Positions 1-64,000 of a stretch of 64,000 nucleotides of DNA are shown in pieces. The notes under the pieces are model-generated. The model worked only from the letters and a program-made list of their open reading frames with translations, did not search any database and was not told where the DNA came from. Every line of letters starts with the position of its first letter. Within the stretch, counting starts at the first letter, position 1. The position numbers and the translations under genes are program-made. Source of the DNA: Myxococcota bacterium (GTDB lineage Bacteria; Myxococcota_A; Polyangia; Nannocystales; Nannocystaceae); the NCBI GenBank assembly GCA_039028615.1, contig JBCCHT010000017.1, forward strand, positions 64,001 to 128,000, read 5' to 3'.

Positions 1-1479
1 CTTTGGCCCCGGGTGCTCTCGCCATTCACCCGTGAGCCCGCCCTTGAAGTCCTCCTTTTCGAGGACCCTCAGCTCAAAGTCCTCGGCGACTAGGTTTCCG
101 GCTTCCTTCCAGATCCGCAGCGGTACATCCCACAGATCCTTGCGCAGGAGGCTCCGGATCGTCTCCATGTCGAAGTGGTACGCGGCGTCGGGATAAACCT
201 TCACCTCGCACGTCTCCGTGCGGCCATCCTTGCTCGCCGTCACGCGGTGCCGCTTCGGCGTGTACCGCATCAGCTCGAAGAATCCCGGGTCGTACAGCGG
301 AATGTGCTTGGCGACGAGGTCTGCGACGGGCGCCGTGTTAGGAACGCCGTCGACCTCCCAATCGACGGTCGTGACCGGCTCCGTCTCGAAGAGGATGAGG
401 TCGTTCATCGTCCCCGGTACGACCTCGATCGCATCCCGTCCTGAGCTGTAGATCGACCGCCGGTTGACGTGGGCATCGTCCTCGCACTTTGCCCTCAGCG
501 ACCACGTCTCCACCTTGGGAGGCGTGGGCGGAGGTGGTGGTGGTGGCGGAGGAGGCGGTGGCGGAGGAGGCGGAGGCGGAGGCGGCGGATCGGGCGGTGG
601 CCGCCACGGGTCGACCAGCTCACACTCGTGCCCCCGCGCCAATCGATCGTAGTACCGACACGTAAACGTCCGATCGCTACGCAGGAACGGCTCCTTCGGC
701 TTCCCACCGACAATCCGCGGCCAGTACTGCAACGAATCACTCGGCTGCCGACGCCGACGCCCCGCATCCGACCACTGCCGCGATCGACATTTGTCGACGC
801 CCGCGCCCGCCACGGGGCACGGCCACTGCGCTCCGACGTAGGTCCCGGGCTCGAAGAAGTACGCGAGCACCCTCCGATTGACCGACGAGAGCCGAACTCG
901 TTGCGGCCCCGACAGCCGCGACAGCAGGCTCGCCGCAGGCCGCAGCACGGGGTTGAACTCGGCGCACGACTGCATGGCCCGCTCGCCGTCATCGAGATAG
1001 TCGAAGGGCTCGAGTCGTCGACCCCCTCCGAGCTCGGCAAAGTACTCGCTCAACGCCTGCTCGGTCGCGCTACCCCAAGCCTCGGTGCCGGGATCGAAGC
1101 CGGCCTCACGCAGCATCTCGCGCAGATGAGCCATGTCCGCAGGGCCCTGGGCGAACAGCTCGAACCACATGCTCGGGTCCGCATTGAGCACGCCATAGAC
1201 CGCCTGCGCTCGCTCGGCCGCCAGCCGATGGTTGTAGTCGTCGCTACCCGCCGCATCCGTGTGCCCGAACAGCGCGATCGGAGCATCGGGGTGACGCTCC
1301 CGGATCGCCCAGAACTCATCGAAAGCTGGCTTGGCGCGCGGACCGATGAGCTTGTGATCGAAGCGAAACACCCCGTCACCGAGCCGCCAGCACGCGACCG
1401 TACGCAGGGGCGCCCGCAGCCGGTTGTGGGTGTCCGGCGACACGGACACCGAGACACGGCGTCGCTCGTCGTCACTCAT
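1..1479 (-). CDS. OmpA-like domain protein with poly-Pro linker (3' end runs off window)
   Basis: Not in the ORF track because there is no stop in the window. Translated by hand from ATG 1479: MSDDERRR...FRFDHKLIG...IALFGHTDAAGSDDYNHRLAAERAQAVY (OmpA C-terminal motif GHTD..GS..YN..L...RA), a long poly-Pro tract at ~525-605, and an open frame to base 1. Confidence 0.8.
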   Translation of the reverse strand, partial: MSDDERRRVSVSVSPDTHNRLRAPLRTVACWRLGDGVFRFDHKLIGPRAKPAFDEFWAIRERHPDAPIALFGHTDAAGSDDYNHRLAAERAQAVYGVLNADPSMWFELFAQGPADMAHLREMLREAGFDPGTEAWGSATEQALSEYFAELGGGRRLEPFDYLDDGERAMQSCAEFNPVLRPAASLLSRLSGPQRVRLSSVNRRVLAYFFEPGTYVGAQWPCPVAGAGVDKCRSRQWSDAGRRRRQPSDSLQYWPRIVGGKPKEPFLRSDRTFTCRYYDRLARGHECELVDPWRPPPDPPPPPPPPPPPPPPPPPPPPPTPPKVETWSLRAKCEDDAHVNRRSIYSSGRDAIEVVPGTMNDLILFETEPVTTVDWEVDGVPNTAPVADLVAKHIPLYDPGFFELMRYTPKRHRVTASKDGRTETCEVKVYPDAAYHFDMETIRSLLRKDLWDVPLRIWKEAGNLVAEDFELRVLEKEDFKGGLTGEWREHPGPK

Positions 1480-1957
1480 GGGGGGCCACGCGCTCGAGGG
1501 TGAAGGTGCAGCCACCGTCCTCGGACAACCCATCGAGTCGGCCCGTCGCTTGCGCATCGAGCTCGAGTGCATGGGTGCTCCCGCTGGGGTCGAGCACCTG
1601 CACGCGATAGCCCGGCAACGGCCGCCCCCGAGGGTCGACCACTTCCACCCCGACCCACGCATCGGGTCGCGGCCGCGGAGGCTCGGGCACACCATCCATC
1701 GGCCCCAGCTCGAGCAAGTCGTGGACACGGGGCTCATCGAGCATGCCCGGCTCGCGATCGAGCCGCACCAACGACAGCCGGCCACTGGTCAGGCCATTCA
1801 CCAGCTCGCGCTCGTCGACGCTGTCGGGGTCGGGGTGCTCCGCGAGCAAGCGCTTCACCAGCCGACGCGCCGCATCCTCGGGCATACCCGTGAGCACGTC
1901 TCGGCGCGGGACCAGCAGAACCTTGTTGCCGGCCGCGGACCGTATTGTGATGGCCAC
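1472..1957 (-). CDS. hypothetical protein with C-terminal carboxypeptidase-regulatory/prealbumin-like beta domain
   Basis: WVGVEVVDPRGRPLPGYRVQV motif. Its stop overlaps the ATG of the OmpA gene. GTG 1957 is preceded by TACGCT-N7. Confidence 0.65.
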   Translation of the reverse strand: MAITIRSAAGNKVLLVPRRDVLTGMPEDAARRLVKRLLAEHPDPDSVDERELVNGLTSGRLSLVRLDREPGMLDEPRVHDLLELGPMDGVPEPPRPRPDAWVGVEVVDPRGRPLPGYRVQVLDPSGSTHALELDAQATGRLDGLSEDGGCTFTLERVAPHE

Positions 1958-1985
1958 CGCGGCCAGCGTAGCATGTCGTTTCTCG

Positions 1986-2606
1986 ATGACTCGCCGACAC
2001 ACGATCGAGCCCGGCGACCATGTCGTTCGCCTCGCGTACGACCATGGGCACGAGCGGGTCGAGGCGGTGTGGTCCCATCCCGACAATGCGTCACTGCGCT
2101 CGCGTCGTCCCGATCCCGGTGTACTCGCCCCCGGTGACGTGGTCGCGATTCCCGAGGCCGCACCGCGCGTGCTCGAGAACCTCCCGACGCGCCGTCGCCA
2201 TCGCGTGGTCATCCCCCTCCCCTTGCCCACGCTGAAGCTTCGGCTGCAGCGACCGGGCGACATCCCCTACGCCTACGTTCGCTGTCGGGTCGAACTCGAT
2301 GGCGAGCGCCACGACCTCAGCACGGGCCCCGAGGGTGACCTCGAGATCGAGCTCGGTCCCCATACCCGCGAGCTGTCGCTGGAGTGGGCGGGCCAGTGGC
2401 TCGAGCTGGACATCGCGTTCCTGCAGCCGGTCGACTCCGAGCCGGGTTGGCTCGCTCGACTCGAGAACCTCGGCTATGCGCCCGGGCCCGATACCTACGG
2501 GGTGCGGTCTGCCATCGAGGAGTTTCAGTGCGACCACGGCCTCACCGTCGACGGCGAGGTCGGCCCGCAGACGCAGCGGGCGCTGCTGGAGGCCCACGGC
2601 GCGTAG
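1986..2606 (+). CDS. LysM-like N-terminus plus C-terminal peptidoglycan-binding domain protein
   Basis: HTIEPGD..VRLAYDHG...VLAPGDVVAIP (LysM-like) and RLENLGY...AIEEFQCDHGLTVDGEVGPQT (PG_binding_1-like). Confidence 0.8.
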   Translation: MTRRHTIEPGDHVVRLAYDHGHERVEAVWSHPDNASLRSRRPDPGVLAPGDVVAIPEAAPRVLENLPTRRRHRVVIPLPLPTLKLRLQRPGDIPYAYVRCRVELDGERHDLSTGPEGDLEIELGPHTRELSLEWAGQWLELDIAFLQPVDSEPGWLARLENLGYAPGPDTYGVRSAIEEFQCDHGLTVDGEVGPQTQRALLEAHGA

Positions 2607-2774
2607 ACTCCCGTCCGCGACCCCTTCGAGGCGATAAACCTCGTGATATCAGCACCTTGAAAACCCGGGGTAGGATTACCTGCGGTGCGACTTCGGCCTC
2701 ATCCTTTCTCGAGACTGCCGGCCTACCCGGCGGTGGTTCGGGACGCACGCGGGGCCGCGGCCTGAGGAATCGGC

Positions 2775-4172
2775 ATGGAGAGTTACAAGGGCCGATTCGA
2801 TCCGACACGCTTCGAGGACCTGACGGTCACCGTCGAGTTCCACTGCCATAGCGCGTGTCGGTTCTGCATCGTGCAAGAGGGGATGAACTACTTCAAGGGC
2901 GTGCCCTTCGAGGTGTTCAAGGCGGCGGCCGACGACAACGCGAAGTCGCAGCGCTACCGACGGATCACGTTCACGGGCGGCGAGGTGACGCTCGAAGCGA
3001 AGCTCTTCGACTACGTCCACTACGCCCGGGACGTGGGCAAGTTCGAGCACATCCGCCTGCAGACCAACGGGCGACTGTGTGCGAAGCCGGAGTTCGCCAA
3101 GCGACTGGTGGACGCGGGGATCGACGAGTTCTTCGTGTCGCTGCACGGGCACGACGCGAAGACGCAGGACTACATCTCGCGCCGCCCGGGGAGCTTCGAC
3201 GAGGCGATCGCGGGCATGGAGAACCTGGCGGCGCTCGACGTGTGCCTGATGACCAACACGGTCCTCACCACGCTCAACCAGCCTCACCTGGCGGACATCG
3301 TGGAGACGGTACAGCGGCTCAAGCCGGTTCGCATGGAGTGGTGGAACTACCTCCCGATGGAGGACTACACCGACGAGCGCGAGCTGCTGTCGCCGATGCA
3401 CAAGCTCGCGCCGTCGCTGCGGGAGGCGCTGGCCCGGGCCAACGGGTACGGCATCGAGACGGCGGTGAAGTACGTGCCCCGCTGCTTGCTCGGCGACCAC
3501 GCCAAGAGCCAGGACAACACGCAGTCCGATGTGCTGATCGTCGAGGAGTTCTACGACATCTATCCCAAGTTCGCGTGCGCGTACGAAGCCCACTGCGAGT
3601 ACGCAGAGTCGTGCCTGGGGCTGCACCATCCGTACATCACGAAGTACGGCTGGGAAGAGGACGTGCTGACCCCGTACGCGCGCAGCACCGACTGGGAAGA
3701 GCCGGAGTACGGGCCGTGGGTGGGCTCGGATCGCCCCGGGCACGCAGATGCGCCGGCCACCGATCAGCCGGAGTGGACCTCGTTGGTCGATGGGGTCGCG
3801 GAGCGCCATGGCGCGACGCTGGCCGAGGTGATCATGCAGCGCCGCGCCTGCGTATATCGCTTCGAGCTTCGGCCGGGCGTGCGTGTGGACGTGCTGCTCA
3901 CCGCGCTCAGCCAGGACCACGCGCTGGCCAAGAGCGCGTCGTTCAACCTGCACTACCGCAACCTGCGGGCCGACCTCGATGATCCGGAGCAACGCAGCGC
4001 GCTGGCGGCCCTGGTGAAGGACGCGGTCAATACGGTCCGGGATCGCGACCCGGGCGGCATGCGGCTCGATGTTCGCAAGGGCTTGGTCGGACCCGAGGCG
4101 CTGCGACGTCGCCCCCGCTCGAAGCCCGCCCAAAAGCCGGGGGTGAAGAGCCTCCGCGTGCTCAACGACTGA
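2775..4172 (+). CDS. radical SAM protein (HxsC-like) with C-terminal shared accessory domain
   Basis: CHSACRFC, FTGGE, LQTNG, FFVSLHG and a Cys-rich tail CAYEAHCEYAESCLG. RBS-like GAGGA upstream. Confidence 0.92.
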   Translation: MESYKGRFDPTRFEDLTVTVEFHCHSACRFCIVQEGMNYFKGVPFEVFKAAADDNAKSQRYRRITFTGGEVTLEAKLFDYVHYARDVGKFEHIRLQTNGRLCAKPEFAKRLVDAGIDEFFVSLHGHDAKTQDYISRRPGSFDEAIAGMENLAALDVCLMTNTVLTTLNQPHLADIVETVQRLKPVRMEWWNYLPMEDYTDERELLSPMHKLAPSLREALARANGYGIETAVKYVPRCLLGDHAKSQDNTQSDVLIVEEFYDIYPKFACAYEAHCEYAESCLGLHHPYITKYGWEEDVLTPYARSTDWEEPEYGPWVGSDRPGHADAPATDQPEWTSLVDGVAERHGATLAEVIMQRRACVYRFELRPGVRVDVLLTALSQDHALAKSASFNLHYRNLRADLDDPEQRSALAALVKDAVNTVRDRDPGGMRLDVRKGLVGPEALRRRPRSKPAQKPGVKSLRVLND

Positions 4173-4309
4173 GCGTCGACGCCCGTACGATTTCTCCGTC
4201 GGTGGTGGAGAGCGACGCATCACCGAGAGCGGAGCGCGTCCGCGGGCGGAGCCGAAATTCGTCACACACGAGGCTCGATTCGCCCCGAGAGTGAAAGAAA
4301 ACCGGCGGC

Positions 4310-6106
4310 GTGGGCATACCTCCATCGATGCCCCAAACGAAGGTCCGTCGGCGCGCGCTTCATGGAGCCATGCTCACGTTCGTGGGTCTGATGGGCTGCG
4401 GGCCCAGCCCCCGGGCAACGCCCGCCTCCACGGCCCCGGCCACCTCGGCACCGGACCAGCCCCCCTCCCCGCCGCTGACCTGCGTGGAGAAGCTCGGGAT
4501 CGAGATACCGCCCGACGTCGAAACCATGGAAGACCCCACCACCTGGGTCTCGCTGCGCGAACTGTACCCTGCGCGCCCGCCCGCGGATCTGCGCGTCACC
4601 GCCTCGCCTCCGCCGAAGGGCACCATCAACCTCGGGGAGCACGAGGTGTTCCTGCCCTCCTGGGCGGATCAATGGGGGCTGTCGTGGTCGTGGGAAGGGC
4701 CCGATCTCGACCCGGCCATGGTCGAGCCCGGACTCGAGCCCGAGGCCCACGCCGCCCTGGTCGAGTTCTTGGAATCTCTCGACCGCTTCGAAGACGCCAC
4801 CGCGAAGCGAACCCGTGCGGTCCAGGAGCTGTACTACCTGATCGCCGTGGCCAACGAGACGGACGAGTTCTTCGAACGCGCGTCGGATTGTTTCGACTCG
4901 GTGGAGCGGCACCACGACGATGCGGTGGAAGAAGCCGAGCTGCGGATGATGGACGCCCGCGACCGCGTGAGCTCGCGATTGGCGGAAGCGAAGCAACGGA
5001 ACGGCACTCTGACTCCCGAGGAGCGCTACCTCCAAGCGGAGATGCGAGTCTACGACGAGGAGTCGGACATCGACGAGCTCGTCGAGCGCTTCAAGGAGAT
5101 CGCCGACGATCCCCGCACTCCGCCGCTGATCCGAGCACACGCCCTCGAGCTGGTCATCGTCTATACCGGAGATGAACAGCTGCTGCGGCAGACCCTCACG
5201 ATGGACCTCGAGCCCGAGTTCGAGCAGCGGCTCATGGTGCTCCTGGTCGACACCTACGACGAGGAAGACGAGCACGAGGTCGCACTGCTCGACGAGGTCA
5301 TCGCGTACCTCGAAACGCAACCGTACTCACCCGAGCTGGCGCGGCAACGAGGGCGACGCGCCCGATACCGGCTGGTCGCGGGGGACGTCGTCGGGGCGAG
5401 GGATGATGCGATCGCCTGCCTACGCGAGCCCGCCGTCGATCCCTTCGATGACGAGTACACGGAGGCCTGGGCGTGCACCGAGAGCCTGGCCTCCGCGTTG
5501 ACCACCCTCGGTACGGAGGCGCCCGATACCACCATTCCCCCGAGCGTCGTAGGGCTGATGGCGCCTCGGCTCATGGTCCACGCTGCGCTCCACCACGACA
5601 TCGCCACCGCCCGACACGTGGGGCATGTCGCGCTCCGAGTCGCGCCCGAGTCACCCAACATCCCGCTCGTGCTCGATCACCTCACCGAGCTGGAGCCCGA
5701 TCCCCACACCCGGGAGCGACTGCAGCGCGACCGGGAGCGAGTCATCGCCTCGGGACCTTGGCGGGACGCTCAGCTGGGGCGCCTCGCCTTCGACGAGGAA
5801 GAGGAAGACGTACTCCACGAGCTCGATCACCTCACGGAGGAGCGCCCCGAGCCCCGCGAGGCCGAAGAGATCACGCAAGGGCCCGACTGGAAGCTGCACC
5901 TCGAGAACATCGTGGGCGCGTGCCGCCTGCAGCTCCAGCCGGGCGAGCGCTACCGCATCGATGTCCAGGGGCACGCCGATGCGCCACCGAAGATTTCGGT
6001 CCGAGGCCCGAAGGCTCGCGCGTGCATCGAGGCCGAGCTTCCAGGCTACCTACGTGACTTCGGCACCGCCCGCCTCCGGGCGGTGCTGAAGATCGAAGAC
6101 GACTAG
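4310..6106 (+). CDS. acidic helical putative lipoprotein, function unknown
   Basis: Lipobox-like FVGLMGC followed by a Pro/Thr linker and a helical-repeat-like body. Typical GC3 bias. Start uncertain (4310/4328/4370). Confidence 0.7.
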   Translation: MGIPPSMPQTKVRRRALHGAMLTFVGLMGCGPSPRATPASTAPATSAPDQPPSPPLTCVEKLGIEIPPDVETMEDPTTWVSLRELYPARPPADLRVTASPPPKGTINLGEHEVFLPSWADQWGLSWSWEGPDLDPAMVEPGLEPEAHAALVEFLESLDRFEDATAKRTRAVQELYYLIAVANETDEFFERASDCFDSVERHHDDAVEEAELRMMDARDRVSSRLAEAKQRNGTLTPEERYLQAEMRVYDEESDIDELVERFKEIADDPRTPPLIRAHALELVIVYTGDEQLLRQTLTMDLEPEFEQRLMVLLVDTYDEEDEHEVALLDEVIAYLETQPYSPELARQRGRRARYRLVAGDVVGARDDAIACLREPAVDPFDDEYTEAWACTESLASALTTLGTEAPDTTIPPSVVGLMAPRLMVHAALHHDIATARHVGHVALRVAPESPNIPLVLDHLTELEPDPHTRERLQRDRERVIASGPWRDAQLGRLAFDEEEEDVLHELDHLTEERPEPREAEEITQGPDWKLHLENIVGACRLQLQPGERYRIDVQGHADAPPKISVRGPKARACIEAELPGYLRDFGTARLRAVLKIEDD

Positions 6107-6337
6107 ACGACGAAGATCCGGGAGCGGCAATGCTCGCCCCGAGCACCGAGAAGGGGGTGGTCACCCCGCCCCTCCGCGGTCTTCACCACGAGGGTCGACC
6201 CGGAGGAGGCGGTGCTCTGCTGCCCGTTCTCGGCCATATGGCGGACGGTCGCCCGTTTCGCCGACCGCGGCGCGCTCACCGGGTGTCGCGAGCCATGACT
6301 TGCGCCGCGGAAGCGATTTCAGCATCTTCGATCCTGG

Positions 6338-8716
6338 ATGAGCCGCCCGCAGCTCCAGGACTCGCTCGCATCGTGCGTCGAAGCCGTCACGGCGGGGCGC
6401 TGGCGGCTGGGCCGAGCCGAGCAACGGGGCGACGGCTTGCGCCTGCCCGTCGATCTGGGCGGCGAGGGTGAGACCCGAAGCCTGGTGCTCGAGGTCCGCG
6501 CGGTGGTCGAAGGCCAGCGCAGCTACAAAACCATCGGTCGCTATGCGCTCAGCTACCAGGGCAAGGAGCTGCCCGCAGTGGCGCGGGGGCTGCTCGACCC
6601 GGTGCTCGTCGCCATCGCCAAGGTCCTACACGAGCTCGATTTCGATCCGAGCGCACAGCCGCCGCCGCGCCCCGAGACGGTCGTGCGCGAGCGCGGGCCG
6701 GCCTTGTTCCCCACGCCGTACCAGTGCGCGCAGCTCGATGCCGAGACGCCGCTGAGCCAGGCCGACATCGAGACATTCCGACGCGATGGACACGTGCTGG
6801 TACGCCGCGCCCTGCGTCGCGACGTCATCGTCGCCGCTCGGCCCCCCATGCTCGAGGCGCTGGCCAGCCCGCCCGAGGAAGCCTCGAGCAAGGACACCCG
6901 CGAGGACGCCTACGCCCGCGCGTTCCGGCAGATCACCGACCTCGGTCACTCCAACGTCACCGTGCGGGCGTTCGCGTATGGCCGCCGGGTGCTCCGCATG
7001 GCCGCCGACCTCATGGGCGTGGAATCGGTGCGTCTGTTCTGCGAGGACTGGCTGATCAAGGAGCCGGGAGCCAGCATCACCCCCTGGCACCAAGACGAAG
7101 CGGTCTTTCCCTTCGAAGCGGAGCAGAGCATCACCTGCTGGATCCCGCTGCAAGACGTGCGCGACGGCGACGGCCTCATGCGCTTCGCGACCGGCTCCCA
7201 TCGGCTCGGCCTGGCGGACATCGAGGACATCAGCGACACCAGCGAGTCGGAGTACGACCGCATCATCGAGCGCAACGGCCTGACGGTGGACACCCAGCCC
7301 CCCGTGTTCTCGGGCGACGTCAGCTTCCATCACGGCCGCACGATCCACGGCGCCTTTGCCAACGACAGCGACCGGCATCGCGTGGTGCTGGCCCTGCACT
7401 GCTTCGCCGACGGGGCGCGGATCAAGCCGCCGACGACCCCGAAGATGGCGCGGCTGCTCACCACCGCCTTGCCCGGTGCCGAGCCCGGCGACCTCGCCCA
7501 GAGCGACCGCTGGCCGCGGGTGTACGAGCGAGACTCGGTGCGGACCGAGGTCGGTGAGCCTCGTGCCCGCGAGCGGCTGCACCTGCGCGCCCGCTGGCTG
7601 CCCGATGCGACCGAGCTTCGAGACCTGTGGATCGTCGACGGCCGCATTCGCCTCGAACCGGTGGACGGTGCCACCACCATCGCGGAGCCGGGCGGCTATC
7701 TCACCGCGGGCCTGGTCGAGTGCCACGGCCACATCAGCTATCCGCAAGACCGAGACTCGCCGGTCGGCACGCCCGCCTGGATGAACGGAAAACGGGCCGA
7801 GTACGCGGCCACGGGCGTCCTGTTGATCCGCGACATGGGCGCGGTGGGAGACGAGATCACCGACCTCACCGACTGGCCGGGGCTGCCCCGAGTCCAGGCC
7901 GCGGGCAACATGGTCCTGCGCTACGACGACTTCCCGTTCACGTGCACCGAACCCGAGGCGCTGGTGGCGACGTGCATCCGACGCATGGAGGCCGGCGCCC
8001 GGTGGGTGAAGATCTTCTCCGACTGGTCGAGCGACTACCGCGGCCGGGTCAACACCGGCTTTCGCGGCGACGATGCGTTGACCTATGCGCCCGACCTGCT
8101 CACCGCCGCCGTCGCGGCCGTGCACGAACGAGGAGGGCGCGTCGCCGCCCACTGCTTCACCCACACGGGCGCCGAAGCCTCGATCCGCGCTCGCGTCGAC
8201 TCCCTCGAGCACGGCTGGGGCATCGACAAAACGTTGCTCGACCGAATGGTGGACGCGGGCATCGCCTGGACCCCGTTGGTCGGCATCGCGGTGCACATGT
8301 GGCGAGCCGCCCAGCGCGAAGACCAGAGAGACCGTATGATCTGGGTGCAGGACGCGATGGCCGGGATGGAACGACATTTGCCGCTCGCGGTGGAGCGAGG
8401 GGTCCCGCTGCTCGCGGGCACCGACATGTTCCCCGAGGTCAGCTTGGGCGACGAGGTCCGGCAGCTGTGCGAGCTGGGCGTCGAGCCGACGACCGCGGTG
8501 GGAGCCGCGAGCTGGGCCGCGCGCGCATGGCTGGGCGAGTCGGGCATCGAAGAAGGAGCGCCGGCCGATCTCGTGCTGTTCCGCGAGGACCCGCGTATCG
8601 ATCCCACGGTGTTGGGGAGTCCCGAGCTCATCGTCTCCGGGGGCGAGCGCGTGACCCCGTCCGTGGCCGACATCCGGCCGAGCTACGTCTCTTGGAGTCA
8701 GCGGGACGAAGCCTGA
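6338..8716 (+). CDS. three-domain fusion: shared accessory domain + PhyH-family Fe(II)/2OG dioxygenase + amidohydrolase
   Basis: PhyH part: FRRDGHV, TPWHQD, TIHGA. Amidohydrolase part: VECHGH, VKIF, VAAH, SLEHG, LAGTD, GAPADLV. Confidence 0.88.
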   Translation: MSRPQLQDSLASCVEAVTAGRWRLGRAEQRGDGLRLPVDLGGEGETRSLVLEVRAVVEGQRSYKTIGRYALSYQGKELPAVARGLLDPVLVAIAKVLHELDFDPSAQPPPRPETVVRERGPALFPTPYQCAQLDAETPLSQADIETFRRDGHVLVRRALRRDVIVAARPPMLEALASPPEEASSKDTREDAYARAFRQITDLGHSNVTVRAFAYGRRVLRMAADLMGVESVRLFCEDWLIKEPGASITPWHQDEAVFPFEAEQSITCWIPLQDVRDGDGLMRFATGSHRLGLADIEDISDTSESEYDRIIERNGLTVDTQPPVFSGDVSFHHGRTIHGAFANDSDRHRVVLALHCFADGARIKPPTTPKMARLLTTALPGAEPGDLAQSDRWPRVYERDSVRTEVGEPRARERLHLRARWLPDATELRDLWIVDGRIRLEPVDGATTIAEPGGYLTAGLVECHGHISYPQDRDSPVGTPAWMNGKRAEYAATGVLLIRDMGAVGDEITDLTDWPGLPRVQAAGNMVLRYDDFPFTCTEPEALVATCIRRMEAGARWVKIFSDWSSDYRGRVNTGFRGDDALTYAPDLLTAAVAAVHERGGRVAAHCFTHTGAEASIRARVDSLEHGWGIDKTLLDRMVDAGIAWTPLVGIAVHMWRAAQREDQRDRMIWVQDAMAGMERHLPLAVERGVPLLAGTDMFPEVSLGDEVRQLCELGVEPTTAVGAASWAARAWLGESGIEEGAPADLVLFREDPRIDPTVLGSPELIVSGGERVTPSVADIRPSYVSWSQRDEA

Positions 8717-8720
8717 GCCC

Positions 8721-10364
8721 ATGTCTGCCGAGCCACGCATCGCGTTCCTGGCGCGAGACCTCGTCTGGGCCGACAAATCCGGCGGCGTGCTTCCGTTCTC
8801 CTACGCCGCCCGCAAGCTCGATGCATCGCTCAAGAGCGCCCCCGACCTCGAAGGGGTCGAGACCACGCTCATCGATCTGCGGACCGACGATCCCGAGGCG
8901 TTCTTCGAACGCATTCGGGAGTTCCGCCCCACCCTGGTCGCGGCCTCTACCTATATATGGTCGGCCAAGGTCTTCTGCGAGGTCGCGCAGCGGGTGCGGG
9001 AGTGGGACCCGAGCGTGCGCTTCGTGATGGGGGGCCCCGCCGCTCGCCCGTCCCTGCTGTCCTTGCCTCCGTATGCGCCCTACCATCGCACCATCGACGC
9101 GGTGGTGCTGGGCGAAGGCGAGGAGGTCATGCGCGAGCTGGCCCGCAAGCACCTGCACGACGATTGGCGCAGCGAGATCGAAGGGCTGGTGCTCTCCTCC
9201 CCGCTCGGCTGGCGGCACGGCACGCCGCAGGAACGCCCCGCGCTCGACGGCTACGCCTCGCCCTATCAGCTCGGCACCGTGCCCCGCGACGACGTCGGCT
9301 TCCTCGAGACCTTCCGCGGCTGCCCCATGAGCTGTGCGTTCTGCCAATGGGGCGACGAACGGTCCGATCGCGTGCACTCGGTCGAGTACCTCGCCGGGCA
9401 CCTGCGCGGCATGGCGGAGTCGGGCGTCGAGCGGGTCTACGTGCTCGATGCCGGCTTCAACCTCAGCCCGCGCGCGTTCCGAAACCTCATCGCCGCCGAG
9501 CAGCGCGAGCACGTGCTCGAGAACTGCCAGGTCCTCGGCCACATCTACCCGTCGCACGTGCGCGACGATCAGCTGGACTTCCTCGACACCTTTCGGCGAG
9601 CCGAGGTCGCGGTGGGGATCCAGAGCTTCGACACCGACGTGCTCGACGCCCTGGGCCGTCCCTTCGACATCCCGCGCTTCGAGTTCGTGATGAACAAGAT
9701 CCGCGGTCGGCTCGACATCGATCTCGAGCTCATCTTGGGCCTGCCCGGCGACAACCCGCGTGCGTTCCGAAAGACGCTCGAGCGCGCCATGGAGTTCGCC
9801 ACCACGGTGCGGGTGTTCTACTGCCTCGCGCTGCCCGACGCCCTGCTCGAGCGCGCCGCCGAGCTCGACCTCGAGTTCGATCCCGAGACCTTCATGCTCA
9901 CCCGCTGCGCGGGCTGGACCCACGAACAGCTGCAGACGGAGTGGGCCCGGGTCCTCGAGATCGCCCAGTCTTGCCATCGCCCTCATATCGGCCCCAACTG
10001 GGTCGACTTCCGCCCCAATACTCCCGCGAAGGCCGAGCGGACCGAGCGGCCGACCCGTCGCGACGACTCGCTGTCTGCCGCACGCGTGGCCCCGGTCGGC
10101 GAGCAGATCGCGGGCGCGGGTGTGGGCTGGAGCCTCGACACCGCACGGGCCCACCACGGCACGCTCTTGCTCGCGTTGGGCGGCGGTCGCGACGGGCTGA
10201 CGCTCGAGATCACCGCGGCGGCCGAAGGTCAGCGACACTTCCGAGAGCTGGGTGGCGTCGCCTACTCCTATCGCGGTGCGCTCGGCAACGGTGACGCCGA
10301 GCGACTGACGACGTTGATCCCTCGCATCCACGCGACGGTGAAGGACCTGCTCGAGTCGCTCTGA
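8721..10364 (+). CDS. B12-binding-domain radical SAM protein
   Basis: N-terminal Rossmann-like STYIWS...VMGGP...VVLGEGE, then ETFRGCPMSCAFC, GIQS, LILGLPGD. Confidence 0.9.
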   Translation: MSAEPRIAFLARDLVWADKSGGVLPFSYAARKLDASLKSAPDLEGVETTLIDLRTDDPEAFFERIREFRPTLVAASTYIWSAKVFCEVAQRVREWDPSVRFVMGGPAARPSLLSLPPYAPYHRTIDAVVLGEGEEVMRELARKHLHDDWRSEIEGLVLSSPLGWRHGTPQERPALDGYASPYQLGTVPRDDVGFLETFRGCPMSCAFCQWGDERSDRVHSVEYLAGHLRGMAESGVERVYVLDAGFNLSPRAFRNLIAAEQREHVLENCQVLGHIYPSHVRDDQLDFLDTFRRAEVAVGIQSFDTDVLDALGRPFDIPRFEFVMNKIRGRLDIDLELILGLPGDNPRAFRKTLERAMEFATTVRVFYCLALPDALLERAAELDLEFDPETFMLTRCAGWTHEQLQTEWARVLEIAQSCHRPHIGPNWVDFRPNTPAKAERTERPTRRDDSLSAARVAPVGEQIAGAGVGWSLDTARAHHGTLLLALGGGRDGLTLEITAAAEGQRHFRELGGVAYSYRGALGNGDAERLTTLIPRIHATVKDLLESL

Positions 10365-10431
10365 GTTCGGGCCCCTCGCCGCGCGGCCTTCATGGCCATT
10401 CGGCACCGTGCCCTTTACCATTGGAGGCGGT

Positions 10432-11580
10432 ATGGACGTTCACCAGCACCTGCGAGCCCTCCTCGCCCCGCTCACCGTGGGGGAGGACGTGCTGCCCGGG
10501 GTGAAGCTGGATGGAACCTCGACCGAGCTGGGCATCCGGCTGCGGCTCAAGGCCGGCGAGCAGCGCATCTGGATCGACGTCACCCCCGTCGATCGCACCC
10601 CACGATGGGCGGCGCGCTCGAAGCTGCTGGCGATCAGCTACCGCGACGAGGGCGGCCACAACGTCGTCGACCAGAAGCTCGGGCTGGCGGTCTGCCAGCG
10701 AATCGCGGGCATCATCGCGGGCAACGAAGACGCGGTCATCGAGGCCTTGCGCGAAGAAGCGGCGGCCGAGGCCCCCGTCGATGCGCGCATTCGCGAGGTG
10801 TTCGTCCCCACCGCGCTCGATGCCGCGGGCCCGGCCGACAATCCCTACTACACCATCAACCCCTACGTCGGCTGCGTGATCGGGTGTCGGTTCTGCTACG
10901 CGCAGACCACCCTCGGGCTCATGCGGCAGATGATGGGGCTGGTCGAAGTGCCGTGGGGCAGCTGGGTGGAGGTCCGGGCCAACCTGCCCGAGGTGCTGAG
11001 CGAAGAGCTGGCGCGGCTCCCTCCCCGACCGATCAAGTTCTGCCCCATTGTCGGCGACGCCTACCAGGCCGTGGAGAAGAAGCACTGCATCACGCAGCGC
11101 TGCCTCGAGGCCATTCGCGACAGCGGACGCCCCTGGCCCACGCTCATCCTCACTCGCTCCACGCTCATGGCGCGAGACCTCGAGCTGATGGCCACCCTGC
11201 CCGCACCCTGGGCCGGCGTCTCGCTCCCCACCGTCGACGACGAGGTCCGCAAGCACTTCGAGCCCCGGGCGTCGAGCGTGCCCGAGCGCCTCGAGCTGCT
11301 GGCCACCCTCCGCAAGGCCGGCATCAAGACGGTCGCGGTGGTGCAGCCGCTGTTCGCCGGCCCCTTGGAAGAGCTCGCGGATACCCTGGCCGAGTACGTC
11401 GACGGGGTCTCCTGGGACGTGCTGCGCGGGGAGGAAGGCGCGGAGAAGGACTTCGACGATCCACGCTTCGAGCAGACGCGCACCGAGGACTGGCAGCGCG
11501 ACCGCGCCATCGCCATGCTCGGGATGCTGAAAGATCGCGGCGTGGCCGTGTGGGATTCCGACCTCCCGCCGCAGCCCTGA
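10432..11580 (+). CDS. radical SAM protein, spore-photoproduct-lyase/Rv2578c-like, with N-terminal shared accessory domain
   Basis: INPYVGCVIGCRFCYA, DAYQAVE, ILTRS, FEPRASSVPERL. GGAGG RBS before ATG 10432. Confidence 0.88.
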   Translation: MDVHQHLRALLAPLTVGEDVLPGVKLDGTSTELGIRLRLKAGEQRIWIDVTPVDRTPRWAARSKLLAISYRDEGGHNVVDQKLGLAVCQRIAGIIAGNEDAVIEALREEAAAEAPVDARIREVFVPTALDAAGPADNPYYTINPYVGCVIGCRFCYAQTTLGLMRQMMGLVEVPWGSWVEVRANLPEVLSEELARLPPRPIKFCPIVGDAYQAVEKKHCITQRCLEAIRDSGRPWPTLILTRSTLMARDLELMATLPAPWAGVSLPTVDDEVRKHFEPRASSVPERLELLATLRKAGIKTVAVVQPLFAGPLEELADTLAEYVDGVSWDVLRGEEGAEKDFDDPRFEQTRTEDWQRDRAIAMLGMLKDRGVAVWDSDLPPQP

Positions 11581-11595
11581 TCCCCGCTCGCAGGC

Positions 11596-13308
11596 TCAGC
11601 TTCGATCGAGGCGCACGAGGCGAATGGCCGGGACGCCATCGCCGTCGACCCCCACCGCGAAGTCGCCTTCGAGGGTCACGGTGACGCCGGCTCGCTCGGC
11701 GGCGCGGGTCATGGCTCCCTCATAGGCCCCCGCGTTGCCCTCGTCTCGCACGGTGACCGCCGCGGGCAGCACGATGCGAGCCGGCAGCGCTCCCGGGTAG
11801 TCCATGAGCAGCCCGAAGCGCGTGTCGACACACTCCATGTCGCCGTTGGGGCAGCTGTTGAAGACTCGCTCGAGGCGAACGGTGGACAGCTCGCCGCGCC
11901 CCAGTGAATCGATGACCCCCGCGAGGTTGTAGTAAGTCGTGTAGAGGGTCGCGTCTGGATCGGGATGCTCCATCAGGTACGTCATCAGGCGCTGCTCGGC
12001 CCGCGCATTGATGGGCATCGGCACGTCGTCGATGTCGCTCAGGCGGCTGTAGATCGCGTGGGTCAGCCCGAACATGAACAGGGACGCGATCGCGATGGAC
12101 GCCCGCACGGGGTTGCCGAAGCCGGCGACGTTCTTGTCCCCGAGCCATCGCACGAAGGAGGTGATCGCGGTCGCGATGGTGATGGCGAAGATCCCCTGCA
12201 GCGGGGCGTAGTTGGCCCCCTGGGGCTTGTTGTAGAGCTTCAGGCTGATGACGATGAACGCGACGATCAGCAGCCCCGAGATGGCCTCGACCGGGTGCCC
12301 GCCGCGGGAGAGCATCACCCGGACCGCCTGCACCACCACGTAGATCATGCACAGGCCGATGAGGGCCCCGGTGAGGATGCCGATGACGCCCAGCGGCTCC
12401 CAGTCGGGGCTCGAGTACGAGGCAGTGTCCGACGCGAAGCGGATGACGTTGAGCAACTCGCGGCCCACGTCGGCCAGGGTCGTCGAGCGCGAGAAGAACG
12501 AGGTGCGGTTGGAGACCTGCTGGTTGAGCCGGTCACCGCTGAAGACCACAGCGGGCCCCCACAGCGGAATCAGGCCGATCACGAAGCCCACCGCCGCCTT
12601 GCCCACGTCGCCGCGCGTCACCCGTTGCAGGGCCTTCACCCGCCAGGCGACGGCTACGATGATCGTCAACAGGAACACCGCCTTGACGTTCGAGGCGGTG
12701 GCGAGACCGATGAGCAGCCCGGTGAGCCAGGGCCGCCGCGGCGTGGTGTTGCCCTTGGGCCCCAGGACCACCAGCGCGGCCATCAGGATGAGCAGCCACG
12801 GCGCGACCTCGAACTGCAGCAGCGTGGCGTGCAGCAGGATGAACACGGGGCTCACCGCCATCACCAGGGTCGTGATGCCCGCGGTGAGCTCGTCCTGCAG
12901 GCGGCTGACCACGCGGTGGACGAGGAACAGCGAGAACAAGCCGACGAGCAAGACCCATCGGCGCAGGCCGATCACCGTGCCGTCGTGCAGCGGCCAGCCC
13001 AGCAGCGCGTGCCAGTGCGGAATGCCCGACGCGTACGACGCGATGAGCACGGGCAGCGTCAGCCCACCTACGCACACCGCGAGCTGCGGTCGCCCCTTCG
13101 AGGACACGGTGTCCGGCGGATCCTCGTCGGCACACGACGGCTCCAGCTCGAGCTGCTCCGTCTGCGGGTTCATCACCAGGACTCGGGCCGGCCGCGTGGG
13201 GAAGGTCGAGATCTCCTCGTGGTGTGCCGGCGTGCGTCCCGAGGTCCAGATGCCCAGCGCGAGGAAGAGCAGCCAGGACACGACGAGCAGCACGGGCACG
13301 CGACGCAT
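11596..13308 (-). CDS. GT-C-like (ArnT/PMT-type) multi-pass membrane glycosyltransferase
   Basis: N-terminal TM, an acidic motif (HHEE) in the first loop, many hydrophobic segments (GLLIGLATASNVK) and a soluble C-terminal domain. Confidence 0.7.
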   Translation of the reverse strand: MRRVPVLLVVSWLLFLALGIWTSGRTPAHHEEISTFPTRPARVLVMNPQTEQLELEPSCADEDPPDTVSSKGRPQLAVCVGGLTLPVLIASYASGIPHWHALLGWPLHDGTVIGLRRWVLLVGLFSLFLVHRVVSRLQDELTAGITTLVMAVSPVFILLHATLLQFEVAPWLLILMAALVVLGPKGNTTPRRPWLTGLLIGLATASNVKAVFLLTIIVAVAWRVKALQRVTRGDVGKAAVGFVIGLIPLWGPAVVFSGDRLNQQVSNRTSFFSRSTTLADVGRELLNVIRFASDTASYSSPDWEPLGVIGILTGALIGLCMIYVVVQAVRVMLSRGGHPVEAISGLLIVAFIVISLKLYNKPQGANYAPLQGIFAITIATAITSFVRWLGDKNVAGFGNPVRASIAIASLFMFGLTHAIYSRLSDIDDVPMPINARAEQRLMTYLMEHPDPDATLYTTYYNLAGVIDSLGRGELSTVRLERVFNSCPNGDMECVDTRFGLLMDYPGALPARIVLPAAVTVRDEGNAGAYEGAMTRAAERAGVTVTLEGDFAVGVDGDGVPAIRLVRLDRS

Positions 13309-13429
13309 CAGGGACGACACGATCACCCGCTTAGCACAAAACCCCTGCCCGAGGGGGCGAACAGTGCGGCGGGACGGCACCCGAGGCCCCATTCGACCGC
13401 GGTCGGCGAGACGTACTAATCTGGGGGTC

Positions 13430-14218
13430 GTGAGTGCGACCGCTTCGAGCTTGGGCCAGGCCGATGCCGAGGCTCTGACCGCGCTGCGGGAGCAGGGCTA
13501 CTGGGTCTTCGAGCACGCGTACTCCCCCGAAGAGGTGGCCTTTTTTCGCGACCTGCTCATGGGCGAGTGGGACAAGCTGGGGCGACCAGCTCTGGCCGCG
13601 AGCCCTCCCGTGCGACCGGCGGACAACGTCGAGGTGGGGCCGGCGGGGATCATCTTCCACGGACTGTCGAGCGCGTACCCGCAGGTCGTTCCGCGGCTAT
13701 ACAAGCCGAACATCATCGCGACCATGCGCGGCCTGCTGGGCGAGGGCATGCGCCTGGAGCTTCCGGCCGGGGTCCTGAGCGACGAGACGCGCCCCTTCTT
13801 CGACTGGCACACGCACATCGACGGGGTCGACGACGCGCACTACGACAACAAGCGCCCCTTCTCCGATTTCGAGACCTCCGCTCGGGTCACGCACCTGCTC
13901 TATCTCGACGATCTCGACGAAGACAACGGGCCCCTGCTGGTGCTGCCACGCAAGATCACCGACCCGACCCCGCCGCCCTACGAGACGACCCAGAACTACT
14001 GGCCGGGCCAGGTCGAGATCAACTGCCCAGCGGGCAGTGTGGTGGTGATCGAGCAGTGCACCTGGCATGCCGCCTACCAGAAGAAAGAGCCCGGGATTCG
14101 GGCCTTCGTGGGCAGCTACTTCCGGGCCGCGCATGCTCCCGCCACCCCGCTGACCGATCCCAAGCTCGCCGAGTGGGACGGGGACGACCCCCTCTTCGCT
14201 TCGCTGGTCGGACCCTAG
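13430..14218 (+). CDS. PhyH-family Fe(II)/2OG dioxygenase-like protein (H-x-H variant)
   Basis: LREQGY, WHTH, YLDDLDEDNGPLLVLP, CPAGSVV, TWHAA, R. GTG 13430 is preceded by TAATCT-N7. Confidence 0.85.
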   Translation: MSATASSLGQADAEALTALREQGYWVFEHAYSPEEVAFFRDLLMGEWDKLGRPALAASPPVRPADNVEVGPAGIIFHGLSSAYPQVVPRLYKPNIIATMRGLLGEGMRLELPAGVLSDETRPFFDWHTHIDGVDDAHYDNKRPFSDFETSARVTHLLYLDDLDEDNGPLLVLPRKITDPTPPPYETTQNYWPGQVEINCPAGSVVVIEQCTWHAAYQKKEPGIRAFVGSYFRAAHAPATPLTDPKLAEWDGDDPLFASLVGP

Positions 14219-14230
14219 AGCGTCTTGCCC

Positions 14231-16093
14231 ATGACTCGGCCGGTCTCGAAATCGCGACTGTGCCTGCTGGTGTTCTTGCTCGGCATCGTCGGGCTGGCGT
14301 TGTCGAGTCTGTGGGTGCCGGCCGAGGCCGAGCCGCGCACCGAGACGGCGAGCGCCGAGCCCGATGCTCCGGCGATCGCGACGATCCCCGCGTGCCGCGA
14401 TCCCAGCGGACCCGAGCGACCGGTGATTCAGCCGGGGCGCGAGGTCGCCATGCTCGATTGGATTGCACCGCTGAGAGAAGGCGGCGTCGGGGGGCTGTCC
14501 GTCCACGGGGTGAGCCTGGCGAGTGATCACCTGCAGATCCGCCTGGAGGGCGACGTCGCGGGCGAGTGCGCCTTGCCGCGCTGGTCCGGCACCGCGGGGG
14601 TGCTCGCGATCGGCTGCGGAGGGCTGGATCTCGAGGGCCTGCCGCCGCCCGAGGGGCAGGCCCAGCACGGCGACTTCGTCAGCGCCTGGTGGAGGTGCGA
14701 CCGCTCGACGCCCTTCGACGGCCAGCAAAGCCTCGAGTCCCTCGCCGCCCGCTACGACGGCGACATCTGGGGCACGACCCTCGACGCCAGCGTCCCGACC
14801 TCGGAGAGCCCGTCCAGTGCCGTCCCCGAGGGGTGGGATGTGTCCGAGCCGGTGTCCGTGTCGAGTCAGGGCATCTTGGGCCCCGCCGCGCAGGCGCTGG
14901 GGTCGTCCCCGTCGGCGGTGATGCAGTGGACCTTCGTGCTCGGCGCGTTGGTATCGCTGGTCGCGTTCATCGTCCTCGGCGATGCGAGCACGCCACCCGC
15001 CGCGAGCTCGGACGCCGACCCACCGAGCTCGCGAAGGCAGCCGCTCATCACCCTCCTCGTGCTCGTCGCGGTGGTGCTGGCTGCGGTCGCCCTGCGCGGC
15101 TGGCTCGGCTCGTCGGCGGTTCTCGACAGCGACGAAGACGTGTGGGGCCGCGCCTCGCAGCTCCCCGTGTTCGCCGACGACCACGACGCCTGGGTGCACC
15201 CGCCGCTCTATCGGCTCCTTCAGCACCGCTGGTCCGCATTCGCCTTCGACCGCGCCGCCTCCTCGATCGCATGGCTACGCGGCCCGAGCATGGTGGCCAG
15301 CATGATCGCCGCCGCGACAGTCGCCGCACTCGCGTGGTTCCGCGGCTCGAAGCCGGTGGGGCTGCTCGTGCTCGGCCTGTGCGTGGGCAGCCCCGTGCTC
15401 GCAGAAGCCGGAGTCATCGCGCGCCCCTACGGTCTCGCTTCGATGCTCTTCGCCGTGGTGCTGCTCGCCCTGCACGGTCGCGAAGACCGTCCCTCGTGGC
15501 CCAGCGCCACGCTCGCGGCCGGCCTCGTCCTGTGGTGTGACCTGCTCTACGGGGCGGCCGCACTGCTGCTGGTCGTGCTCGAGCTGGTGCGACGACAACG
15601 ATCCCGCGAGCATCGATCGTGGCCGACCATGGCGTGGGTCGCCTTTGCGCTCGGGCTATGGAGCGCACCGCTGCTGCCGGGGGCACTCCACCCCGCCCGA
15701 GCCGACAGCACGCTGATCCACAGCGGCGATCGAGCATCCGAGGACAACCCCGATCTGCGCCCGGAAGATCCGATGACCACGCGCGCCGCGACCGTGGCCT
15801 CGTTCGCGGGCTGGGACCTGGGCGCGCCCGTCGGCCTCGCGAGCGCGGTGGGACTCGTCGCGCTGTGCATCGCTCGCCGCCGATCGGAGCCCGCGCTCCT
15901 GCTGGGCGTCGCCTGCTTGGCGGCGGGGGCCGCCGCGGCCGTAGTGGAATTGCGCCCGCGGAACATCTTGTTCGTGCCCTTGGCCACCACCGCGGCGTGG
16001 CTGGTGCTGCTCGACTCGCAGCTCAGACCACGCGACCGCCCGATTGACGCGAAACCCGAACCAAAGCCCACGGACGCCGACGAAGCGTACTAA
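14231..16093 (+). CDS. GT-C-like membrane protein with exported N-terminal accessory domain
   Basis: Signal/TM N-terminus, then LDSDED...HPPLY...LRGPS...ARPY motifs typical of PMT/ArnT-like GT-C proteins, and many TMs. Confidence 0.75.
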   Translation: MTRPVSKSRLCLLVFLLGIVGLALSSLWVPAEAEPRTETASAEPDAPAIATIPACRDPSGPERPVIQPGREVAMLDWIAPLREGGVGGLSVHGVSLASDHLQIRLEGDVAGECALPRWSGTAGVLAIGCGGLDLEGLPPPEGQAQHGDFVSAWWRCDRSTPFDGQQSLESLAARYDGDIWGTTLDASVPTSESPSSAVPEGWDVSEPVSVSSQGILGPAAQALGSSPSAVMQWTFVLGALVSLVAFIVLGDASTPPAASSDADPPSSRRQPLITLLVLVAVVLAAVALRGWLGSSAVLDSDEDVWGRASQLPVFADDHDAWVHPPLYRLLQHRWSAFAFDRAASSIAWLRGPSMVASMIAAATVAALAWFRGSKPVGLLVLGLCVGSPVLAEAGVIARPYGLASMLFAVVLLALHGREDRPSWPSATLAAGLVLWCDLLYGAAALLLVVLELVRRQRSREHRSWPTMAWVAFALGLWSAPLLPGALHPARADSTLIHSGDRASEDNPDLRPEDPMTTRAATVASFAGWDLGAPVGLASAVGLVALCIARRRSEPALLLGVACLAAGAAAAVVELRPRNILFVPLATTAAWLVLLDSQLRPRDRPIDAKPEPKPTDADEAY

Positions 16094-16156
16094 CCTTGGA
16101 GAGCATGAGCGCAGCCGCCTCGAGCACGGACCCGGGGGTCGAACGGTAGTCGAGCC

Positions 16157-18001
16157 ATGGACGTCGTCCGCGTCGAAACCAACCGCTCGTGCTCGCTCCG
16201 TTGTAGCCACTGCTCCTGCTCGACCCGCGAGGACCCGGCCATCGTGCGTGGTGCTCCGCGAGCCATCGCGGAGGCGCTGCGCGACGACCCGCGCGTCCTC
16301 GTGTTCAGCGGCGGCGAGCCTCTGCGACGCCGCGATCTCGAGCGACTGGTGGCCTTCGCCAAGCGCAGCCGCAGCGCCGACCAAGAGACGGCCGAGCTCG
16401 GCCCCCGCGAGCGACGACAGGTGCTCCTCGAGACCTCGGCCGTCGGGCTCACCGAGCCTCGGGCCCAGTCGCTGCGCGAGGCGGGCGTCGATCGTCTGCG
16501 CGTGCGGCTGCCGGGATGGGGCCCCGTGTACGACCAGATCACGGGGATCCGCGGCAGCTTTGCCTTGGCCCTGGCCGGCATGAAGGCGGCGACCGCAGCC
16601 GGGCTCCCGCTCGAGGCCGAGGTCCCGGTGCTGCGCGCCAACCTCGACACCCTCGCGAAGCTACCGGCCCAGCTGCGAGAGCAAGACCTCGAGCTTTCCA
16701 CGCTGTGGCTGCGACTGCCTGGGTCAGACCCCGATCCCGTCCGGCTGCGCGACGCGGTGACGGCCATCGACGAGACGGCGACCGCCCTGCGAGCTCTTCC
16801 GCCCCCCCGCCGCGACGACGCCCACCCCACGCGGTTGCGCTTGGCCGCGGGAGGGCTGCCGCCGCCGTGCATGTTCGACCGCCCCGACCGCGTCGCGCAT
16901 GCCTATGCGCTCGACCGCGGCGCAACCTCGCAACCCGGCTACGCGCGGCGACCGGGCTGCGAGGGCTGCACCATCGAAGATCGCTGCCCCGGCTTCCCCA
17001 CCCGCGCCCTCGAGCGCGAGCCCGACCTCGAGCCCGCCCCGATCACCACCCAGCGAATCCGCCGCAAGCTCTCCGTGGTGCGAGGCGTCGACGACCAGAT
17101 CGCCCGCGAGCTGGTCAGCCGCGAGCCCGGCCGCGACATCGCGGGCAATTCCTGGCTGGTGCACACCATCCGGGTTCAGTTCGCGTGCAACCAGGCCTGC
17201 GAGTTCTGTTTCGTCTCCACCCACTTGCCCAACCCGCCCCACGCCGCGGTCCTGGCCGCCATCGATCAAGCCGCCCGCGAGGGGGCCCACATCGCGCTGT
17301 CCGGCGGCGAGCCGACCCTCAACCCGCGGCTGCCCGAGTACCTGCGTCACGCCAAGAACGCGGGCATCCCCTCCATCGAGCTGCAGACCAACGCCATTCG
17401 CCTCGCCGACCCGCAGCTCGCCCAGACGGTGATCGAGGCCGGGGTCGACACCGCCTTCGTCTCGTTGCACGGCAGCCGGCCCGAGATCTGCGACCCCGTC
17501 ACCGGAGCGCCCGGCACCTGGGCAAAGACGGTGGCCGGAGTCGACCAGCTCGCCCGCCTCGGTGTCCGCACTCGGCTCAACTTCGTGATGTGCCAGACCA
17601 ACGCCCACGATTTCCGCGCCACCGTGGAGCTGGTGGCCGAGCGCTGGCCCGACTTCGATCTCACCTTCTCGTTCGTCTCGCCCTCGACCGATCTCGTCCC
17701 GCGGACCTCCGAGCTCATCCCTCGCTACTCCGACGTCACCGAGCCGCTCCTCGACGGGCTCCGTCGCGCGCGCGAGCTGAACCTGCGCGTCGCGGGATTC
17801 GAATCGATGTGCTCGATCCCCCTGTGCCTCAAACCCGATGGCCTCGACGACTACGAGCAACTGGAGCAGATCGGCGAGCCCGGCGAAGATTTCGAGAAGC
17901 CTCCGGTGTGCGAGGACTGCCGGGAGCGCACGCGATGTTGGGGTCTGCGCCGCGGCTACCTGAGCCTCTACGGTGCAACGGAGCTGCGGCCCCTGTCGTA
18001 A
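16157..18001 (+). CDS. tandem double radical SAM protein (HxsC-like x2)
   Basis: CSLRCSHC/SGGEP and CNQACEFC/SGGEP. Each domain is followed by CxxCx5CxG (CEGCTIEDRCPG; CEDCRERTRCWG). Confidence 0.92.
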   Translation: MDVVRVETNRSCSLRCSHCSCSTREDPAIVRGAPRAIAEALRDDPRVLVFSGGEPLRRRDLERLVAFAKRSRSADQETAELGPRERRQVLLETSAVGLTEPRAQSLREAGVDRLRVRLPGWGPVYDQITGIRGSFALALAGMKAATAAGLPLEAEVPVLRANLDTLAKLPAQLREQDLELSTLWLRLPGSDPDPVRLRDAVTAIDETATALRALPPPRRDDAHPTRLRLAAGGLPPPCMFDRPDRVAHAYALDRGATSQPGYARRPGCEGCTIEDRCPGFPTRALEREPDLEPAPITTQRIRRKLSVVRGVDDQIARELVSREPGRDIAGNSWLVHTIRVQFACNQACEFCFVSTHLPNPPHAAVLAAIDQAAREGAHIALSGGEPTLNPRLPEYLRHAKNAGIPSIELQTNAIRLADPQLAQTVIEAGVDTAFVSLHGSRPEICDPVTGAPGTWAKTVAGVDQLARLGVRTRLNFVMCQTNAHDFRATVELVAERWPDFDLTFSFVSPSTDLVPRTSELIPRYSDVTEPLLDGLRRARELNLRVAGFESMCSIPLCLKPDGLDDYEQLEQIGEPGEDFEKPPVCEDCRERTRCWGLRRGYLSLYGATELRPLS

Positions 18002-18074
18002 ATCGACAAAAGCGGAGCCATTACCGCAGCTTGCAGTTGACGCCACTACCCCGGCATGGGACTACTGATATGGG

Positions 18075-19085
18075 ATGGGAGCAGCGAAATCGTGGGCCAC
18101 GACGGCGCATTCGGTCGGCTCGGTGGCGCGCTTCCTCGCCGCCCGAGCCGTCGACGGCAAGCACCCGCTCGCGGTCACGCTGTGCCTCACCAATCGCTGC
18201 AATTTCCGCTGTGTCTACTGCCACATGCCGGGGACCAAGCGGGATGAGCTGACCACCGAAGAGTGGTGCTCGGCCATCGACCAGTTCCGCGCGGGGGGGA
18301 TGATCCGCTGCAGCCTCATGGGAGGCGAGCCGCTGCTCCGCAAAGACGTGGGCGAGATCATCGATCACCTCGTGTCGCACGGCGTGCACTCGGCCATGAA
18401 CACCAACGGCTGGCTGGTCGAGCACAAGCTCGACGACGTCGCCAAGCTGAACCTGGTCTGCATCGGCCTCGACGGACCCAAAGAGATCCACGACGTCCAG
18501 CGCCAGCGCAAAGGCTCCTTCGAAAAGGCCGTGCGCGCCATCGAGCTGCTCCGCGGTCGCGGCGTCGAGGTGGTGACCATGTCACCGGTCACCCCCGGGA
18601 GCATCGATCACATCGACGAGATGATCGACATGGCGCGCGACATGGGCTTCCGCGCCGGCTTCCAGATCGAGCACGACGCCGACTGTGACGTCCGCAATCC
18701 CATCGGGCCCGGGCTGACCGACGAGCGACTCGCCGAGCTCGCCCGTCACCTCGCCACCCGCAAGGCCGAGGGGGCGCCCATCGCCATCTCCGGCACCTTC
18801 CTGTCCGCCTTCGCCAAGCGAGGCCGCCGCATGCTCTCGTCGTGTGCCGAGTGCCGCGTGCCTCGGCACTCCTGCATGGTGCGCCCCGACGGCATGGTGG
18901 TCCCCTGCTTCCTCACCCAGCACCAGGGGCCCATGATCTCCGGGGCCGAGCTGGGCTATCTCCGGGCGTTCCACGAGCTCGCACAACCGGCGGACGCGAG
19001 CTGCTCGTCGCAACCCCTGATGGAGATGAACTTTCTCCTCGGCCTGAAGCCCGCCGCCGTTCTCAACGCACTGAGGCTGACATGA
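18075..19085 (+). CDS. radical SAM protein with SPASM/twitch-like C-terminus (paralog 1)
   Basis: LTNRCNFRCVYC, MGGEP, MNTNG, C...VRPDGMVVPC. Confidence 0.92.
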   Translation: MGAAKSWATTAHSVGSVARFLAARAVDGKHPLAVTLCLTNRCNFRCVYCHMPGTKRDELTTEEWCSAIDQFRAGGMIRCSLMGGEPLLRKDVGEIIDHLVSHGVHSAMNTNGWLVEHKLDDVAKLNLVCIGLDGPKEIHDVQRQRKGSFEKAVRAIELLRGRGVEVVTMSPVTPGSIDHIDEMIDMARDMGFRAGFQIEHDADCDVRNPIGPGLTDERLAELARHLATRKAEGAPIAISGTFLSAFAKRGRRMLSSCAECRVPRHSCMVRPDGMVVPCFLTQHQGPMISGAELGYLRAFHELAQPADASCSSQPLMEMNFLLGLKPAAVLNALRLT

Positions 19086-20098
19086 GCAAGCACCTCAAGA
19101 CCATCTCCGAGATGGCCAGCTTGGCGCTGCCCTTTGGTCGCTACGTCGCCTCGCGGGTCCGGGGCGGCAAGATTCCCCTGGCCGTCACGCTCTCGCTGAC
19201 CAACCGCTGCAACTTCCGCTGCGTCTACTGCAACGTGCCCGATCTCGCCGCGGGCGAGATGGACACCCAGGAGTGGCAGCACTGCATCGACGAGCTCGCC
19301 GCCGCGGGCATGATCCGCGCCAGCGTCATGGGGGGTGAGCCGCTGCTGCGCAAGGACTGCGGCGCCGTCATCCGCCACCTCAAGCATCGGGGCGTGCACG
19401 CCTCCATGAACACCAACGGCTGGCTCGTCGAAAACCGCATCGAAGACGTCGCGCTGCTCGACGTCGTCTGCGTGAGCATCGACGGCCCCAAGGAAGTGCA
19501 CGACACCCAGCGACGCAAGGGCTCCTACGACCGCGTCGTGCGGGCGATCGAGCTATCGATGTCTCGCGGGGTCCAGGTCGTCACCATGACGGTGGTGACC
19601 CCCAAGAGCCGCAAGACCATCGACTTCGTGCTGCAGATGGCCAAGGAGATGGGCTTCCGCGCTCACTTCCACCTCGAGCACGACGCCGACTGCGACACCA
19701 ACAAGCCCATCTCGCCCGACATCGACGATGCGGGCGTGGCCGACCTCGCGCGGCTCTTGCTGCAGCGCAAGGACGAGGGCTACCCGGTCGGCCCCTCGCG
19801 CACCTACTTGAACGCGCTGGCCTCCAAGGGCCGTCGGCTCCACAGCTGCAGCGACTGCTTCGCCTCGCGCTACTTCTGCCACGTCATGCCCGACGGGATC
19901 GTGGTGCCCTGCCTGCTGACGCACCGCACCCCGGGCGCCGTGTCGGGCCGCGACCTCGGCTACGTGGAGGCGCTCCAGCAGCTGCCGCAGCCCACCGATG
20001 CCGGGTGCTCCTGCGAGCCGCTGCAAGAGATGAACATGATGCTCGGCGGACGGCCCGAGGTCGTGATGAACGCGTTCGGGCTCGCGACGCGGGGCTGA
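19082..20098 (+). CDS. radical SAM protein with SPASM/twitch-like C-terminus (paralog 2)
   Basis: LTNRCNFRCVYC, MGGEP, MNTNG, C...VMPDGIVVPC. ATGA overlap with the upstream paralog fixes the start at 19082. Confidence 0.92.
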   Translation: MSKHLKTISEMASLALPFGRYVASRVRGGKIPLAVTLSLTNRCNFRCVYCNVPDLAAGEMDTQEWQHCIDELAAAGMIRASVMGGEPLLRKDCGAVIRHLKHRGVHASMNTNGWLVENRIEDVALLDVVCVSIDGPKEVHDTQRRKGSYDRVVRAIELSMSRGVQVVTMTVVTPKSRKTIDFVLQMAKEMGFRAHFHLEHDADCDTNKPISPDIDDAGVADLARLLLQRKDEGYPVGPSRTYLNALASKGRRLHSCSDCFASRYFCHVMPDGIVVPCLLTHRTPGAVSGRDLGYVEALQQLPQPTDAGCSCEPLQEMNMMLGGRPEVVMNAFGLATRG

Positions 20099-20107
20099 GC
20101 CCTCGCT

Positions 20108-20887
20108 TCAGATCAAGCCGACCGCCGTCGCCAGGCAGCCCAGGATGAAGTGGGCCACGCAGACGCCCACGAGGCTGCGCTGGCGTCGGTAGAGCAGGCC
20201 GAAGCCCCAGCCCGCCACCAGGGTCAGGGCGGTGATCGTCCACCCGAAGGGCAGGTGCATGCTGGCGAAGACCACCGAAGCCAGACCCACCGAGACGAGA
20301 CCGCGACGGTCGCTGAGCAGCTCTTCGAGGCAGGTGACGAACATCCCGCGGAAGACCAGCTCCTGGAGCACCACCGAGACCATGTAGGCCGCCGCGAAGG
20401 GCGAGGTGGCGAACTCCAGCACGGTGGTGACGATGGGCAGGTCGGGCTGGGCGTGGGCCACCGCCAAGACGATGACCAGGCCCGCCAGCGCCCCCTCGGC
20501 GGCCCCGATCGCGCCGCGGTGCAGGTTCAGCCCGAAGCTGCGGAGCGGTCGCCCCATGATCTTGGGGGTCGCGATCGCAGCGGCGAGGGTCGAGAGCCCG
20601 AGCCCCACGAGCGAGAACACGTAGACGGGCACGACCGCGACGATCTCGTCGAACGCGGCGCCCATGAGGTTCTGGAACACCTGCAGCAAGGCGACGAGCA
20701 CGAAGAAGTGGCCGAGGCGAGCACGGAGGATCGCCTCGTCCCGCTCGACGGGTGCCGGGGCGACCCGGACCTCTTCGCGACGCCGCAGCTCGGGCACGAA
20801 GGGAAAGGTGGAGGAGGTCGCGACCGCGAAGGCCCCGGACATCCCGGCCTGCGCCATCACGAGGGTGTTTCCCGTGTTCGACATCAT
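20108..20887 (-). CDS. CPBP (CAAX/Abi) family intramembrane glutamic endopeptidase
   Basis: QELVFRG, FASMH and VAHF motifs (first E of the EE pair is replaced by Q), multiple TMs. Confidence 0.85.
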   Translation of the reverse strand: MMSNTGNTLVMAQAGMSGAFAVATSSTFPFVPELRRREEVRVAPAPVERDEAILRARLGHFFVLVALLQVFQNLMGAAFDEIVAVVPVYVFSLVGLGLSTLAAAIATPKIMGRPLRSFGLNLHRGAIGAAEGALAGLVIVLAVAHAQPDLPIVTTVLEFATSPFAAAYMVSVVLQELVFRGMFVTCLEELLSDRRGLVSVGLASVVFASMHLPFGWTITALTLVAGWGFGLLYRRQRSLVGVCVAHFILGCLATAVGLI

Positions 20888-20908
20888 AGGGCTCCGTCGG
20901 CGGCAGGC

Positions 20909-21745
20909 TCAGGCGGCGAGAGCGGGACGCGTGGGCTTGGGCAGCTGCACCAGCGACCCCCACAGCGTGGTGCCGAACTGTTGGGGTGAGCGACGGATCT
21001 GCCACCACGCCACCACGCCGACCACGAGGCTCACCGCGCTGAGGGCCTGATGGGCGAGCGGGGAGAACAGCGAGGCTTCGGCCAGGGGCCACGCCTCGGG
21101 CAGCGCCACCACCGACGCCTCGGTCATGGTGATGCAGAACGCCAACGAATACGCCCGCGCCTGAGTGTAGCGATGCGCACCGAGGCGAAGCGCAGCGAAG
21201 ATGGGCACCGCGAGGAGCAGCGCGGCGATGTACGTGTAGTCCCCCTGGTAGCCGCGCACGGACTCGTAGGAGAACAGAAAGCAGAAGTTCCACACGGTGT
21301 AGGCGGCGATGAACCACCAGGACGTGGGATAGGACAGCGAGTGGCGGTCGTCGACACGCAGGGTCTGCGGCGCGGGCAGCAAGCCGATGACGAGCAGACC
21401 GGCCGCGAAGTTGAGCCAGTGCCCGCTGGAGAAGTCCTGCGCGGTGGCCTCGACGATGTTGAGCAAAAAGAGCAGCGAGAACAGCACGGTGAAGGCCCGG
21501 CTGCGCAGGCCCAGTCGCATCGCAGTGAGATAGACCCCGACGAAGATCATCGTCATCGACTTGGCGAGGTTGAACCAGCCGTTCCACTCCGTCTGCAGGA
21601 TGAGGGGCAGGATCGCCACGGGCAGCACGATGAACAGCGCCACGCTCATCGATCGGGAGCCGCGGGTCAGCTCGATGACCGCCCACAGCACGAGGCCGAG
21701 CAGCGCGAGCTGGAGGGTCAGGGTCGAGACGGAGAGCAAATCCAT
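20909..21745 (-). CDS. multi-pass membrane protein (DUF5692-like)
   Basis: WFNLAK, LNIVEA..QD, W.FIAAYTVWNFCF and QARAYSL motifs recalled from DUF5692-type proteins. Confidence 0.65.
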   Translation of the reverse strand: MDLLSVSTLTLQLALLGLVLWAVIELTRGSRSMSVALFIVLPVAILPLILQTEWNGWFNLAKSMTMIFVGVYLTAMRLGLRSRAFTVLFSLLFLLNIVEATAQDFSSGHWLNFAAGLLVIGLLPAPQTLRVDDRHSLSYPTSWWFIAAYTVWNFCFLFSYESVRGYQGDYTYIAALLLAVPIFAALRLGAHRYTQARAYSLAFCITMTEASVVALPEAWPLAEASLFSPLAHQALSAVSLVVGVVAWWQIRRSPQQFGTTLWGSLVQLPKPTRPALAA

Positions 21746-21927
21746 GGCACTTACTTTCGGCCGCCGAACGCGGCAGCGAAGGTGTCCAGGGTGCAGTCCC
21801 CCGGGCTACTCAATCCATTCAACCAACCCCGAAAAACAGGGGCGTCCTGCCGCGACTCGACCCACTGGCTACGGCCACTGCCAGGTGGCGAGTGTCGCCA
21901 AGCTCGGCGTGCGATCGAGCGTCCAGC

Positions 21928-22821
21928 TCAGATGTTTAGACCGCGGAGGCGCTTGTACAGGTCGGACGCGACCGAAAACGGCAGCGTCGCCACCGAGGAC
22001 CACCAATGGTTCACCGTGACCGAGGGCCCCAGCGACAGCGCGTAGTGCCACATTCGCCCCGGCATGAAGAGCATGTCGCCCTCGGACAGCTCGCAGTGCC
22101 AGCCCTGCGCCAGCGGCAGGCGGGGGAACCGGCGGAAGTCCGGGGCGCCGAGGTCGACGCGCGACAGGTGAGGCACGCTCGACCACGGCGGGAACGGATA
22201 CAGGTTGCGGTACTCGCCGAACGGATACAGCAAGAAGCGCTTCGCGCCGCTGACCTGCGCGATCAGGTTGTTCGGCAGATCGAAGTGCAGGCGGCTGACG
22301 GTGTCCTGCGCGCTGAACCACAGGTTGCGTCGCAGGCGGAGGCCTCCGCGGCAGTACTCGGGATCGACCCACTGGCGGCGAAGCTCGTCGGGCAGGCGAT
22401 CCAATGGCGCCCGAAAGTAGCCCTCGGGTCTGCGCCCGGCGATGACGTCGGCGGCATAGTCGGCCAGGCCGATCTCCCGTAGCTGGAAGCCGGTTCGCGC
22501 ATCCAGCCGGACCTGCCCGTCGGGCACGACATAGGCCTTCGAACGCAGCGAACCCGCGTGCTCGCGCAGGTACTCCGGCGTCCAGCGACCCACCGCGGCA
22601 CAATCCTCGAGCGCCCCCTGAATCACCAGGGGCAGGCCGGCCCGGGCCATGCGACGCAAGGTCGGCACCGACGGCCGGGTCATGCGTCGTACCGACCGCA
22701 GCGGGAGCGTCGGGAGCTCGGGCCCCAGGGGGGCGGTCTCTTCCGGCTCCGACTTCACCGCCTCGCTCGGCTCGTCGCCAGCGGCATCGGGAGACGGAAT
22801 CACGGGCAGTCGGCGGCGCAT
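21928..22821 (-). CDS. JmjC/cupin_8 Fe(II)/2OG oxygenase
   Basis: WTPEYL, NLWF, LHFD, QVSGAKRF, GDMLFMPGRMWH. The ORF-track start at 23103 lies inside the MITE, so ATG 22821 was chosen (uncertain). Confidence 0.85.
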   Translation of the reverse strand: MRRRLPVIPSPDAAGDEPSEAVKSEPEETAPLGPELPTLPLRSVRRMTRPSVPTLRRMARAGLPLVIQGALEDCAAVGRWTPEYLREHAGSLRSKAYVVPDGQVRLDARTGFQLREIGLADYAADVIAGRRPEGYFRAPLDRLPDELRRQWVDPEYCRGGLRLRRNLWFSAQDTVSRLHFDLPNNLIAQVSGAKRFLLYPFGEYRNLYPFPPWSSVPHLSRVDLGAPDFRRFPRLPLAQGWHCELSEGDMLFMPGRMWHYALSLGPSVTVNHWWSSVATLPFSVASDLYKRLRGLNI

Positions 22822-23051
22822 CTCGGGCAGAGGGCCAGGGTACCACCCCACCCCGGCACATCGGCTCCAGGCCCCCAACAACCGCGATACGCTGCCCAAC
22901 CCGGTGACCAGAGCCCCTCTCGCAACCCTCCCGAGTGCTCGTCTGCAGAGCGGCGCGTCGAGGACGAGGCGGGAATTCGCCGCGGGTTCGAGCCTACCAA
23001 CGGCATGCGGTGCCGCGCCCCAGGGCGCGAGAGGTTTTACCGATGGGCTCA

Positions 23052-23211
23052 AGTGTGGTGAGTCTGCAATCCGTTTCAAAAGAACGCTGTCAGCGCGGGC
23101 CATGCCAAGGCACGAAGAGGGCGTTCATTGGGCCTGAGCAACCGATGAGGAACGCAGGCATGGGCCGCGGGGGCGGTGCTATTTTGGAGCGGATTGCAGA
23201 CTCACCACACT
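23052..23211. mobile_element. MITE-like element (~160 bp) with terminal inverted repeats
   Basis: AGTGTGGTGAGTCTGCAATCCG (23052-23073) is the exact reverse complement of CGGATTGCAGACTCACCACACT (23190-23211), extendable to 30 bp with 2 mismatches. Ends overlap CAAG/CTAG. No transposase nearby. Confidence 0.7.
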
Positions 23212-23274
23212 AGCCACTCCGCCGAGGCCGCGGCCGGCCCCAGCAGTCGCCCGACGGGCAGCCGTGGAGCGCTC

Positions 23275-24165
23275 GTGCTGCGGTGGGCACTCGGGCTCGC
23301 GATCGTGGCTTGGGTGGTCGCGGCCGCGTCGGGAGAGGCCGTCCTCGCGGCGTTCCGTTCGGTGGATCCGCTGCTCTATGGCGTCTTTTGTGTGGGATTC
23401 GCGCTGCTGAATCTGCTGCTCGACACCGTGGCCGCGGTCCCCACCCATCGCCATGCCGCGCCCGCGCTGCGATACGGAGAGTACGCGATCGTCCGCGGCG
23501 CGGCGCACCTCACCGGAGCGATCAACGTGCATGTGGGCCAAGCCCACGTGAGCCTGTTGCTCGTGCGCGAGTACGGGGCTCGGGTCGCCGACGTCCTGGC
23601 CACCACCCTCGTCTGCTACGGCACCGCCTTGGGAGGGCTGCTCGCGGTGGGGCTCGCCCCCGTCCTGTCGACGTCTTCGCCTGCCTGGCTGACGTGGAGC
23701 GTGCTCGGTGGTCTGGGGGCCGCGATGCTCTACGGCGCCGCGCTGCTGCGGCCTCCGGGCGCCCTCGCTCGACTCCCCGTGTTCTCCAAGCTGCACGCGA
23801 TGGGGGTCGTCACGCAGCTGCGGCTGTTGGTCCTACGCCTGCCCTCGGTGCTGCTGCACATGCTGGGCATCTGGGTGGGCTATGCGTTCTTCGGCATCGT
23901 GCTGCCGCTGGAGGAGGCGCTGGTCGTGGTGCCGGTCTTGACGATCGCGAGCGCGGTGCCGCTGGTGCCCCACGGGATCGGGGCCCGAGACCTCGCCGCG
24001 TTCTCGCTGCTCGGCGCCGCGGCCAGTACCCAGGAACTGGGCAGCCTGGTGTCGGCTGGAGTCGCGTTCGCGGCGGGCAGCACCCTGGCGCAAGCGGTCG
24101 TGGGCCTGGCCTTCACGCCCGCGCTCCACCGCCTGCGAACGCGACGCGACGTGGCCGCGCGCTAG
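23275..24165 (+). CDS. lysylphosphatidylglycerol-synthase TM domain (flippase-like) membrane protein
   Basis: LRWALGLAIVAWV N-terminus, VPLVPHGIGARD C-terminal motif and about 8 TMs. GGAG before GTG 23275. Confidence 0.75.
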   Translation: MLRWALGLAIVAWVVAAASGEAVLAAFRSVDPLLYGVFCVGFALLNLLLDTVAAVPTHRHAAPALRYGEYAIVRGAAHLTGAINVHVGQAHVSLLLVREYGARVADVLATTLVCYGTALGGLLAVGLAPVLSTSSPAWLTWSVLGGLGAAMLYGAALLRPPGALARLPVFSKLHAMGVVTQLRLLVLRLPSVLLHMLGIWVGYAFFGIVLPLEEALVVVPVLTIASAVPLVPHGIGARDLAAFSLLGAAASTQELGSLVSAGVAFAAGSTLAQAVVGLAFTPALHRLRTRRDVAAR

Positions 24166-25064
24166 ACCACGGTGATGAATAGCAGCGCCCCGCTCACCGC
24201 GCTGGCGAGACGATGCTGCGAGCGCAGCGTGGCCACCTTGGCGTCATCGGATCCGCAGCGCCACAAGAGCACGGGGAACACCAGGACGTAGGGAATGGCG
24301 TGCACGGCCAGCCACAGCGAGACCCCGGCTCGCTCGGCGAGAAACCAGGACGCCACCACCACGCAAAGACCCATGAGCGCGGTCGCCAACACCACGCCCC
24401 GAGCCCCCAGCAGGCCGTAAGTGGTCTGGAGTCCGCCGTCGCGGTCTTCCTTGGCGTCGGCCGCCTCGTGCAGCAGCTGGTTTTGCAGCAGCAACGCGCT
24501 GAAGGTGCCCACCAAGGCCCACTGGGCGGGGCTCATCGTGTCGCCGACCAAGCCCAGGACCATCAGCGGCGCAAAGCAGCCCACGTTGAGCAGCGTGCAG
24601 ATGATCGGATAGCCCTTGAGCCGCGGACCCGCGGAGTACAGCGTGCCCGAGACGATGCAGGTGAGCGTGGCCCCGAGCACCAACGACGACGCCCCCGCGG
24701 CCAGGGCGAGCGCGATGCAGGGCATCAGCACCGCGAGTGCGTAGTGCAAGCGCGACGGACGACGCGCCTGCACGAAGGGGTTCTTCGATGCGCTGAGGTC
24801 GAGGTTGCGATCGGAGATGGCGTTGAGCAGGTAGCCCCAGCCCAGCACGATGGCCGCCAAGACCACGCCGCGGACCAGCGCGGGCACGCTGTCCATGAGC
24901 GGGAGCGCGCGATCGAAGCAGGCGAAGGGCAAGATCGCGAAGTGCAGCCACTGGGCGGGGCGCAGCGCCTCCATGATGCCCGCCGATGCCGACGCCGACT
25001 CGGGTGCCACGTGACCCGCGGCTGCCCCGGGAGGGTCATCGATGGCGGGGCAGTCGGCGTCCAT
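24162..25064 (-). CDS. UbiA-family prenyltransferase-like membrane protein
   Basis: ALRPAQW, YLLNAISDRNLD, TLYS..PRLK, HEAADAKED..GG.QT. Alternative start at 24974. Confidence 0.85.
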   Translation of the reverse strand: MDADCPAIDDPPGAAAGHVAPESASASAGIMEALRPAQWLHFAILPFACFDRALPLMDSVPALVRGVVLAAIVLGWGYLLNAISDRNLDLSASKNPFVQARRPSRLHYALAVLMPCIALALAAGASSLVLGATLTCIVSGTLYSAGPRLKGYPIICTLLNVGCFAPLMVLGLVGDTMSPAQWALVGTFSALLLQNQLLHEAADAKEDRDGGLQTTYGLLGARGVVLATALMGLCVVVASWFLAERAGVSLWLAVHAIPYVLVFPVLLWRCGSDDAKVATLRSQHRLASAVSGALLFITVV

Positions 25065-25087
25065 GGCTTCGCGGCTCGTATCCCACC

Positions 25088-27484
25088 CTACCGCAGCCGC
25101 AGGCTCTCCACCATCCACGGATCGAGCTGTTCGAGCTCCGCAACGAGGCCCACGATCGCCTCGGGAGGTCCAACCTCGCGCTGCTTCAGCACCAATTGCG
25201 CCTCGACGGGTCCTGGGCTGGTCAGCTCGATGACCTGCGTCCGGCTGGACTCCGCGGTGTAATCGGTGGCCGAACATTCGACCGCGCTGCACTCGACCAG
25301 GTCCCACCCCCGCCGGAGGATCAGGTACCGAGTGCCCTCGTCGGCCGTACGCACGGTGAGTCGCTGCATGACGGTGGCGGGGTCGACCGCTTCGGGCCAC
25401 GGCGAGACGTCCATGTTCCGCGCCCGCTGGTGCCAAGTCGCCTCGGGATCGAGCTGCCCGGCGTCGACCACGGGCTGGCACCAGCGCTCGCCGTCGATCT
25501 GGCCGCACGCCTCGAACTCGCCGCGCTGCACCCACGGCTCGGGGCCGAGACCGAGCACCGCGACGTGGCTGGCCAGCGGCACGCGCTCCCAGCCTCCGGG
25601 GAGCTCTGGAGGCTCGTCGGGGAACATGAATGCCACGATGGGCCGTTGCCCGGCCTGACGCTCGGACTCCAGTGGGGTGTCGGGGTACAGCAGCGCGAGC
25701 CCGACGACATGGGCGAATCGAGAGGGCGCTTGCACCGAGAGCCCGACTCGATCGCGGGGAACACCGCGAGCGTGCAATGCCTTCGCCAGCAACTCCACAT
25801 CCTCGAGGCCGTAGGCCTGTTCGGGGTCCTCGGGGCCCTGGTTGTACGCCACCGCACCCGCGGCCAGCCATGCCGCGACCTGCCACCGCGGGTTCGGAAT
25901 GAGGCTCAGCAATCGAGCGCCGATGAAACCGGCGAAGCACGCGACGCCCGGCACCACCGCGGCGAAGTAGTGGCGCCGGGGGAGTTCCACGAGGATGGCC
26001 GCCGCCCCGATCGCGCTCACGACGAGCACGGTCGCGACGTAGATCAGGACCCGCTGACGAGCCACCGCCGACAGGCGCTCGAAACGGCCGCGCACCAGAC
26101 CGCCCAGGCCAACGCCCACCGGGACGCCCAGCGCGATGACCACGGGCAGAGGGCCCGCCGATTCCGTGCTGCGCCAGCTCAACACCGACTCGGGGTCGAT
26201 GATCGCGATCGTCAGGAACGCAGCATTGGCGGCCAGCAGGGCGTCGAAGGTCGAGCGGGCGCGAAGACTGGCGATGCCGGCCACCAGCGGAATGGCGAAC
26301 ACGTTGGTCGGATGAGCCTGCATCGCGAGGCCGGCCATGGCCCCGGCCGCAACCGCGAGCGACGGACCGCCGCGCTCGAGCAGGAGGGAGCACGACAAGA
26401 ACAGCGCCGCCAAGGGCAGCGTGGCCATGGCCGGGTTCCACAGCAACGGGTGGACCGCGAGCCACGGGCCGAGGAGTCCGGCCGCCAGCGCTGCCGCCCA
26501 AGCACCCCCGACCCCGTGCAGCCGTACCGCGAGCACGGCACACAGCGCGGCCGCGAGAGCGGCGCTCAGATCTCGAATCCAAGAGATCGTACCGAGGTCG
26601 GCACCCATCGAGCGCAAGGCCCCCAGCACCATCGGCCACAGACGCCCGTGCTGGATTCCCGGGATGGAGGACGAGTGGCTTCCCGGACCGACGCCCTCGA
26701 CCCAAAAGTCACGGGCGACGGCGAGATCACGCATCGAGTCATGGCGAATGGGCAGGCCGTGGCCAGACATCGCCAGGTACACCCCGGTGACCGCCATGGC
26801 CCCCGCCATGATCGCCAGCATCGTCGAACCGTGCGGCGACGGCAGCGGCACCCAACCGCGCTCCGCCCCATCGGAACGCCGAGAGCGCGCCAGCCAGGTC
26901 GCCAGCCCCGTCCCGAGCAAGAAGACCCACAACAACAGCCACGGGACGCGGGCCAGCAGATGAGCCCCGTCGTCCTCGGCCGAGCCGCGCGGTTTGGTGG
27001 ACTCGTCCCACTCCGCGACCATGTCCTCGAGCTCGAACGATCCCGCCTCGGTCCGTCTCTCCGCGGGCTGAATCAAGGCGACGATCGAGTCTTCGGGTTT
27101 GTCGGCCGCTTCGACTTCGCACGCCGTGAGCTCGGCGACGACGATCGGATCTTCGGCCAAGGCGGGGCCGAGCCCGGTCAACGCCGCCCCCAGCTCCTCG
27201 GGGAGCCGTGTGGCGCTGCTGCTGGTGACGAATTGATCGCCATCGACCTGAAGCGCCAACGCACCGGTCTCCCCCGAGAGCGTCTCGATCTCCAGGAATA
27301 TGACCGCGCCGTGGACGGTGGCCGTGATCGGCGCGAGCTCGGGCATCAACGCCGTCGCACGAGCGCGCACGACTTCGGGATCGCAAGAGCCCACGAGGTC
27401 TTCGGCGTAGGACTCGCCCGCGCCCAGTTCTCCTGCCCCGGGGTCACCCAGCAGCGCGAGACCGAGGACCCAGGCAGACAGCAC
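25088..27484 (-). CDS. large GT-C-like membrane protein with exported N-terminal domain
   Basis: Signal peptide and acidic soluble domain, then TM-HDSMRD...G..W, LWNPA, GLAMQAHP, multiple TMs and a soluble C-terminus. Confidence 0.7.
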   Translation of the reverse strand: MLSAWVLGLALLGDPGAGELGAGESYAEDLVGSCDPEVVRARATALMPELAPITATVHGAVIFLEIETLSGETGALALQVDGDQFVTSSSATRLPEELGAALTGLGPALAEDPIVVAELTACEVEAADKPEDSIVALIQPAERRTEAGSFELEDMVAEWDESTKPRGSAEDDGAHLLARVPWLLLWVFLLGTGLATWLARSRRSDGAERGWVPLPSPHGSTMLAIMAGAMAVTGVYLAMSGHGLPIRHDSMRDLAVARDFWVEGVGPGSHSSSIPGIQHGRLWPMVLGALRSMGADLGTISWIRDLSAALAAALCAVLAVRLHGVGGAWAAALAAGLLGPWLAVHPLLWNPAMATLPLAALFLSCSLLLERGGPSLAVAAGAMAGLAMQAHPTNVFAIPLVAGIASLRARSTFDALLAANAAFLTIAIIDPESVLSWRSTESAGPLPVVIALGVPVGVGLGGLVRGRFERLSAVARQRVLIYVATVLVVSAIGAAAILVELPRRHYFAAVVPGVACFAGFIGARLLSLIPNPRWQVAAWLAAGAVAYNQGPEDPEQAYGLEDVELLAKALHARGVPRDRVGLSVQAPSRFAHVVGLALLYPDTPLESERQAGQRPIVAFMFPDEPPELPGGWERVPLASHVAVLGLGPEPWVQRGEFEACGQIDGERWCQPVVDAGQLDPEATWHQRARNMDVSPWPEAVDPATVMQRLTVRTADEGTRYLILRRGWDLVECSAVECSATDYTAESSRTQVIELTSPGPVEAQLVLKQREVGPPEAIVGLVAELEQLDPWMVESLRLR

Positions 27485-27502
27485 GGCTCGATCCTGACGG
27501 AT

Positions 27503-28264
27503 TCAGACCAAGGAGCGCAATAGCTCGCTGTCGCCCACGTAGGGCTTCCAGCTCTCGTCCCGCCAGGAAGGCGCCTCGGCATGGCTCGCCGTGAAGTAGC
27601 AGGCCACGAACGAACGCAAGCCCGCGGAGCGCTTGGGGCGGGCGGCGTGCCAGGTATTTTGCTCGGCCAAGACCACCGTGCCCCGGCGACACGACAGCTC
27701 GACCTGCCCCTCCCAGTGCTCGTCGTTGGGGTCGAAGGGCGGCCGCGTCGGATCCTCGAGGCGGCGCGGGTACACCAGCAGCTCGCCGTTTTCGGGGGTC
27801 AAGTCGTCGAGGTACAGCAGCATGGTGAGCCGCTCCGACCGCGTGAACGTGGGGAACAGCCCCTTTTTGCGGTAGACCAGGTTGTCGACGCCCCCGACGT
27901 GCATGTGCCAGGGAAAGAAGGGGCGGTCGCCGTGGTTGACGATGGCCGCGGTGTACTCGAGGAACATGTCGTCTCCGAGCACGGCCCGGGCCGAGGCCAC
28001 CACCTCGGGATCGAGCAGGTGCCCCGCCAGCTCGCCGCAGTGCTTGCCGAGCTGGTGAAAGACCAGGCCCACCACCGAGACCTCCACGTCGGGCGCAGGC
28101 TCGAGCGGCGGGCGAGCGAAGGTGATCGGCGACCCGATCTCCGTGTAGCGCGTGGTGATGCGTTCGCGGATGAAATCGACCGCGTCCGGGCGGCAGGCGT
28201 CCTCGAAGACCGCGTAGCCTCGCTCGCGGATCTCGGCCGCGGCCTGCTGTGCACGCGTGGTCAT
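27503..28264 (-). CDS. PhyH-family Fe(II)/2OG dioxygenase-like protein (H-x-H variant), paralog of 13430-14218
   Basis: IRERGY, WHMH, YLDDLTPENGELLVYP, TWHAA, R. Confidence 0.85.
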   Translation of the reverse strand: MTTRAQQAAAEIRERGYAVFEDACRPDAVDFIRERITTRYTEIGSPITFARPPLEPAPDVEVSVVGLVFHQLGKHCGELAGHLLDPEVVASARAVLGDDMFLEYTAAIVNHGDRPFFPWHMHVGGVDNLVYRKKGLFPTFTRSERLTMLLYLDDLTPENGELLVYPRRLEDPTRPPFDPNDEHWEGQVELSCRRGTVVLAEQNTWHAARPKRSAGLRSFVACYFTASHAEAPSWRDESWKPYVGDSELLRSLV

Positions 28265-28278
28265 GGGCAGCTACGATC

Positions 28279-29646
28279 CTAGCCCGCCGTCGGCCGGGTG
28301 CCCAGCGGCTCCACCACCGCGTCACCGTAGCGAGCATGCTCCTCGGGGCGCACGCCGAAGCAGGCATCGGCGACCCGGCAATCATCGCAGGACGGGAGCT
28401 TGACGCGGAAGTGACGGGGCAGCGGACCCGGGATCGGACGCAGGCTGACGACGCGTGGATCGGCCCCGAACGCGCACAAAGCCGGGCCGCAGGGTCCATC
28501 GAGCCCGTCGAGCTCGAGGCCCACCGCCACCGCCCGCTCCACCGTCTCGCGCAACGCAGAGCGGAGCTGGTGGGGCTCGGGCAGCATGTCCTGCAGCAGC
28601 TGCTTTTCGTAGGGCTCGGTCGGGTACGAGAGCATCAGGCCGGAGATCCCACGGTGGCCGAACTCGCGGGCGATGAGGTCCGGCAGCTCGGGCAATCGCT
28701 CGAGGCCCGCGCTGGTCATCACCGCGTTGAGCTTCACCGCCACCCCGGCCGCCAGCAGCCGCTGGATGCCCGCGACCGTGCGTCCGTGGGTCCCCGGGGC
28801 GCGGGTGATCGCGTCCGAGACCTCGGGATCGGAGCTGTGCAGCGAGACGAAGGCGTCGGTGAGGCCCGCCTCCCTCAGGGTCTGCGCGTAGTCCCCTCGG
28901 CTACAGCGGATCGCGTTGGTCTCGAGGGTGATCGTCGAAAAGCCCAGCCCCCGGGCGAAGCGCAGGTGCTCGGGGAGCTTGGCGTCCAGCGAAGGCTCGC
29001 CGCCCGAGATCAGCAACGCACGCGCCCCCGCGGCGTACAGGTCCTCGATCCAGGTCCGTACTTGCTCCGCCCCGAACCCACCCCAGTCGCGCGACTGCCA
29101 GCACATGCCGCAGTCCTGGTTGCACAGGTAGCCGAGCCGCACCAAGCCCACGCGCGGCTCCACCCCCGCGACGATCTGTCGGTGGAACTCCATGCGCACG
29201 CCGACCGGGATCCGTCGCAGTCGTGCCGCGACCTCGGCGGCTTGTTTCCAGCGCGCCGCCGTCGTCGCTCGCGCCACGCGATCGGCCAAGGTCTGCATGA
29301 CCTTCATGTAGCGATCGGCTCCCGGGTTGAGCCGCACGACCTCGACCTCGACCGCAATGCTGCCGACGCCCTGGAACCGCCGCATCCGCAGATGAGCGAC
29401 CGGAGCCTCCAGACCCAACACCAAGTCGATGCTGCCCCGCGGGACCTCGACGCCCAACAGGCGCAAACCCGAGGCCGGCAAGTCCACGGGCAGCGACGGG
29501 GCCCGCACCAGGATGCCGGCAATCTCCAACGCCAGCCGGTCTCCCTCGATCTCGGCGGGTGGCGGATCGCGAAAAACGGGCTCTGACGGGCGCTGCGACG
29601 AGTCCCCGGAGGACGGGCTCGATCCTGCCGTCACGCCCACCAGCAT
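28279..29646 (-). CDS. radical SAM protein (HxsC-like) with N-terminal accessory domain
   Basis: CNQDCGMC, ISGGEP, LETNA, FVSLH, CDDCRVADACFG. Only the 3' part of the 1462-aa track ORF looks real. Confidence 0.88.
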   Translation of the reverse strand: MLVGVTAGSSPSSGDSSQRPSEPVFRDPPPAEIEGDRLALEIAGILVRAPSLPVDLPASGLRLLGVEVPRGSIDLVLGLEAPVAHLRMRRFQGVGSIAVEVEVVRLNPGADRYMKVMQTLADRVARATTAARWKQAAEVAARLRRIPVGVRMEFHRQIVAGVEPRVGLVRLGYLCNQDCGMCWQSRDWGGFGAEQVRTWIEDLYAAGARALLISGGEPSLDAKLPEHLRFARGLGFSTITLETNAIRCSRGDYAQTLREAGLTDAFVSLHSSDPEVSDAITRAPGTHGRTVAGIQRLLAAGVAVKLNAVMTSAGLERLPELPDLIAREFGHRGISGLMLSYPTEPYEKQLLQDMLPEPHQLRSALRETVERAVAVGLELDGLDGPCGPALCAFGADPRVVSLRPIPGPLPRHFRVKLPSCDDCRVADACFGVRPEEHARYGDAVVEPLGTRPTAG

Positions 29647-29766
29647 AGACCCTCCGTCGCCCCGTCGCGACCAGCGTTCCTCGCTCCCCTCGGTTGATCG
29701 GCGAAACCCCCTGGGCGATACTCGACAGCGCTCTTTACGGGCTCGTAGCGGGCATCTGGTCGTTCC

Positions 29767-32679
29767 ATGCAGCGCACGCGAAACTCCGTCGATGTGTTGT
29801 TCCGCGGGCGGTGCACCCTGGGCTGCGCCCCCTGCGACTGCGGCCGATCCGACGATCCCGAGCGCTTCGAAGGCGCCCTGGCGAGCACCGCCGAGCGCGT
29901 GGTCCTGCGGGGCTGTGCCGAGACCCGAGGCGACCTCCCCGAGCTGGTGCAGCAGGTCCGAGAGTCGGGCAAGGTCGTGGTGCTGCGGACCAATGCCATC
30001 GCCTTCGCGCGCCCCGAAGCGGCGACCCGCCTCGCGCGAATGGGGCTCGACGCGGTCCTGGTGCCCATCTTCTCGCACCACGCGACGCCCCACGACAAGA
30101 TGGCCGGGCGCGCGGGCTCGCTGCGCTCCGCGCTGCAGGGCATCGCCACGCTCGCGCAGGCCGGGTTGGGCATCGAGATCGAAGTCCCGGTGCTGAGCGC
30201 ACGGCTGCAGAACCTCGACCGCATCCTCGACATGGTGCGGGCGGTCGCGCCTCGCCTCGAGCACATCCGGCTGTTCGTTCCGCAGGCCGACACCATGGCC
30301 GCCGTGTTCGCCCCGCCCCCGTGGGACGAGCGTCGGCCCGACGTCGAGGCGTTCTTCCACCGCTGCATCGCCGAGAAGATCCGCGTGCAGATCGATCAGC
30401 CCGACGGGATCCCGCAGTGCGCCATCCCCAGCGACGAGGACCTGTGGCCGCTGGTGCGCTTCGATCCCAAGGGCAAGGCCGAGCCGCTGCCGGGGGCCTC
30501 GTATCCGAAGGCCTGCGATTCCTGCAAGGTTCGACCCCAGTGCGCAGGCGTGGTCGCCCCCTATCGCGCCGCCCACGACGGGCGCGGCTTGGTGCCCTTC
30601 GACCGCAAGCCCAAGCGCATGTACGAGCAGCGGACCACCCCGCGACCGCGGTGGACCGAGCTTCGGCGGCGCGCCGCGTCCACCCCCGAGAACGTGGTGC
30701 TGCGGCCCACCGTCAACTGCAACCAAGACTGCCCTTTTTGCAGCGCCAACGAGACCTCCAGCGACATCTGGCCCGATCAGCAGCAGATGCTGCGCCGCAT
30801 CGCTCGCGTGGGCCGAACCGGGGTCGAGCGCATCTCCTTCAGCGGCGGCGAGCCGATGCTCTCCCGCGACATCACCAGCTATATCCGCACCGCGCGGCGC
30901 GTCGGCGTGCCCGTGGTGGAGCTGGTCACCAATGCGGTACTGCTCGCCTCCCCGCGGCGCGCCCAGGCGGTCGCGGACGCCGGGCTCACCCACGCGTTCG
31001 TCTCGCTGCACGCCCACACCGAGGAGGTCTCGCGCTACCAGACCCGCAAGGTCGGCGACTTCGCCAAGACCATCGCGGGCGTGAAGAACCTGCTCGGACA
31101 TGGGGTCGAGGTCGTCCTCAACCACGTCATCAACTCGCGAAACTACCGCTACCTGCGGCGCTACACCGAGTTCGTACACGAACAGTTCGAGGGCAAGGCG
31201 CCGATCTCCTTCGCCTTCATCACCCCGCAGTTCCAGGCCCTCGAGCGCATCGACCTCGTGCCGCGCATGTCGGAGGTGATGCCGTTTTTGCGTGACGCCA
31301 TGTATCGCGCCCAGCAGATCGGCCAGGGCTTTCACATCGGCTCTCGCCAGGGCATCCCGCCGTGTCAGCTGCGGGAGTTCGAGTTTTGGTCCGACGTGCT
31401 CGAGAGTTCCTCGAATGCCGCGGCCGAGGACTCGTACCAGAAGATCCGCAGCCCGGTCTGCGACGAGTGCAAGTACTCCCGCGTGTGTACGGGTCTGTGG
31501 CGCCCCTACGCGGACATGTACGGCCTCGACGAGCTGCGGGCGCTCCCGGGCGAGCTGCCCCCGGATGCACGGGCCGGAGCCGACGCGTGGGCCCCCGTGC
31601 CCTTCGACCAGGTCCCCGACGTGTTCCGCGATCGGGAGGCCGAGGCCGAGTACACCCAGGGTCGCTCGCAGCCGACGCCCGAGGTCGAGCCGGAGCTCCC
31701 GGAGGAGACCGGTCACTCCCGACAGCCCCGCGTGCTGCTCGTCGGCACGGGCAATCGGGCGCGAGTCTTGGCGCGAGAGCTCATTCGCACGCCCGAGCTG
31801 CTGATCGGCTGCGTCGCCTCTCCGCACGCGCCCGATGGCGATCTGGGCGCCTTCGGCAATGCCCCGGCCTACCGCGACATGGCCGAGGCGCAGGACGAGC
31901 AGGACCCCGACGGGATGGTGATCGCCAGCAACACGCGCCACCACCTGCCGGCCCTGCGCCGCGCTCGCGAGGCCGGGATCCCAGCGCTCGTCGAAAAACC
32001 GGTGGTGGCGCTCGAGCACACCGACGCCCTCGTCGAGCTGTTGTCCGAAGAGGGCTCCGCGGTCGTGCCCGCGCACCAGGTGCTCTTCGCCGATGGCCTC
32101 GCCGAGGTCCTGGCCGGACCTCGGCCCCGCGAGGTCGGCTACACCCGCTCGTTCCCCGCGAGCGCCCCCGACACACCGCGCTTTTGGTCCGCGGATGCGA
32201 TGTTCCAGCTGCTGTATCACGGGCTCGTGTTGGTGGGCCGAGCGGCGGGCGGCGGCGTCGCGACGGTCGAGCAAGCGCGGATCTCCGGCACCTCTCGCCC
32301 TCGCCGCGTCGACGCCCGGTTGCAGTACGCATCGACCACCGCCGAGCTGAGCCTGGACTTCGCGGGCTCGGCCGATGCGTTGCGGCTCACTCTGGGCTCC
32401 GATCGAGCGTGGGCCCGGGTCGGCCGCGACATCACCACCACCCACGGCGGCATCGCTCGCCCCTACGAACGACAGCGGGGAGAGCTGGCCGGGATGCTGA
32501 CCGCGTTCCACCGAGTCCTTCGCGGTGAGTCCCCCGAAGGCCTGCCCACCGTGGCAGAGGCGCTCGATGTGGCCGCGAACGCGCGCGCGGTCGTCGATGC
32601 CCTGTTGCAGTCCGAGCCCCGCCTGGCCCGGGCTCCCAACGCTCCTCGCCACGCGCAGACCCTGCATCGCGCCCGTTGA
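29767..32679 (+). CDS. double radical SAM + Gfo/Idh/MocA oxidoreductase fusion
   Basis: CTLGCAPC; CNQDCPFC/FSGGEP; two CxxCx5CxG tails; C-terminal VLLVGTGNRA...ALVEKP. Confidence 0.9.
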   Translation: MQRTRNSVDVLFRGRCTLGCAPCDCGRSDDPERFEGALASTAERVVLRGCAETRGDLPELVQQVRESGKVVVLRTNAIAFARPEAATRLARMGLDAVLVPIFSHHATPHDKMAGRAGSLRSALQGIATLAQAGLGIEIEVPVLSARLQNLDRILDMVRAVAPRLEHIRLFVPQADTMAAVFAPPPWDERRPDVEAFFHRCIAEKIRVQIDQPDGIPQCAIPSDEDLWPLVRFDPKGKAEPLPGASYPKACDSCKVRPQCAGVVAPYRAAHDGRGLVPFDRKPKRMYEQRTTPRPRWTELRRRAASTPENVVLRPTVNCNQDCPFCSANETSSDIWPDQQQMLRRIARVGRTGVERISFSGGEPMLSRDITSYIRTARRVGVPVVELVTNAVLLASPRRAQAVADAGLTHAFVSLHAHTEEVSRYQTRKVGDFAKTIAGVKNLLGHGVEVVLNHVINSRNYRYLRRYTEFVHEQFEGKAPISFAFITPQFQALERIDLVPRMSEVMPFLRDAMYRAQQIGQGFHIGSRQGIPPCQLREFEFWSDVLESSSNAAAEDSYQKIRSPVCDECKYSRVCTGLWRPYADMYGLDELRALPGELPPDARAGADAWAPVPFDQVPDVFRDREAEAEYTQGRSQPTPEVEPELPEETGHSRQPRVLLVGTGNRARVLARELIRTPELLIGCVASPHAPDGDLGAFGNAPAYRDMAEAQDEQDPDGMVIASNTRHHLPALRRAREAGIPALVEKPVVALEHTDALVELLSEEGSAVVPAHQVLFADGLAEVLAGPRPREVGYTRSFPASAPDTPRFWSADAMFQLLYHGLVLVGRAAGGGVATVEQARISGTSRPRRVDARLQYASTTAELSLDFAGSADALRLTLGSDRAWARVGRDITTTHGGIARPYERQRGELAGMLTAFHRVLRGESPEGLPTVAEALDVAANARAVVDALLQSEPRLARAPNAPRHAQTLHRAR

Positions 32680-34427
32680 CCCGCGTCATCCTGGTGGGCG
32701 ACGGCGTGGTGGCACGTCGATGGGCGGCGCTGATCGAACGTTCCCCGCGGCTGGAGCTGGCCCGACACGTGGCCCTGCGAGACTTGGACGCGGCGCTCGA
32801 GGGCACTCCCGATGCGACCGTCGCTGCGGCTGTGCCCCCGCGGGCGGCCTTGGAGGTGGTGCAACGGCTGATCCAGCACGAGCGAGCCGGGCTCGTGCCC
32901 TCGCCGTGGTTCCGCGGATTGGCGCGCATGGTGGACAACGACGGGCCCGCGAAGGCTTGGGGTGCGATCCAGGTGGCGAGCGGCTGGAACACGCTGCCCG
33001 GTGTGCGATGGCTGTCGCGTCAGGTCGCGGGAGCTCGGCACGTGTCGCTGGAGATCGGCGGCGTGCCCGGCTGCGACGACGGCGATCTGTGGGAAGTGCT
33101 GACCCGCGCCGCTGCCGTGCTTCGGCGGTGGACCGGTGACGGCCGCGTCACGCAGCTGCGCTCCCGCGGCACCGCCGAGCTGGAGTTCACGGTGGAAGGC
33201 CGAGTGAGCGCCAACCTTCGGCTCCGCACCCAGGGGCCGCGGCTGAGCGGCGTGGTGGACGGAGCGGCGGGACGACGCTGGCGACTCGACTGGCAGCCGG
33301 ATCGAGAAACACGAGAACGCAGCGCGGGGCGACGCGAAGCCGATCGGCACGTGCCCGACGCCGATGTGCGGGCGCTGCACCAGCTGCTCGATCCGAACGC
33401 AGCGGGCGGAGACTCGCTGCGCCGAGCCGCCGACGATGCGCGCTGGATGGAGCGTGAATTCTCCGACCTGCGCCTTCCCATCAGTCGCCGCGCCCTGGCG
33501 CACTCGACCCGGATCCGGGGGCAACGGCCGACCGATCTGCCGGGCGCGCTCGGGCTGCGCGGCCCCGCCCTCGATGCGCCGACCCCCGCGGACGCGCTTT
33601 CGGTCGAGCTACCGACGCTGCCCCTCGAGCTCGCCGCCCTCCGAGCGGGCATCAAGCCCGTCGCCTTCTTGACGCTGAAGCCTTCGGAGGAGGCCGCGGT
33701 CCGAGACGCCGTCACGGACTTCACCGTGGAGCGACGCGAGCGAGGCGTGCTGGTCGAAGCGCAAGACCAGTGGATCGACGACCGAGACCGCGGCGAGCGA
33801 CGCGTCGAGCTGTACATCTCGGCCGACCCGGACGCAGCCGCGACCACCGCCCGGCTACAGGCCGAGGGTGACCCCAGCCGATCGATCACCGAACTCGGCG
33901 CGCTGATGGGCTACCCCGCGTGCTGCGTGCAGGCGTTCGCGTCGCTCGACGATCGCAGCAACAACTCCCGCAATCGCTACTGGACCGCCGCCTGCACCGA
34001 GCACCCCGGCCCCTGGCCGTGGGAGCTGAACAACTTGTTTGCCACGCTGGTGCCCTTCTTTCCGTGCAGCTACCGCTGCGAAGCCGCGCTCGCGTACGCC
34101 CGCGCCACCCTGGCCGAGGCCGAGCGAGAGCAGCCGGGACTGACCGCGCGGCTCCGCCACGTCCTCGCGCGCCCCGTGCTGTACTTCGACCACGAGCACC
34201 AGGTGGTCATCGAGCCCACGGCCGAGTACGACGGCTCCCCCGGCCCGGTGCCGATCGCCGGGGCCACCGTGCCCACCTGGGTGAGCGCGGCAATGGCTCG
34301 TTTCGCCAGGGCCATCGGCGCATCGGGACGCCTGGAGCTGACGGACGCCGAACTACGCCTGGGTACACAGACCCTGCACCGCACCGACCCTGCGCTGGGC
34401 CTCGTCGCACCCTTCGGCACGGGGTGA
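32676..34427 (+). CDS. degenerate Gfo/Idh/MocA-like N-terminus fused to a Cys-containing DUF483-like domain
   Basis: RVILVGDGVVA at the N-terminus (no EKP), then LRAGIKP, LMGYPACCVQAF, FFPCSYRC. TTGA overlap with the upstream gene. Confidence 0.7.
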   Translation: MTRVILVGDGVVARRWAALIERSPRLELARHVALRDLDAALEGTPDATVAAAVPPRAALEVVQRLIQHERAGLVPSPWFRGLARMVDNDGPAKAWGAIQVASGWNTLPGVRWLSRQVAGARHVSLEIGGVPGCDDGDLWEVLTRAAAVLRRWTGDGRVTQLRSRGTAELEFTVEGRVSANLRLRTQGPRLSGVVDGAAGRRWRLDWQPDRETRERSAGRREADRHVPDADVRALHQLLDPNAAGGDSLRRAADDARWMEREFSDLRLPISRRALAHSTRIRGQRPTDLPGALGLRGPALDAPTPADALSVELPTLPLELAALRAGIKPVAFLTLKPSEEAAVRDAVTDFTVERRERGVLVEAQDQWIDDRDRGERRVELYISADPDAAATTARLQAEGDPSRSITELGALMGYPACCVQAFASLDDRSNNSRNRYWTAACTEHPGPWPWELNNLFATLVPFFPCSYRCEAALAYARATLAEAEREQPGLTARLRHVLARPVLYFDHEHQVVIEPTAEYDGSPGPVPIAGATVPTWVSAAMARFARAIGASGRLELTDAELRLGTQTLHRTDPALGLVAPFGTG

Positions 34428-34433
34428 CGTTGA

Positions 34434-34463
34434 TTGACAGTGCCACGTGCCCATGCGCAGGAT
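34434..34463 (+). promoter_or_regulatory. candidate sigma70-type promoter
   Basis: TTGACA (34434-34439)-N18-CAGGAT (34458-34463)-N6-GTG in frame with the downstream CDS. Confidence 0.45.
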
Positions 34464-34469
34464 CATTGG

Positions 34470-36278
34470 GTGCGGAGCGTGCGGATCACCGTCTTCCAGC
34501 AGGACGACCCGCTGTACCGGTTTTGCAATCGACGAGGCGCGGGCGGTCGTGATGCCGTGCCCTGGTCGGAGCTGATCTCCCAGGTCGAAGGCCTGTCCGA
34601 GGACACCAGCGTCACCTTTGCGGGCAGCGACCCCCTCGAGCACCCCGACTTCGCCCGCCTGCTCGAGCAATGCCCGCCCCAGGTCGAGGGTCGCAAGCTG
34701 CTCACCGACGGCTTCGGGCTCGCCCACACCGCGGTCATCGATTTCCTCGAGCGCTGCGGCGTCGGCGAGGTGCACGTGGTGATGCCCACCGTCGACCCGG
34801 ACCTGTGGGGCAAGCTCATGCGCAGCCTGGTGCGCTTCGAGGCCTGCGCCAAGGGCCTGGAGAACGCGGCGCACAGCAACCTGTCGACCTACGTCGTCGT
34901 GCCCCTGCTTCGGCCCACACTCCCGAAGCTCGAGGCCCTGCTCGACCGGCTCGACGAGCTTCCGATCAACGGAGTGCTCGTCGCCGTCCCCGAGATGGAG
35001 CGCGTGCCTCCGGCGCTGCGCCGCCACCTGCTGAGCTACCCCGAGGCCAGCCGCGCCATGGCCCGCGTGTTCGAGCGAACCCGGGCCATGCGACGCGAGA
35101 TCGGCATCTTCGAGCGCCAGCTCATCCCGCCCTGCGCCGCCGACCAACAGCTCGACCGCTACGGCGACCTGTTCAACCAACGACTCAAGCACCTGTCCAC
35201 TCGCGGCGCCCAGGGCATCCGGCGGATCACCGCCTGTGGCACCTGCGAGCTGGCGTCGTCGTGTCCCGGGGTCGACGACGCCTACGTGCAGACCCGAGGC
35301 CAGCGCGAGTTCCGACCCATCACCGTGGCCGAGGCCAACGGCTGGTACACCAAGCCCATCAATCGCCTCGAGGAGATCCAGTACACGCGGGTCTCGCCCT
35401 TCGAAAGCCAGCACACGGGCAAGCGCGGGCTGCTGCGGATCAACGGCCACTGCAACATGGGCTGCTCGTTCTGCTTCGTCGACCTCAGCCACCCCGACGT
35501 GCCCGAAGAGCGGCTGCTGGCCGAGGTCGATCGACTCGCCCACAGCGGCGTGACCCACCTCGTGCTGTCCGGGGGCGAGCCCTCGCTGCACCCGGGGCTG
35601 GCGCGGCTGATCGCTCGCGCCCGCGAGCACGGCATCACCGACGTCGAAGTGCAGACCAACGGCGTCAAGTTTTCCCGACGCGAGTACACCGAGCGCATCA
35701 CCGCCGCGGGCCTCACCACCGCGTGCGTGTCCCTTCACAGCTCCGACGCGGCCGAGTCCGACGCGATCACCAAGCAGCCCCGCGCCTTCGCCAAGACGGT
35801 GCAGGCCATGCACACCTTCCGTGAGCTCGGGGTCTGGACCCGCGTCTCCCACGTGATCAACAAGCTCAACTACGAGGACGTCCCGCGCTTCGTGCGTTGG
35901 CTGCGGGCCGAGTTCCCCGAGGGCATGTTGGACATCTGCTTCGCCCGCGCGCAGGAGATCAGCAGCCAGTCGTCGCCGTGGATCCTGCCCTCCTTCGAGG
36001 AGATCAAGCCCCACGTCAAAGACGCGCTCGATTTCTGCCTCGACAACGACATCACCTTCTCGGGGCTCATCGGCCAGGGCGGCTATCCCCCGTGCATGCT
36101 CGACGGCGACCTCCGCTACTACGAAAACGCGATGGACCAGATCCACCGTGATGCCGGAGGCGCCCGCGATTTCGTGAAGGCGGATCGGTGCTCGCAGTGC
36201 TCGTTCGATCAACACTGCGTGGGGGTCCGCCGGGCCTACGTGCGGCGGCACGGCGACGAGGAGATGCGCCCGTTTTGA
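34470..36278 (+). CDS. double radical SAM protein; N-terminal domain lacks the Cys triad
   Basis: N-terminal QDDPLYRFC/FAGSDP plus CGTCELASSCPG; C-terminal CNMGCSFC/LSGGEP/VQTNG plus CSQCSFDQHCVG. Confidence 0.9.
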   Translation: MRSVRITVFQQDDPLYRFCNRRGAGGRDAVPWSELISQVEGLSEDTSVTFAGSDPLEHPDFARLLEQCPPQVEGRKLLTDGFGLAHTAVIDFLERCGVGEVHVVMPTVDPDLWGKLMRSLVRFEACAKGLENAAHSNLSTYVVVPLLRPTLPKLEALLDRLDELPINGVLVAVPEMERVPPALRRHLLSYPEASRAMARVFERTRAMRREIGIFERQLIPPCAADQQLDRYGDLFNQRLKHLSTRGAQGIRRITACGTCELASSCPGVDDAYVQTRGQREFRPITVAEANGWYTKPINRLEEIQYTRVSPFESQHTGKRGLLRINGHCNMGCSFCFVDLSHPDVPEERLLAEVDRLAHSGVTHLVLSGGEPSLHPGLARLIARAREHGITDVEVQTNGVKFSRREYTERITAAGLTTACVSLHSSDAAESDAITKQPRAFAKTVQAMHTFRELGVWTRVSHVINKLNYEDVPRFVRWLRAEFPEGMLDICFARAQEISSQSSPWILPSFEEIKPHVKDALDFCLDNDITFSGLIGQGGYPPCMLDGDLRYYENAMDQIHRDAGGARDFVKADRCSQCSFDQHCVGVRRAYVRRHGDEEMRPF

Positions 36279-38221
36279 GCCCGCGCCGCATCGCGTTCCT
36301 GGTGTTCCAGAGCCTACGCAAGGGGTCGTATCTCCACGACGGGGAGATCTCGATGCTCTCGGGGCAGCTGCGGCTCGAGGGGGCCGACAACGAGGTCGTG
36401 GAGGCGGTCTTCGACGGCGCCAACGAGACCGAGAACACCGCGGTGCTGTCCCAGCTCGCCGACGCGCTCGCCGAGCATGCGTTCGACGTCCTGGTGTTCC
36501 ATCGCATCTGGGATGCCACCTTGCCCGGTCGGGTCCGCGAGCTGCTGGCGGCGCGTGGCCAGCAGCCCTTGTTCGTGCTGCATCCCACCAAGGAGATCGA
36601 CTCCACCGAGCCCTACGACTGCGTGCTGGGAGCCTCGCCGCTGCAGGCTCTGCGCGCCATCGCCAAGGCCCCCGATCCGCTCGGGCTTTCGGGGCTCGCG
36701 GGGCTGTCGTATCGCGATGCCGAGGGCACGCTGGTCGACAACCCACCCGCCGAGCCCGCGCCAGTCCAACCTCGCTGGGAGCGGACCTCCAACTTTCGCC
36801 GCATTCGCGTCAACCCCGAGGCCGCGGGTCGGCCCCCCGCGGCGGTGATCTACGGCAACCCCGGCTGTCCCTATCGCAAGCCCGTGTCCACCGTCGAGGT
36901 CTGGCGACGCCTGTCCCTCGATCCCGAGACCACCAACACCCGCGGCTGCGCCTTCTGTGACGTGAACCTGTCCGAGGACTGGCGCCACGTGCCCGAGATT
37001 GCCGCGCACTGCGTGCGGCAGATCGGCCAGGTCCAAGCCGATCTGCCCGACGCGTACGAGATGATCCTGCTCGATCAGGATCCCTTTCCGTACCTGCCCG
37101 GCCTCGTCCGGGGCCTCGCCGCCCAGGGGGCCCGACCGCTCCACCTGCTCATCCAGGCGCGCGCCGACCTGTTCCTCAAGCGCACCCACAAGTTCGAGGA
37201 AGCGCTCGCGCTCGCGCGCGACGGCGGGCATCGGCTCAGCCCCTTTTTGGTGGGCATCGAGAACTTCCACCAGCCCACCCTCGATTTTTACAACAAGGGC
37301 GTCACCGTCGAGACCAACGAGCAGGTGCTGCTCTACCTGCGCGAGGTCGGCCAGCGCTTTGCCGACGTGGTCGACCTCGACAAGATGTCGCCCGGCTTCA
37401 TCCTCTGGCACCCGTGGGTGACCATGGAGTCGCTACGGGTGAACCTCGAGGCGCTCGCCAACACCGAGCTCATGCGGTTTCGGCGAGAGGTCGTGCTGTC
37501 GAAGATTCGCCTCTATCCCGACATCCCGTTCTACTGGAAGGCCAAAGAAGACGGCCTGCTGCTTCGCTCCTACGGGGCCGAGGGTTTCGATTCGGCGGAG
37601 CGCTACGGATACAGCGAAGAGCACCCCTACCGCTTCGAACGCCCGGAGGCGCAGGCGGCCTATACCCTGCTCGCCGAGTTCTCGAACAAGCACGGCGCGG
37701 TCGACGAGCTGCCGCTGCTGGCCCTGGTGCTCGACTGGGTCGAGGCGCGCCGCGAGTATTGGGACGACGAACGACAGCTGGGTCTACGCCAGCCGGATGC
37801 GCTGTGTGAGCGCTTCGAGAGCGACCACGGCGGAGACATTCGGGCGCTGCGTCGCGGTCGAAGCGGTGGCGGAAACAAGCGCGACGCCACCGAGAGCCAG
37901 CGCCGAGAAGTGTTGGCGCTGCTCGGGGTGTCGGGTACGGGCACGCCGATCGGCTCGGGGCAGTTCGAGCTGGCGCGCATGTTCTGCCAAGACGACCGAC
38001 GCGAGCTGCTCTTCGCGCTCTCGGGACAGAAAAACCGCGTGTCCAGCGATCCCCGCTCGGCCGCGTTTCGGTTGTTCATCGCCCCGCGCTCCTCGAAGCC
38101 GCACTACATGCAGACGCGCGAGCTGAACCTGAGCTACTCGGTGCCCGGCGACGACCCGGCGGCCATGGCCGAGGTGGCCCTGCTCTGCGAGCGGATCGCC
38201 GCCGCCGAGGCTCAGGGATGA
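36275..38221 (+). CDS. B12-type radical SAM-like protein with split Cys motif and C-terminal shared accessory domain
   Basis: GCPY-x-RGCAFC (Cx26Cx2C), LVGIENF...L...NKG, GFILWHPW. TTGA overlap with the upstream stop. Confidence 0.82.
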   Translation: MSPRRIAFLVFQSLRKGSYLHDGEISMLSGQLRLEGADNEVVEAVFDGANETENTAVLSQLADALAEHAFDVLVFHRIWDATLPGRVRELLAARGQQPLFVLHPTKEIDSTEPYDCVLGASPLQALRAIAKAPDPLGLSGLAGLSYRDAEGTLVDNPPAEPAPVQPRWERTSNFRRIRVNPEAAGRPPAAVIYGNPGCPYRKPVSTVEVWRRLSLDPETTNTRGCAFCDVNLSEDWRHVPEIAAHCVRQIGQVQADLPDAYEMILLDQDPFPYLPGLVRGLAAQGARPLHLLIQARADLFLKRTHKFEEALALARDGGHRLSPFLVGIENFHQPTLDFYNKGVTVETNEQVLLYLREVGQRFADVVDLDKMSPGFILWHPWVTMESLRVNLEALANTELMRFRREVVLSKIRLYPDIPFYWKAKEDGLLLRSYGAEGFDSAERYGYSEEHPYRFERPEAQAAYTLLAEFSNKHGAVDELPLLALVLDWVEARREYWDDERQLGLRQPDALCERFESDHGGDIRALRRGRSGGGNKRDATESQRREVLALLGVSGTGTPIGSGQFELARMFCQDDRRELLFALSGQKNRVSSDPRSAAFRLFIAPRSSKPHYMQTRELNLSYSVPGDDPAAMAEVALLCERIAAAEAQG

Positions 38222-38225
38222 GCCC

Positions 38226-38696
38226 CTACTGATTGCTGTTGCCGCTATTGCTGAGCGGACACTGCTCCAGCTTCTCTAGCATCTTGGAGATCTGCGTCTG
38301 CGTCATGACGCCGAACGAACACGCTCTTCGCTCCCCCTCGGAATTCGACGTATCGTTCCTGCACTCGGTGAACAGCTCCAGCTCGCGTTGAGAGTACTGG
38401 CGCATCGTCTTTTGCTCGGAGATGTTCTCGACCATCTTCTCCGTCGTGTCCTTGGGCAGGTCGCTCCCCAAGGCCGTAAAGGTGCCGTTCACCGCCTTCA
38501 TGCCGCCGAGCCAAGCCGACTGAGAGCAATCTTTGGGATCGATGTCGTCGAGCTTCTTGGCCATCTCGTCGCGGTTCGGGGTCTGGCTACTCGACGCCGG
38601 CCGCACGATGCCCTTCGCTCGGACGGCGGACGACGGGCGCACCGCCCAGGCAGCGCTCCGCGACACGGGACGGGTCAACACGGGCAATTTCTTCAT
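38226..38696 (-). CDS. small hypothetical protein (156 aa, 4 Cys, basic MKKLPVL N-terminus)
   Basis: Strong double GAGGAG RBS before ATG 38696. Composition is K/S/E/N-rich and unlike shadow ORFs. Confidence 0.7.
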   Translation of the reverse strand: MKKLPVLTRPVSRSAAWAVRPSSAVRAKGIVRPASSSQTPNRDEMAKKLDDIDPKDCSQSAWLGGMKAVNGTFTALGSDLPKDTTEKMVENISEQKTMRQYSQRELELFTECRNDTSNSEGERRACSFGVMTQTQISKMLEKLEQCPLSNSGNSNQ

Positions 38697-38828
38697 CCGA
38701 CTCCTCGCTCCTCGCCCCCCTGCGAGCGCAGGCCGGGTGCGTTGCCGCAGCATCTCCCGCCCTGCGGTGGCGAGCCACCCCCCGTCCGGGGGGCCGCGAC
38801 CACGTGACCGCGCTACCATGGCCTCGGC

Positions 38829-39332
38829 TTGTCTTCGCTCGACGATCGCCTTCGCACCGTGCTGCCCGCCGCGGCCATCGAATCGCTCGATGTCTCGCGC
38901 GAGTTCGTCGGCCAGCGCGGGCTCGACCTGCTCAACCTGATCCTGGCCCAGACCAACATCGACGAGTTCCGCATCTACCGTTGGCAGAGCAGCCGCCTCG
39001 TCGTCGTGGGGAGCTTCGACCACTGCTACTACCACGAGGTCGCGGTGCACTTCGTGGACGTGGTCGCGACCCAGCTGCCCGAGTACATCAGCGCGCACCG
39101 ATTCCGAGTCGCCACCGCCGAGGAGCGCGAAGCGTTCTTCGAATGGGTGGGGCTCCCCGAGCCCGACTCGACGGTGGTCGCGATCGATGGCAATGCGGGT
39201 GGTGCCGACCGGGTGTTCTTCGTCGCGGCCTCGACGATTGAAGTCGATCCCGGCCTGGTCTTCTACTACGACCGCGAGGCACAGCAGCCGCTGTTGCCCG
39301 GGCAGCGCGTGGAGCTCCGCGAAGAGGCGTAG
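38829..39332 (+). CDS. hypothetical protein
   Basis: Strong GC3 bias and globular composition (LVVVGSFDHCYYHEVAVHF). TTG start uncertain. Confidence 0.65.
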   Translation: MSSLDDRLRTVLPAAAIESLDVSREFVGQRGLDLLNLILAQTNIDEFRIYRWQSSRLVVVGSFDHCYYHEVAVHFVDVVATQLPEYISAHRFRVATAEEREAFFEWVGLPEPDSTVVAIDGNAGGADRVFFVAASTIEVDPGLVFYYDREAQQPLLPGQRVELREEA

Positions 39333-39339
39333 CCCCGCC

Positions 39340-40227
39340 CTAGCGCACGAAGAGCAGGCCCTGCTCGCCGTTCAGCTCGGCGCCGCGCCAGCAATCGTTG
39401 TGCGCCAGGCCCCACCCGTTCGCACGCAGGCCGAAGCCGCTGGACCCCATGTTGTCGCGGAAGAAGAACACGTCGTCGCGCTCGGTGTAGCCGACGTAGT
39501 CCAGCATTCGAGGCGGGTTGGTGGGCGTGCAGTCACCCAGCAGCGTCCCCGCGAACGCGGTCGCCAGCGGCTCGTCCGCGTAGTTCTCGATGAAGTCGTC
39601 CGCGACCCCGAGCCGATACGCCCGCTCGAAGGGCAGCGATGCGTCGCTCGTGCGGTCGGTGACCAGCAGCTCGGTGAACGACAGCCCTCGCGACCATGCA
39701 TCGAGGGAGTACGCGTCGTTCATGTCTTCGACCGATCCCCGGGCCGTACGCCAGCCGAAGGGCTCCGACGCAGCCACGGGCGCGCTTCGACCCACCAGGG
39801 TCCAGCCGCCGCCCTCGAAGTCCATCAGGCAAAACGCCTCGTAGTCGACGCCCTCGGCATCGACCAGGGTGTGCACCCCCGTCGGCGTCGCGCCGTCCAT
39901 GGCGAGCAGCTCGGCGCACGAGTGAGCTGCCTCCGGTTCCGGACCCGTGGAGGCCGAGGTGGTGTCGGACGGCTCATCGGTCGTCGACGAGGCCATCGCA
40001 CCCGTGGACGCATCGTTCATCGGCCCCGTGGTGACGTCGGGCGTGGTGGCGCCACCCGACGAGCCGTCGTCGGGAGAAGCGGCGGTGGTCCCGGACGTCG
40101 ACGCCACGGCGCCCGTGCTCGAATCGCCGTCGATTGCCGCCCCCCCGCCGTTTCCGGCCGTATTGAGGGTGCACGCGGTCGTCGCGAGCAACACCGCAAC
40201 TCCCCCCACCAGAGTCCGCCCCGCCAC
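39340..40227 (-). CDS. lipoprotein with Ser/Thr linker and fibrinogen-C-like domain
   Basis: LLATTAC lipobox, S/T/G linker, SCAEL...GVHTL...[15 protein letters not shown]. Start 40227 or 40242. Confidence 0.8.
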
Positions 40228-40555
40228 GGCCCCATCATGCATCAAATATCGCGAGCCGCTATAGGACTGCCCGGCCAGGCTCGACGGAATTCGCACACCC
40301 GAAACGCCGCCGAAGCTCACTTGCGAATTCGCTCTGCGGAGCGCAACGAACTGTCGCCGCACTCCCTGTGGGCCGCGCGGCTAGGGCCAGCATCGTCGGG
40401 TCTCCTCGCACGCACGAAGCCCATGGGTGACGACGGTTCGAGTCACGAGGGGGTCGGACATCACGATCGTGGACACGTGAACCAGGCCCCCTCGAGAATC
40501 TCGCTCATCGGCGGCCGACATCTCCCAGATCCGGTGATCTGCTATCGTGCCGCCG

Positions 40556-42739
40556 ATGCGATCGCGGGCGCGGGCACGGCTCGATGAGGACGTGCGAGAG
40601 CCCGGCCTCCGCCCGCTCGTCATCGTCGTCACGCGCCTCCTTCCGCTGCTCGGCGTGCTGTTGGCGACGCTGTGGCCTCACCGAGCGATGGCGGCCCCCG
40701 TGATCCCCGCCGGCCAAGAAGCGCGGATTCAGAGCCTGTTTGCGCCGTTGGGGCTGGGCGAGCGGGTCACGGACGCGTGCACGCTCCGCAACATCGCCAT
40801 CGAGCCCTCGCGCATCGTAGTGGGCGTGCAGCTCGACGACGACCGCGAAGCGCGGATGGAGCTGGACCCGCCTGCCGACCTGTTTGGGGGCGACCGAGAC
40901 CTCCCGAGCTTCGCCGTCTCCTTCGAGGGCGACGACGAGCCGCAGCTCCGACGGTGCCTGACCGCGGTCCGCGATGCCGCTGCCGACAATGACGACGGGC
41001 AATTCTGGCAGTCGATCGCCGTCGCCCCCGGGAGCAACGAGGTCCAGCGAGCGAAGCAAGGGGACACAAACGGGGACACGAAGGGTGAGGCCGTCTCGAG
41101 CCAGCCCGCCGAGCAGCGTCGGATCAGAGATTCGCTGTCGCTGCTGACCCGTCCATGGGGCGACGACGGCCTCTTTCGCTTCGGCCTCATGGTGCTCGTG
41201 CTCGCCGTCGTACTCGTCGCCACCACCCGCCGCGACGGCACGCGCCCTGCCGCCCTGCTCGCCGCCACTAGCCTCGGCGCGTGGGGTGTCCGAGCGTGGC
41301 TCTCTCCCGCAGTGGCCATGGCGCCCTGGCCCTACTCGCGGGTCATCGCTCCCGCCCAATCGACGATGGGCAGCTCGCTGCTGTCCTCGCTGTTCCCCGA
41401 CGGCATCGCGCTGACGTCGCTCGTGTTCGGCTCCGTATGGGCCTTTGCCCTGCTCGCCCCGGTCGCCGTGTACCTGCACGGGCGCTACCTGCTCGCGGAC
41501 CCCAAGCGCGCCCTCGGGGCGGCCTTCATCCTCGCCGCGCTCCCCCTGCACATTCGCTTCTCGCAGACCGACACCGCCTTCATCCCCTCGATCACCACGA
41601 CCGCGCTGGTGTTCGTGCTCATCCACATCGTGACCCGCGAAAAGCAGGACTGGGCCCGCATGTCGGCGCTCGTCCTGCTGCCGGGCGCGATGACCATGAT
41701 GTTCGAGATCCGCCCGCTGAACATCATGTACATGCCGCTGATGCTGGGCACCTGCGTGGTGCGAGGCTGGAGCGATCTGGACAAGCGCTGGGTGGTGGCG
41801 GCGGCAGGCCTGGTCAGCGTCGTGACCTTCGGCATCGGCGTCCCCACCCTGCTCGACGGCTTCGCCAACGAGGTCGACGAGGGGCTCAGCTTCGCCGTAC
41901 TCGTGCGCTCGCTCGGCGTGCTCTTCGACTGGGAGTACAACATCCTGCTCAACCCCATGTTCACCCCCACCGGGGTGCTCGCCCTCGCCGGGTTCGGGGG
42001 ATGGTCGCTGGTCCGAGGCGGCGAGCGGCGCGTGCTCGCGTTCCTGGTGCTCTGGCTGATGATGTTCCTGGTCGCGCACGCGTACATCGTGCCCGTCTCC
42101 CCCGCGATGCAGGCCCGCTACCACCTGCACCTGGTCACTCCCTTCGTCATGCTGGCGGGGTGTGGCCTCGCCGCGCTCCCGCCGGGACGGTGGCGGACGG
42201 CGATCCTCGCCTACATCGTCGTCGCTCCGCTCATCCACTCGTCGTTCATCACCGACACCGGGTACAACGACATGCGGGAGTTCCAGTTCGTGCAGCGCAC
42301 CGCCGCGCTCGTTCCCGACGACTGCACCGTGCTCGAGTACAGCGGCCAGCTCCCGAGCGACGCGCGATACCAGCGGATGACCACGACCGTCCACGAGGGT
42401 AAGCAGAAGGCCCGAGTCGTCAGCGCGCCGACCCACGACTCGGGCGTCACCGAAGGCGCGAGCGACCCGCTGGTCCCCGAGGTCCGCGCGCTGGTCGAGC
42501 GACCCCCGCAGTGCACCTATCTATACGTAGGCCTCGCCTGCGAGGGCCTCAAGGCTCCCGACGACGATCTGCACCCCGCCTGTGAGGCCATGCTGAACGG
42601 ACTGGAGTGGGAGCTCGTCGCCGAGGAACGAACCCCCTCGCGGCTGTACGATGGCCACTACCGCCCCGGCTACGCGTCGGGGCACCCCGACCACGCCCAC
42701 TTCCGCCTCCTTCGCGTCACCGGATCGAAACGACCGTGA
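40556..42739 (+). CDS. GT-C-like membrane protein with exported N-terminal accessory domain
   Basis: Signal peptide (…HRAMA-APVIPAGQE), many TMs (LPLHIRFSQTD, IRP, ARY) and a Cys-containing C-terminal soluble domain. TATCGT-N7-ATG 40556. Confidence 0.75.
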   Translation: MRSRARARLDEDVREPGLRPLVIVVTRLLPLLGVLLATLWPHRAMAAPVIPAGQEARIQSLFAPLGLGERVTDACTLRNIAIEPSRIVVGVQLDDDREARMELDPPADLFGGDRDLPSFAVSFEGDDEPQLRRCLTAVRDAAADNDDGQFWQSIAVAPGSNEVQRAKQGDTNGDTKGEAVSSQPAEQRRIRDSLSLLTRPWGDDGLFRFGLMVLVLAVVLVATTRRDGTRPAALLAATSLGAWGVRAWLSPAVAMAPWPYSRVIAPAQSTMGSSLLSSLFPDGIALTSLVFGSVWAFALLAPVAVYLHGRYLLADPKRALGAAFILAALPLHIRFSQTDTAFIPSITTTALVFVLIHIVTREKQDWARMSALVLLPGAMTMMFEIRPLNIMYMPLMLGTCVVRGWSDLDKRWVVAAAGLVSVVTFGIGVPTLLDGFANEVDEGLSFAVLVRSLGVLFDWEYNILLNPMFTPTGVLALAGFGGWSLVRGGERRVLAFLVLWLMMFLVAHAYIVPVSPAMQARYHLHLVTPFVMLAGCGLAALPPGRWRTAILAYIVVAPLIHSSFITDTGYNDMREFQFVQRTAALVPDDCTVLEYSGQLPSDARYQRMTTTVHEGKQKARVVSAPTHDSGVTEGASDPLVPEVRALVERPPQCTYLYVGLACEGLKAPDDDLHPACEAMLNGLEWELVAEERTPSRLYDGHYRPGYASGHPDHAHFRLLRVTGSKRP

Positions 42740-45072
42740 GCCCCTCGCGACCGCCCCCACGTGAAAACCCCGGGTCAGCGCCCCTGGAGCCCGCCCCCGG
42801 CTGGCTGTCGCGGATCGCCGACGCTCCCGTGACTCGCGTGCGCGTTCGTCTCGGCCGTGGGTTGGTCTACCAGTTCCGCACCGCGGCGGGCGGGCGCTTC
42901 GCACTGAGCCTGCCGCTCACGAACGACCGCCGTGGTCTGTGGTGGGACCAGGCCAAGTTCAAGGTCGTCGGCGACGGCGAGCCCGTGCGCCCCTACCTGG
43001 CCCGCTTCGCGGCCGAGCGCCGCGATCCCGAAAGCTCGATCGAGCGCGACATCCTGCGCCATACGATCGTGATGGACTTCCTCAAGGGAGGTGTCATGCA
43101 TCGCACGAGCGCGGCGTCCGACGATCTGCGCCCGCTGATGGAGCTGTTGTCGACCCTCAGCCTGGGATCGATCGAGCCCCCAAAGCGCTGGACTGACAGC
43201 GAGGACCCTTTCGTCGTCGCGGCCCGTACCTTCATCGATCTGCTGGTCCGAGGTGATCTGCTGCCGCTGCTCGATCCGCTCCCATCAGCCGTCGTCACCG
43301 ACCGCGGAGGCGAGTGGCTGCACGTGCTGTCCGCCACGATCAACGGTGACATCGCCGGCCTCCAGCGCCTCGCCGCGATGGATCCGCTCCCGGGCAAGGG
43401 CACCCCGCTGGCCTCGTTTTGCGGCAACGTCTTCAAGCACACCGGGTTCATCGAATCGGCGCTGCGCTTGCTCGAGCAGGGGCACCAGCCCACTCCGTCC
43501 CGAAGGTGTGAGCGCTGCATCGAGCTCGCTCAGCTGTTGCTGCAGCTCGGCGACGCCACGCGAGCCCACGTTTTTCTCCGCGAGGCGACCTTGAACGCGG
43601 GGAACGACCCCGAGCAGCTCCTCCGCGCCGTGCGGGAGCTGATGCGAGTGGAGGCCATCGACGATGCCTATCACGTGCTGTCCCAGGCGGCCCCGCACAT
43701 GGACCGTGCCCCCGAGGTGCTGTTTTGCCTGGCCGAGCTCCAGCACGTGGCCGGGCACGTCGACAAAGCTCGCACCACCCTCGATCGCATCGGCCACATC
43801 GCACCCGGCCGCCACGACGTCGCCCGCGAGCGCGCTGCGCTGGCCATGACCGAGGAGAGATTCGAAGACGCGCGCACCATGCTCCAGCAAGTGCTCGTGC
43901 AGCACCCCCGAGATTGGGTCGCGAGCACCTGGCTGACCGAAGCGCACCTTCGCCTCGGCGACATCGAAGCCGCCGAGCAAGCGCTCAAGGATGCTCGTAG
44001 CGTGCACGACAGCCCCATCCACACGCTGCTCCAGGGCGCCATGCTCAGCCTGGTGGAGCTGCGGCGCCACGACGAATTCAAGGAGCTGCTCGCCGACTGG
44101 GACGAGCCGTGGTCGATCGAAGACGCCGCCCAGAGCCCGGGGCCGCACCCCGCTCGCGACTACGTCTTGTCCATCCTCCCCAGCTTCCGTGGATCTCGGG
44201 GGGAAAACCTCACCCGCGTGTCCCCGCTCGCCGACGGCCCCACCGGGGTCCGGCCGGTCGCCACCAGCAAGCGAGACTCTCGCTCCGAGAGCCGCCAAGC
44301 CTCGGCCGAAGCGGTGAAGTCGATCGTCCTGCGGCCCCCCGAGGCGGTCTTCGAGGCCTTCGAGCAGATCATCGCGCAGTATCCCGACTCTCCCCATCCG
44401 TGGTGTTACCGCGGTGAGGTGCGACTGTGGCTCGGGGACTTCGACGGGGCCATGGCCGACTTCGACGCCGCCATGCTCCGCGACAAGGCACGCTGGGCCT
44501 TCATCGGTCGCGCCGCCATTCACCTCATGGCCGGTCGTCGCGAAGAAGGCCTCGCCCAGATCGACGCCTGCCAGAAGAGCTTCGATGCCGTCCCCAGCGC
44601 CACCACCCACATCTACCTGGGAGAGGCCGACCGCAAAGAGGGCAAGCTCGACAGCGCCTTGACCGAGCTGCGGGAGTCGGTGCGCGTCAAGCCCGGGCGC
44701 ATCTCGGGGTGGATCAACCTCGCCCTCACTCACCATGCGCTCGGTCAGCCCGAGTCGGCCACCGAGATCTCGGCCCGCGTCTGCCGAGTCGCGCCCCGCC
44801 TCGTCCGGGATGCCGCGGCTGCGGCGGGCTTCGAGCTGCCCCCGGCCACCACCGCGTGGATCCCCTCCACCGAGCAGCTCGCCCCCGTGCTCGAGCGATC
44901 GTTGGAGATGATGCGAGGCAATCGCTCCTCGCACACCGTGACCTACTTCGACCGTGACGGCGTGTTTCGCCAGGCCCGCGACGCCGAGTCCTGGGTGGGG
45001 CAGCTCGCCGGTCTACGGCTGCCCGTGTGGGAGGAAGCGCGGCGACGCGCCCTCCACGGCACCCTGCTCTAG
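42736..45072 (+). CDS. tetratricopeptide repeat protein
   Basis: Multiple TPR-like repeats (PWCYRGEVRLWLGDFDGAMADF; HIYLGEA; GWINLAL). GTGA overlap with the upstream gene. Confidence 0.85.
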   Translation: MSPSRPPPRENPGSAPLEPAPGWLSRIADAPVTRVRVRLGRGLVYQFRTAAGGRFALSLPLTNDRRGLWWDQAKFKVVGDGEPVRPYLARFAAERRDPESSIERDILRHTIVMDFLKGGVMHRTSAASDDLRPLMELLSTLSLGSIEPPKRWTDSEDPFVVAARTFIDLLVRGDLLPLLDPLPSAVVTDRGGEWLHVLSATINGDIAGLQRLAAMDPLPGKGTPLASFCGNVFKHTGFIESALRLLEQGHQPTPSRRCERCIELAQLLLQLGDATRAHVFLREATLNAGNDPEQLLRAVRELMRVEAIDDAYHVLSQAAPHMDRAPEVLFCLAELQHVAGHVDKARTTLDRIGHIAPGRHDVARERAALAMTEERFEDARTMLQQVLVQHPRDWVASTWLTEAHLRLGDIEAAEQALKDARSVHDSPIHTLLQGAMLSLVELRRHDEFKELLADWDEPWSIEDAAQSPGPHPARDYVLSILPSFRGSRGENLTRVSPLADGPTGVRPVATSKRDSRSESRQASAEAVKSIVLRPPEAVFEAFEQIIAQYPDSPHPWCYRGEVRLWLGDFDGAMADFDAAMLRDKARWAFIGRAAIHLMAGRREEGLAQIDACQKSFDAVPSATTHIYLGEADRKEGKLDSALTELRESVRVKPGRISGWINLALTHHALGQPESATEISARVCRVAPRLVRDAAAAAGFELPPATTAWIPSTEQLAPVLERSLEMMRGNRSSHTVTYFDRDGVFRQARDAESWVGQLAGLRLPVWEEARRRALHGTLL

Positions 45073-45169
45073 CGTGCTGAATCTGCGAGGTTGAGCGCCA
45101 TTCGGTGGCGCGATAGATTGGTCGGCGGAGCATCGTCGTGCCCTTTGCCCAACGCCAGCAGGTCGCCGC

Positions 45170-46891
45170 GTGACTCGAGTCGGCCTCAAAGTCCTCGACG
45201 TCCCGGAGCCCAGCGCCCGCGACCTCATCGAGGCCTCGACCGTCACCGCGCAGAGCTCGGGGCATCAGTTCGAGATCCAGCTCGGGCACATGTGCAACAA
45301 CCGCTGTGTGTTCTGCGTCAGCGGGCACCTCAGCAAGCGGCGAATGGTCCGCCCGCTCGACGCTCAGCCGATCCTCGACGTCATCGAGCGAGCCCGTCGC
45401 GAAGGCGCCGTGCGCCTGGTCTTCCTCGGCGGCGAGCCCACCATTCAGCCCGCCTTCTTCCCCGCGCTGAAGCATGCGTCCAGCCTCGGCTTCGAGGAAA
45501 TCGTCATCTTCACCAACGGGGTACGGCTCGCCCAGAGGGACTTCATCGATGACTGCTTGAAGATCGGCCGCTTCACCTGGCGGATCTCCATTCAGGGCGC
45601 CAACGAAGCCGCCCACGTCGCGGTCACCAAAAAGCCCACCTCGTTCCAACGCATCATCACGGGCATCGACAAGCTGCGCGAGCGAGGCCAGCGGGTCACC
45701 GCCAACATGTGCGTGTGCGAGGAGAGCTACCGCTCCCTGCCCGACTATCCCGGCCTCGTCTCCAAGCACGGGATCAAGCAGCTCCACATCGACATCGTTC
45801 GCCCCCAGAGCAGCGGCATCAAGACCGACGAGTACCTGCGGGAGATCATGCCCAAGTATTCGGTCATGGCCCCCTACTACGACGAGATGCTGCAGGGCTT
45901 CGACGCCTGGGACCCCAACTTCGACGTCAACATCGGCAACCTGCCGTACTGCGTCCTTCCGCAGTGGGGCCACCGCATCCACCACGGCGGCGAGAACACG
46001 GTCACCCAGTCCACCAGCTCGTCGGGGCTGGAGAACGAGGCGCGCAACAAGTACGCCGTGCACAACCGGCAGCGCACCTATACGGAGCGGTGCACCGAGT
46101 GTGCCTTCGCCGATCGCTGCTCGGGCGTGTTCAAGGACTACATCCAGGTCTACGGCGACGACGAGTTCCAACCGGTCAGCCTCGAGCGACTGCGGAGCCT
46201 CGACCCCGACCAGAACAACTTCACCGTGCTCGTCGCCCCCTTCGTGGCCGAGCTCGAGAAGTCCACGCCGCCGAGCGGCTGGACCTCGTCGCGAAACTTC
46301 ACCGATGCCCGCAGCCGCTGCGTAGAGCTTCGGTTCGAGCGCAAGGGCAGCGCGGTCACTCTGTTCTTCGCCCCCGCCGCGGGCAGCGACACCCAGCGAC
46401 CAGCCACCGCCTTCACCACCGATCAGTTCCGCCTCGACCTGGGCGTCGAGGGCTGGTGCGATGATGCCGATCTCATCGCGCTGGTGAGGTGGGCCTTCGA
46501 GACGTCGACCTGCGACGACCGGGTCAATGCGCTCGGTGAGGTCGACGAAGCGCAGGTGCTCGCCGCTCGAGGTGAGCACCCGGCCTTGGGCCGCAGCCGG
46601 GCGCGGATGCATCGGCTCGTGCGTGCGCTGCAGCGGACGGCTCGGTTCGCGGCGTGGCGCTACGAGGGCTACGAGCGCAGCGCCGACGGCAACTCGGCCA
46701 CCGTCAACGTGGGCGGACCCGAGGGCATGGGCGTGTCGCTGACCATCTCCGCCACCACCAAGGCGGGGCGCAGCGCCGTGGATGCGACCTTCGCGTTGGC
46801 CGAGGGCACCGACGAGAACGCGGCTCGGCCCGCGATCCAGGCGATGGTCGCCGCCATGAAGCGGCAAGAGTCTCGGCCCGGCCGCGGCTGA
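45170..46891 (+). CDS. radical SAM protein (HxsC-like) with C-terminal accessory domain(s)
   Basis: CNNRCVFC, FLGGEP, IFTNG, NLPYC, CTECAFADRCSG, YIQVYGDDEFQP. Confidence 0.92.
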   Translation: MTRVGLKVLDVPEPSARDLIEASTVTAQSSGHQFEIQLGHMCNNRCVFCVSGHLSKRRMVRPLDAQPILDVIERARREGAVRLVFLGGEPTIQPAFFPALKHASSLGFEEIVIFTNGVRLAQRDFIDDCLKIGRFTWRISIQGANEAAHVAVTKKPTSFQRIITGIDKLRERGQRVTANMCVCEESYRSLPDYPGLVSKHGIKQLHIDIVRPQSSGIKTDEYLREIMPKYSVMAPYYDEMLQGFDAWDPNFDVNIGNLPYCVLPQWGHRIHHGGENTVTQSTSSSGLENEARNKYAVHNRQRTYTERCTECAFADRCSGVFKDYIQVYGDDEFQPVSLERLRSLDPDQNNFTVLVAPFVAELEKSTPPSGWTSSRNFTDARSRCVELRFERKGSAVTLFFAPAAGSDTQRPATAFTTDQFRLDLGVEGWCDDADLIALVRWAFETSTCDDRVNALGEVDEAQVLAARGEHPALGRSRARMHRLVRALQRTARFAAWRYEGYERSADGNSATVNVGGPEGMGVSLTISATTKAGRSAVDATFALAEGTDENAARPAIQAMVAAMKRQESRPGRG

Positions 46892-46907
46892 GCGAAGCTC
46901 GGCCGGC

Positions 46908-48407
46908 TCAGTCTCGTCGGCGCCGCGATAGCGCCAACAATCCGAGCATCAGGCCGAGGGATCCGGGGGTCCCACCGTCGCGGAACCCGACCGTGCAGCA
47001 CGACACCCACTCTCCCGAACGCGGGCTTTCCGGCCCTGGTTCGACCGCAGGCGGCAAACTGACCTCCTCGGTTGCCGCCGCGCCCTCCTCCGCCGAACGG
47101 AGCGCGGACGGCCTAACCCCGGCGGCCGCTTCATCTTCGAAGCGATGCTCCGTGCACTCCGGTGCAGCTCCGTCCGAGCGGGTCGCGTTCAGAATCTCGA
47201 TCCAGTCGGAGGTGGACAGTTCCCCCTCGTCGAGACCTGCGAGTTTGCACTCGGCACGGCTGATGAACTCCACCAGCTCGCCCTGATGCTGAAGGTTCAT
47301 CATCAGCCGACGAGCAACGCTCTCGCGAGCGGGAAAGGACTTCGGTTCGTTCTGCGACCACCCATACTGCATCTGTGAAGGAGAGGCTCGGGTCAGCGAA
47401 CGCAGAATGTCGTCGTTGGACCTCTGGACGTCGCTGAGTAGCTTCTCTCGCCAAGGGTTCTTTCCCGCTCGGAACTCGGCGTTGGTGACCTCATACAGAG
47501 CGGCAAACCCCTCTTCGAACCAACGCGGGCCCAGAGCGTCCGCCGAGGACCGAAACGCGTGCACGAGCTCGTGACGCAGGGTGCCAAACTGCCCGGGCTT
47601 GGCCCGATACGCGACCGCATGACTCCGCTCGTCGTAGTAGCCGAACATCTCGGCCTCGGTACACATGATTCCATCATTGACCAAGGCATGCTCGGCCAGG
47701 CGAGACGACGCGTCGTAGTGGTGGATCTCGATCCAAGCGTCGATAGGTGGAGGATCGAAGGCCTCGAAGTGCTCGAGGAAACGTGCGGCGTGCGTACAGA
47801 TCGCTTGCGGGTCTACGGTCGAGATAGCCACGAAGGGTGAGCACACTTCATGCTTCGCTTCAGGGGCTTGATACCGAGACAACGCGCGCTCGACCACCGT
47901 GTCCGCGGGATCCGATAGCGCGAGCCGCCGAACTCGCGGCATCTCGTCTGTGCGAACGATGCACTGTCCAAAGTAGTGCCCCCGTTCGCGGAGCTTTCCG
48001 CTGTGGTGCGAGCGAAACGCAACCTGCACGCCGTTTTCATCCTGGCTGGACCTACGCTCGGCCAAGGCGCCTTTGCAGGTCTCGCTCACCGCATCGAGCC
48101 ACTTTATCGTCGCAGCATCACCCCCGGCGAACACGGCCCGAGCTTGGCGAATCAGGCCTCCCCCATGTTCGACCTCGTTATCGCTGACCTCCCACCGCGG
48201 TGATAGGCATAGTGCCGCACCGTAGTACGCGGCGATGCCCGGGCTCAGCTCGTCGAACGTGGCTCGCCTTCCATGGACCGCCTCCACGGAGTCCCGCATC
48301 GCGATGTAGCGCTTGCCTTGGAAGTCCTTCCATACTGCATTGACGTCGACGGCCTGCGGCGCGGAGGGGCCGATGGCCGCCATCAGAGCCAAGGCGGCTA
48401 GGCTCAC
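46908..48407 (-). CDS. secreted gluzincin-type metallopeptidase-like protein with MYXO-CTERM-like tail
   Basis: Signal peptide, TLRHELVH...WFEEGFA, C-terminal SCCTVG...LGLMLGLLALSRRRRD. GTGA overlap with the upstream gene. Confidence 0.75.
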   Translation of the reverse strand: MSLAALALMAAIGPSAPQAVDVNAVWKDFQGKRYIAMRDSVEAVHGRRATFDELSPGIAAYYGAALCLSPRWEVSDNEVEHGGGLIRQARAVFAGGDAATIKWLDAVSETCKGALAERRSSQDENGVQVAFRSHHSGKLRERGHYFGQCIVRTDEMPRVRRLALSDPADTVVERALSRYQAPEAKHEVCSPFVAISTVDPQAICTHAARFLEHFEAFDPPPIDAWIEIHHYDASSRLAEHALVNDGIMCTEAEMFGYYDERSHAVAYRAKPGQFGTLRHELVHAFRSSADALGPRWFEEGFAALYEVTNAEFRAGKNPWREKLLSDVQRSNDDILRSLTRASPSQMQYGWSQNEPKSFPARESVARRLMMNLQHQGELVEFISRAECKLAGLDEGELSTSDWIEILNATRSDGAAPECTEHRFEDEAAAGVRPSALRSAEEGAAATEEVSLPPAVEPGPESPRSGEWVSCCTVGFRDGGTPGSLGLMLGLLALSRRRRD

Positions 48408-48949
48408 GGGCCCGTCTCCGCGGTCGAGGGCTGCTCGGCCCCTCCGGTCGTCGGTTCCGGTGACGCAGCGGGGGGCGCCATCAACATGCCCGGAGGCGGA
48501 GCGTCCGCGGCCAGTCCCCGAGACGACGTCCGACCAGACCTGGGCCCCTGCCACTCGGCGGGAGGCAGAGCATCGGCTGCCGCCTGCGAAGGCGATTCGG
48601 GCGAAGGCTGGCCCGTGCTGCTCCGAAACGACGCCTCCGAGCCTTCGGCCTCCTGCGTCGACTTGGCCTGCACGTCCATCCCTCCCTCGTGCCGCGTGTT
48701 GAGCGACCAACCCACGGCGGACGACCCCAGCAGCACGAACAGCAGCCCGGGGGCACTGCCTTTGAGCTTGGCCATCTTGCCGTCGAACTGAAACTCGCCC
48801 TTCACGCCCTGGAGCAGCGACGTGTGCCCCATCCACACGATGAACGCCCCGGCACAGATCCCGAGCACTCGAATCACGCCATTGGAGATGATCGAGGCGA
48901 TCTGGATGTCACGGTTCGCCGGGATCAGCTCCTCGAGTGGAATCGGCAT
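48404..48949 (-). CDS. two-TM hypothetical protein with Pro/Ser-rich tail
   Basis: Hydrophobic segments around GSAPGLLFVLLG. Translationally coupled to the peptidase gene. Confidence 0.65.
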   Translation of the reverse strand: MPIPLEELIPANRDIQIASIISNGVIRVLGICAGAFIVWMGHTSLLQGVKGEFQFDGKMAKLKGSAPGLLFVLLGSSAVGWSLNTRHEGGMDVQAKSTQEAEGSEASFRSSTGQPSPESPSQAAADALPPAEWQGPRSGRTSSRGLAADAPPPGMLMAPPAASPEPTTGGAEQPSTAETGP

Positions 48950-49130
48950 TCTCCATCAGCGTATCAGCTCGACCCCATCACTCTGCAGAACAACTCAGGA
49001 CATGAGTTCGTCAACACAGCCCAAACTCGGCCACTTGGATGAACACCGCCTTTGCCACATCGACGATTCGGTCGTCGAGGCAGAACCCGAAGACCCGCGA
49101 TCCTCGTGTCGTTGTAATCGTATGAAATAT

Positions 49131-49649
49131 CTACGCACGCATCCGCGCGACGACCTCCGCCACGAAAGGGCCTTTGGCCTGCGTATATGCCTCGCGGTCG
49201 TACGCGAACCGTGCCGCGAGGTTCTGCTTGAGCGCGGCATAGCGCCGCCGTAGATCCGCGTCTCGCAACAGGGCACCGCGAAAGAACAGGCGCTCGCGAA
49301 AGAGCCGACTGCTCACGGGGATCAGGTGCACATGATGGGTCCGAACCTCGTCGCTCGGTTTACAAAACCAGTGCATCACGTCCGCTTTGTAGGGCCAGTA
49401 GGTGTAGCCATGCTCAGCCTCGAGCACCGCGATCGCCGGACGGCTGTCGTCGAGGCTCCGCGTGGGCACCATGATGTCGATGACCGGCTTGGCGCACAGG
49501 CCGGGCACCGCCGTGCTGCCCACATGCTCGATGGGACCCGCGAGCCAGCTCGCGAGCGAGACCTGCAGCGCATCGCGCTCGCGCGCGAATCGTCGCGGCC
49601 ACGCGGGGTCGTACTCCACCACTTCCACGCGGTGCGGTTCGTCGCTCAC
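49131..49649 (-). CDS. GrpB family (nucleotidyltransferase-like) protein
   Basis: YDPAWP..F, IEHVGSTAVPGLCAKPVIDI, YAALK..LA, AYTQAK. Confidence 0.93.
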   Translation of the reverse strand: MSDEPHRVEVVEYDPAWPRRFARERDALQVSLASWLAGPIEHVGSTAVPGLCAKPVIDIMVPTRSLDDSRPAIAVLEAEHGYTYWPYKADVMHWFCKPSDEVRTHHVHLIPVSSRLFRERLFFRGALLRDADLRRRYAALKQNLAARFAYDREAYTQAKGPFVAEVVARMRA

Positions 49650-49746
49650 CGCCCGATGCTACCAAGCGGACCCAACCGTCGTTCTGCGGCGATCTGAACG
49701 AAGATGCGGTTTTTTAAGTCGCCGACCTCGCGAAGAGGAGGCCACA

Positions 49747-50286
49747 ATGATCGGCATGAACTATTGGAAGCTTGGATTGATTGGACTGGGAGTGTGGCTG
49801 ACCGCCTGTGGAGACGACGGCAACGCGGGGGACTCGACGACCAGTACGACCTCGGCCGAGACCACCATCGCTGCGACGCCCGCCTCGACGAGCTCGGGCG
49901 CAACGTCGACCACGGGCACGACCGCCCCCGTGGATGGCTCGGGCACCACGACCGGTTCGACGGGCACCACGGGCGACTCCAATGCCGTGGAGACCTGGGG
50001 AGACACCGATGTGGAATCCTGCTCTGGGTTCCCCGAGAGTTCCTGTCAGACCCACCCGCTGTGTTACCCGCTTCGAGGGCGAACGATCGTCGAGACCGAG
50101 GAAGGCGCCTGCTTGGGCCCGGAGGAGTACATCGACTGCTGGCCCAACAACATCCCGTGCGACACCGCGATCACCTATGTGTGTGACCGGATCGATACCC
50201 CGGTGGTGCAGCTGCCATCGGCCTGCATTCCCTGGGAGTGGATGGAGTGCAAGCCGCCCGCCCGGGACCTCGAGCCCTGCCCTTGA
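49747..50286 (+). CDS. small Cys-rich lipoprotein with Thr/Ser linker
   Basis: GAGGAGG RBS, WLTACGDD lipobox and a Cys-rich C-terminal domain. Confidence 0.8.
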   Translation: MIGMNYWKLGLIGLGVWLTACGDDGNAGDSTTSTTSAETTIAATPASTSSGATSTTGTTAPVDGSGTTTGSTGTTGDSNAVETWGDTDVESCSGFPESSCQTHPLCYPLRGRTIVETEEGACLGPEEYIDCWPNNIPCDTAITYVCDRIDTPVVQLPSACIPWEWMECKPPARDLEPCP

Positions 50287-50303
50287 GCTATGGTGGCTCC
50301 GCC

Positions 50304-51035
50304 ATGGGCCACCGCGACGACCAGTACTGGGCGGAGTTTTTCGGGATGGCGCCCGAGGACTGGAGCAGCCGCGGCGTGTCGTTTCGGCCTCATGTGCGGC
50401 TCGCGGGGTTTCGCGGGCTGTGGTGCTTTCGCCGGGCCCAGCGGGTCGTGGTGTCTGCACCACCCGCGTGGGTGAGCACGCTGCGACAGCGATGGGGTCG
50501 GTGGGACCTCGATCGCTTGCTGGACCCGTCGGCGTTGCAAGACTCGCTCGGAGACGACTGCGAGCGGTGCATCGGCCCCGCCTTTCAGGGCTGCCTCGAG
50601 GTCGAGCCTCGTCCCGAGCCCCCGTCGCCCCACGTGCGGCCCGTGACCGCGGCCGACCGGGCCGCCATCGAGAACTTCGAACGACGATGCGGCGCCGAGG
50701 CATGGAGCACGAGCAGCCTGCAAGACGCCACCGCCTTTGCCCACGTCTATGCCGACGGTCCGACGATCACCGCGATGGGCGGCCTCCGGGGCAAAGGCGA
50801 GGGCGTGGGTGATCTGTGTGTCCTCACCGATCCGCACCACCGAGGCCAGGGGCGAGCGACCGCTGCTCTGTCGGCGGTGACGCGCGCCGCCGTGGAGCAT
50901 GGAACCCACGTCCTGTACCAGACGCTCGAGGCCAACGTCGCCGCCGTACGCCTCGCGTTCGCCCTCGGCTTCACCCGCTACGCCAACCACGTCGCGGTTC
51001 GACTCCGACGCGACCGACCCGGCGACACCGCCTAG
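50304..51035 (+). CDS. GNAT family N-acetyltransferase
   Basis: VLTDPHHRGQGRA acetyl-CoA motif, NVAAVRLAFALGF. Confidence 0.88.
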   Translation: MGHRDDQYWAEFFGMAPEDWSSRGVSFRPHVRLAGFRGLWCFRRAQRVVVSAPPAWVSTLRQRWGRWDLDRLLDPSALQDSLGDDCERCIGPAFQGCLEVEPRPEPPSPHVRPVTAADRAAIENFERRCGAEAWSTSSLQDATAFAHVYADGPTITAMGGLRGKGEGVGDLCVLTDPHHRGQGRATAALSAVTRAAVEHGTHVLYQTLEANVAAVRLAFALGFTRYANHVAVRLRRDRPGDTA

Positions 51036-52228
51036 CGGGTCCAGTCGAGCGGGGCGGGAGGGTTGTCCACCGCCACATCGCCGAAGTTGTGCACCGTATC
51101 GAACGTGGCCGGGATGACCGGGGCCCCCGTTCGATCGATGAAGCCGGCCTTGTCCGTGTCGTTGTCGAAGTAGATGGCGCGATCGAAGTGGAAGTCGAGG
51201 GCCCGGAACTCCAGCTCCAGGACCACCGCCCCTTCGCGATCGATGTAGGTCGTTCCCCCTCCGCCCTCGCGGAGCACCGAAGCCCAGCCCTCGGAGAACG
51301 AGCGAACGGCGAAGAACTGCGGCTCGAGGATGACCCGCCCCGTAGTGTCGAGGAGACCCCAGCGCTCACCGACCTTGACGAACATGCGTTCTTCGGAGGC
51401 ATCGGTGATCTCGTCGTACTTCTGCTCCACGACGAAGCGGCCCGTCTTCTCGATCACGCCCACGTGGGCGCCGGGGAGGCCCGCCCACGCCACGCCATCG
51501 TGGAAGTTCCCGCAGGCGTCGTAGCGAACCGGGATGGCGACGGTGCCATCGGGCGTGTACCAACCACACTGGCCCTCGGCGTTTTGGGCACACGCGAGGC
51601 CATCGAAGAACCGGCACAGCTGCTTGAACTCCCCGCGGGGCCAGCTCACGACCCACTTCCCGGTCGAGGTATCGAGCCACCCGAGCGAGGGCTCCCCGTC
51701 CGCCATGCCCACCGCGACGACCCGCCCTTCACGAACGTTACCGACTTCTTCGAAGTCCTTGCCGACCTGGGTGCCGTCGAGCCTCTCGAGGTGCTGCCCC
51801 ATCATCCCCCGCACCGACACCACGCCCTCGCGGGCGTGAACGATGGACGGATAGTCGCGATCGGAGACTTCCTTGCCTTCGGCGTCGATGAGCCGGTACA
51901 GGCCGCCGACCGCGAAATCACGACCGTCGTCCTTCCGAAGCTCGCCCGCGTTCGCGATGACCATCGCCACCCCCGAAGAGAAGGGATACGCCATGTCCCA
52001 GGCCTGCTCACCGAAGGCCGGGCTGCCATCGAGCGTGATGAAGGTCGAGCGCTGGTCGACCCGCACCGCCGCGAGCACGGTGGGACCCGGCGCCTCCGCG
52101 GTCGGCGACTCGGACTCGACCACCACCGATTCGGGCGTCTTCGCGGCGGGCTCGGAGGAGCGCGAACACCCGACGAAGAGCGCCGCCGCGACGCCGAGCC
52201 CATGGATCGCCAGCCGGAGGACACGCAT
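51032..52228 (-). CDS. WG-repeat lipoprotein
   Basis: LFVGC lipobox and repeated F.DG.A.V...WG.ID..G..VI units. Confidence 0.9.
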   Translation of the reverse strand: MRVLRLAIHGLGVAAALFVGCSRSSEPAAKTPESVVVESESPTAEAPGPTVLAAVRVDQRSTFITLDGSPAFGEQAWDMAYPFSSGVAMVIANAGELRKDDGRDFAVGGLYRLIDAEGKEVSDRDYPSIVHAREGVVSVRGMMGQHLERLDGTQVGKDFEEVGNVREGRVVAVGMADGEPSLGWLDTSTGKWVVSWPRGEFKQLCRFFDGLACAQNAEGQCGWYTPDGTVAIPVRYDACGNFHDGVAWAGLPGAHVGVIEKTGRFVVEQKYDEITDASEERMFVKVGERWGLLDTTGRVILEPQFFAVRSFSEGWASVLREGGGGTTYIDREGAVVLELEFRALDFHFDRAIYFDNDTDKAGFIDRTGAPVIPATFDTVHNFGDVAVDNPPAPLDWTR

Positions 52229-52369
52229 GGCCGCAGCCTAGCTCGGGCCTCTCGGAACGCCAATCCGAACCGTCCCACGGCAAGATAGGCCGGTTTCGCC
52301 CTCGACCCCTCCGCCAAGCTCCCCATCGCCGTGTCATCGACTGCGCCCCGCGGGTCAATGGGCTGGGTG

Positions 52370-54097
52370 ATGACCCGTTTTCGAGCCCTCGAATCGAGCG
52401 AGCAGCGCTGGAGCCAGACCCGAGCCCGCGTGTTGGCCGTGTCGACGCTCGTGCTCGCAATCGCGTGCGGAGACGACAGCCAAGCGCCGATGATGGACTC
52501 CGACGAGACCGGCACCGAGGGCACGAGTGCGGGCCTCGAGAGCACCGACGAAGGCATCGCCGACAGCAGCGACGGCTCGAACGACGAGAGCAGCAGCGGG
52601 GGCCCGGCCGAGCCCGAGTACGGACCGTCCTACGCCGTCGTCGTCAGCTCGGGGCCCTCTCTTCCGGTCCTGCAGGTCATCGACGTGACCGAGCCGGGCG
52701 TCGTGCCGGAGCTTCATACCCTGGTCGAACGCACCGCGCCCGACGAGGCGATCCGTGGCGCACTCCAGACCAACACGTGGTCGGCCTACGCGGTCCGCAA
52801 CGGCTTCGACCATCGGCTGGTGCTGCACGATCTCGTCGCGGAGCCCCTGGGGCCCGTGATCGAGGTCGGCGGCCTCCCGGCGGGTGCCCCCACCTTGCAC
52901 ATGGACGAGGCTCGCACCCTCTTGGCCGTGACCGTGGCCGAGTCCGCGGGGCAAGCCGGCGAGGGCTTCATCGTCGACCTCGAGGGCGACCCCAGCACCG
53001 CCGTGCCCCTGCCCGACGCCCCCGATCGCCTCTCGCTGAGGCTGTCGCCCGATGCCCGGTGGCTGTGGGGTTTCGGCAACGACGGCGACCTGCCCGGGCA
53101 GGCATGGGTGGCCCCGATCGTCGACGGTACCCCCGAGCCGTTCACCGCCTTGACCGCCTTCACCGAGCAGGAGCAGACCTACGGTGCGTGGTCCGTGATG
53201 GGTCCCGACAGCGCGCTGTTCGGCGTGGGCCCCGGCAGCTCGGGCCTGGTGCACGCCGACGTCTCGGACTGGCCCGCCACCACGGTCACCGAGCTGTTCC
53301 CCATCGATCCCTCGAGCTGGGGCAACTGGGTCTTCGCTCGAGATGCCTCCCAGGTGATGAAGCTCGACGGCCCTCCCGGCGCCCGCGACTTTCACTTCGA
53401 CGCCGAGCTCGTCTCCGTCGTCGACGGCGTTCCGCAACCGGTGATCGAAATCGATCTTCCGAGCGCCTCGATTCACGAAGCGTTCATCACCCCCGACGGT
53501 GCCTTCGCCTTCTTCACCACCGTGTACCAGGCCGGCCTCGACCAAGTGCAGGTCGCGTGGCTCCACGGCCCCGACCCCGGCACCCCGCAGCCCATCGGCA
53601 CCGTGCCCTACAGTTTTGTGCTTCAGCCCGATCCGGTCCTGCTGCTCGACGGCTGGGCGGTGTGGATCGCGGGCGTCGGCGGCCTGCAGGGTGTGTCGAT
53701 CGACGGCGACACGCTCAGCGCCGCCCAGCAGCTGACGCCGATGAGCGACGTCGTGAGCTCGGTCGACGTCATCGGCCAGCGCGTGTTCTATTCGGTCAGC
53801 GATCCCGCGGGCGCCCACGTGCCCCAGGCCCTGTGGATGCTCGACCTTTCCGGTAGCGAGCCCTCGGAGCCGGTCGCGGTACCGCACCCGCTACCGAAGG
53901 GCATGTCGGCCACGACGGGGTACGCATCGCCGTCGCAGGACCAGTTCTTCTACGGGACCTTCGAATCGGGCGGACCGGGGCAGCTGAGTAACCGGGGCCT
54001 GTGGAGCCGGCACGCCGACACGGCCGGGAGCGAGATGCTGCTGCTCGAGAGCACCGACCTGTGGGGGTTCAACGTCCTGTCGCCGCCGCTTCGGTGA
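52370..54097 (+). CDS. lipoprotein with acidic Ser-rich linker and probable beta-propeller
   Basis: LAIACGDD lipobox, SPDARW/TPDGAF blade-like motifs. Start uncertain. Confidence 0.75.
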   Translation: MTRFRALESSEQRWSQTRARVLAVSTLVLAIACGDDSQAPMMDSDETGTEGTSAGLESTDEGIADSSDGSNDESSSGGPAEPEYGPSYAVVVSSGPSLPVLQVIDVTEPGVVPELHTLVERTAPDEAIRGALQTNTWSAYAVRNGFDHRLVLHDLVAEPLGPVIEVGGLPAGAPTLHMDEARTLLAVTVAESAGQAGEGFIVDLEGDPSTAVPLPDAPDRLSLRLSPDARWLWGFGNDGDLPGQAWVAPIVDGTPEPFTALTAFTEQEQTYGAWSVMGPDSALFGVGPGSSGLVHADVSDWPATTVTELFPIDPSSWGNWVFARDASQVMKLDGPPGARDFHFDAELVSVVDGVPQPVIEIDLPSASIHEAFITPDGAFAFFTTVYQAGLDQVQVAWLHGPDPGTPQPIGTVPYSFVLQPDPVLLLDGWAVWIAGVGGLQGVSIDGDTLSAAQQLTPMSDVVSSVDVIGQRVFYSVSDPAGAHVPQALWMLDLSGSEPSEPVAVPHPLPKGMSATTGYASPSQDQFFYGTFESGGPGQLSNRGLWSRHADTAGSEMLLLESTDLWGFNVLSPPLR

Positions 54098-54115
54098 CGA
54101 CTGAGCCACAAACGA

Positions 54116-54173
54116 ACGAACCCGACGGTCTCCGACCGTCGGGTTCGTGTTCGAGGGAGGTCAGCCTCCCTCG
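54116..54173. terminator. double hairpin between convergent genes (probable bidirectional terminator)
   Basis: ACGAACCCGACGGTC-TCC-GACCGTCGGGTTCGT (perfect 15-bp stem) followed by CGAGGGAGG-TCAG-CCTCCCTCG. Confidence 0.75.
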
Positions 54174-54187
54174 CTCCTACGCCGCGC

Positions 54188-55921
54188 CTACCAGCGGTAG
54201 GTCAGCAACAGCCGCAGGTCGCGGAGGTTCTGGATCCCGACCTGTCCCTGCGCTTCGTTCGGCTCGATCTGCCGGTCACGCCAGATCAGCGTCGTGTAGA
54301 ACACGTTGCGCCACAGGTAGACGTGGGCCGCGACACGGTACTGCAGCTCGCGCAGCTGACGACGCAAGTCCGAGCCGAGCTCGGCGGGGGGATCTTCGAA
54401 TTCGGTGGTGAGGTACTGACCGAAGTCGGCGGCGACCATGAGCCGCTTTTTGATCGGCAGCACGCCGAGCTGGGCGTTGTAGGCGAACTGGTAGTTCTTG
54501 AAGTTGAGCTCCCGCTTCGCGTAGCCCTCGGCCAGCAAGATCAACCGCCGCCAGCGGACCACCGTCTGGATGTTGGCGGCGGGATAGCGCTCCTGCGCCC
54601 GCTGGTCGTACTTGGCACCCACGGCCACCGCGACGGTGGTCGGAGCGGGCGTATAGAGGAAGGGCGAGTCCCAGCGGCTGTAGTAGCCGACGATGTTCAT
54701 CCAGCTCTGCGCACCCACCGACCAGGTGTAGTTGCGGTTGTCGTCGGGGAAGAAGCGACCGCCGATGTTGCCGTTGAAGCGACCGGAGCCGCCGCCGATG
54801 AAGGTGCGGTAGAGGAACTTGCCCTTCTTGTCGAGCGGACCGCCCACCTCGACGGCAGCACCGTTGCCCTGCTCGAAGGCGTTGTAGACGTAGAACGCCG
54901 GGTCGGCGAGCAGGCGCTTGTGCACCGAGCGAACGAGCTCGAGGGAGAGGCCACCGCCGCCGGAGTTGACGTTGAGGTAGTGCCCCTTCTTGCCCAGGGG
55001 AACCTGGAAGAGGGCGAAGGTCATGCGGGGCGTTCGCTCGGCCCGCATGGAGAGCAGGAAGAACGAGTTCTGGATGAAGGGCATCTGCCCCAGCACCCGC
55101 ATCTGGATCGAGCTGAACTGAGTGTCGAAGCGCTCGAACTCGCCGTCGTTGCGCTGGGCCTCGGCGTCGTTCTGGATGACGGCGCTCTGCTCGAGACGGG
55201 CCACGACGGAGAAGCGGAAGTCGCCCTCGCCCTGGCAGACGGTCACCGCGGTGTCGATGCGACAGCCGAGGTCGTTGCAGTCGATGTTGCCGTCGCCGTC
55301 GTTGTCGATGCCGTCGGAGCAGAAGTAGTTGTTGCGCTCACCGTCCGCGTCGCCGCCCACGCCGAGCAAGTCGTCGGGGGTCTGGCCGGGCTCGAGGCCC
55401 ACGGAGCTACCGTCGGTGACGACCTTGGTGCCGCCGGTCGTGGTGGTCTTGGTGTCGCCGCCGGAGGTGCTGGGCGCGGGACCAGCGAGGTCCCAGGAGC
55501 CCTTGCAGGCGTCGGTCTTGCCGCAGTCGAAGTCGTCGCAGTCGACGTAGCCGTCGGAGTCGTTGTCGACCCAGTCGCTGCATCGCGCGTCGTTGTACTC
55601 CTCCTCGCCGTCGGGCTGGCAGGCGGGGTCCTTCTTGCAGTCGGCGTCGCCGCAGTCGAAGACGAGGTCGCCGTCGTTGTCCTGGCCGTCGTCGCAGACC
55701 AGCTCCTTGGGGCGCGGGGTGTGCTGCGCGGGCGAGCTCTGGTCGGGAGCGCTCTGCTCCGGGCTCACCTGGGCGGGGGTGTCGGGCTCGAGCTCCACGG
55801 AGCCGAGGCCGAGCCCGGGACTCCACGGTGACGCATGAACCACGCCGGGCAGTAGCAGGGCGCACAGGCCCAGGCAGCTCAGCCACGAGAAGGGGTGCAG
55901 GGCACTTTGCCTCTGAATCAT
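54188..55921 (-). CDS. outer-membrane beta-barrel (porin-like) protein with three N-terminal CxDGxDNDxDGxxDC repeats
   Basis: Signal peptide (VVHA), 3 repeats, alternating beta-strand pattern, C-terminal LLLTYRW beta-signal. Confidence 0.75.
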   Translation of the reverse strand: MIQRQSALHPFSWLSCLGLCALLLPGVVHASPWSPGLGLGSVELEPDTPAQVSPEQSAPDQSSPAQHTPRPKELVCDDGQDNDGDLVFDCGDADCKKDPACQPDGEEEYNDARCSDWVDNDSDGYVDCDDFDCGKTDACKGSWDLAGPAPSTSGGDTKTTTTGGTKVVTDGSSVGLEPGQTPDDLLGVGGDADGERNNYFCSDGIDNDGDGNIDCNDLGCRIDTAVTVCQGEGDFRFSVVARLEQSAVIQNDAEAQRNDGEFERFDTQFSSIQMRVLGQMPFIQNSFFLLSMRAERTPRMTFALFQVPLGKKGHYLNVNSGGGGLSLELVRSVHKRLLADPAFYVYNAFEQGNGAAVEVGGPLDKKGKFLYRTFIGGGSGRFNGNIGGRFFPDDNRNYTWSVGAQSWMNIVGYYSRWDSPFLYTPAPTTVAVAVGAKYDQRAQERYPAANIQTVVRWRRLILLAEGYAKRELNFKNYQFAYNAQLGVLPIKKRLMVAADFGQYLTTEFEDPPAELGSDLRRQLRELQYRVAAHVYLWRNVFYTTLIWRDRQIEPNEAQGQVGIQNLRDLRLLLTYRW

Positions 55922-55929
55922 CGGTTCGT

Positions 55930-58002
55930 TCACTCCCGCCGTCCGGTCGCGCAGTACCCCAGCTCGGGGCAAACGGTGACCTCGGCGTTGTGGCTGCAAT
56001 CGAAGTCGTCGCAGTCGGTAAAGCCGTCGTTGTCGTTGTCCAGGCCGTCGGAGCAGCGCTGGTCGGTCTCGTCGTTGCTCAGGCCCAGGCTCTCCTGGCA
56101 GACCTGGCGCACGGCGACGTCGTCGTTCTGCGAGCAACCGAAGTCACCGCAGTCGATGAAGCCGTTGCCGTCGTTGTCGATGCCGTCGGTGCAGCTGGCG
56201 ACGTCGTCCTCGAGCACCGCCTCGCACAGCTCGATGAGCTCGGGATCCTCGGTCTGCGAGCACGAGAAGTCGGCGCAGTCGATGAACCCGTCGTCGTCGT
56301 TGTCGATGCCGTCGCTGCACTCCTCGACGCTGTCCTCGGAGGGACACAGGTCCTGGAGCTCGGGATCGGTGCTCATCGAGCACGAGAAGTCGGCGCAGTC
56401 GGCAAAGCCGTCCTCGTCGTTGTCCTCGCCGTCACTGCACTCGGCGACGGTGTCCTCGGCCCCCCCCGCGGGGTCGCCGGGGTTCTTGCCCCCGCCGCCG
56501 TGGATCGGCCCCTGCGGCAGCAGGGTCGCGGCCGAGCCGCACAGCTCCTGGAGGACGGGGTCGTCGCTCATCGAGCAGCCGAAGTCCTCGCAGTCGATGA
56601 AGCCGTTGCCGTCGTTGTCGATGTCGTCGTCGCAGGTCTCGGGGGTGTTCTCTTGCGGGCAGACGTCTTCGATGCCGGGGTCGTTGCTCTGCGAGCACGA
56701 GAAATCCATGCAGTCGATGAAGCCGTCGCCGTCGTTGTCGATGCCGTCGCTGCAGCTCTCGACGCTGGCCTCACAGGCGGCCAGCACGGCGGGGTCGCTG
56801 CTCTGCGAGCAGCCGAAGTCCTCGCAGTCGGTGAAGCCGTTGCCGTCGTTGTCGAGCCCATCGGTGCACTGCGACAGCGAGCTCTCCTCGCCGTTGCAGT
56901 GGGCCATGAAGTCGGCGCCGGGGTTCATCCCGCACTCGGGGTCGTCGCAGTCGAAGAACCCGTCGCCGTCGTTGTCGCGGCCGTCGGAGCAGTCGGCGAG
57001 GGTCTCTTCGAGATCGTCGCAGATGGTCAGGACGTCGGGGTCTTCGCTCTGCGAGCAGTCATCGTCTTCGCAGTCGATGAGGTTGTCGCCGTCGTTGTCC
57101 TGGCCGTCGCGGCAATCGTCGAAGGCGATCTCCTGACACAAGGAGAGCACCTCGGGGTCGTCGCTGCGCGAGCAGCCGTAGTCGGCGCAGTCGATGTAGC
57201 CGTCGAAGTCGTTGTCGAGCCCGTCGCGGCACGCGTCGGGGCCGGTCTCGGGCGGAGCGCAGGCTCGCGTGGCCGCACAGGACTGGTTGTCGTCGCGAGC
57301 CAAGACCGCGCAGCAGTGCTCGCCCACGAGGTCGGGATCGTCCTCGAGCCCCAGGGCCTCCAGCGCCGCGAGGTACTCGGGGCTGTCCTCGATGCACTCG
57401 AGGTCGCAGTCGTCCTCGCAATCGACCTTGCCGTCGCCGTCGTTGTCCTGGCCGTCGCCGCAGCTATCGTTGCCGCCCTCGGCACAGACGTCGACCAGCG
57501 GGCTGCGGCTGCAGCCGAAGTCGCCGCAGTCCATGAACCCGTTGGAGTCGTTGTCGATGCCGTCGCTGCACAGCTCGTTGGTGACCTCGCGCAGGCAGCC
57601 GGTCTCGAAGACGTCCTGGCACTTGCGGTCACCGCAGTCGAACTGACCGTTGAGGTCGTTGTCGACGCGGTCGGAGCACAGGGCGAGCTGATCGCTGCAA
57701 TCGCGCCGGGTCGAGCCGTCCTCGAGGGTGATGGTGGGGCAGCCGAAGGCCGGGTCCTCCGGGGTGTCCACGGGGAACTCGGGGACGATCTCGCCGCAGA
57801 CGGTGCTGAGCGTGAGGCAGTCGGGATCTTGGCAATCGATCAGGCAGTCGCCGTCGTTGTCGAGATCATCGGTGCACGAGAGCTCGTCGTTCTCGTAGCC
57901 GAGAACGGGAAATGGAGGCTCCTCGTAGCACGCGGCACCGATGCCGTACGCTGCGAGCAGGGGCAGGGCCATGCCCGAGAGCGCGCGCCTTATTTGAGAC
58001 AT
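55930..58002 (-). CDS. Cys/Asp-rich repeat lipoprotein (putative Ca/metal-binding, 14 repeats)
   Basis: IGAAC lipobox and 14 counted C-x-D-x-x-D-N-D-x-[DN]-x-x-x-D-C units. Confidence 0.88.
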   Translation of the reverse strand: MSQIRRALSGMALPLLAAYGIGAACYEEPPFPVLGYENDELSCTDDLDNDGDCLIDCQDPDCLTLSTVCGEIVPEFPVDTPEDPAFGCPTITLEDGSTRRDCSDQLALCSDRVDNDLNGQFDCGDRKCQDVFETGCLREVTNELCSDGIDNDSNGFMDCGDFGCSRSPLVDVCAEGGNDSCGDGQDNDGDGKVDCEDDCDLECIEDSPEYLAALEALGLEDDPDLVGEHCCAVLARDDNQSCAATRACAPPETGPDACRDGLDNDFDGYIDCADYGCSRSDDPEVLSLCQEIAFDDCRDGQDNDGDNLIDCEDDDCSQSEDPDVLTICDDLEETLADCSDGRDNDGDGFFDCDDPECGMNPGADFMAHCNGEESSLSQCTDGLDNDGNGFTDCEDFGCSQSSDPAVLAACEASVESCSDGIDNDGDGFIDCMDFSCSQSNDPGIEDVCPQENTPETCDDDIDNDGNGFIDCEDFGCSMSDDPVLQELCGSAATLLPQGPIHGGGGKNPGDPAGGAEDTVAECSDGEDNDEDGFADCADFSCSMSTDPELQDLCPSEDSVEECSDGIDNDDDGFIDCADFSCSQTEDPELIELCEAVLEDDVASCTDGIDNDGNGFIDCGDFGCSQNDDVAVRQVCQESLGLSNDETDQRCSDGLDNDNDGFTDCDDFDCSHNAEVTVCPELGYCATGRRE

Positions 58003-58970
58003 GCTGCGCGGCCCGTGCCGAAGCGCCGTTTGAAGTCGATGTGCACCATGCAGGAGCTGGGCTGGCCTTCGGCGTTGCCCAGGCGTCCCGACGACACGTA
58101 GCCCATCATGTGGCGCTGCATCTGCTCGCGCTGGTCGGGCGGGATGTCGCGGCCAATGTGGCGGTGCTCGGCGAACTCCTCGACCATGCGACGCAGCGCG
58201 GCGTCGTCGAGGGACTCGATGATGGCGGCCACCGCCGAGTCACCGCGCAGGGCCGCGATCACGTCGTCGACCATGGCCGGCTCGACGTCGTAGCGCATCT
58301 TGCAGACCTTGCGGCACTCCGAGTACTTGTTCTTGTGACGCCACTTCACCGAGTGACCGTCCTCGGTGGACACGAGCCGGTTGTAGGTGCCCTTGCCCTC
58401 GGTGTCTTCCTCGGCCGAGTGCAGCGAGGTGAGGATGAAGTCGGGCACGCCGTGCGACCAGATCCCGCGCCGGGCCTCCATGGCCTCGCGCTGCGCCGCG
58501 ACGTACTCGGGGCGCCCGGGCTCGTCGTCGATGGTCAGGGTGTGGGCCATGCCGCGGCGAATGAGGTCTTCGGCCAGCGTGGGGCAGTCGACGAGCATGC
58601 GGCCGTAGGTGTCGAGCGCCCCGTCGGTGGTGCACTCCCAGTAGCCCTTGCGCGCGTGCAGGGCCGACATCTTGGCGATGACGTAGAGCTCTTTTTCCGT
58701 CCAGCTGCCCCACTGGTGCACGGGGCCGTAGGACTCGAGCGTGTTGTAGCCCGCGAGGCGAGCCTTGGCGCCCTGCAGATCGCCGGACAGCACGCGGAAG
58801 CTGTCGCCGTCGTTGAAGGTCACCTGGACCAGCTCGCCGTTGAGCAGGACCTTGCTGCGGGGCTCGGCTGCGTCGGCCGGCCGCGGTGAGCTCAGAGTCA
58901 GGCCAACGAACAGGGCCAAGCCCAATCCGCTGCGCCGGGAGAGTCGACGAGTGTCGTCGTGCATTGCCAT
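57990..58970 (-). CDS. secreted thermonuclease (SNase-like) family protein
   Basis: Signal peptide, DGDSF, RLAGYNTLE, DTYGRML, ARRGIW. AAGGAG RBS. Confidence 0.88.
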   Translation of the reverse strand: MAMHDDTRRLSRRSGLGLALFVGLTLSSPRPADAAEPRSKVLLNGELVQVTFNDGDSFRVLSGDLQGAKARLAGYNTLESYGPVHQWGSWTEKELYVIAKMSALHARKGYWECTTDGALDTYGRMLVDCPTLAEDLIRRGMAHTLTIDDEPGRPEYVAAQREAMEARRGIWSHGVPDFILTSLHSAEEDTEGKGTYNRLVSTEDGHSVKWRHKNKYSECRKVCKMRYDVEPAMVDDVIAALRGDSAVAAIIESLDDAALRRMVEEFAEHRHIGRDIPPDQREQMQRHMMGYVSSGRLGNAEGQPSSCMVHIDFKRRFGTGRAACLK

Positions 58971-59275
58971 GCTCCTTTGGGAGCGGGCCGCACCGAGGTC
59001 CTCACGAGCGCACGCCCGCGGTCTCGGATTGCTTGCTTCCGCCCCTTGCACCGCGCGCATCATGGACGAAAGCGACCCGCGACAGCAAACCCCAAATCGC
59101 GCTCCGCGCGGCGGTGTGTCGTCGGGGCGTCGACGAGGTTACGTGGGGTGAAATCGCAATGATCTGCGATCACTGGCCATCGCCAGGCAAGCGCCATCGT
59201 AGGCCCCAGCCCCCAGTCTCGGGCGAGATCGGGCGTTTTGCCTCCCGGCCGCGGAGCCAGCGCGGACGCCAGAGA

Positions 59276-59686
59276 TCAGCCGTTGACGACCCCGTGGGGC
59301 ACCAGCTCGGCCAAATAGGGCGCTAGATACTCCACCGCCGACTCCCGCCGATGCACCACCCGGTAGGGATGCGCGGGGGACTTGAGCCGGAACATCACCC
59401 GGATCGCCCCGCGGACCATCGCCGAAGGAATGATGAGCGCCAACGCGGCCACGTGCGCATTCAGACGATCTTCGTTGGCCCGAGCAAACCGGTCGAACGA
59501 TTTGATCTCGGCCCACTCGAACCGAGACGTGTTCGTCATGTCGACCTGCATGCAAAACCGTTCGGCCCGATCGAGCGTCGCGCTCAACCCGGTCGCCACC
59601 TGCTGCACGGTCTCGGCATCGACGACCCGTGAGAAACGCAGGACGACCAACGGCCACGCACTCACGTCGACGAGCGTTCGAGTCAC
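59276..59686 (-). CDS. small STAS/SEC14(SpoIIAA)-like domain protein, paralog 3
   Basis: VDVSAWP.V..., IIPSAMVRGAI, HPYRVV, EYLAPYL. AGGGAG RBS. Confidence 0.75.
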   Translation of the reverse strand: MTRTLVDVSAWPLVVLRFSRVVDAETVQQVATGLSATLDRAERFCMQVDMTNTSRFEWAEIKSFDRFARANEDRLNAHVAALALIIPSAMVRGAIRVMFRLKSPAHPYRVVHRRESAVEYLAPYLAELVPHGVVNG

Positions 59687-59716
59687 GACGACTCCCTCGC
59701 TCTCGCTCGGCCGAGC

Positions 59717-60142
59717 CTACCCATTGGCGGCAGCCCGGGGGCTCAGCTCGGAGAGATACGGTGCGATGTACTCGAGCGCGGCATCTCGCTCGTGCACGAC
59801 TCGGTACGGATGCCCGGGCGCCTTGAGCTTGAACAACACCCGAATTGCCCCGCGCACCATCGCCGACGGAATGATGAGCGCGAGCGCGGCGACCTGCGAG
59901 TCGAGGCGCTCTCCGTTGGCCCGAGCAAAAGCGTCGAAGACTTTGATCTCCGACCATTCGAACCGAATCGTCGCCGTCATGTCGACCACGACGCAAAAAC
60001 GTTGCGCCCGATCGAGCCCCGCCACCAGACCAGCCACGATGGCCCGCGCCGCATGGGCATCGACGATCTTCGGACCCCGTACGACGAGCGTAGGCCAAGC
60101 ACTCTCGTCGACGAAGTCTCGGGGCAAAGAGCCTTCCGACAC
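59717..60142 (-). CDS. small STAS/SEC14(SpoIIAA)-like domain protein, paralog 2
   Basis: VDESAWP, IIPSAMVRGAI, HPYRVV, EYIAPYL. Confidence 0.75.
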   Translation of the reverse strand: MSEGSLPRDFVDESAWPTLVVRGPKIVDAHAARAIVAGLVAGLDRAQRFCVVVDMTATIRFEWSEIKVFDAFARANGERLDSQVAALALIIPSAMVRGAIRVLFKLKAPGHPYRVVHERDAALEYIAPYLSELSPRAAANG

Positions 60143-60319
60143 GACTTCAGGCTATCAGCTGACACCCGACAGAAGATCACCAACGTCGTCATCAATTCGG
60201 TCCACTTCGGCGACTCGCGCCCTCCATGCATGCATGTACGAACAAGCCGACACCATCACATCTAGCGATTCGTCAGTCGGTGTCGCACTGCATCGCAGTT
60301 GGTGAAGCGCTCGAACGAA

Positions 60320-60829
60320 TCAGCCGTTGGCGGCCATGCCCTGTCGAAGCTGCGCCAGATACGGTTCCATGTACTCGAGGGCTTCACTGCGATGTTGCAG
60401 CACTCGATGGGCGTATCCCGGGGAGTGAATCTGAAACAGCACCTTGATGGCCCCCCGCACCATGGCCGAGAGAATGACCAGCGCGACGGTGAACAACAGG
60501 GCATTGTGACGCTCTTTGCTCGCACGAGCATAGGCACCAAATGCCTTGAGTTCCTTCCAGTCGAGGCGTGTCGACTGCGTCAGATCGACCTCGAGACAGA
60601 ACGGCTCACCTCGATCGAGCGCTGCGTCCAAGCCAGTGGTGATGCCGACCACAGACGCCTGATCGAACACTGGTGGTCCTCTCAGGACGACATGTGGCCA
60701 TGCACTGTCATCGACATAAACCCAAGGTTGTGTCCCCCGCGACACCTTTTTCACCATATCAGGTTTCGCCTGACCATAGTGCATTGAAGCCGTCGCCAAT
60801 TCGGTCCGGGTCGGTGACACAGGGCCCAC
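60320..60829 (-). CDS. small STAS/SEC14(SpoIIAA)-like domain protein, paralog 1
   Basis: VDDSAWP, ILSAMVRGAI, EYMEPYL. The true start is probably downstream of 60829. Confidence 0.7.
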   Translation of the reverse strand: MGPVSPTRTELATASMHYGQAKPDMVKKVSRGTQPWVYVDDSAWPHVVLRGPPVFDQASVVGITTGLDAALDRGEPFCLEVDLTQSTRLDWKELKAFGAYARASKERHNALLFTVALVILSAMVRGAIKVLFQIHSPGYAHRVLQHRSEALEYMEPYLAQLRQGMAANG

Positions 60830-60851
60830 ACCTACGCGGGGGTACGCGGTG

Positions 60852-61583
60852 CTACTCGGCCAGCTCCCACGGCATGTAGCGAAGGGTCAGCATGACGGCG
60901 AGAGAGGCCTCCATCGTGACCGGGTCGAAGCCCTCGGTGATCCATGCCCGTTCGGGACGACCCATCACCATCGCCACCTTGGCCGTCTCGCCTTCACGCA
61001 GCTGCACCACGGGCACGGGCAGCAGTCGCTCGACGCGTTGGAAGTGCGTCACCCGCGTGAGTACCTCGATGCTGAACTCTTCGTCGCCGCCCGTCTGCTT
61101 CAGCGCTCCGACAAAGTTCCCGGACAATGCGGCGCGGGTACTGAAGTTCCACGGAGGCAGGCCGCGGGACTTGGCCACGCAGTCGAGTGAGATCTCGTCC
61201 CCGTTCTCATCGAGCACCGCCCGGTAGTCGCCCGCGTTCGAGGCCCGTCGCTGCATCGTGCACGAGGTGGTCCAGCTGCGCTCGGTGGGCGCATCGAAGA
61301 TCAATCCCGCGCGATGCTGCGTCACCGGACGAGGGACGTCTTCGCGCGCGAGCGGACCGTCGGGATCGGGCGCCTCCGTGCGCACACCGACGTCGTGGAT
61401 CTCGTAGGGCCCGAGGGCGAAGCCTCCCTTGCGGCGCTCTCGCGTCAGCTCGGTGCCCTGCTCGACCAGCGTGGGATCGACGACCTTGAGCGCGGGCCGC
61501 TGCGTGAGCGCGCATCCGAGGCTCGTGACGAGCGCCCCGACCATGAGGCCACGGGCCGAGATGCCCTGCGAACGCCGGTTCAT
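60852..61583 (-). CDS. putative lipoprotein
   Basis: TSLGC lipobox. TATCGT-N6-ATG 61583. Confidence 0.75.
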   Translation of the reverse strand: MNRRSQGISARGLMVGALVTSLGCALTQRPALKVVDPTLVEQGTELTRERRKGGFALGPYEIHDVGVRTEAPDPDGPLAREDVPRPVTQHRAGLIFDAPTERSWTTSCTMQRRASNAGDYRAVLDENGDEISLDCVAKSRGLPPWNFSTRAALSGNFVGALKQTGGDEEFSIEVLTRVTHFQRVERLLPVPVVQLREGETAKVAMVMGRPERAWITEGFDPVTMEASLAVMLTLRYMPWELAE

Positions 61584-61780
61584 GGGCGCACGATAGCGCA
61601 CCGACAAGACGAGACATCCCCTACGCGACGGTCCGACGATGGACGGCCCCGAGGCGGCGCCAACCAGTCGCGATCGCGCCGCGAAGAGATTCACCCCTCT
61701 CCCGCCGTGACGCGAAGAATGGCTACACCCAACCAGCGGGCGTCGCCTCCGTGGACCGAGCCTCGCCTGCCGTCGCGTTG

Positions 61781-61967
61781 GGGGATGCTCGAACGAACAC
61801 CATGCCCGTGCCCTGTTTCACCTGTGTGAGACAGGCCGTGAGGGTCCGGCCCCCCCAAAGCGGCCCTCGCGCAGGCGAATGTACGGGATCGAGCGAGGTC
61901 CGAAACCCAACCGGGGATCGCCGGGTCAACTCTCATGAGTGCTGAAGCCCCATCGGGTGGGCATCAG
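61781..61967 (+). ncRNA. candidate structured RNA (unassigned)
   Basis: Nested helices with G-U pairs in a 560-bp intergenic region, immediately followed by an intrinsic terminator. No family recognised. Confidence 0.35.
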
Positions 61968-62016
61968 GTCGCGAAACCCCGGCGCTGCCCTTCAGTCGGG
62001 GTTTCGCGGCTCTTTT
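61968..62016 (+). terminator. intrinsic terminator
   Basis: GTCGCGAAACCCCGGC...GTCGGGGTTTCGCGGC stem followed by TCTTTT. Confidence 0.75.
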
Positions 62017-62144
62017 GGTTGGCCGGCGAGGACTCGTCACCCGGGCGCATCGACGGGCCGGCAGCACGGCTGCCCTACGCCGCCCGACGGCGCTTGCAGG
62101 TCGCCGATTGCGGGCCATGATCGCCCGCGAGCGCTTCGCCGAAC

Positions 62145-63359
62145 ATGCCTCGAATTCGCAGTGCCTTGTTGCCGCTCGTGGTCGTGGCCGCGGGTGTTTC
62201 GATCGCGGGTTTCCTCGTCGCCAGCCGCCCCCAAGCCGAGCAGCGAGAACCCGAAGATCCGGTGACCTTCGTCCGCACGAAGGTGGCCCGGCCCGGACCG
62301 CACCAGGTCTCGATCGCGGTCATGGGGGTGGTTCGAGCCGAGCGCGAGGTCACCCTGCAGGCCGAGGTCGCGGGGCGGGTCGTGCAGCACTCCGATCGGC
62401 TCGTCGACGGCGGGCTCGTCGATGGCGGCGACCTGCTCGTCAAGCTCGACGCGCGCGACTACAGCTCGGCCGTCGACATGTCCAAGGCCGACCTGGCTCA
62501 GGCGCGGCTGCAGGTGCGCGAAGAAAAGGTGCAGCGCCAAGTCGCCGAGGCAGAGTGGCGCGACGCCCCCGACGATTTTTCCGATGACGCCCGGGCCTAC
62601 GTCATGCGCGAGCCTCATCTCGACGCGGCCCGGGCCGCCGTCAGCTCCGCCCGCAGCCGCATCGACAAGGCCAAGCGCGACGTCGGCAAGACGGTGATCC
62701 GTGCCCCCTTCGATGCGGTGGTCGTCAGCGAGAACGTGGAGATCGGGCAGCTCGTAGGTCCGCAAGCGCCCGTCGCCCGCCTCGCCGGGGTCGACCGGTT
62801 CTGGATTCAGGCCTCCATTCCCGTCTCTCAGCTCAAGCACCTCGAGATTCCCCGGGTCAGCACCGACCAGGCCAAGGGCTCCTCGGCCACCATCATCGAT
62901 CGCGCGGCGGGGGAGCTCGACCGCGAGGGCTACCTGCTGCGCCTGCTGCCCAAGGTCGAAGAGCGCGGGCGCATGGCGCAGATCATCATCGCCGTCGACG
63001 ACCCCATGGGCCTACGCAAGCCGCTGGGCGAGCGCCCCACCCCGCTTTTGGTCGGGACCTACGTCGAGAGCCAGATCGCGGGCAAGACCCTGCCCCGCGT
63101 CGTGTCCGTGCCGCGCCGTGCGATGTACGACGACACCCACGTCTGGGTCGTCGACGGCGAAAGCCGCCTGCGCTCCCGCGAGGTCGAGGTCGTGTGGCGC
63201 GAGCGAGGCCAGGTCTTCGTGAGCGACGGCCTGACCGAAGGCGAGCGCTACGTCGTCAGCGGCCTGCCGCTCGCCACCGAAGGCATGCCCGTCGAGCTCG
63301 AAGAAGAGACCGCGCCCGGCTCGAAGTCCGAACAACCTCCGCCCCCCGAGAGCCCCTAG
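62145..63359 (+). CDS. RND efflux periplasmic adaptor (membrane fusion protein)
   Basis: N-terminal TM, AEVAGRV, GDLLVKLD, IRAPFDAVV, VSVPRRAM, GLTEGE. Confidence 0.95.
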   Translation: MPRIRSALLPLVVVAAGVSIAGFLVASRPQAEQREPEDPVTFVRTKVARPGPHQVSIAVMGVVRAEREVTLQAEVAGRVVQHSDRLVDGGLVDGGDLLVKLDARDYSSAVDMSKADLAQARLQVREEKVQRQVAEAEWRDAPDDFSDDARAYVMREPHLDAARAAVSSARSRIDKAKRDVGKTVIRAPFDAVVVSENVEIGQLVGPQAPVARLAGVDRFWIQASIPVSQLKHLEIPRVSTDQAKGSSATIIDRAAGELDREGYLLRLLPKVEERGRMAQIIIAVDDPMGLRKPLGERPTPLLVGTYVESQIAGKTLPRVVSVPRRAMYDDTHVWVVDGESRLRSREVEVVWRERGQVFVSDGLTEGERYVVSGLPLATEGMPVELEEETAPGSKSEQPPPPESP

Positions 63360-63369
63360 TCACCAGAGC

Positions 63370-64000
63370 GTGCCCGTGGCCGTGCCCGAACAACAGCTCG
63401 AGCCCAAAGACCGCAAGGGCGTGGTCTCGTGGTTCACCCGCAACCCGGTCGCCGCCAACCTGCTGATGTTGGCGCTGCTGCTCGGCGGGATCATGGTCGG
63501 CATGGGAGTCAAGCAGGAGGTCTTCCCCGACTTCAAGCTCGACATGGTCTCCATCTCGGTGCCCTATCCCGGGGCCAGCCCCTCCGAGGTCGAAAAGGGG
63601 ATCATCGTGGCCATCGAGGAAGCGGTGCGCAACCTCGATGGCGTCGACCGGGTGACCTCCTCTGCGCAAGAAGGGGGCGGGCGCGTCTACGTCAGCCTCG
63701 AGCTGGAGGCCGACGCCAACAAGCTGCTGGCCGACGTCAAGAACGCGGTCGATCGGCTCACCTCCTTGCCCGAGGAATCCGAGCGCCCCACCGTCTCGCT
63801 CGTCACCAATCGGGTCGAGGTCATCTCGCTCATCCTCTATGGCGACCAGGACGAGGCCTTGCTGCGCTCGCTCGCCGAGTGGACCCGCGACGAGCTGCTC
63901 CTCGATCCGCTGGTGACCCAGGCCGAGCTGATGGGCGCGCCGCCGCACGAGACCTCCGTCGAGGTGCCGCTGGCCAAGCTGCGCGAGCACGGGCTCACCC
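63370..64000 (+). CDS. RND efflux permease (AcrB/AcrD/AcrF family), 5' part
   Basis: Translated by hand: WFTRNPVAANLLM...QEVFPDF...YPGASPSEVEKGI...IEEAV. Runs off the window. Start 63370/63376/63382. Confidence 0.93.
   Translation, partial: MPVAVPEQQLEPKDRKGVVSWFTRNPVAANLLMLALLLGGIMVGMGVKQEVFPDFKLDMVSISVPYPGASPSEVEKGIIVAIEEAVRNLDGVDRVTSSAQEGGGRVYVSLELEADANKLLADVKNAVDRLTSLPEESERPTVSLVTNRVEVISLILYGDQDEALLRSLAEWTRDELLLDPLVTQAELMGAPPHETSVEVPLAKLREHGLT

Follow-up and report, generated by a model that had tools for sequence, protein, structure and literature searches.

A recurrent domain of about 105 residues on radical SAM enzymes, predicted exported membrane proteins and a stand-alone Tat-type protein of a myxobacterial His-Xaa-Ser peptide system

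In the HXS anti-phage system of Escherichia coli, which blocks the entry of phage DNA, HxsB, HxsC and HxsD mature a HxS-repeat substrate in the cytoplasm and the product is exported (PMC13128918). The system comprises four genes (>99.8%), HxsA-D, of which HxsA has a signal peptide and a peptidoglycan-binding domain, and dedicated export help has been suspected (PMC13128918). The HxsA4-type systems are catalogued in NCBIfam as a type-4 His-Xaa-Ser set (HxsA4, NF038313; HxsC4, NF038332; HxsD-like, NF038315; HxsB, TIGR03978) and are chemically unstudied, their sole characterized relative being this broad anti-phage defence. A second point of comparison is the RiPP recognition element (RRE, PqqD-like), which consists of three helices and a three-stranded sheet and is missed in most cases by PF05402 (PMC7470986). 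Among the publications listed on His-Xaa-Ser, HxsA4, myxobacterial RiPPs and Tat hitch-hiking, none describes the domain reported here.

We analysed a stretch of 64,000 nucleotides (the window) from a member of the Nannocystaceae. By its gene content the cluster is a HxsA4-type His-Xaa-Ser system, predicted to mature a myxobacterial His-Gly-Ser peptide. The core of the system lies 6-13 kb upstream of the window and consists of HxsA4 (G000:C17:58139-58558; 129.4 bits against a cut-off of 55), HxsB (570.5 against 370), an HxsD-like gene (65 against 41) and a HExxH gene (aKG-HExxH, 94.7 against 40). The cut-offs of HxsC4 (best 122.8 bits against 500) and HxsC (TIGR03977, best 115.5 against 267.9) were far from being reached, yet most radical SAM enzymes of the cluster score best with these two families. 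An HxS-repeat substrate and genes for HxsB and HxsD(-like) proteins are common to E. coli HXS and the cluster, as would be a cytoplasmic maturation that also involves HxsC(-like) proteins, and a product that is exported. In contrast to E. coli HxsA, the precursor has neither a signal peptide nor a peptidoglycan-binding domain and is built only of a hydrophilic leader of ~57 residues followed by (His-Gly-Ser)27 and Trp, a build shared by 13/13 aligned precursors; export and recognition may here pass to a new domain. Beyond the type-4 set, the cluster contains numerous accessory enzymes as well as membrane transferases, and no model of the set covers this domain.

A preliminary description of the DNA had proposed, from recurring motifs that we found in place throughout, that one domain is shuffled onto many proteins of the cluster on both sides of the membrane. 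Our comparisons indicate a single uncatalogued domain of ~105 residues, reused on unrelated cytoplasmic enzymes, exported membrane transferases and a stand-alone exported protein. Seven segments of the window, all on the plus strand, form one family according to subfamily profiles and reversed-sequence controls. Five lie on cytoplasmic enzymes, namely the C-terminus of the HxsC4-like radical SAM enzyme 2775-4172 (2775-C, 3756-4088), the N-terminus of the PhyH-amidohydrolase 6338-8716 (6338-N, 6338-6679), the C-terminus of the B12-binding radical SAM enzyme 8721-10364 (8721-C, 10059-10361), the N-terminus of the SPL/PA0069-like radical SAM enzyme 10432-11580 (10432-N, 10432-10767), which served as our reference, and the C-terminus of the atypical radical SAM-like protein 36275-38221 (36275-C, 37892-38218). 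Fusion thus occurs at either end of the enzymes. The other two are predicted to be exported: 40556-N (40688-41026), straight after the Sec-type signal peptide of the GT-C-like polytopic protein 40556-42739, and the divergent 14231-N (14417-14779), after the N-terminal hydrophobic segment of the polytopic membrane protein 14231-16093.

Pairwise comparison of 12 excised segments backs 1/66 pairs alone (6338-N with 8721-C, z=8.2; z<=3.3 for the remaining 65), and profiles were therefore needed. A profile seeded with 10432-N and iterated over the loci of relatives, with reversed sequences as decoys, detected 8721-C at 29.0 bits (E=8.6e-7), 6338-N at 14.9, 2775-C at 13.9 and 36275-C at 13.7, against 10.0 for the best decoy; the four reached 39-47 bits after inclusion. 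Iteration from any other single segment stuck at 1-7 members, and a single-sequence search of library-wide representatives returned 41 proteins, mostly 10432-like. Non-circular hhalign tests with separately built subfamily alignments, in which reversed controls stayed at or below 5.3%, gave 88-90% for 8721-C against 10432-N, 99.7% and 84.6% for 6338-N against 8721-C and 10432-N, and 39-40% and 16-54% for 2775-C (25 orthologous segments; 39-54% against other subfamilies) against 10432-N and 40556-N. The weakest of the five cytoplasmic copies is 36275-C, on a long branch (19-33% against 2775-C, 9-23% against 10432-N). Across the membrane, 40556-N aligned with 10432-N at 96-97% over 90 columns; profile A1, built without any 40556-type row, detected 40556-N in a whole-genome search (E=1.8e-4), and profiles A2 and A1 aligned at 97.8% (E=6.7e-13), supporting its membership. 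The 14231-N segment matched the 40556 profile at 97.3% (E=1.9e-11, 105 columns) and the family profile at 81-82%.

Three further copies had been called probable, and one of these host proteins held up in part. The first C-terminal segment of the radical SAM enzyme 45170-46891 (46205-46531, plus strand) is a probable degenerate copy (hhalign 41%, E=2.8e-4, reversed control 1.6%) and the second (46574-46888) a possible one (10-15%; 13.0 bits against 12.7 for the best decoy, borderline). The N-terminal segments of the radical SAM enzyme 28279 (28279-29646, minus strand; 0.35% against 1.0% for the reversed control, <=1.6% against five subfamilies) and of the TPR protein 42736 (42736-45072, plus strand; 0.4-0.5%, as in controls, <=2% in the subfamily tests), each with a thin profile of its own (2-3 rows), are not supported. 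Candidates in 25088, 11596 and 32676 also scored at control level. The true 28279 gene is probably the minus-strand frame 29646->28279 alone, with a distinct plus-strand gene at 29767-32679. Relatives of 36275 in other genera are alignable to about residue 500 and stop short of the domain.

The AF2 model of 10432-N (pLDDT 95.8) contains a helix (residues 3-11), five strands (19-21, 24-30, 34-41, 44-52 and 66-71) and a long helix (81-111), and that of 40556-N (pLDDT 90.6) shows the same order of elements. The separately folded cytoplasmic and exported copies share a predicted topology of short helix, five-strand meander and long helix, in line with a single family inside and outside the membrane. 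The domain resembles RRE and PqqD-like domains in its ~100 residues and in occurring either alone or as a fusion to varied modifying enzymes that serve a single peptide pathway. Unlike the RRE as defined above, two helices flank five strands in both models, and the domain is carried by accessory enzymes, not the core ones, and is also present beyond the cytoplasm, in agreement with the earlier view that it follows a different pattern; PF05402, with the low sensitivity noted above, matched none of 62 copies. No well-known unrelated domain, the outcome that would have spoken against the proposal, was found: there was no meaningful match to the copies in Pfam, none among 70 copies in NCBIfam (including the HxsA4, HxsC4, HxsD-like and HxsB models), nothing meaningful in PHROGs (1/70 members matched one unnamed family) and none in PDB sequences (best E=0.19). 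Foldseek against PDB and viral structures gave none at E<=0.001, an ESM Atlas query with 10432-N gave a best value of 0.83, which is not meaningful, and VIA-align gave no fold match at Z>=8 (best 6.2 among the best 50 matches listed).

Weak fold neighbours among the matches listed were KA1, MucB/RseB C-terminal and SMP/BPI-like domains (Z 4.4-6.2); with every Z below 8, the likeness goes no further than that of a common arrangement. The MucB/RseB C-terminal domain (PF17188) is periplasmic, combines a sheet with a helix and binds a helical peptide (PMC7400510). It neighbours both models (Z 6.0, rmsd 3.0 and Z 4.4, rmsd 3.4, 79 aligned residues each), tied with unrelated folds, and was the first feature match of the Tat copy (0.89; 138 shared features, below the 170 typical of members). 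However, MucB has 6+2 strands where the domain has five, and there is no sequence or profile signal between them: PF17188 and PF14285 (DUF4367) had no genome match at E<=10, a scan of 60 stand-alone copies gave no match at E<=1, and hhalign against RseB, as one sequence rather than a profile, gave <=0.14%. Homology to MucB/RseB is a lead only.

The domain tracks the HxsA4/HxsB system, as the preliminary description had anticipated in tying its hosts to one pathway. It was found in 94/301 phylum genomes, 88 of them with HxsA4 (domain only 6, HxsA4 only 29, neither 178; 78, 5, 29 and 178 when genomes supplying training rows are removed, n=290), and in a class sample of 301, HxsB was present in 76/79 domain-positive genomes (domain only 3, HxsB only 9, neither 213), counts that come from related and hence not independent genomes. 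The 10432 host protein itself was matched at E<=1e-40 in 50/301 class genomes. With only 16 candidates per genome scored, no copy was found in 29/117 HxsA4 genomes. Not all copies are near Hxs genes: one at G000 C9:57312 is remote from all of them, and in G212 twelve are scattered across the genome. With profile A1, G290 and G273 have one copy each. In a quick tree (38/67 forks open) the branches are long and copies from one type of host fall together; 6338-N groups with the B12-C-terminal copies, the type to which it belongs. The genome also encodes, away from the cluster, paralogues of the catalytic parts, and these are free of the domain (0/1 SPL-like, 0/2 B12, 0/1 PhyH). Within the system it was not found in HxsB, the core HxsC-like protein or the HExxH protein, nor in the PhyH genes 13379 and 27503.

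Hydropathy predicts one hydrophobic segment upstream of the domain and seven downstream in 40556, whose signal peptide ends in HRAMA-A (an AxA-like end), and nine in 14231; both fit polytopic membrane proteins with an exported N-terminal region. For their earlier label as GT-C-like there are traces in relatives: PMT appeared below the cut-off (E=2.4e-4) in 1/11 orthologues of 40556 and 0/4 of 14231, and 3/34 relatives carry the UniRef name 'Glycosyltransferase RgtA/B/C/D-like', while the window proteins themselves had no Pfam match of the PMT/PMT_2 type looked for. At 23176-25085 lie a flippase-like gene (LPG synthase TM; PF03706, E=5e-6, which does not reach the cut-off) and a gene for a UbiA prenyltransferase (PF01040, above the cut-off at 61.6 bits), candidates for supplying a lipid-linked donor to these proteins.

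Upstream of the window, a Tat-signal protein (G000:C17:53443-53988) consists of almost nothing but the domain. Its stand-alone family has at least 169 proteins, predicted to be exported as Tat substrates by their signal motif: a twin-arginine motif is present in 108/116 relatives against 10.6% of shuffled sequences, while the TAT_signal/UCR_Fe-S_N Pfam matches are weak (2/60 copies). A small Tat-type copy occurs in 7/19 non-classical HxsB loci and adjoins HxsB in G000 and G227. The three classical HxsB-HxsC-HxsA loci, in which HxsA brings an export signal of its own, contained no copy of the domain of any kind (0/3). Complex prediction with precursor, Tat copy and 10432-N scored 0.02 and 0.13 for 10432-N against a mark of 0.32, with controls not folded, and speaks neither for nor against binding.

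The reading we prefer, at a little under even chances, is that the domain is a mobile module which recruits its hosts by binding the HxsA4 peptide, the Tat copy possibly being its exporter. By analogy with E. coli HXS, the domain-free HxsB, HxsD-like and HxsC-like proteins, whose genes are present, would bind the leader and act in the cytoplasm to mature the (His-Gly-Ser)n-Trp precursor. The SPL-like and B12 radical SAM enzymes, the HxsC4-like paralogues and PhyH, each observed fused to a copy at one end or the other, would be recruited through it, the ligand most likely being the matured repeat core. The Tat-signal protein would then bind the folded, signal-less precursor and carry or receive it across the inner membrane, where the GT-C-like transferases, in their predicted topology, may bind the product by their outside domain and decorate it, drawing on a lipid-linked donor. 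The peptide is the sole molecule expected to meet every host type, which counts for peptide recruitment, and so do the single family and topology across the membrane, the co-occurrence with HxsA4/HxsB, the twin-arginine motif of the stand-alone relatives, the copy-free classical loci, the cis copy of the PhyH-amidohydrolase described below and the domain-free paralogues outside the cluster. The recognition of a common substrate or carrier, as initially proposed, is weakened by the absence of the domain from the core maturases and of any invariant residue (no column reaches 90%; mean column identity 20%); what stands is one non-RRE family tied by co-occurrence to one HxsA4-type pathway. Conserved surface residues that differ from subfamily to subfamily, fast drift, the copy-free HxsA4 genomes, the distant copies and the 36275 relatives lacking the domain also argue against recruitment.

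Should the domain bind peptide, RiPP engineering would gain a new and portable tag for recognition, the first with copies seen on the two sides of a membrane. As a marker it allows membrane transferases and orphan enzymes to be attributed to HxsA4 systems, scattered genes included, and it makes testable both the exit of a signal-less His-Xaa-Ser peptide from the cytoplasm and the convergence of dozens of unrelated enzymes on one low-complexity substrate.

Protein-protein docking, in which copies pair with one another or share a protein partner (the HxsB/HxsD core, a TPR scaffold or the Tat protein) to build a maturation complex and reach the peptide only indirectly, is unlikely but deserves the most weight among the competing explanations. 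Fusion at either enzyme end is typical of docking domains, subfamily-specific surfaces fit specific pairings, the cluster encodes two TPR proteins and an HxsC-HxsD complex is known (PMC13128918). However, inside and outside copies are separated by the membrane and could meet only via the Tat protein before or after export, and G290 and G273 have a single copy. Returning to peptide recruitment, a bolder version, which we rate as somewhat less probable still, sees in the domain another fold for peptide recognition besides the RRE, one that would read the matured (His-Gly-Ser)n core and not the leader. It would be the plug-in tag of a RiPP line crossing the inner membrane, with accessory radical SAM enzymes and oxygenase inside, the Tat copy carrying the peptide out as a hitch-hiker and GT-C-like proteins glycosylating it outside, the result being a split, decorated HXS anti-phage effector.

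Binding of a polyprenyl-linked or lipid-anchored intermediate, to which enzymes would be brought on both faces of the inner membrane, is improbable; the UbiA, flippase-like and GT-C-like genes and the weak fold neighbours point towards it, but those fold scores are at common-arrangement level, ~105 residues are far fewer than in tubular lipid-binding chains (97-101 aligned of roughly 200) and the co-occurrence partner is a set of peptide genes. Equally improbable is shared ancestry without shared function, in which the domain spread in plastic clusters into host-specific structural roles or decay, as long branches, the lack of invariant residues, the degenerate 45170 and 14231 copies and a domain that, in two of the four pairs of orthologues compared, has diverged more than its host (domain against host identity 53 and 84%, 63 and 76%) would suit, but against which stand the 81-83% identity kept in two pairs, the retention of the domain with invariant positions inside the subfamily in 37 SPL-type and 19 GT-type orthologues, and the size of the stand-alone family.

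Each of the two genomes that encode the PhyH-amidohydrolase provides it with a single copy in cis, its own N-terminal copy here and that of a fused 2775 orthologue in G227. The 14231-N copy contains an inserted pair of cysteines, C51 and C94, which are invariant in 5/5 rows.

Pairwise comparison came close to failing, with 1 of 66 segment pairs significant (6338-N vs 8721-C, z = 8.2; copies of the ~105-residue domain are named by host gene start and terminus), and loci around gene 10432, which encodes an SPL/PA0069-like radical SAM (rSAM) enzyme and is present in 50 of 301 class genomes, were therefore gathered from relatives for profiles. A 10432-N-seeded profile placed 8721-C (on a B12-rSAM), 6338-N (on a PhyH-amidohydrolase), 2775-C and 36275-C (both on rSAM-type proteins) above every reversed decoy when it contained relatives of 8721-C and none of these four copies themselves, and all four converged upon iteration. 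To guard against circularity, subfamily alignments were built separately and then compared, with reversed controls, by profile-profile hhalign scores. These were 99.7% for 6338-N vs 8721-C, 96-97% and 88-90% for 40556-N and 8721-C, respectively, vs 10432-N, 39-54% for 2775-C to other subfamilies, and at best 19-33% for 36275-C. The repeat across cluster proteins proposed in the preliminary description thus holds by profiles for these copies and 14231-N, which has diverged and contains an inserted Cys pair, but hardly at the pairwise level. As for its "probable" copies, rSAM-type gene 45170 retains one probable (41%) and one possible (10%) copy, whereas 28279 and 42736 scored no higher than reversed controls and were rejected.

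The placement of copies after the signal peptides of the GT-C-like membrane proteins 40556 and 14231 was borne out. Judged by sequence comparison, the link between 40556-N and the cytoplasmic copies is the best supported of the distant ones. A domain profile lacking any 40556-type row found 40556-N genome-wide at E = 1.8e-4 and 40556 orthologues at E down to 1.4e-9, a profile of those orthologues alone ranked 10432-type segments above decoys, and hhalign between the two profiles gave 97.8%. The domain is predicted on both sides of the membrane. AlphaFold2 models of cytoplasmic 10432-N (62 rows, pLDDT 95.8) and exported 40556-N (20 separate rows, pLDDT 90.6) were judged alike by element order (short helix, short strand, three meander strands, long loop, last strand, long helix) and by common fold neighbours, namely Aha1-N, KA1 domains, MucB 211-313, SPLUNC1 and the phosphoglucomutase C-domain; no match in fold searches with either model came up to Z 8. 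This order differs from the three helices and three strands of the RRE, as described in PMC7470986, in agreement with the earlier view that its pattern is not that of an RRE. The MucB/RseB C-terminal domain, periplasmic and peptide-binding according to PMC7400510, is a recurrent weak fold neighbour (Z 6.0 and 4.4; Atlas 0.89), for which sequence comparisons gave no support. No family in Pfam, NCBIfam, PHROG or PDB sequences covers the domain.

The cluster lies in a 12.3-Mb genome of 68% GC and extends upstream of the window (C17:64001-128000) on the same contig, C17, where we found HxsB (score 570.5 vs cut-off 370), an HxsD-like protein (65 vs 41), an aKG-HExxH protein (94.7 vs 40) and, 5.4 kb upstream of the window, an HxsA4 precursor (C17:58139-58558, + strand; L083:13140-13559; 129.4 vs 55). 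The 139 residues of the precursor begin with a ~57-residue leader and continue through 27 HxS repeats to a terminal Trp; repeat number ranges from 11 to 27 among copies from 13 genomes. The leader shows conserved LPxF and L..xRxxSxxA motifs, followed by (HGS)n and a final W. Beside it lie three proteins without Pfam or NCBIfam matches (L083:13631-14476, 14416-15408 and 16684-17583), two of which look mutually related and share similar terminal G(Y/F)xS motifs.

Three further domain copies occur in this upstream region: on an rSAM C-terminus (C17:61341), at the C-terminus of a membrane protein without Pfam match (C17:25527; gene C17:25515-26837, - strand; L082:516-1838), and in a 181-residue twin-arginine protein that is almost entirely domain and adjoins HxsB in divergent orientation (C17:53443-53988, + strand; L083:8444-8989). 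C17:25515-26837 is followed by genes that look Kdo-transferase-like and NeuC/NeuA/NeuB-like and by polysaccharide deacetylase-like and sulfotransferase genes; together they could provide the system with sugars. At least 169 proteins make up the family of stand-alone copies, which has a conserved C-terminal tail (LLT..ER...P), and 108 of 116 Met-starting members carry a twin-arginine motif, compared with 10.6% in shuffles. The genome has a second, dispersed Hxs system on other contigs, with an HxsA4 precursor (L166:12595-12894; C16:92594), a Tat-type domain protein (L145:8114-8629; C16:53.1-53.6 kb) and an HxsB/HxsD pair (L165:10135-12135; C5:246 kb). Away from the cluster, a HemN-like rSAM enzyme (C9:57312-59096, - strand; L146:7313-9097) bears a C-terminal copy.

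That the domain belongs to one pathway, as had been suggested, is supported by co-occurrence. Among 301 class genomes (domain E<=1e-4, HxsB E<=1e-100), 76 of the 79 domain-positive ones had HxsB (3 domain only, 9 HxsB only, 213 neither), and among 301 phylum genomes (both E<=1e-6) 88 of 94 had HxsA4 (6 domain only, 29 HxsA4 only, 178 neither), with the caveats that related genomes do not count as independent and that the domain counts are minimum values. Removing training-row genomes gave 78/5/29/178 of 290 in the same order (both, domain only, HxsA4 only, neither), and a stricter HxsA4 threshold of 1e-10 gave 81, 13, 18 and 189. Both HxsB-only genomes inspected, of the 9 (G219 and G259), had classical HxsB-HxsC-HxsA loci. 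Of 19 non-classical HxsB loci (up to 20 kb each), 7 contained a small Tat-type copy and 11 showed no domain copy nearby; among classical loci, 0 of 3 contained a Tat-type copy. The classical-type myxobacterial loci (L168, L170 and L171, from G272, G259 and G219) encode HSS/HRS repeats that follow a hydrophobic N-terminus, plus a beta-rich domain at the C-terminus, and no copy of the ~105-residue domain was found in them.

By a crude rule, and in a sample biased by choice of loci, 109 distinct copies divided into rSAM hosts (42 N-terminal, 17 C-terminal), polytopic membrane hosts (18 and 2), 13 stand-alone and 17 other. A halogenase-like flavoprotein and a DUF483-like protein are among the other hosts. 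In a quick tree, copies clustered by host type rather than genome (15 changes vs 43 shuffled), with 14 GT rows as one clade (support 99), 7 Tat rows (support 92) and 23 SPL rows in two changes, and 6338-N was placed with B12-C copies. This grouping indicates that the fusions are old and few. In a relative, G227 (L002:3940-8112), the 2775 orthologue and the PhyH-amidohydrolase form an in-frame fusion with a single domain copy between, whereas in the genome under study the two genes are separate with a copy each, a comparison that is anecdotal as, of 73 order genomes, just these 2 have the PhyH fusion. The G227 fusion locus contains no match to gene 4310 of the window.

We thus observe one domain family of one topology, fused to unrelated enzymes and tightly linked to HxsA4/HxsB. 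The core maturases carry no copy, therefore a role as primary leader reader is unlikely, and the domain marks accessory proteins. We tentatively favour recognition of the peptide: the common ligand would be the peptide itself, within reach of accessory cytoplasmic enzymes, the Tat-exported protein and outward-facing transferases. The HxsA4 peptide lacks its own export signal, in contrast to the E. coli HXS effector, which carries a signal peptide and for which the authors suspect dedicated export help (PMC13128918). Counting against peptide recognition, the domain has no invariant residue, its surfaces are subfamily-specific, it drifts faster than the host in 2 of 4 pairs, and some copies lie far from Hxs genes. 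Protein docking, named beside recognition in the preliminary description, is an unlikely reading; lipid or membrane binding is improbable, and diverged or decaying roles are equally doubtful.

A Hxs system of this type is already catalogued in NCBIfam. The literature on His-Xaa-Ser systems, myxobacterial RiPPs and Tat hitch-hiking, including PMC9062424, yielded no published account of HxsA4 or the domain in the portions available. The domain is an undescribed family whose role probably resembles that of the RRE, played by a different fold and, unusually, on both sides of the membrane. The 10432 protein has its closest named database relative in Paraliomyxa miuraensis (P0045; 84% identity across the domain), which marks the source as a myxobacterium.

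Window positions 2775-46891 encode a row of rSAM enzymes whose best families, HxsC4/HxsC, are sub-threshold, together with a B12-rSAM, an SPL/PA0069-like rSAM, three PhyH proteins, a JmjC/cupin protein, UbiA, a flippase-like protein, a TPR protein and four polytopic membrane proteins without Pfam matches. Unrelated to the domain finding, a Cys/Asp-rich repeat lipoprotein (CxDGxDNDxDG repeats) and an adjoining protein, probably of the outer membrane, that shares these repeats are encoded at 55930-58002 and 54188-56137 (- strand). Between 36275 and 38829 lies a 112-residue ORF (38226-38564, - strand) whose codon bias is gene-like (GC3 0.84); it has three Cys and no NCBIfam match. Three proteins (16157-18001, 29767-32679 and 34434-36278) have tandem rSAM-like domains, the first degenerate; that at 29767 additionally includes a Gfo/Idh/MocA domain, and in G227 the orthologue of 29767 is fused to the C-terminal part of 32676 (DUF483-like).
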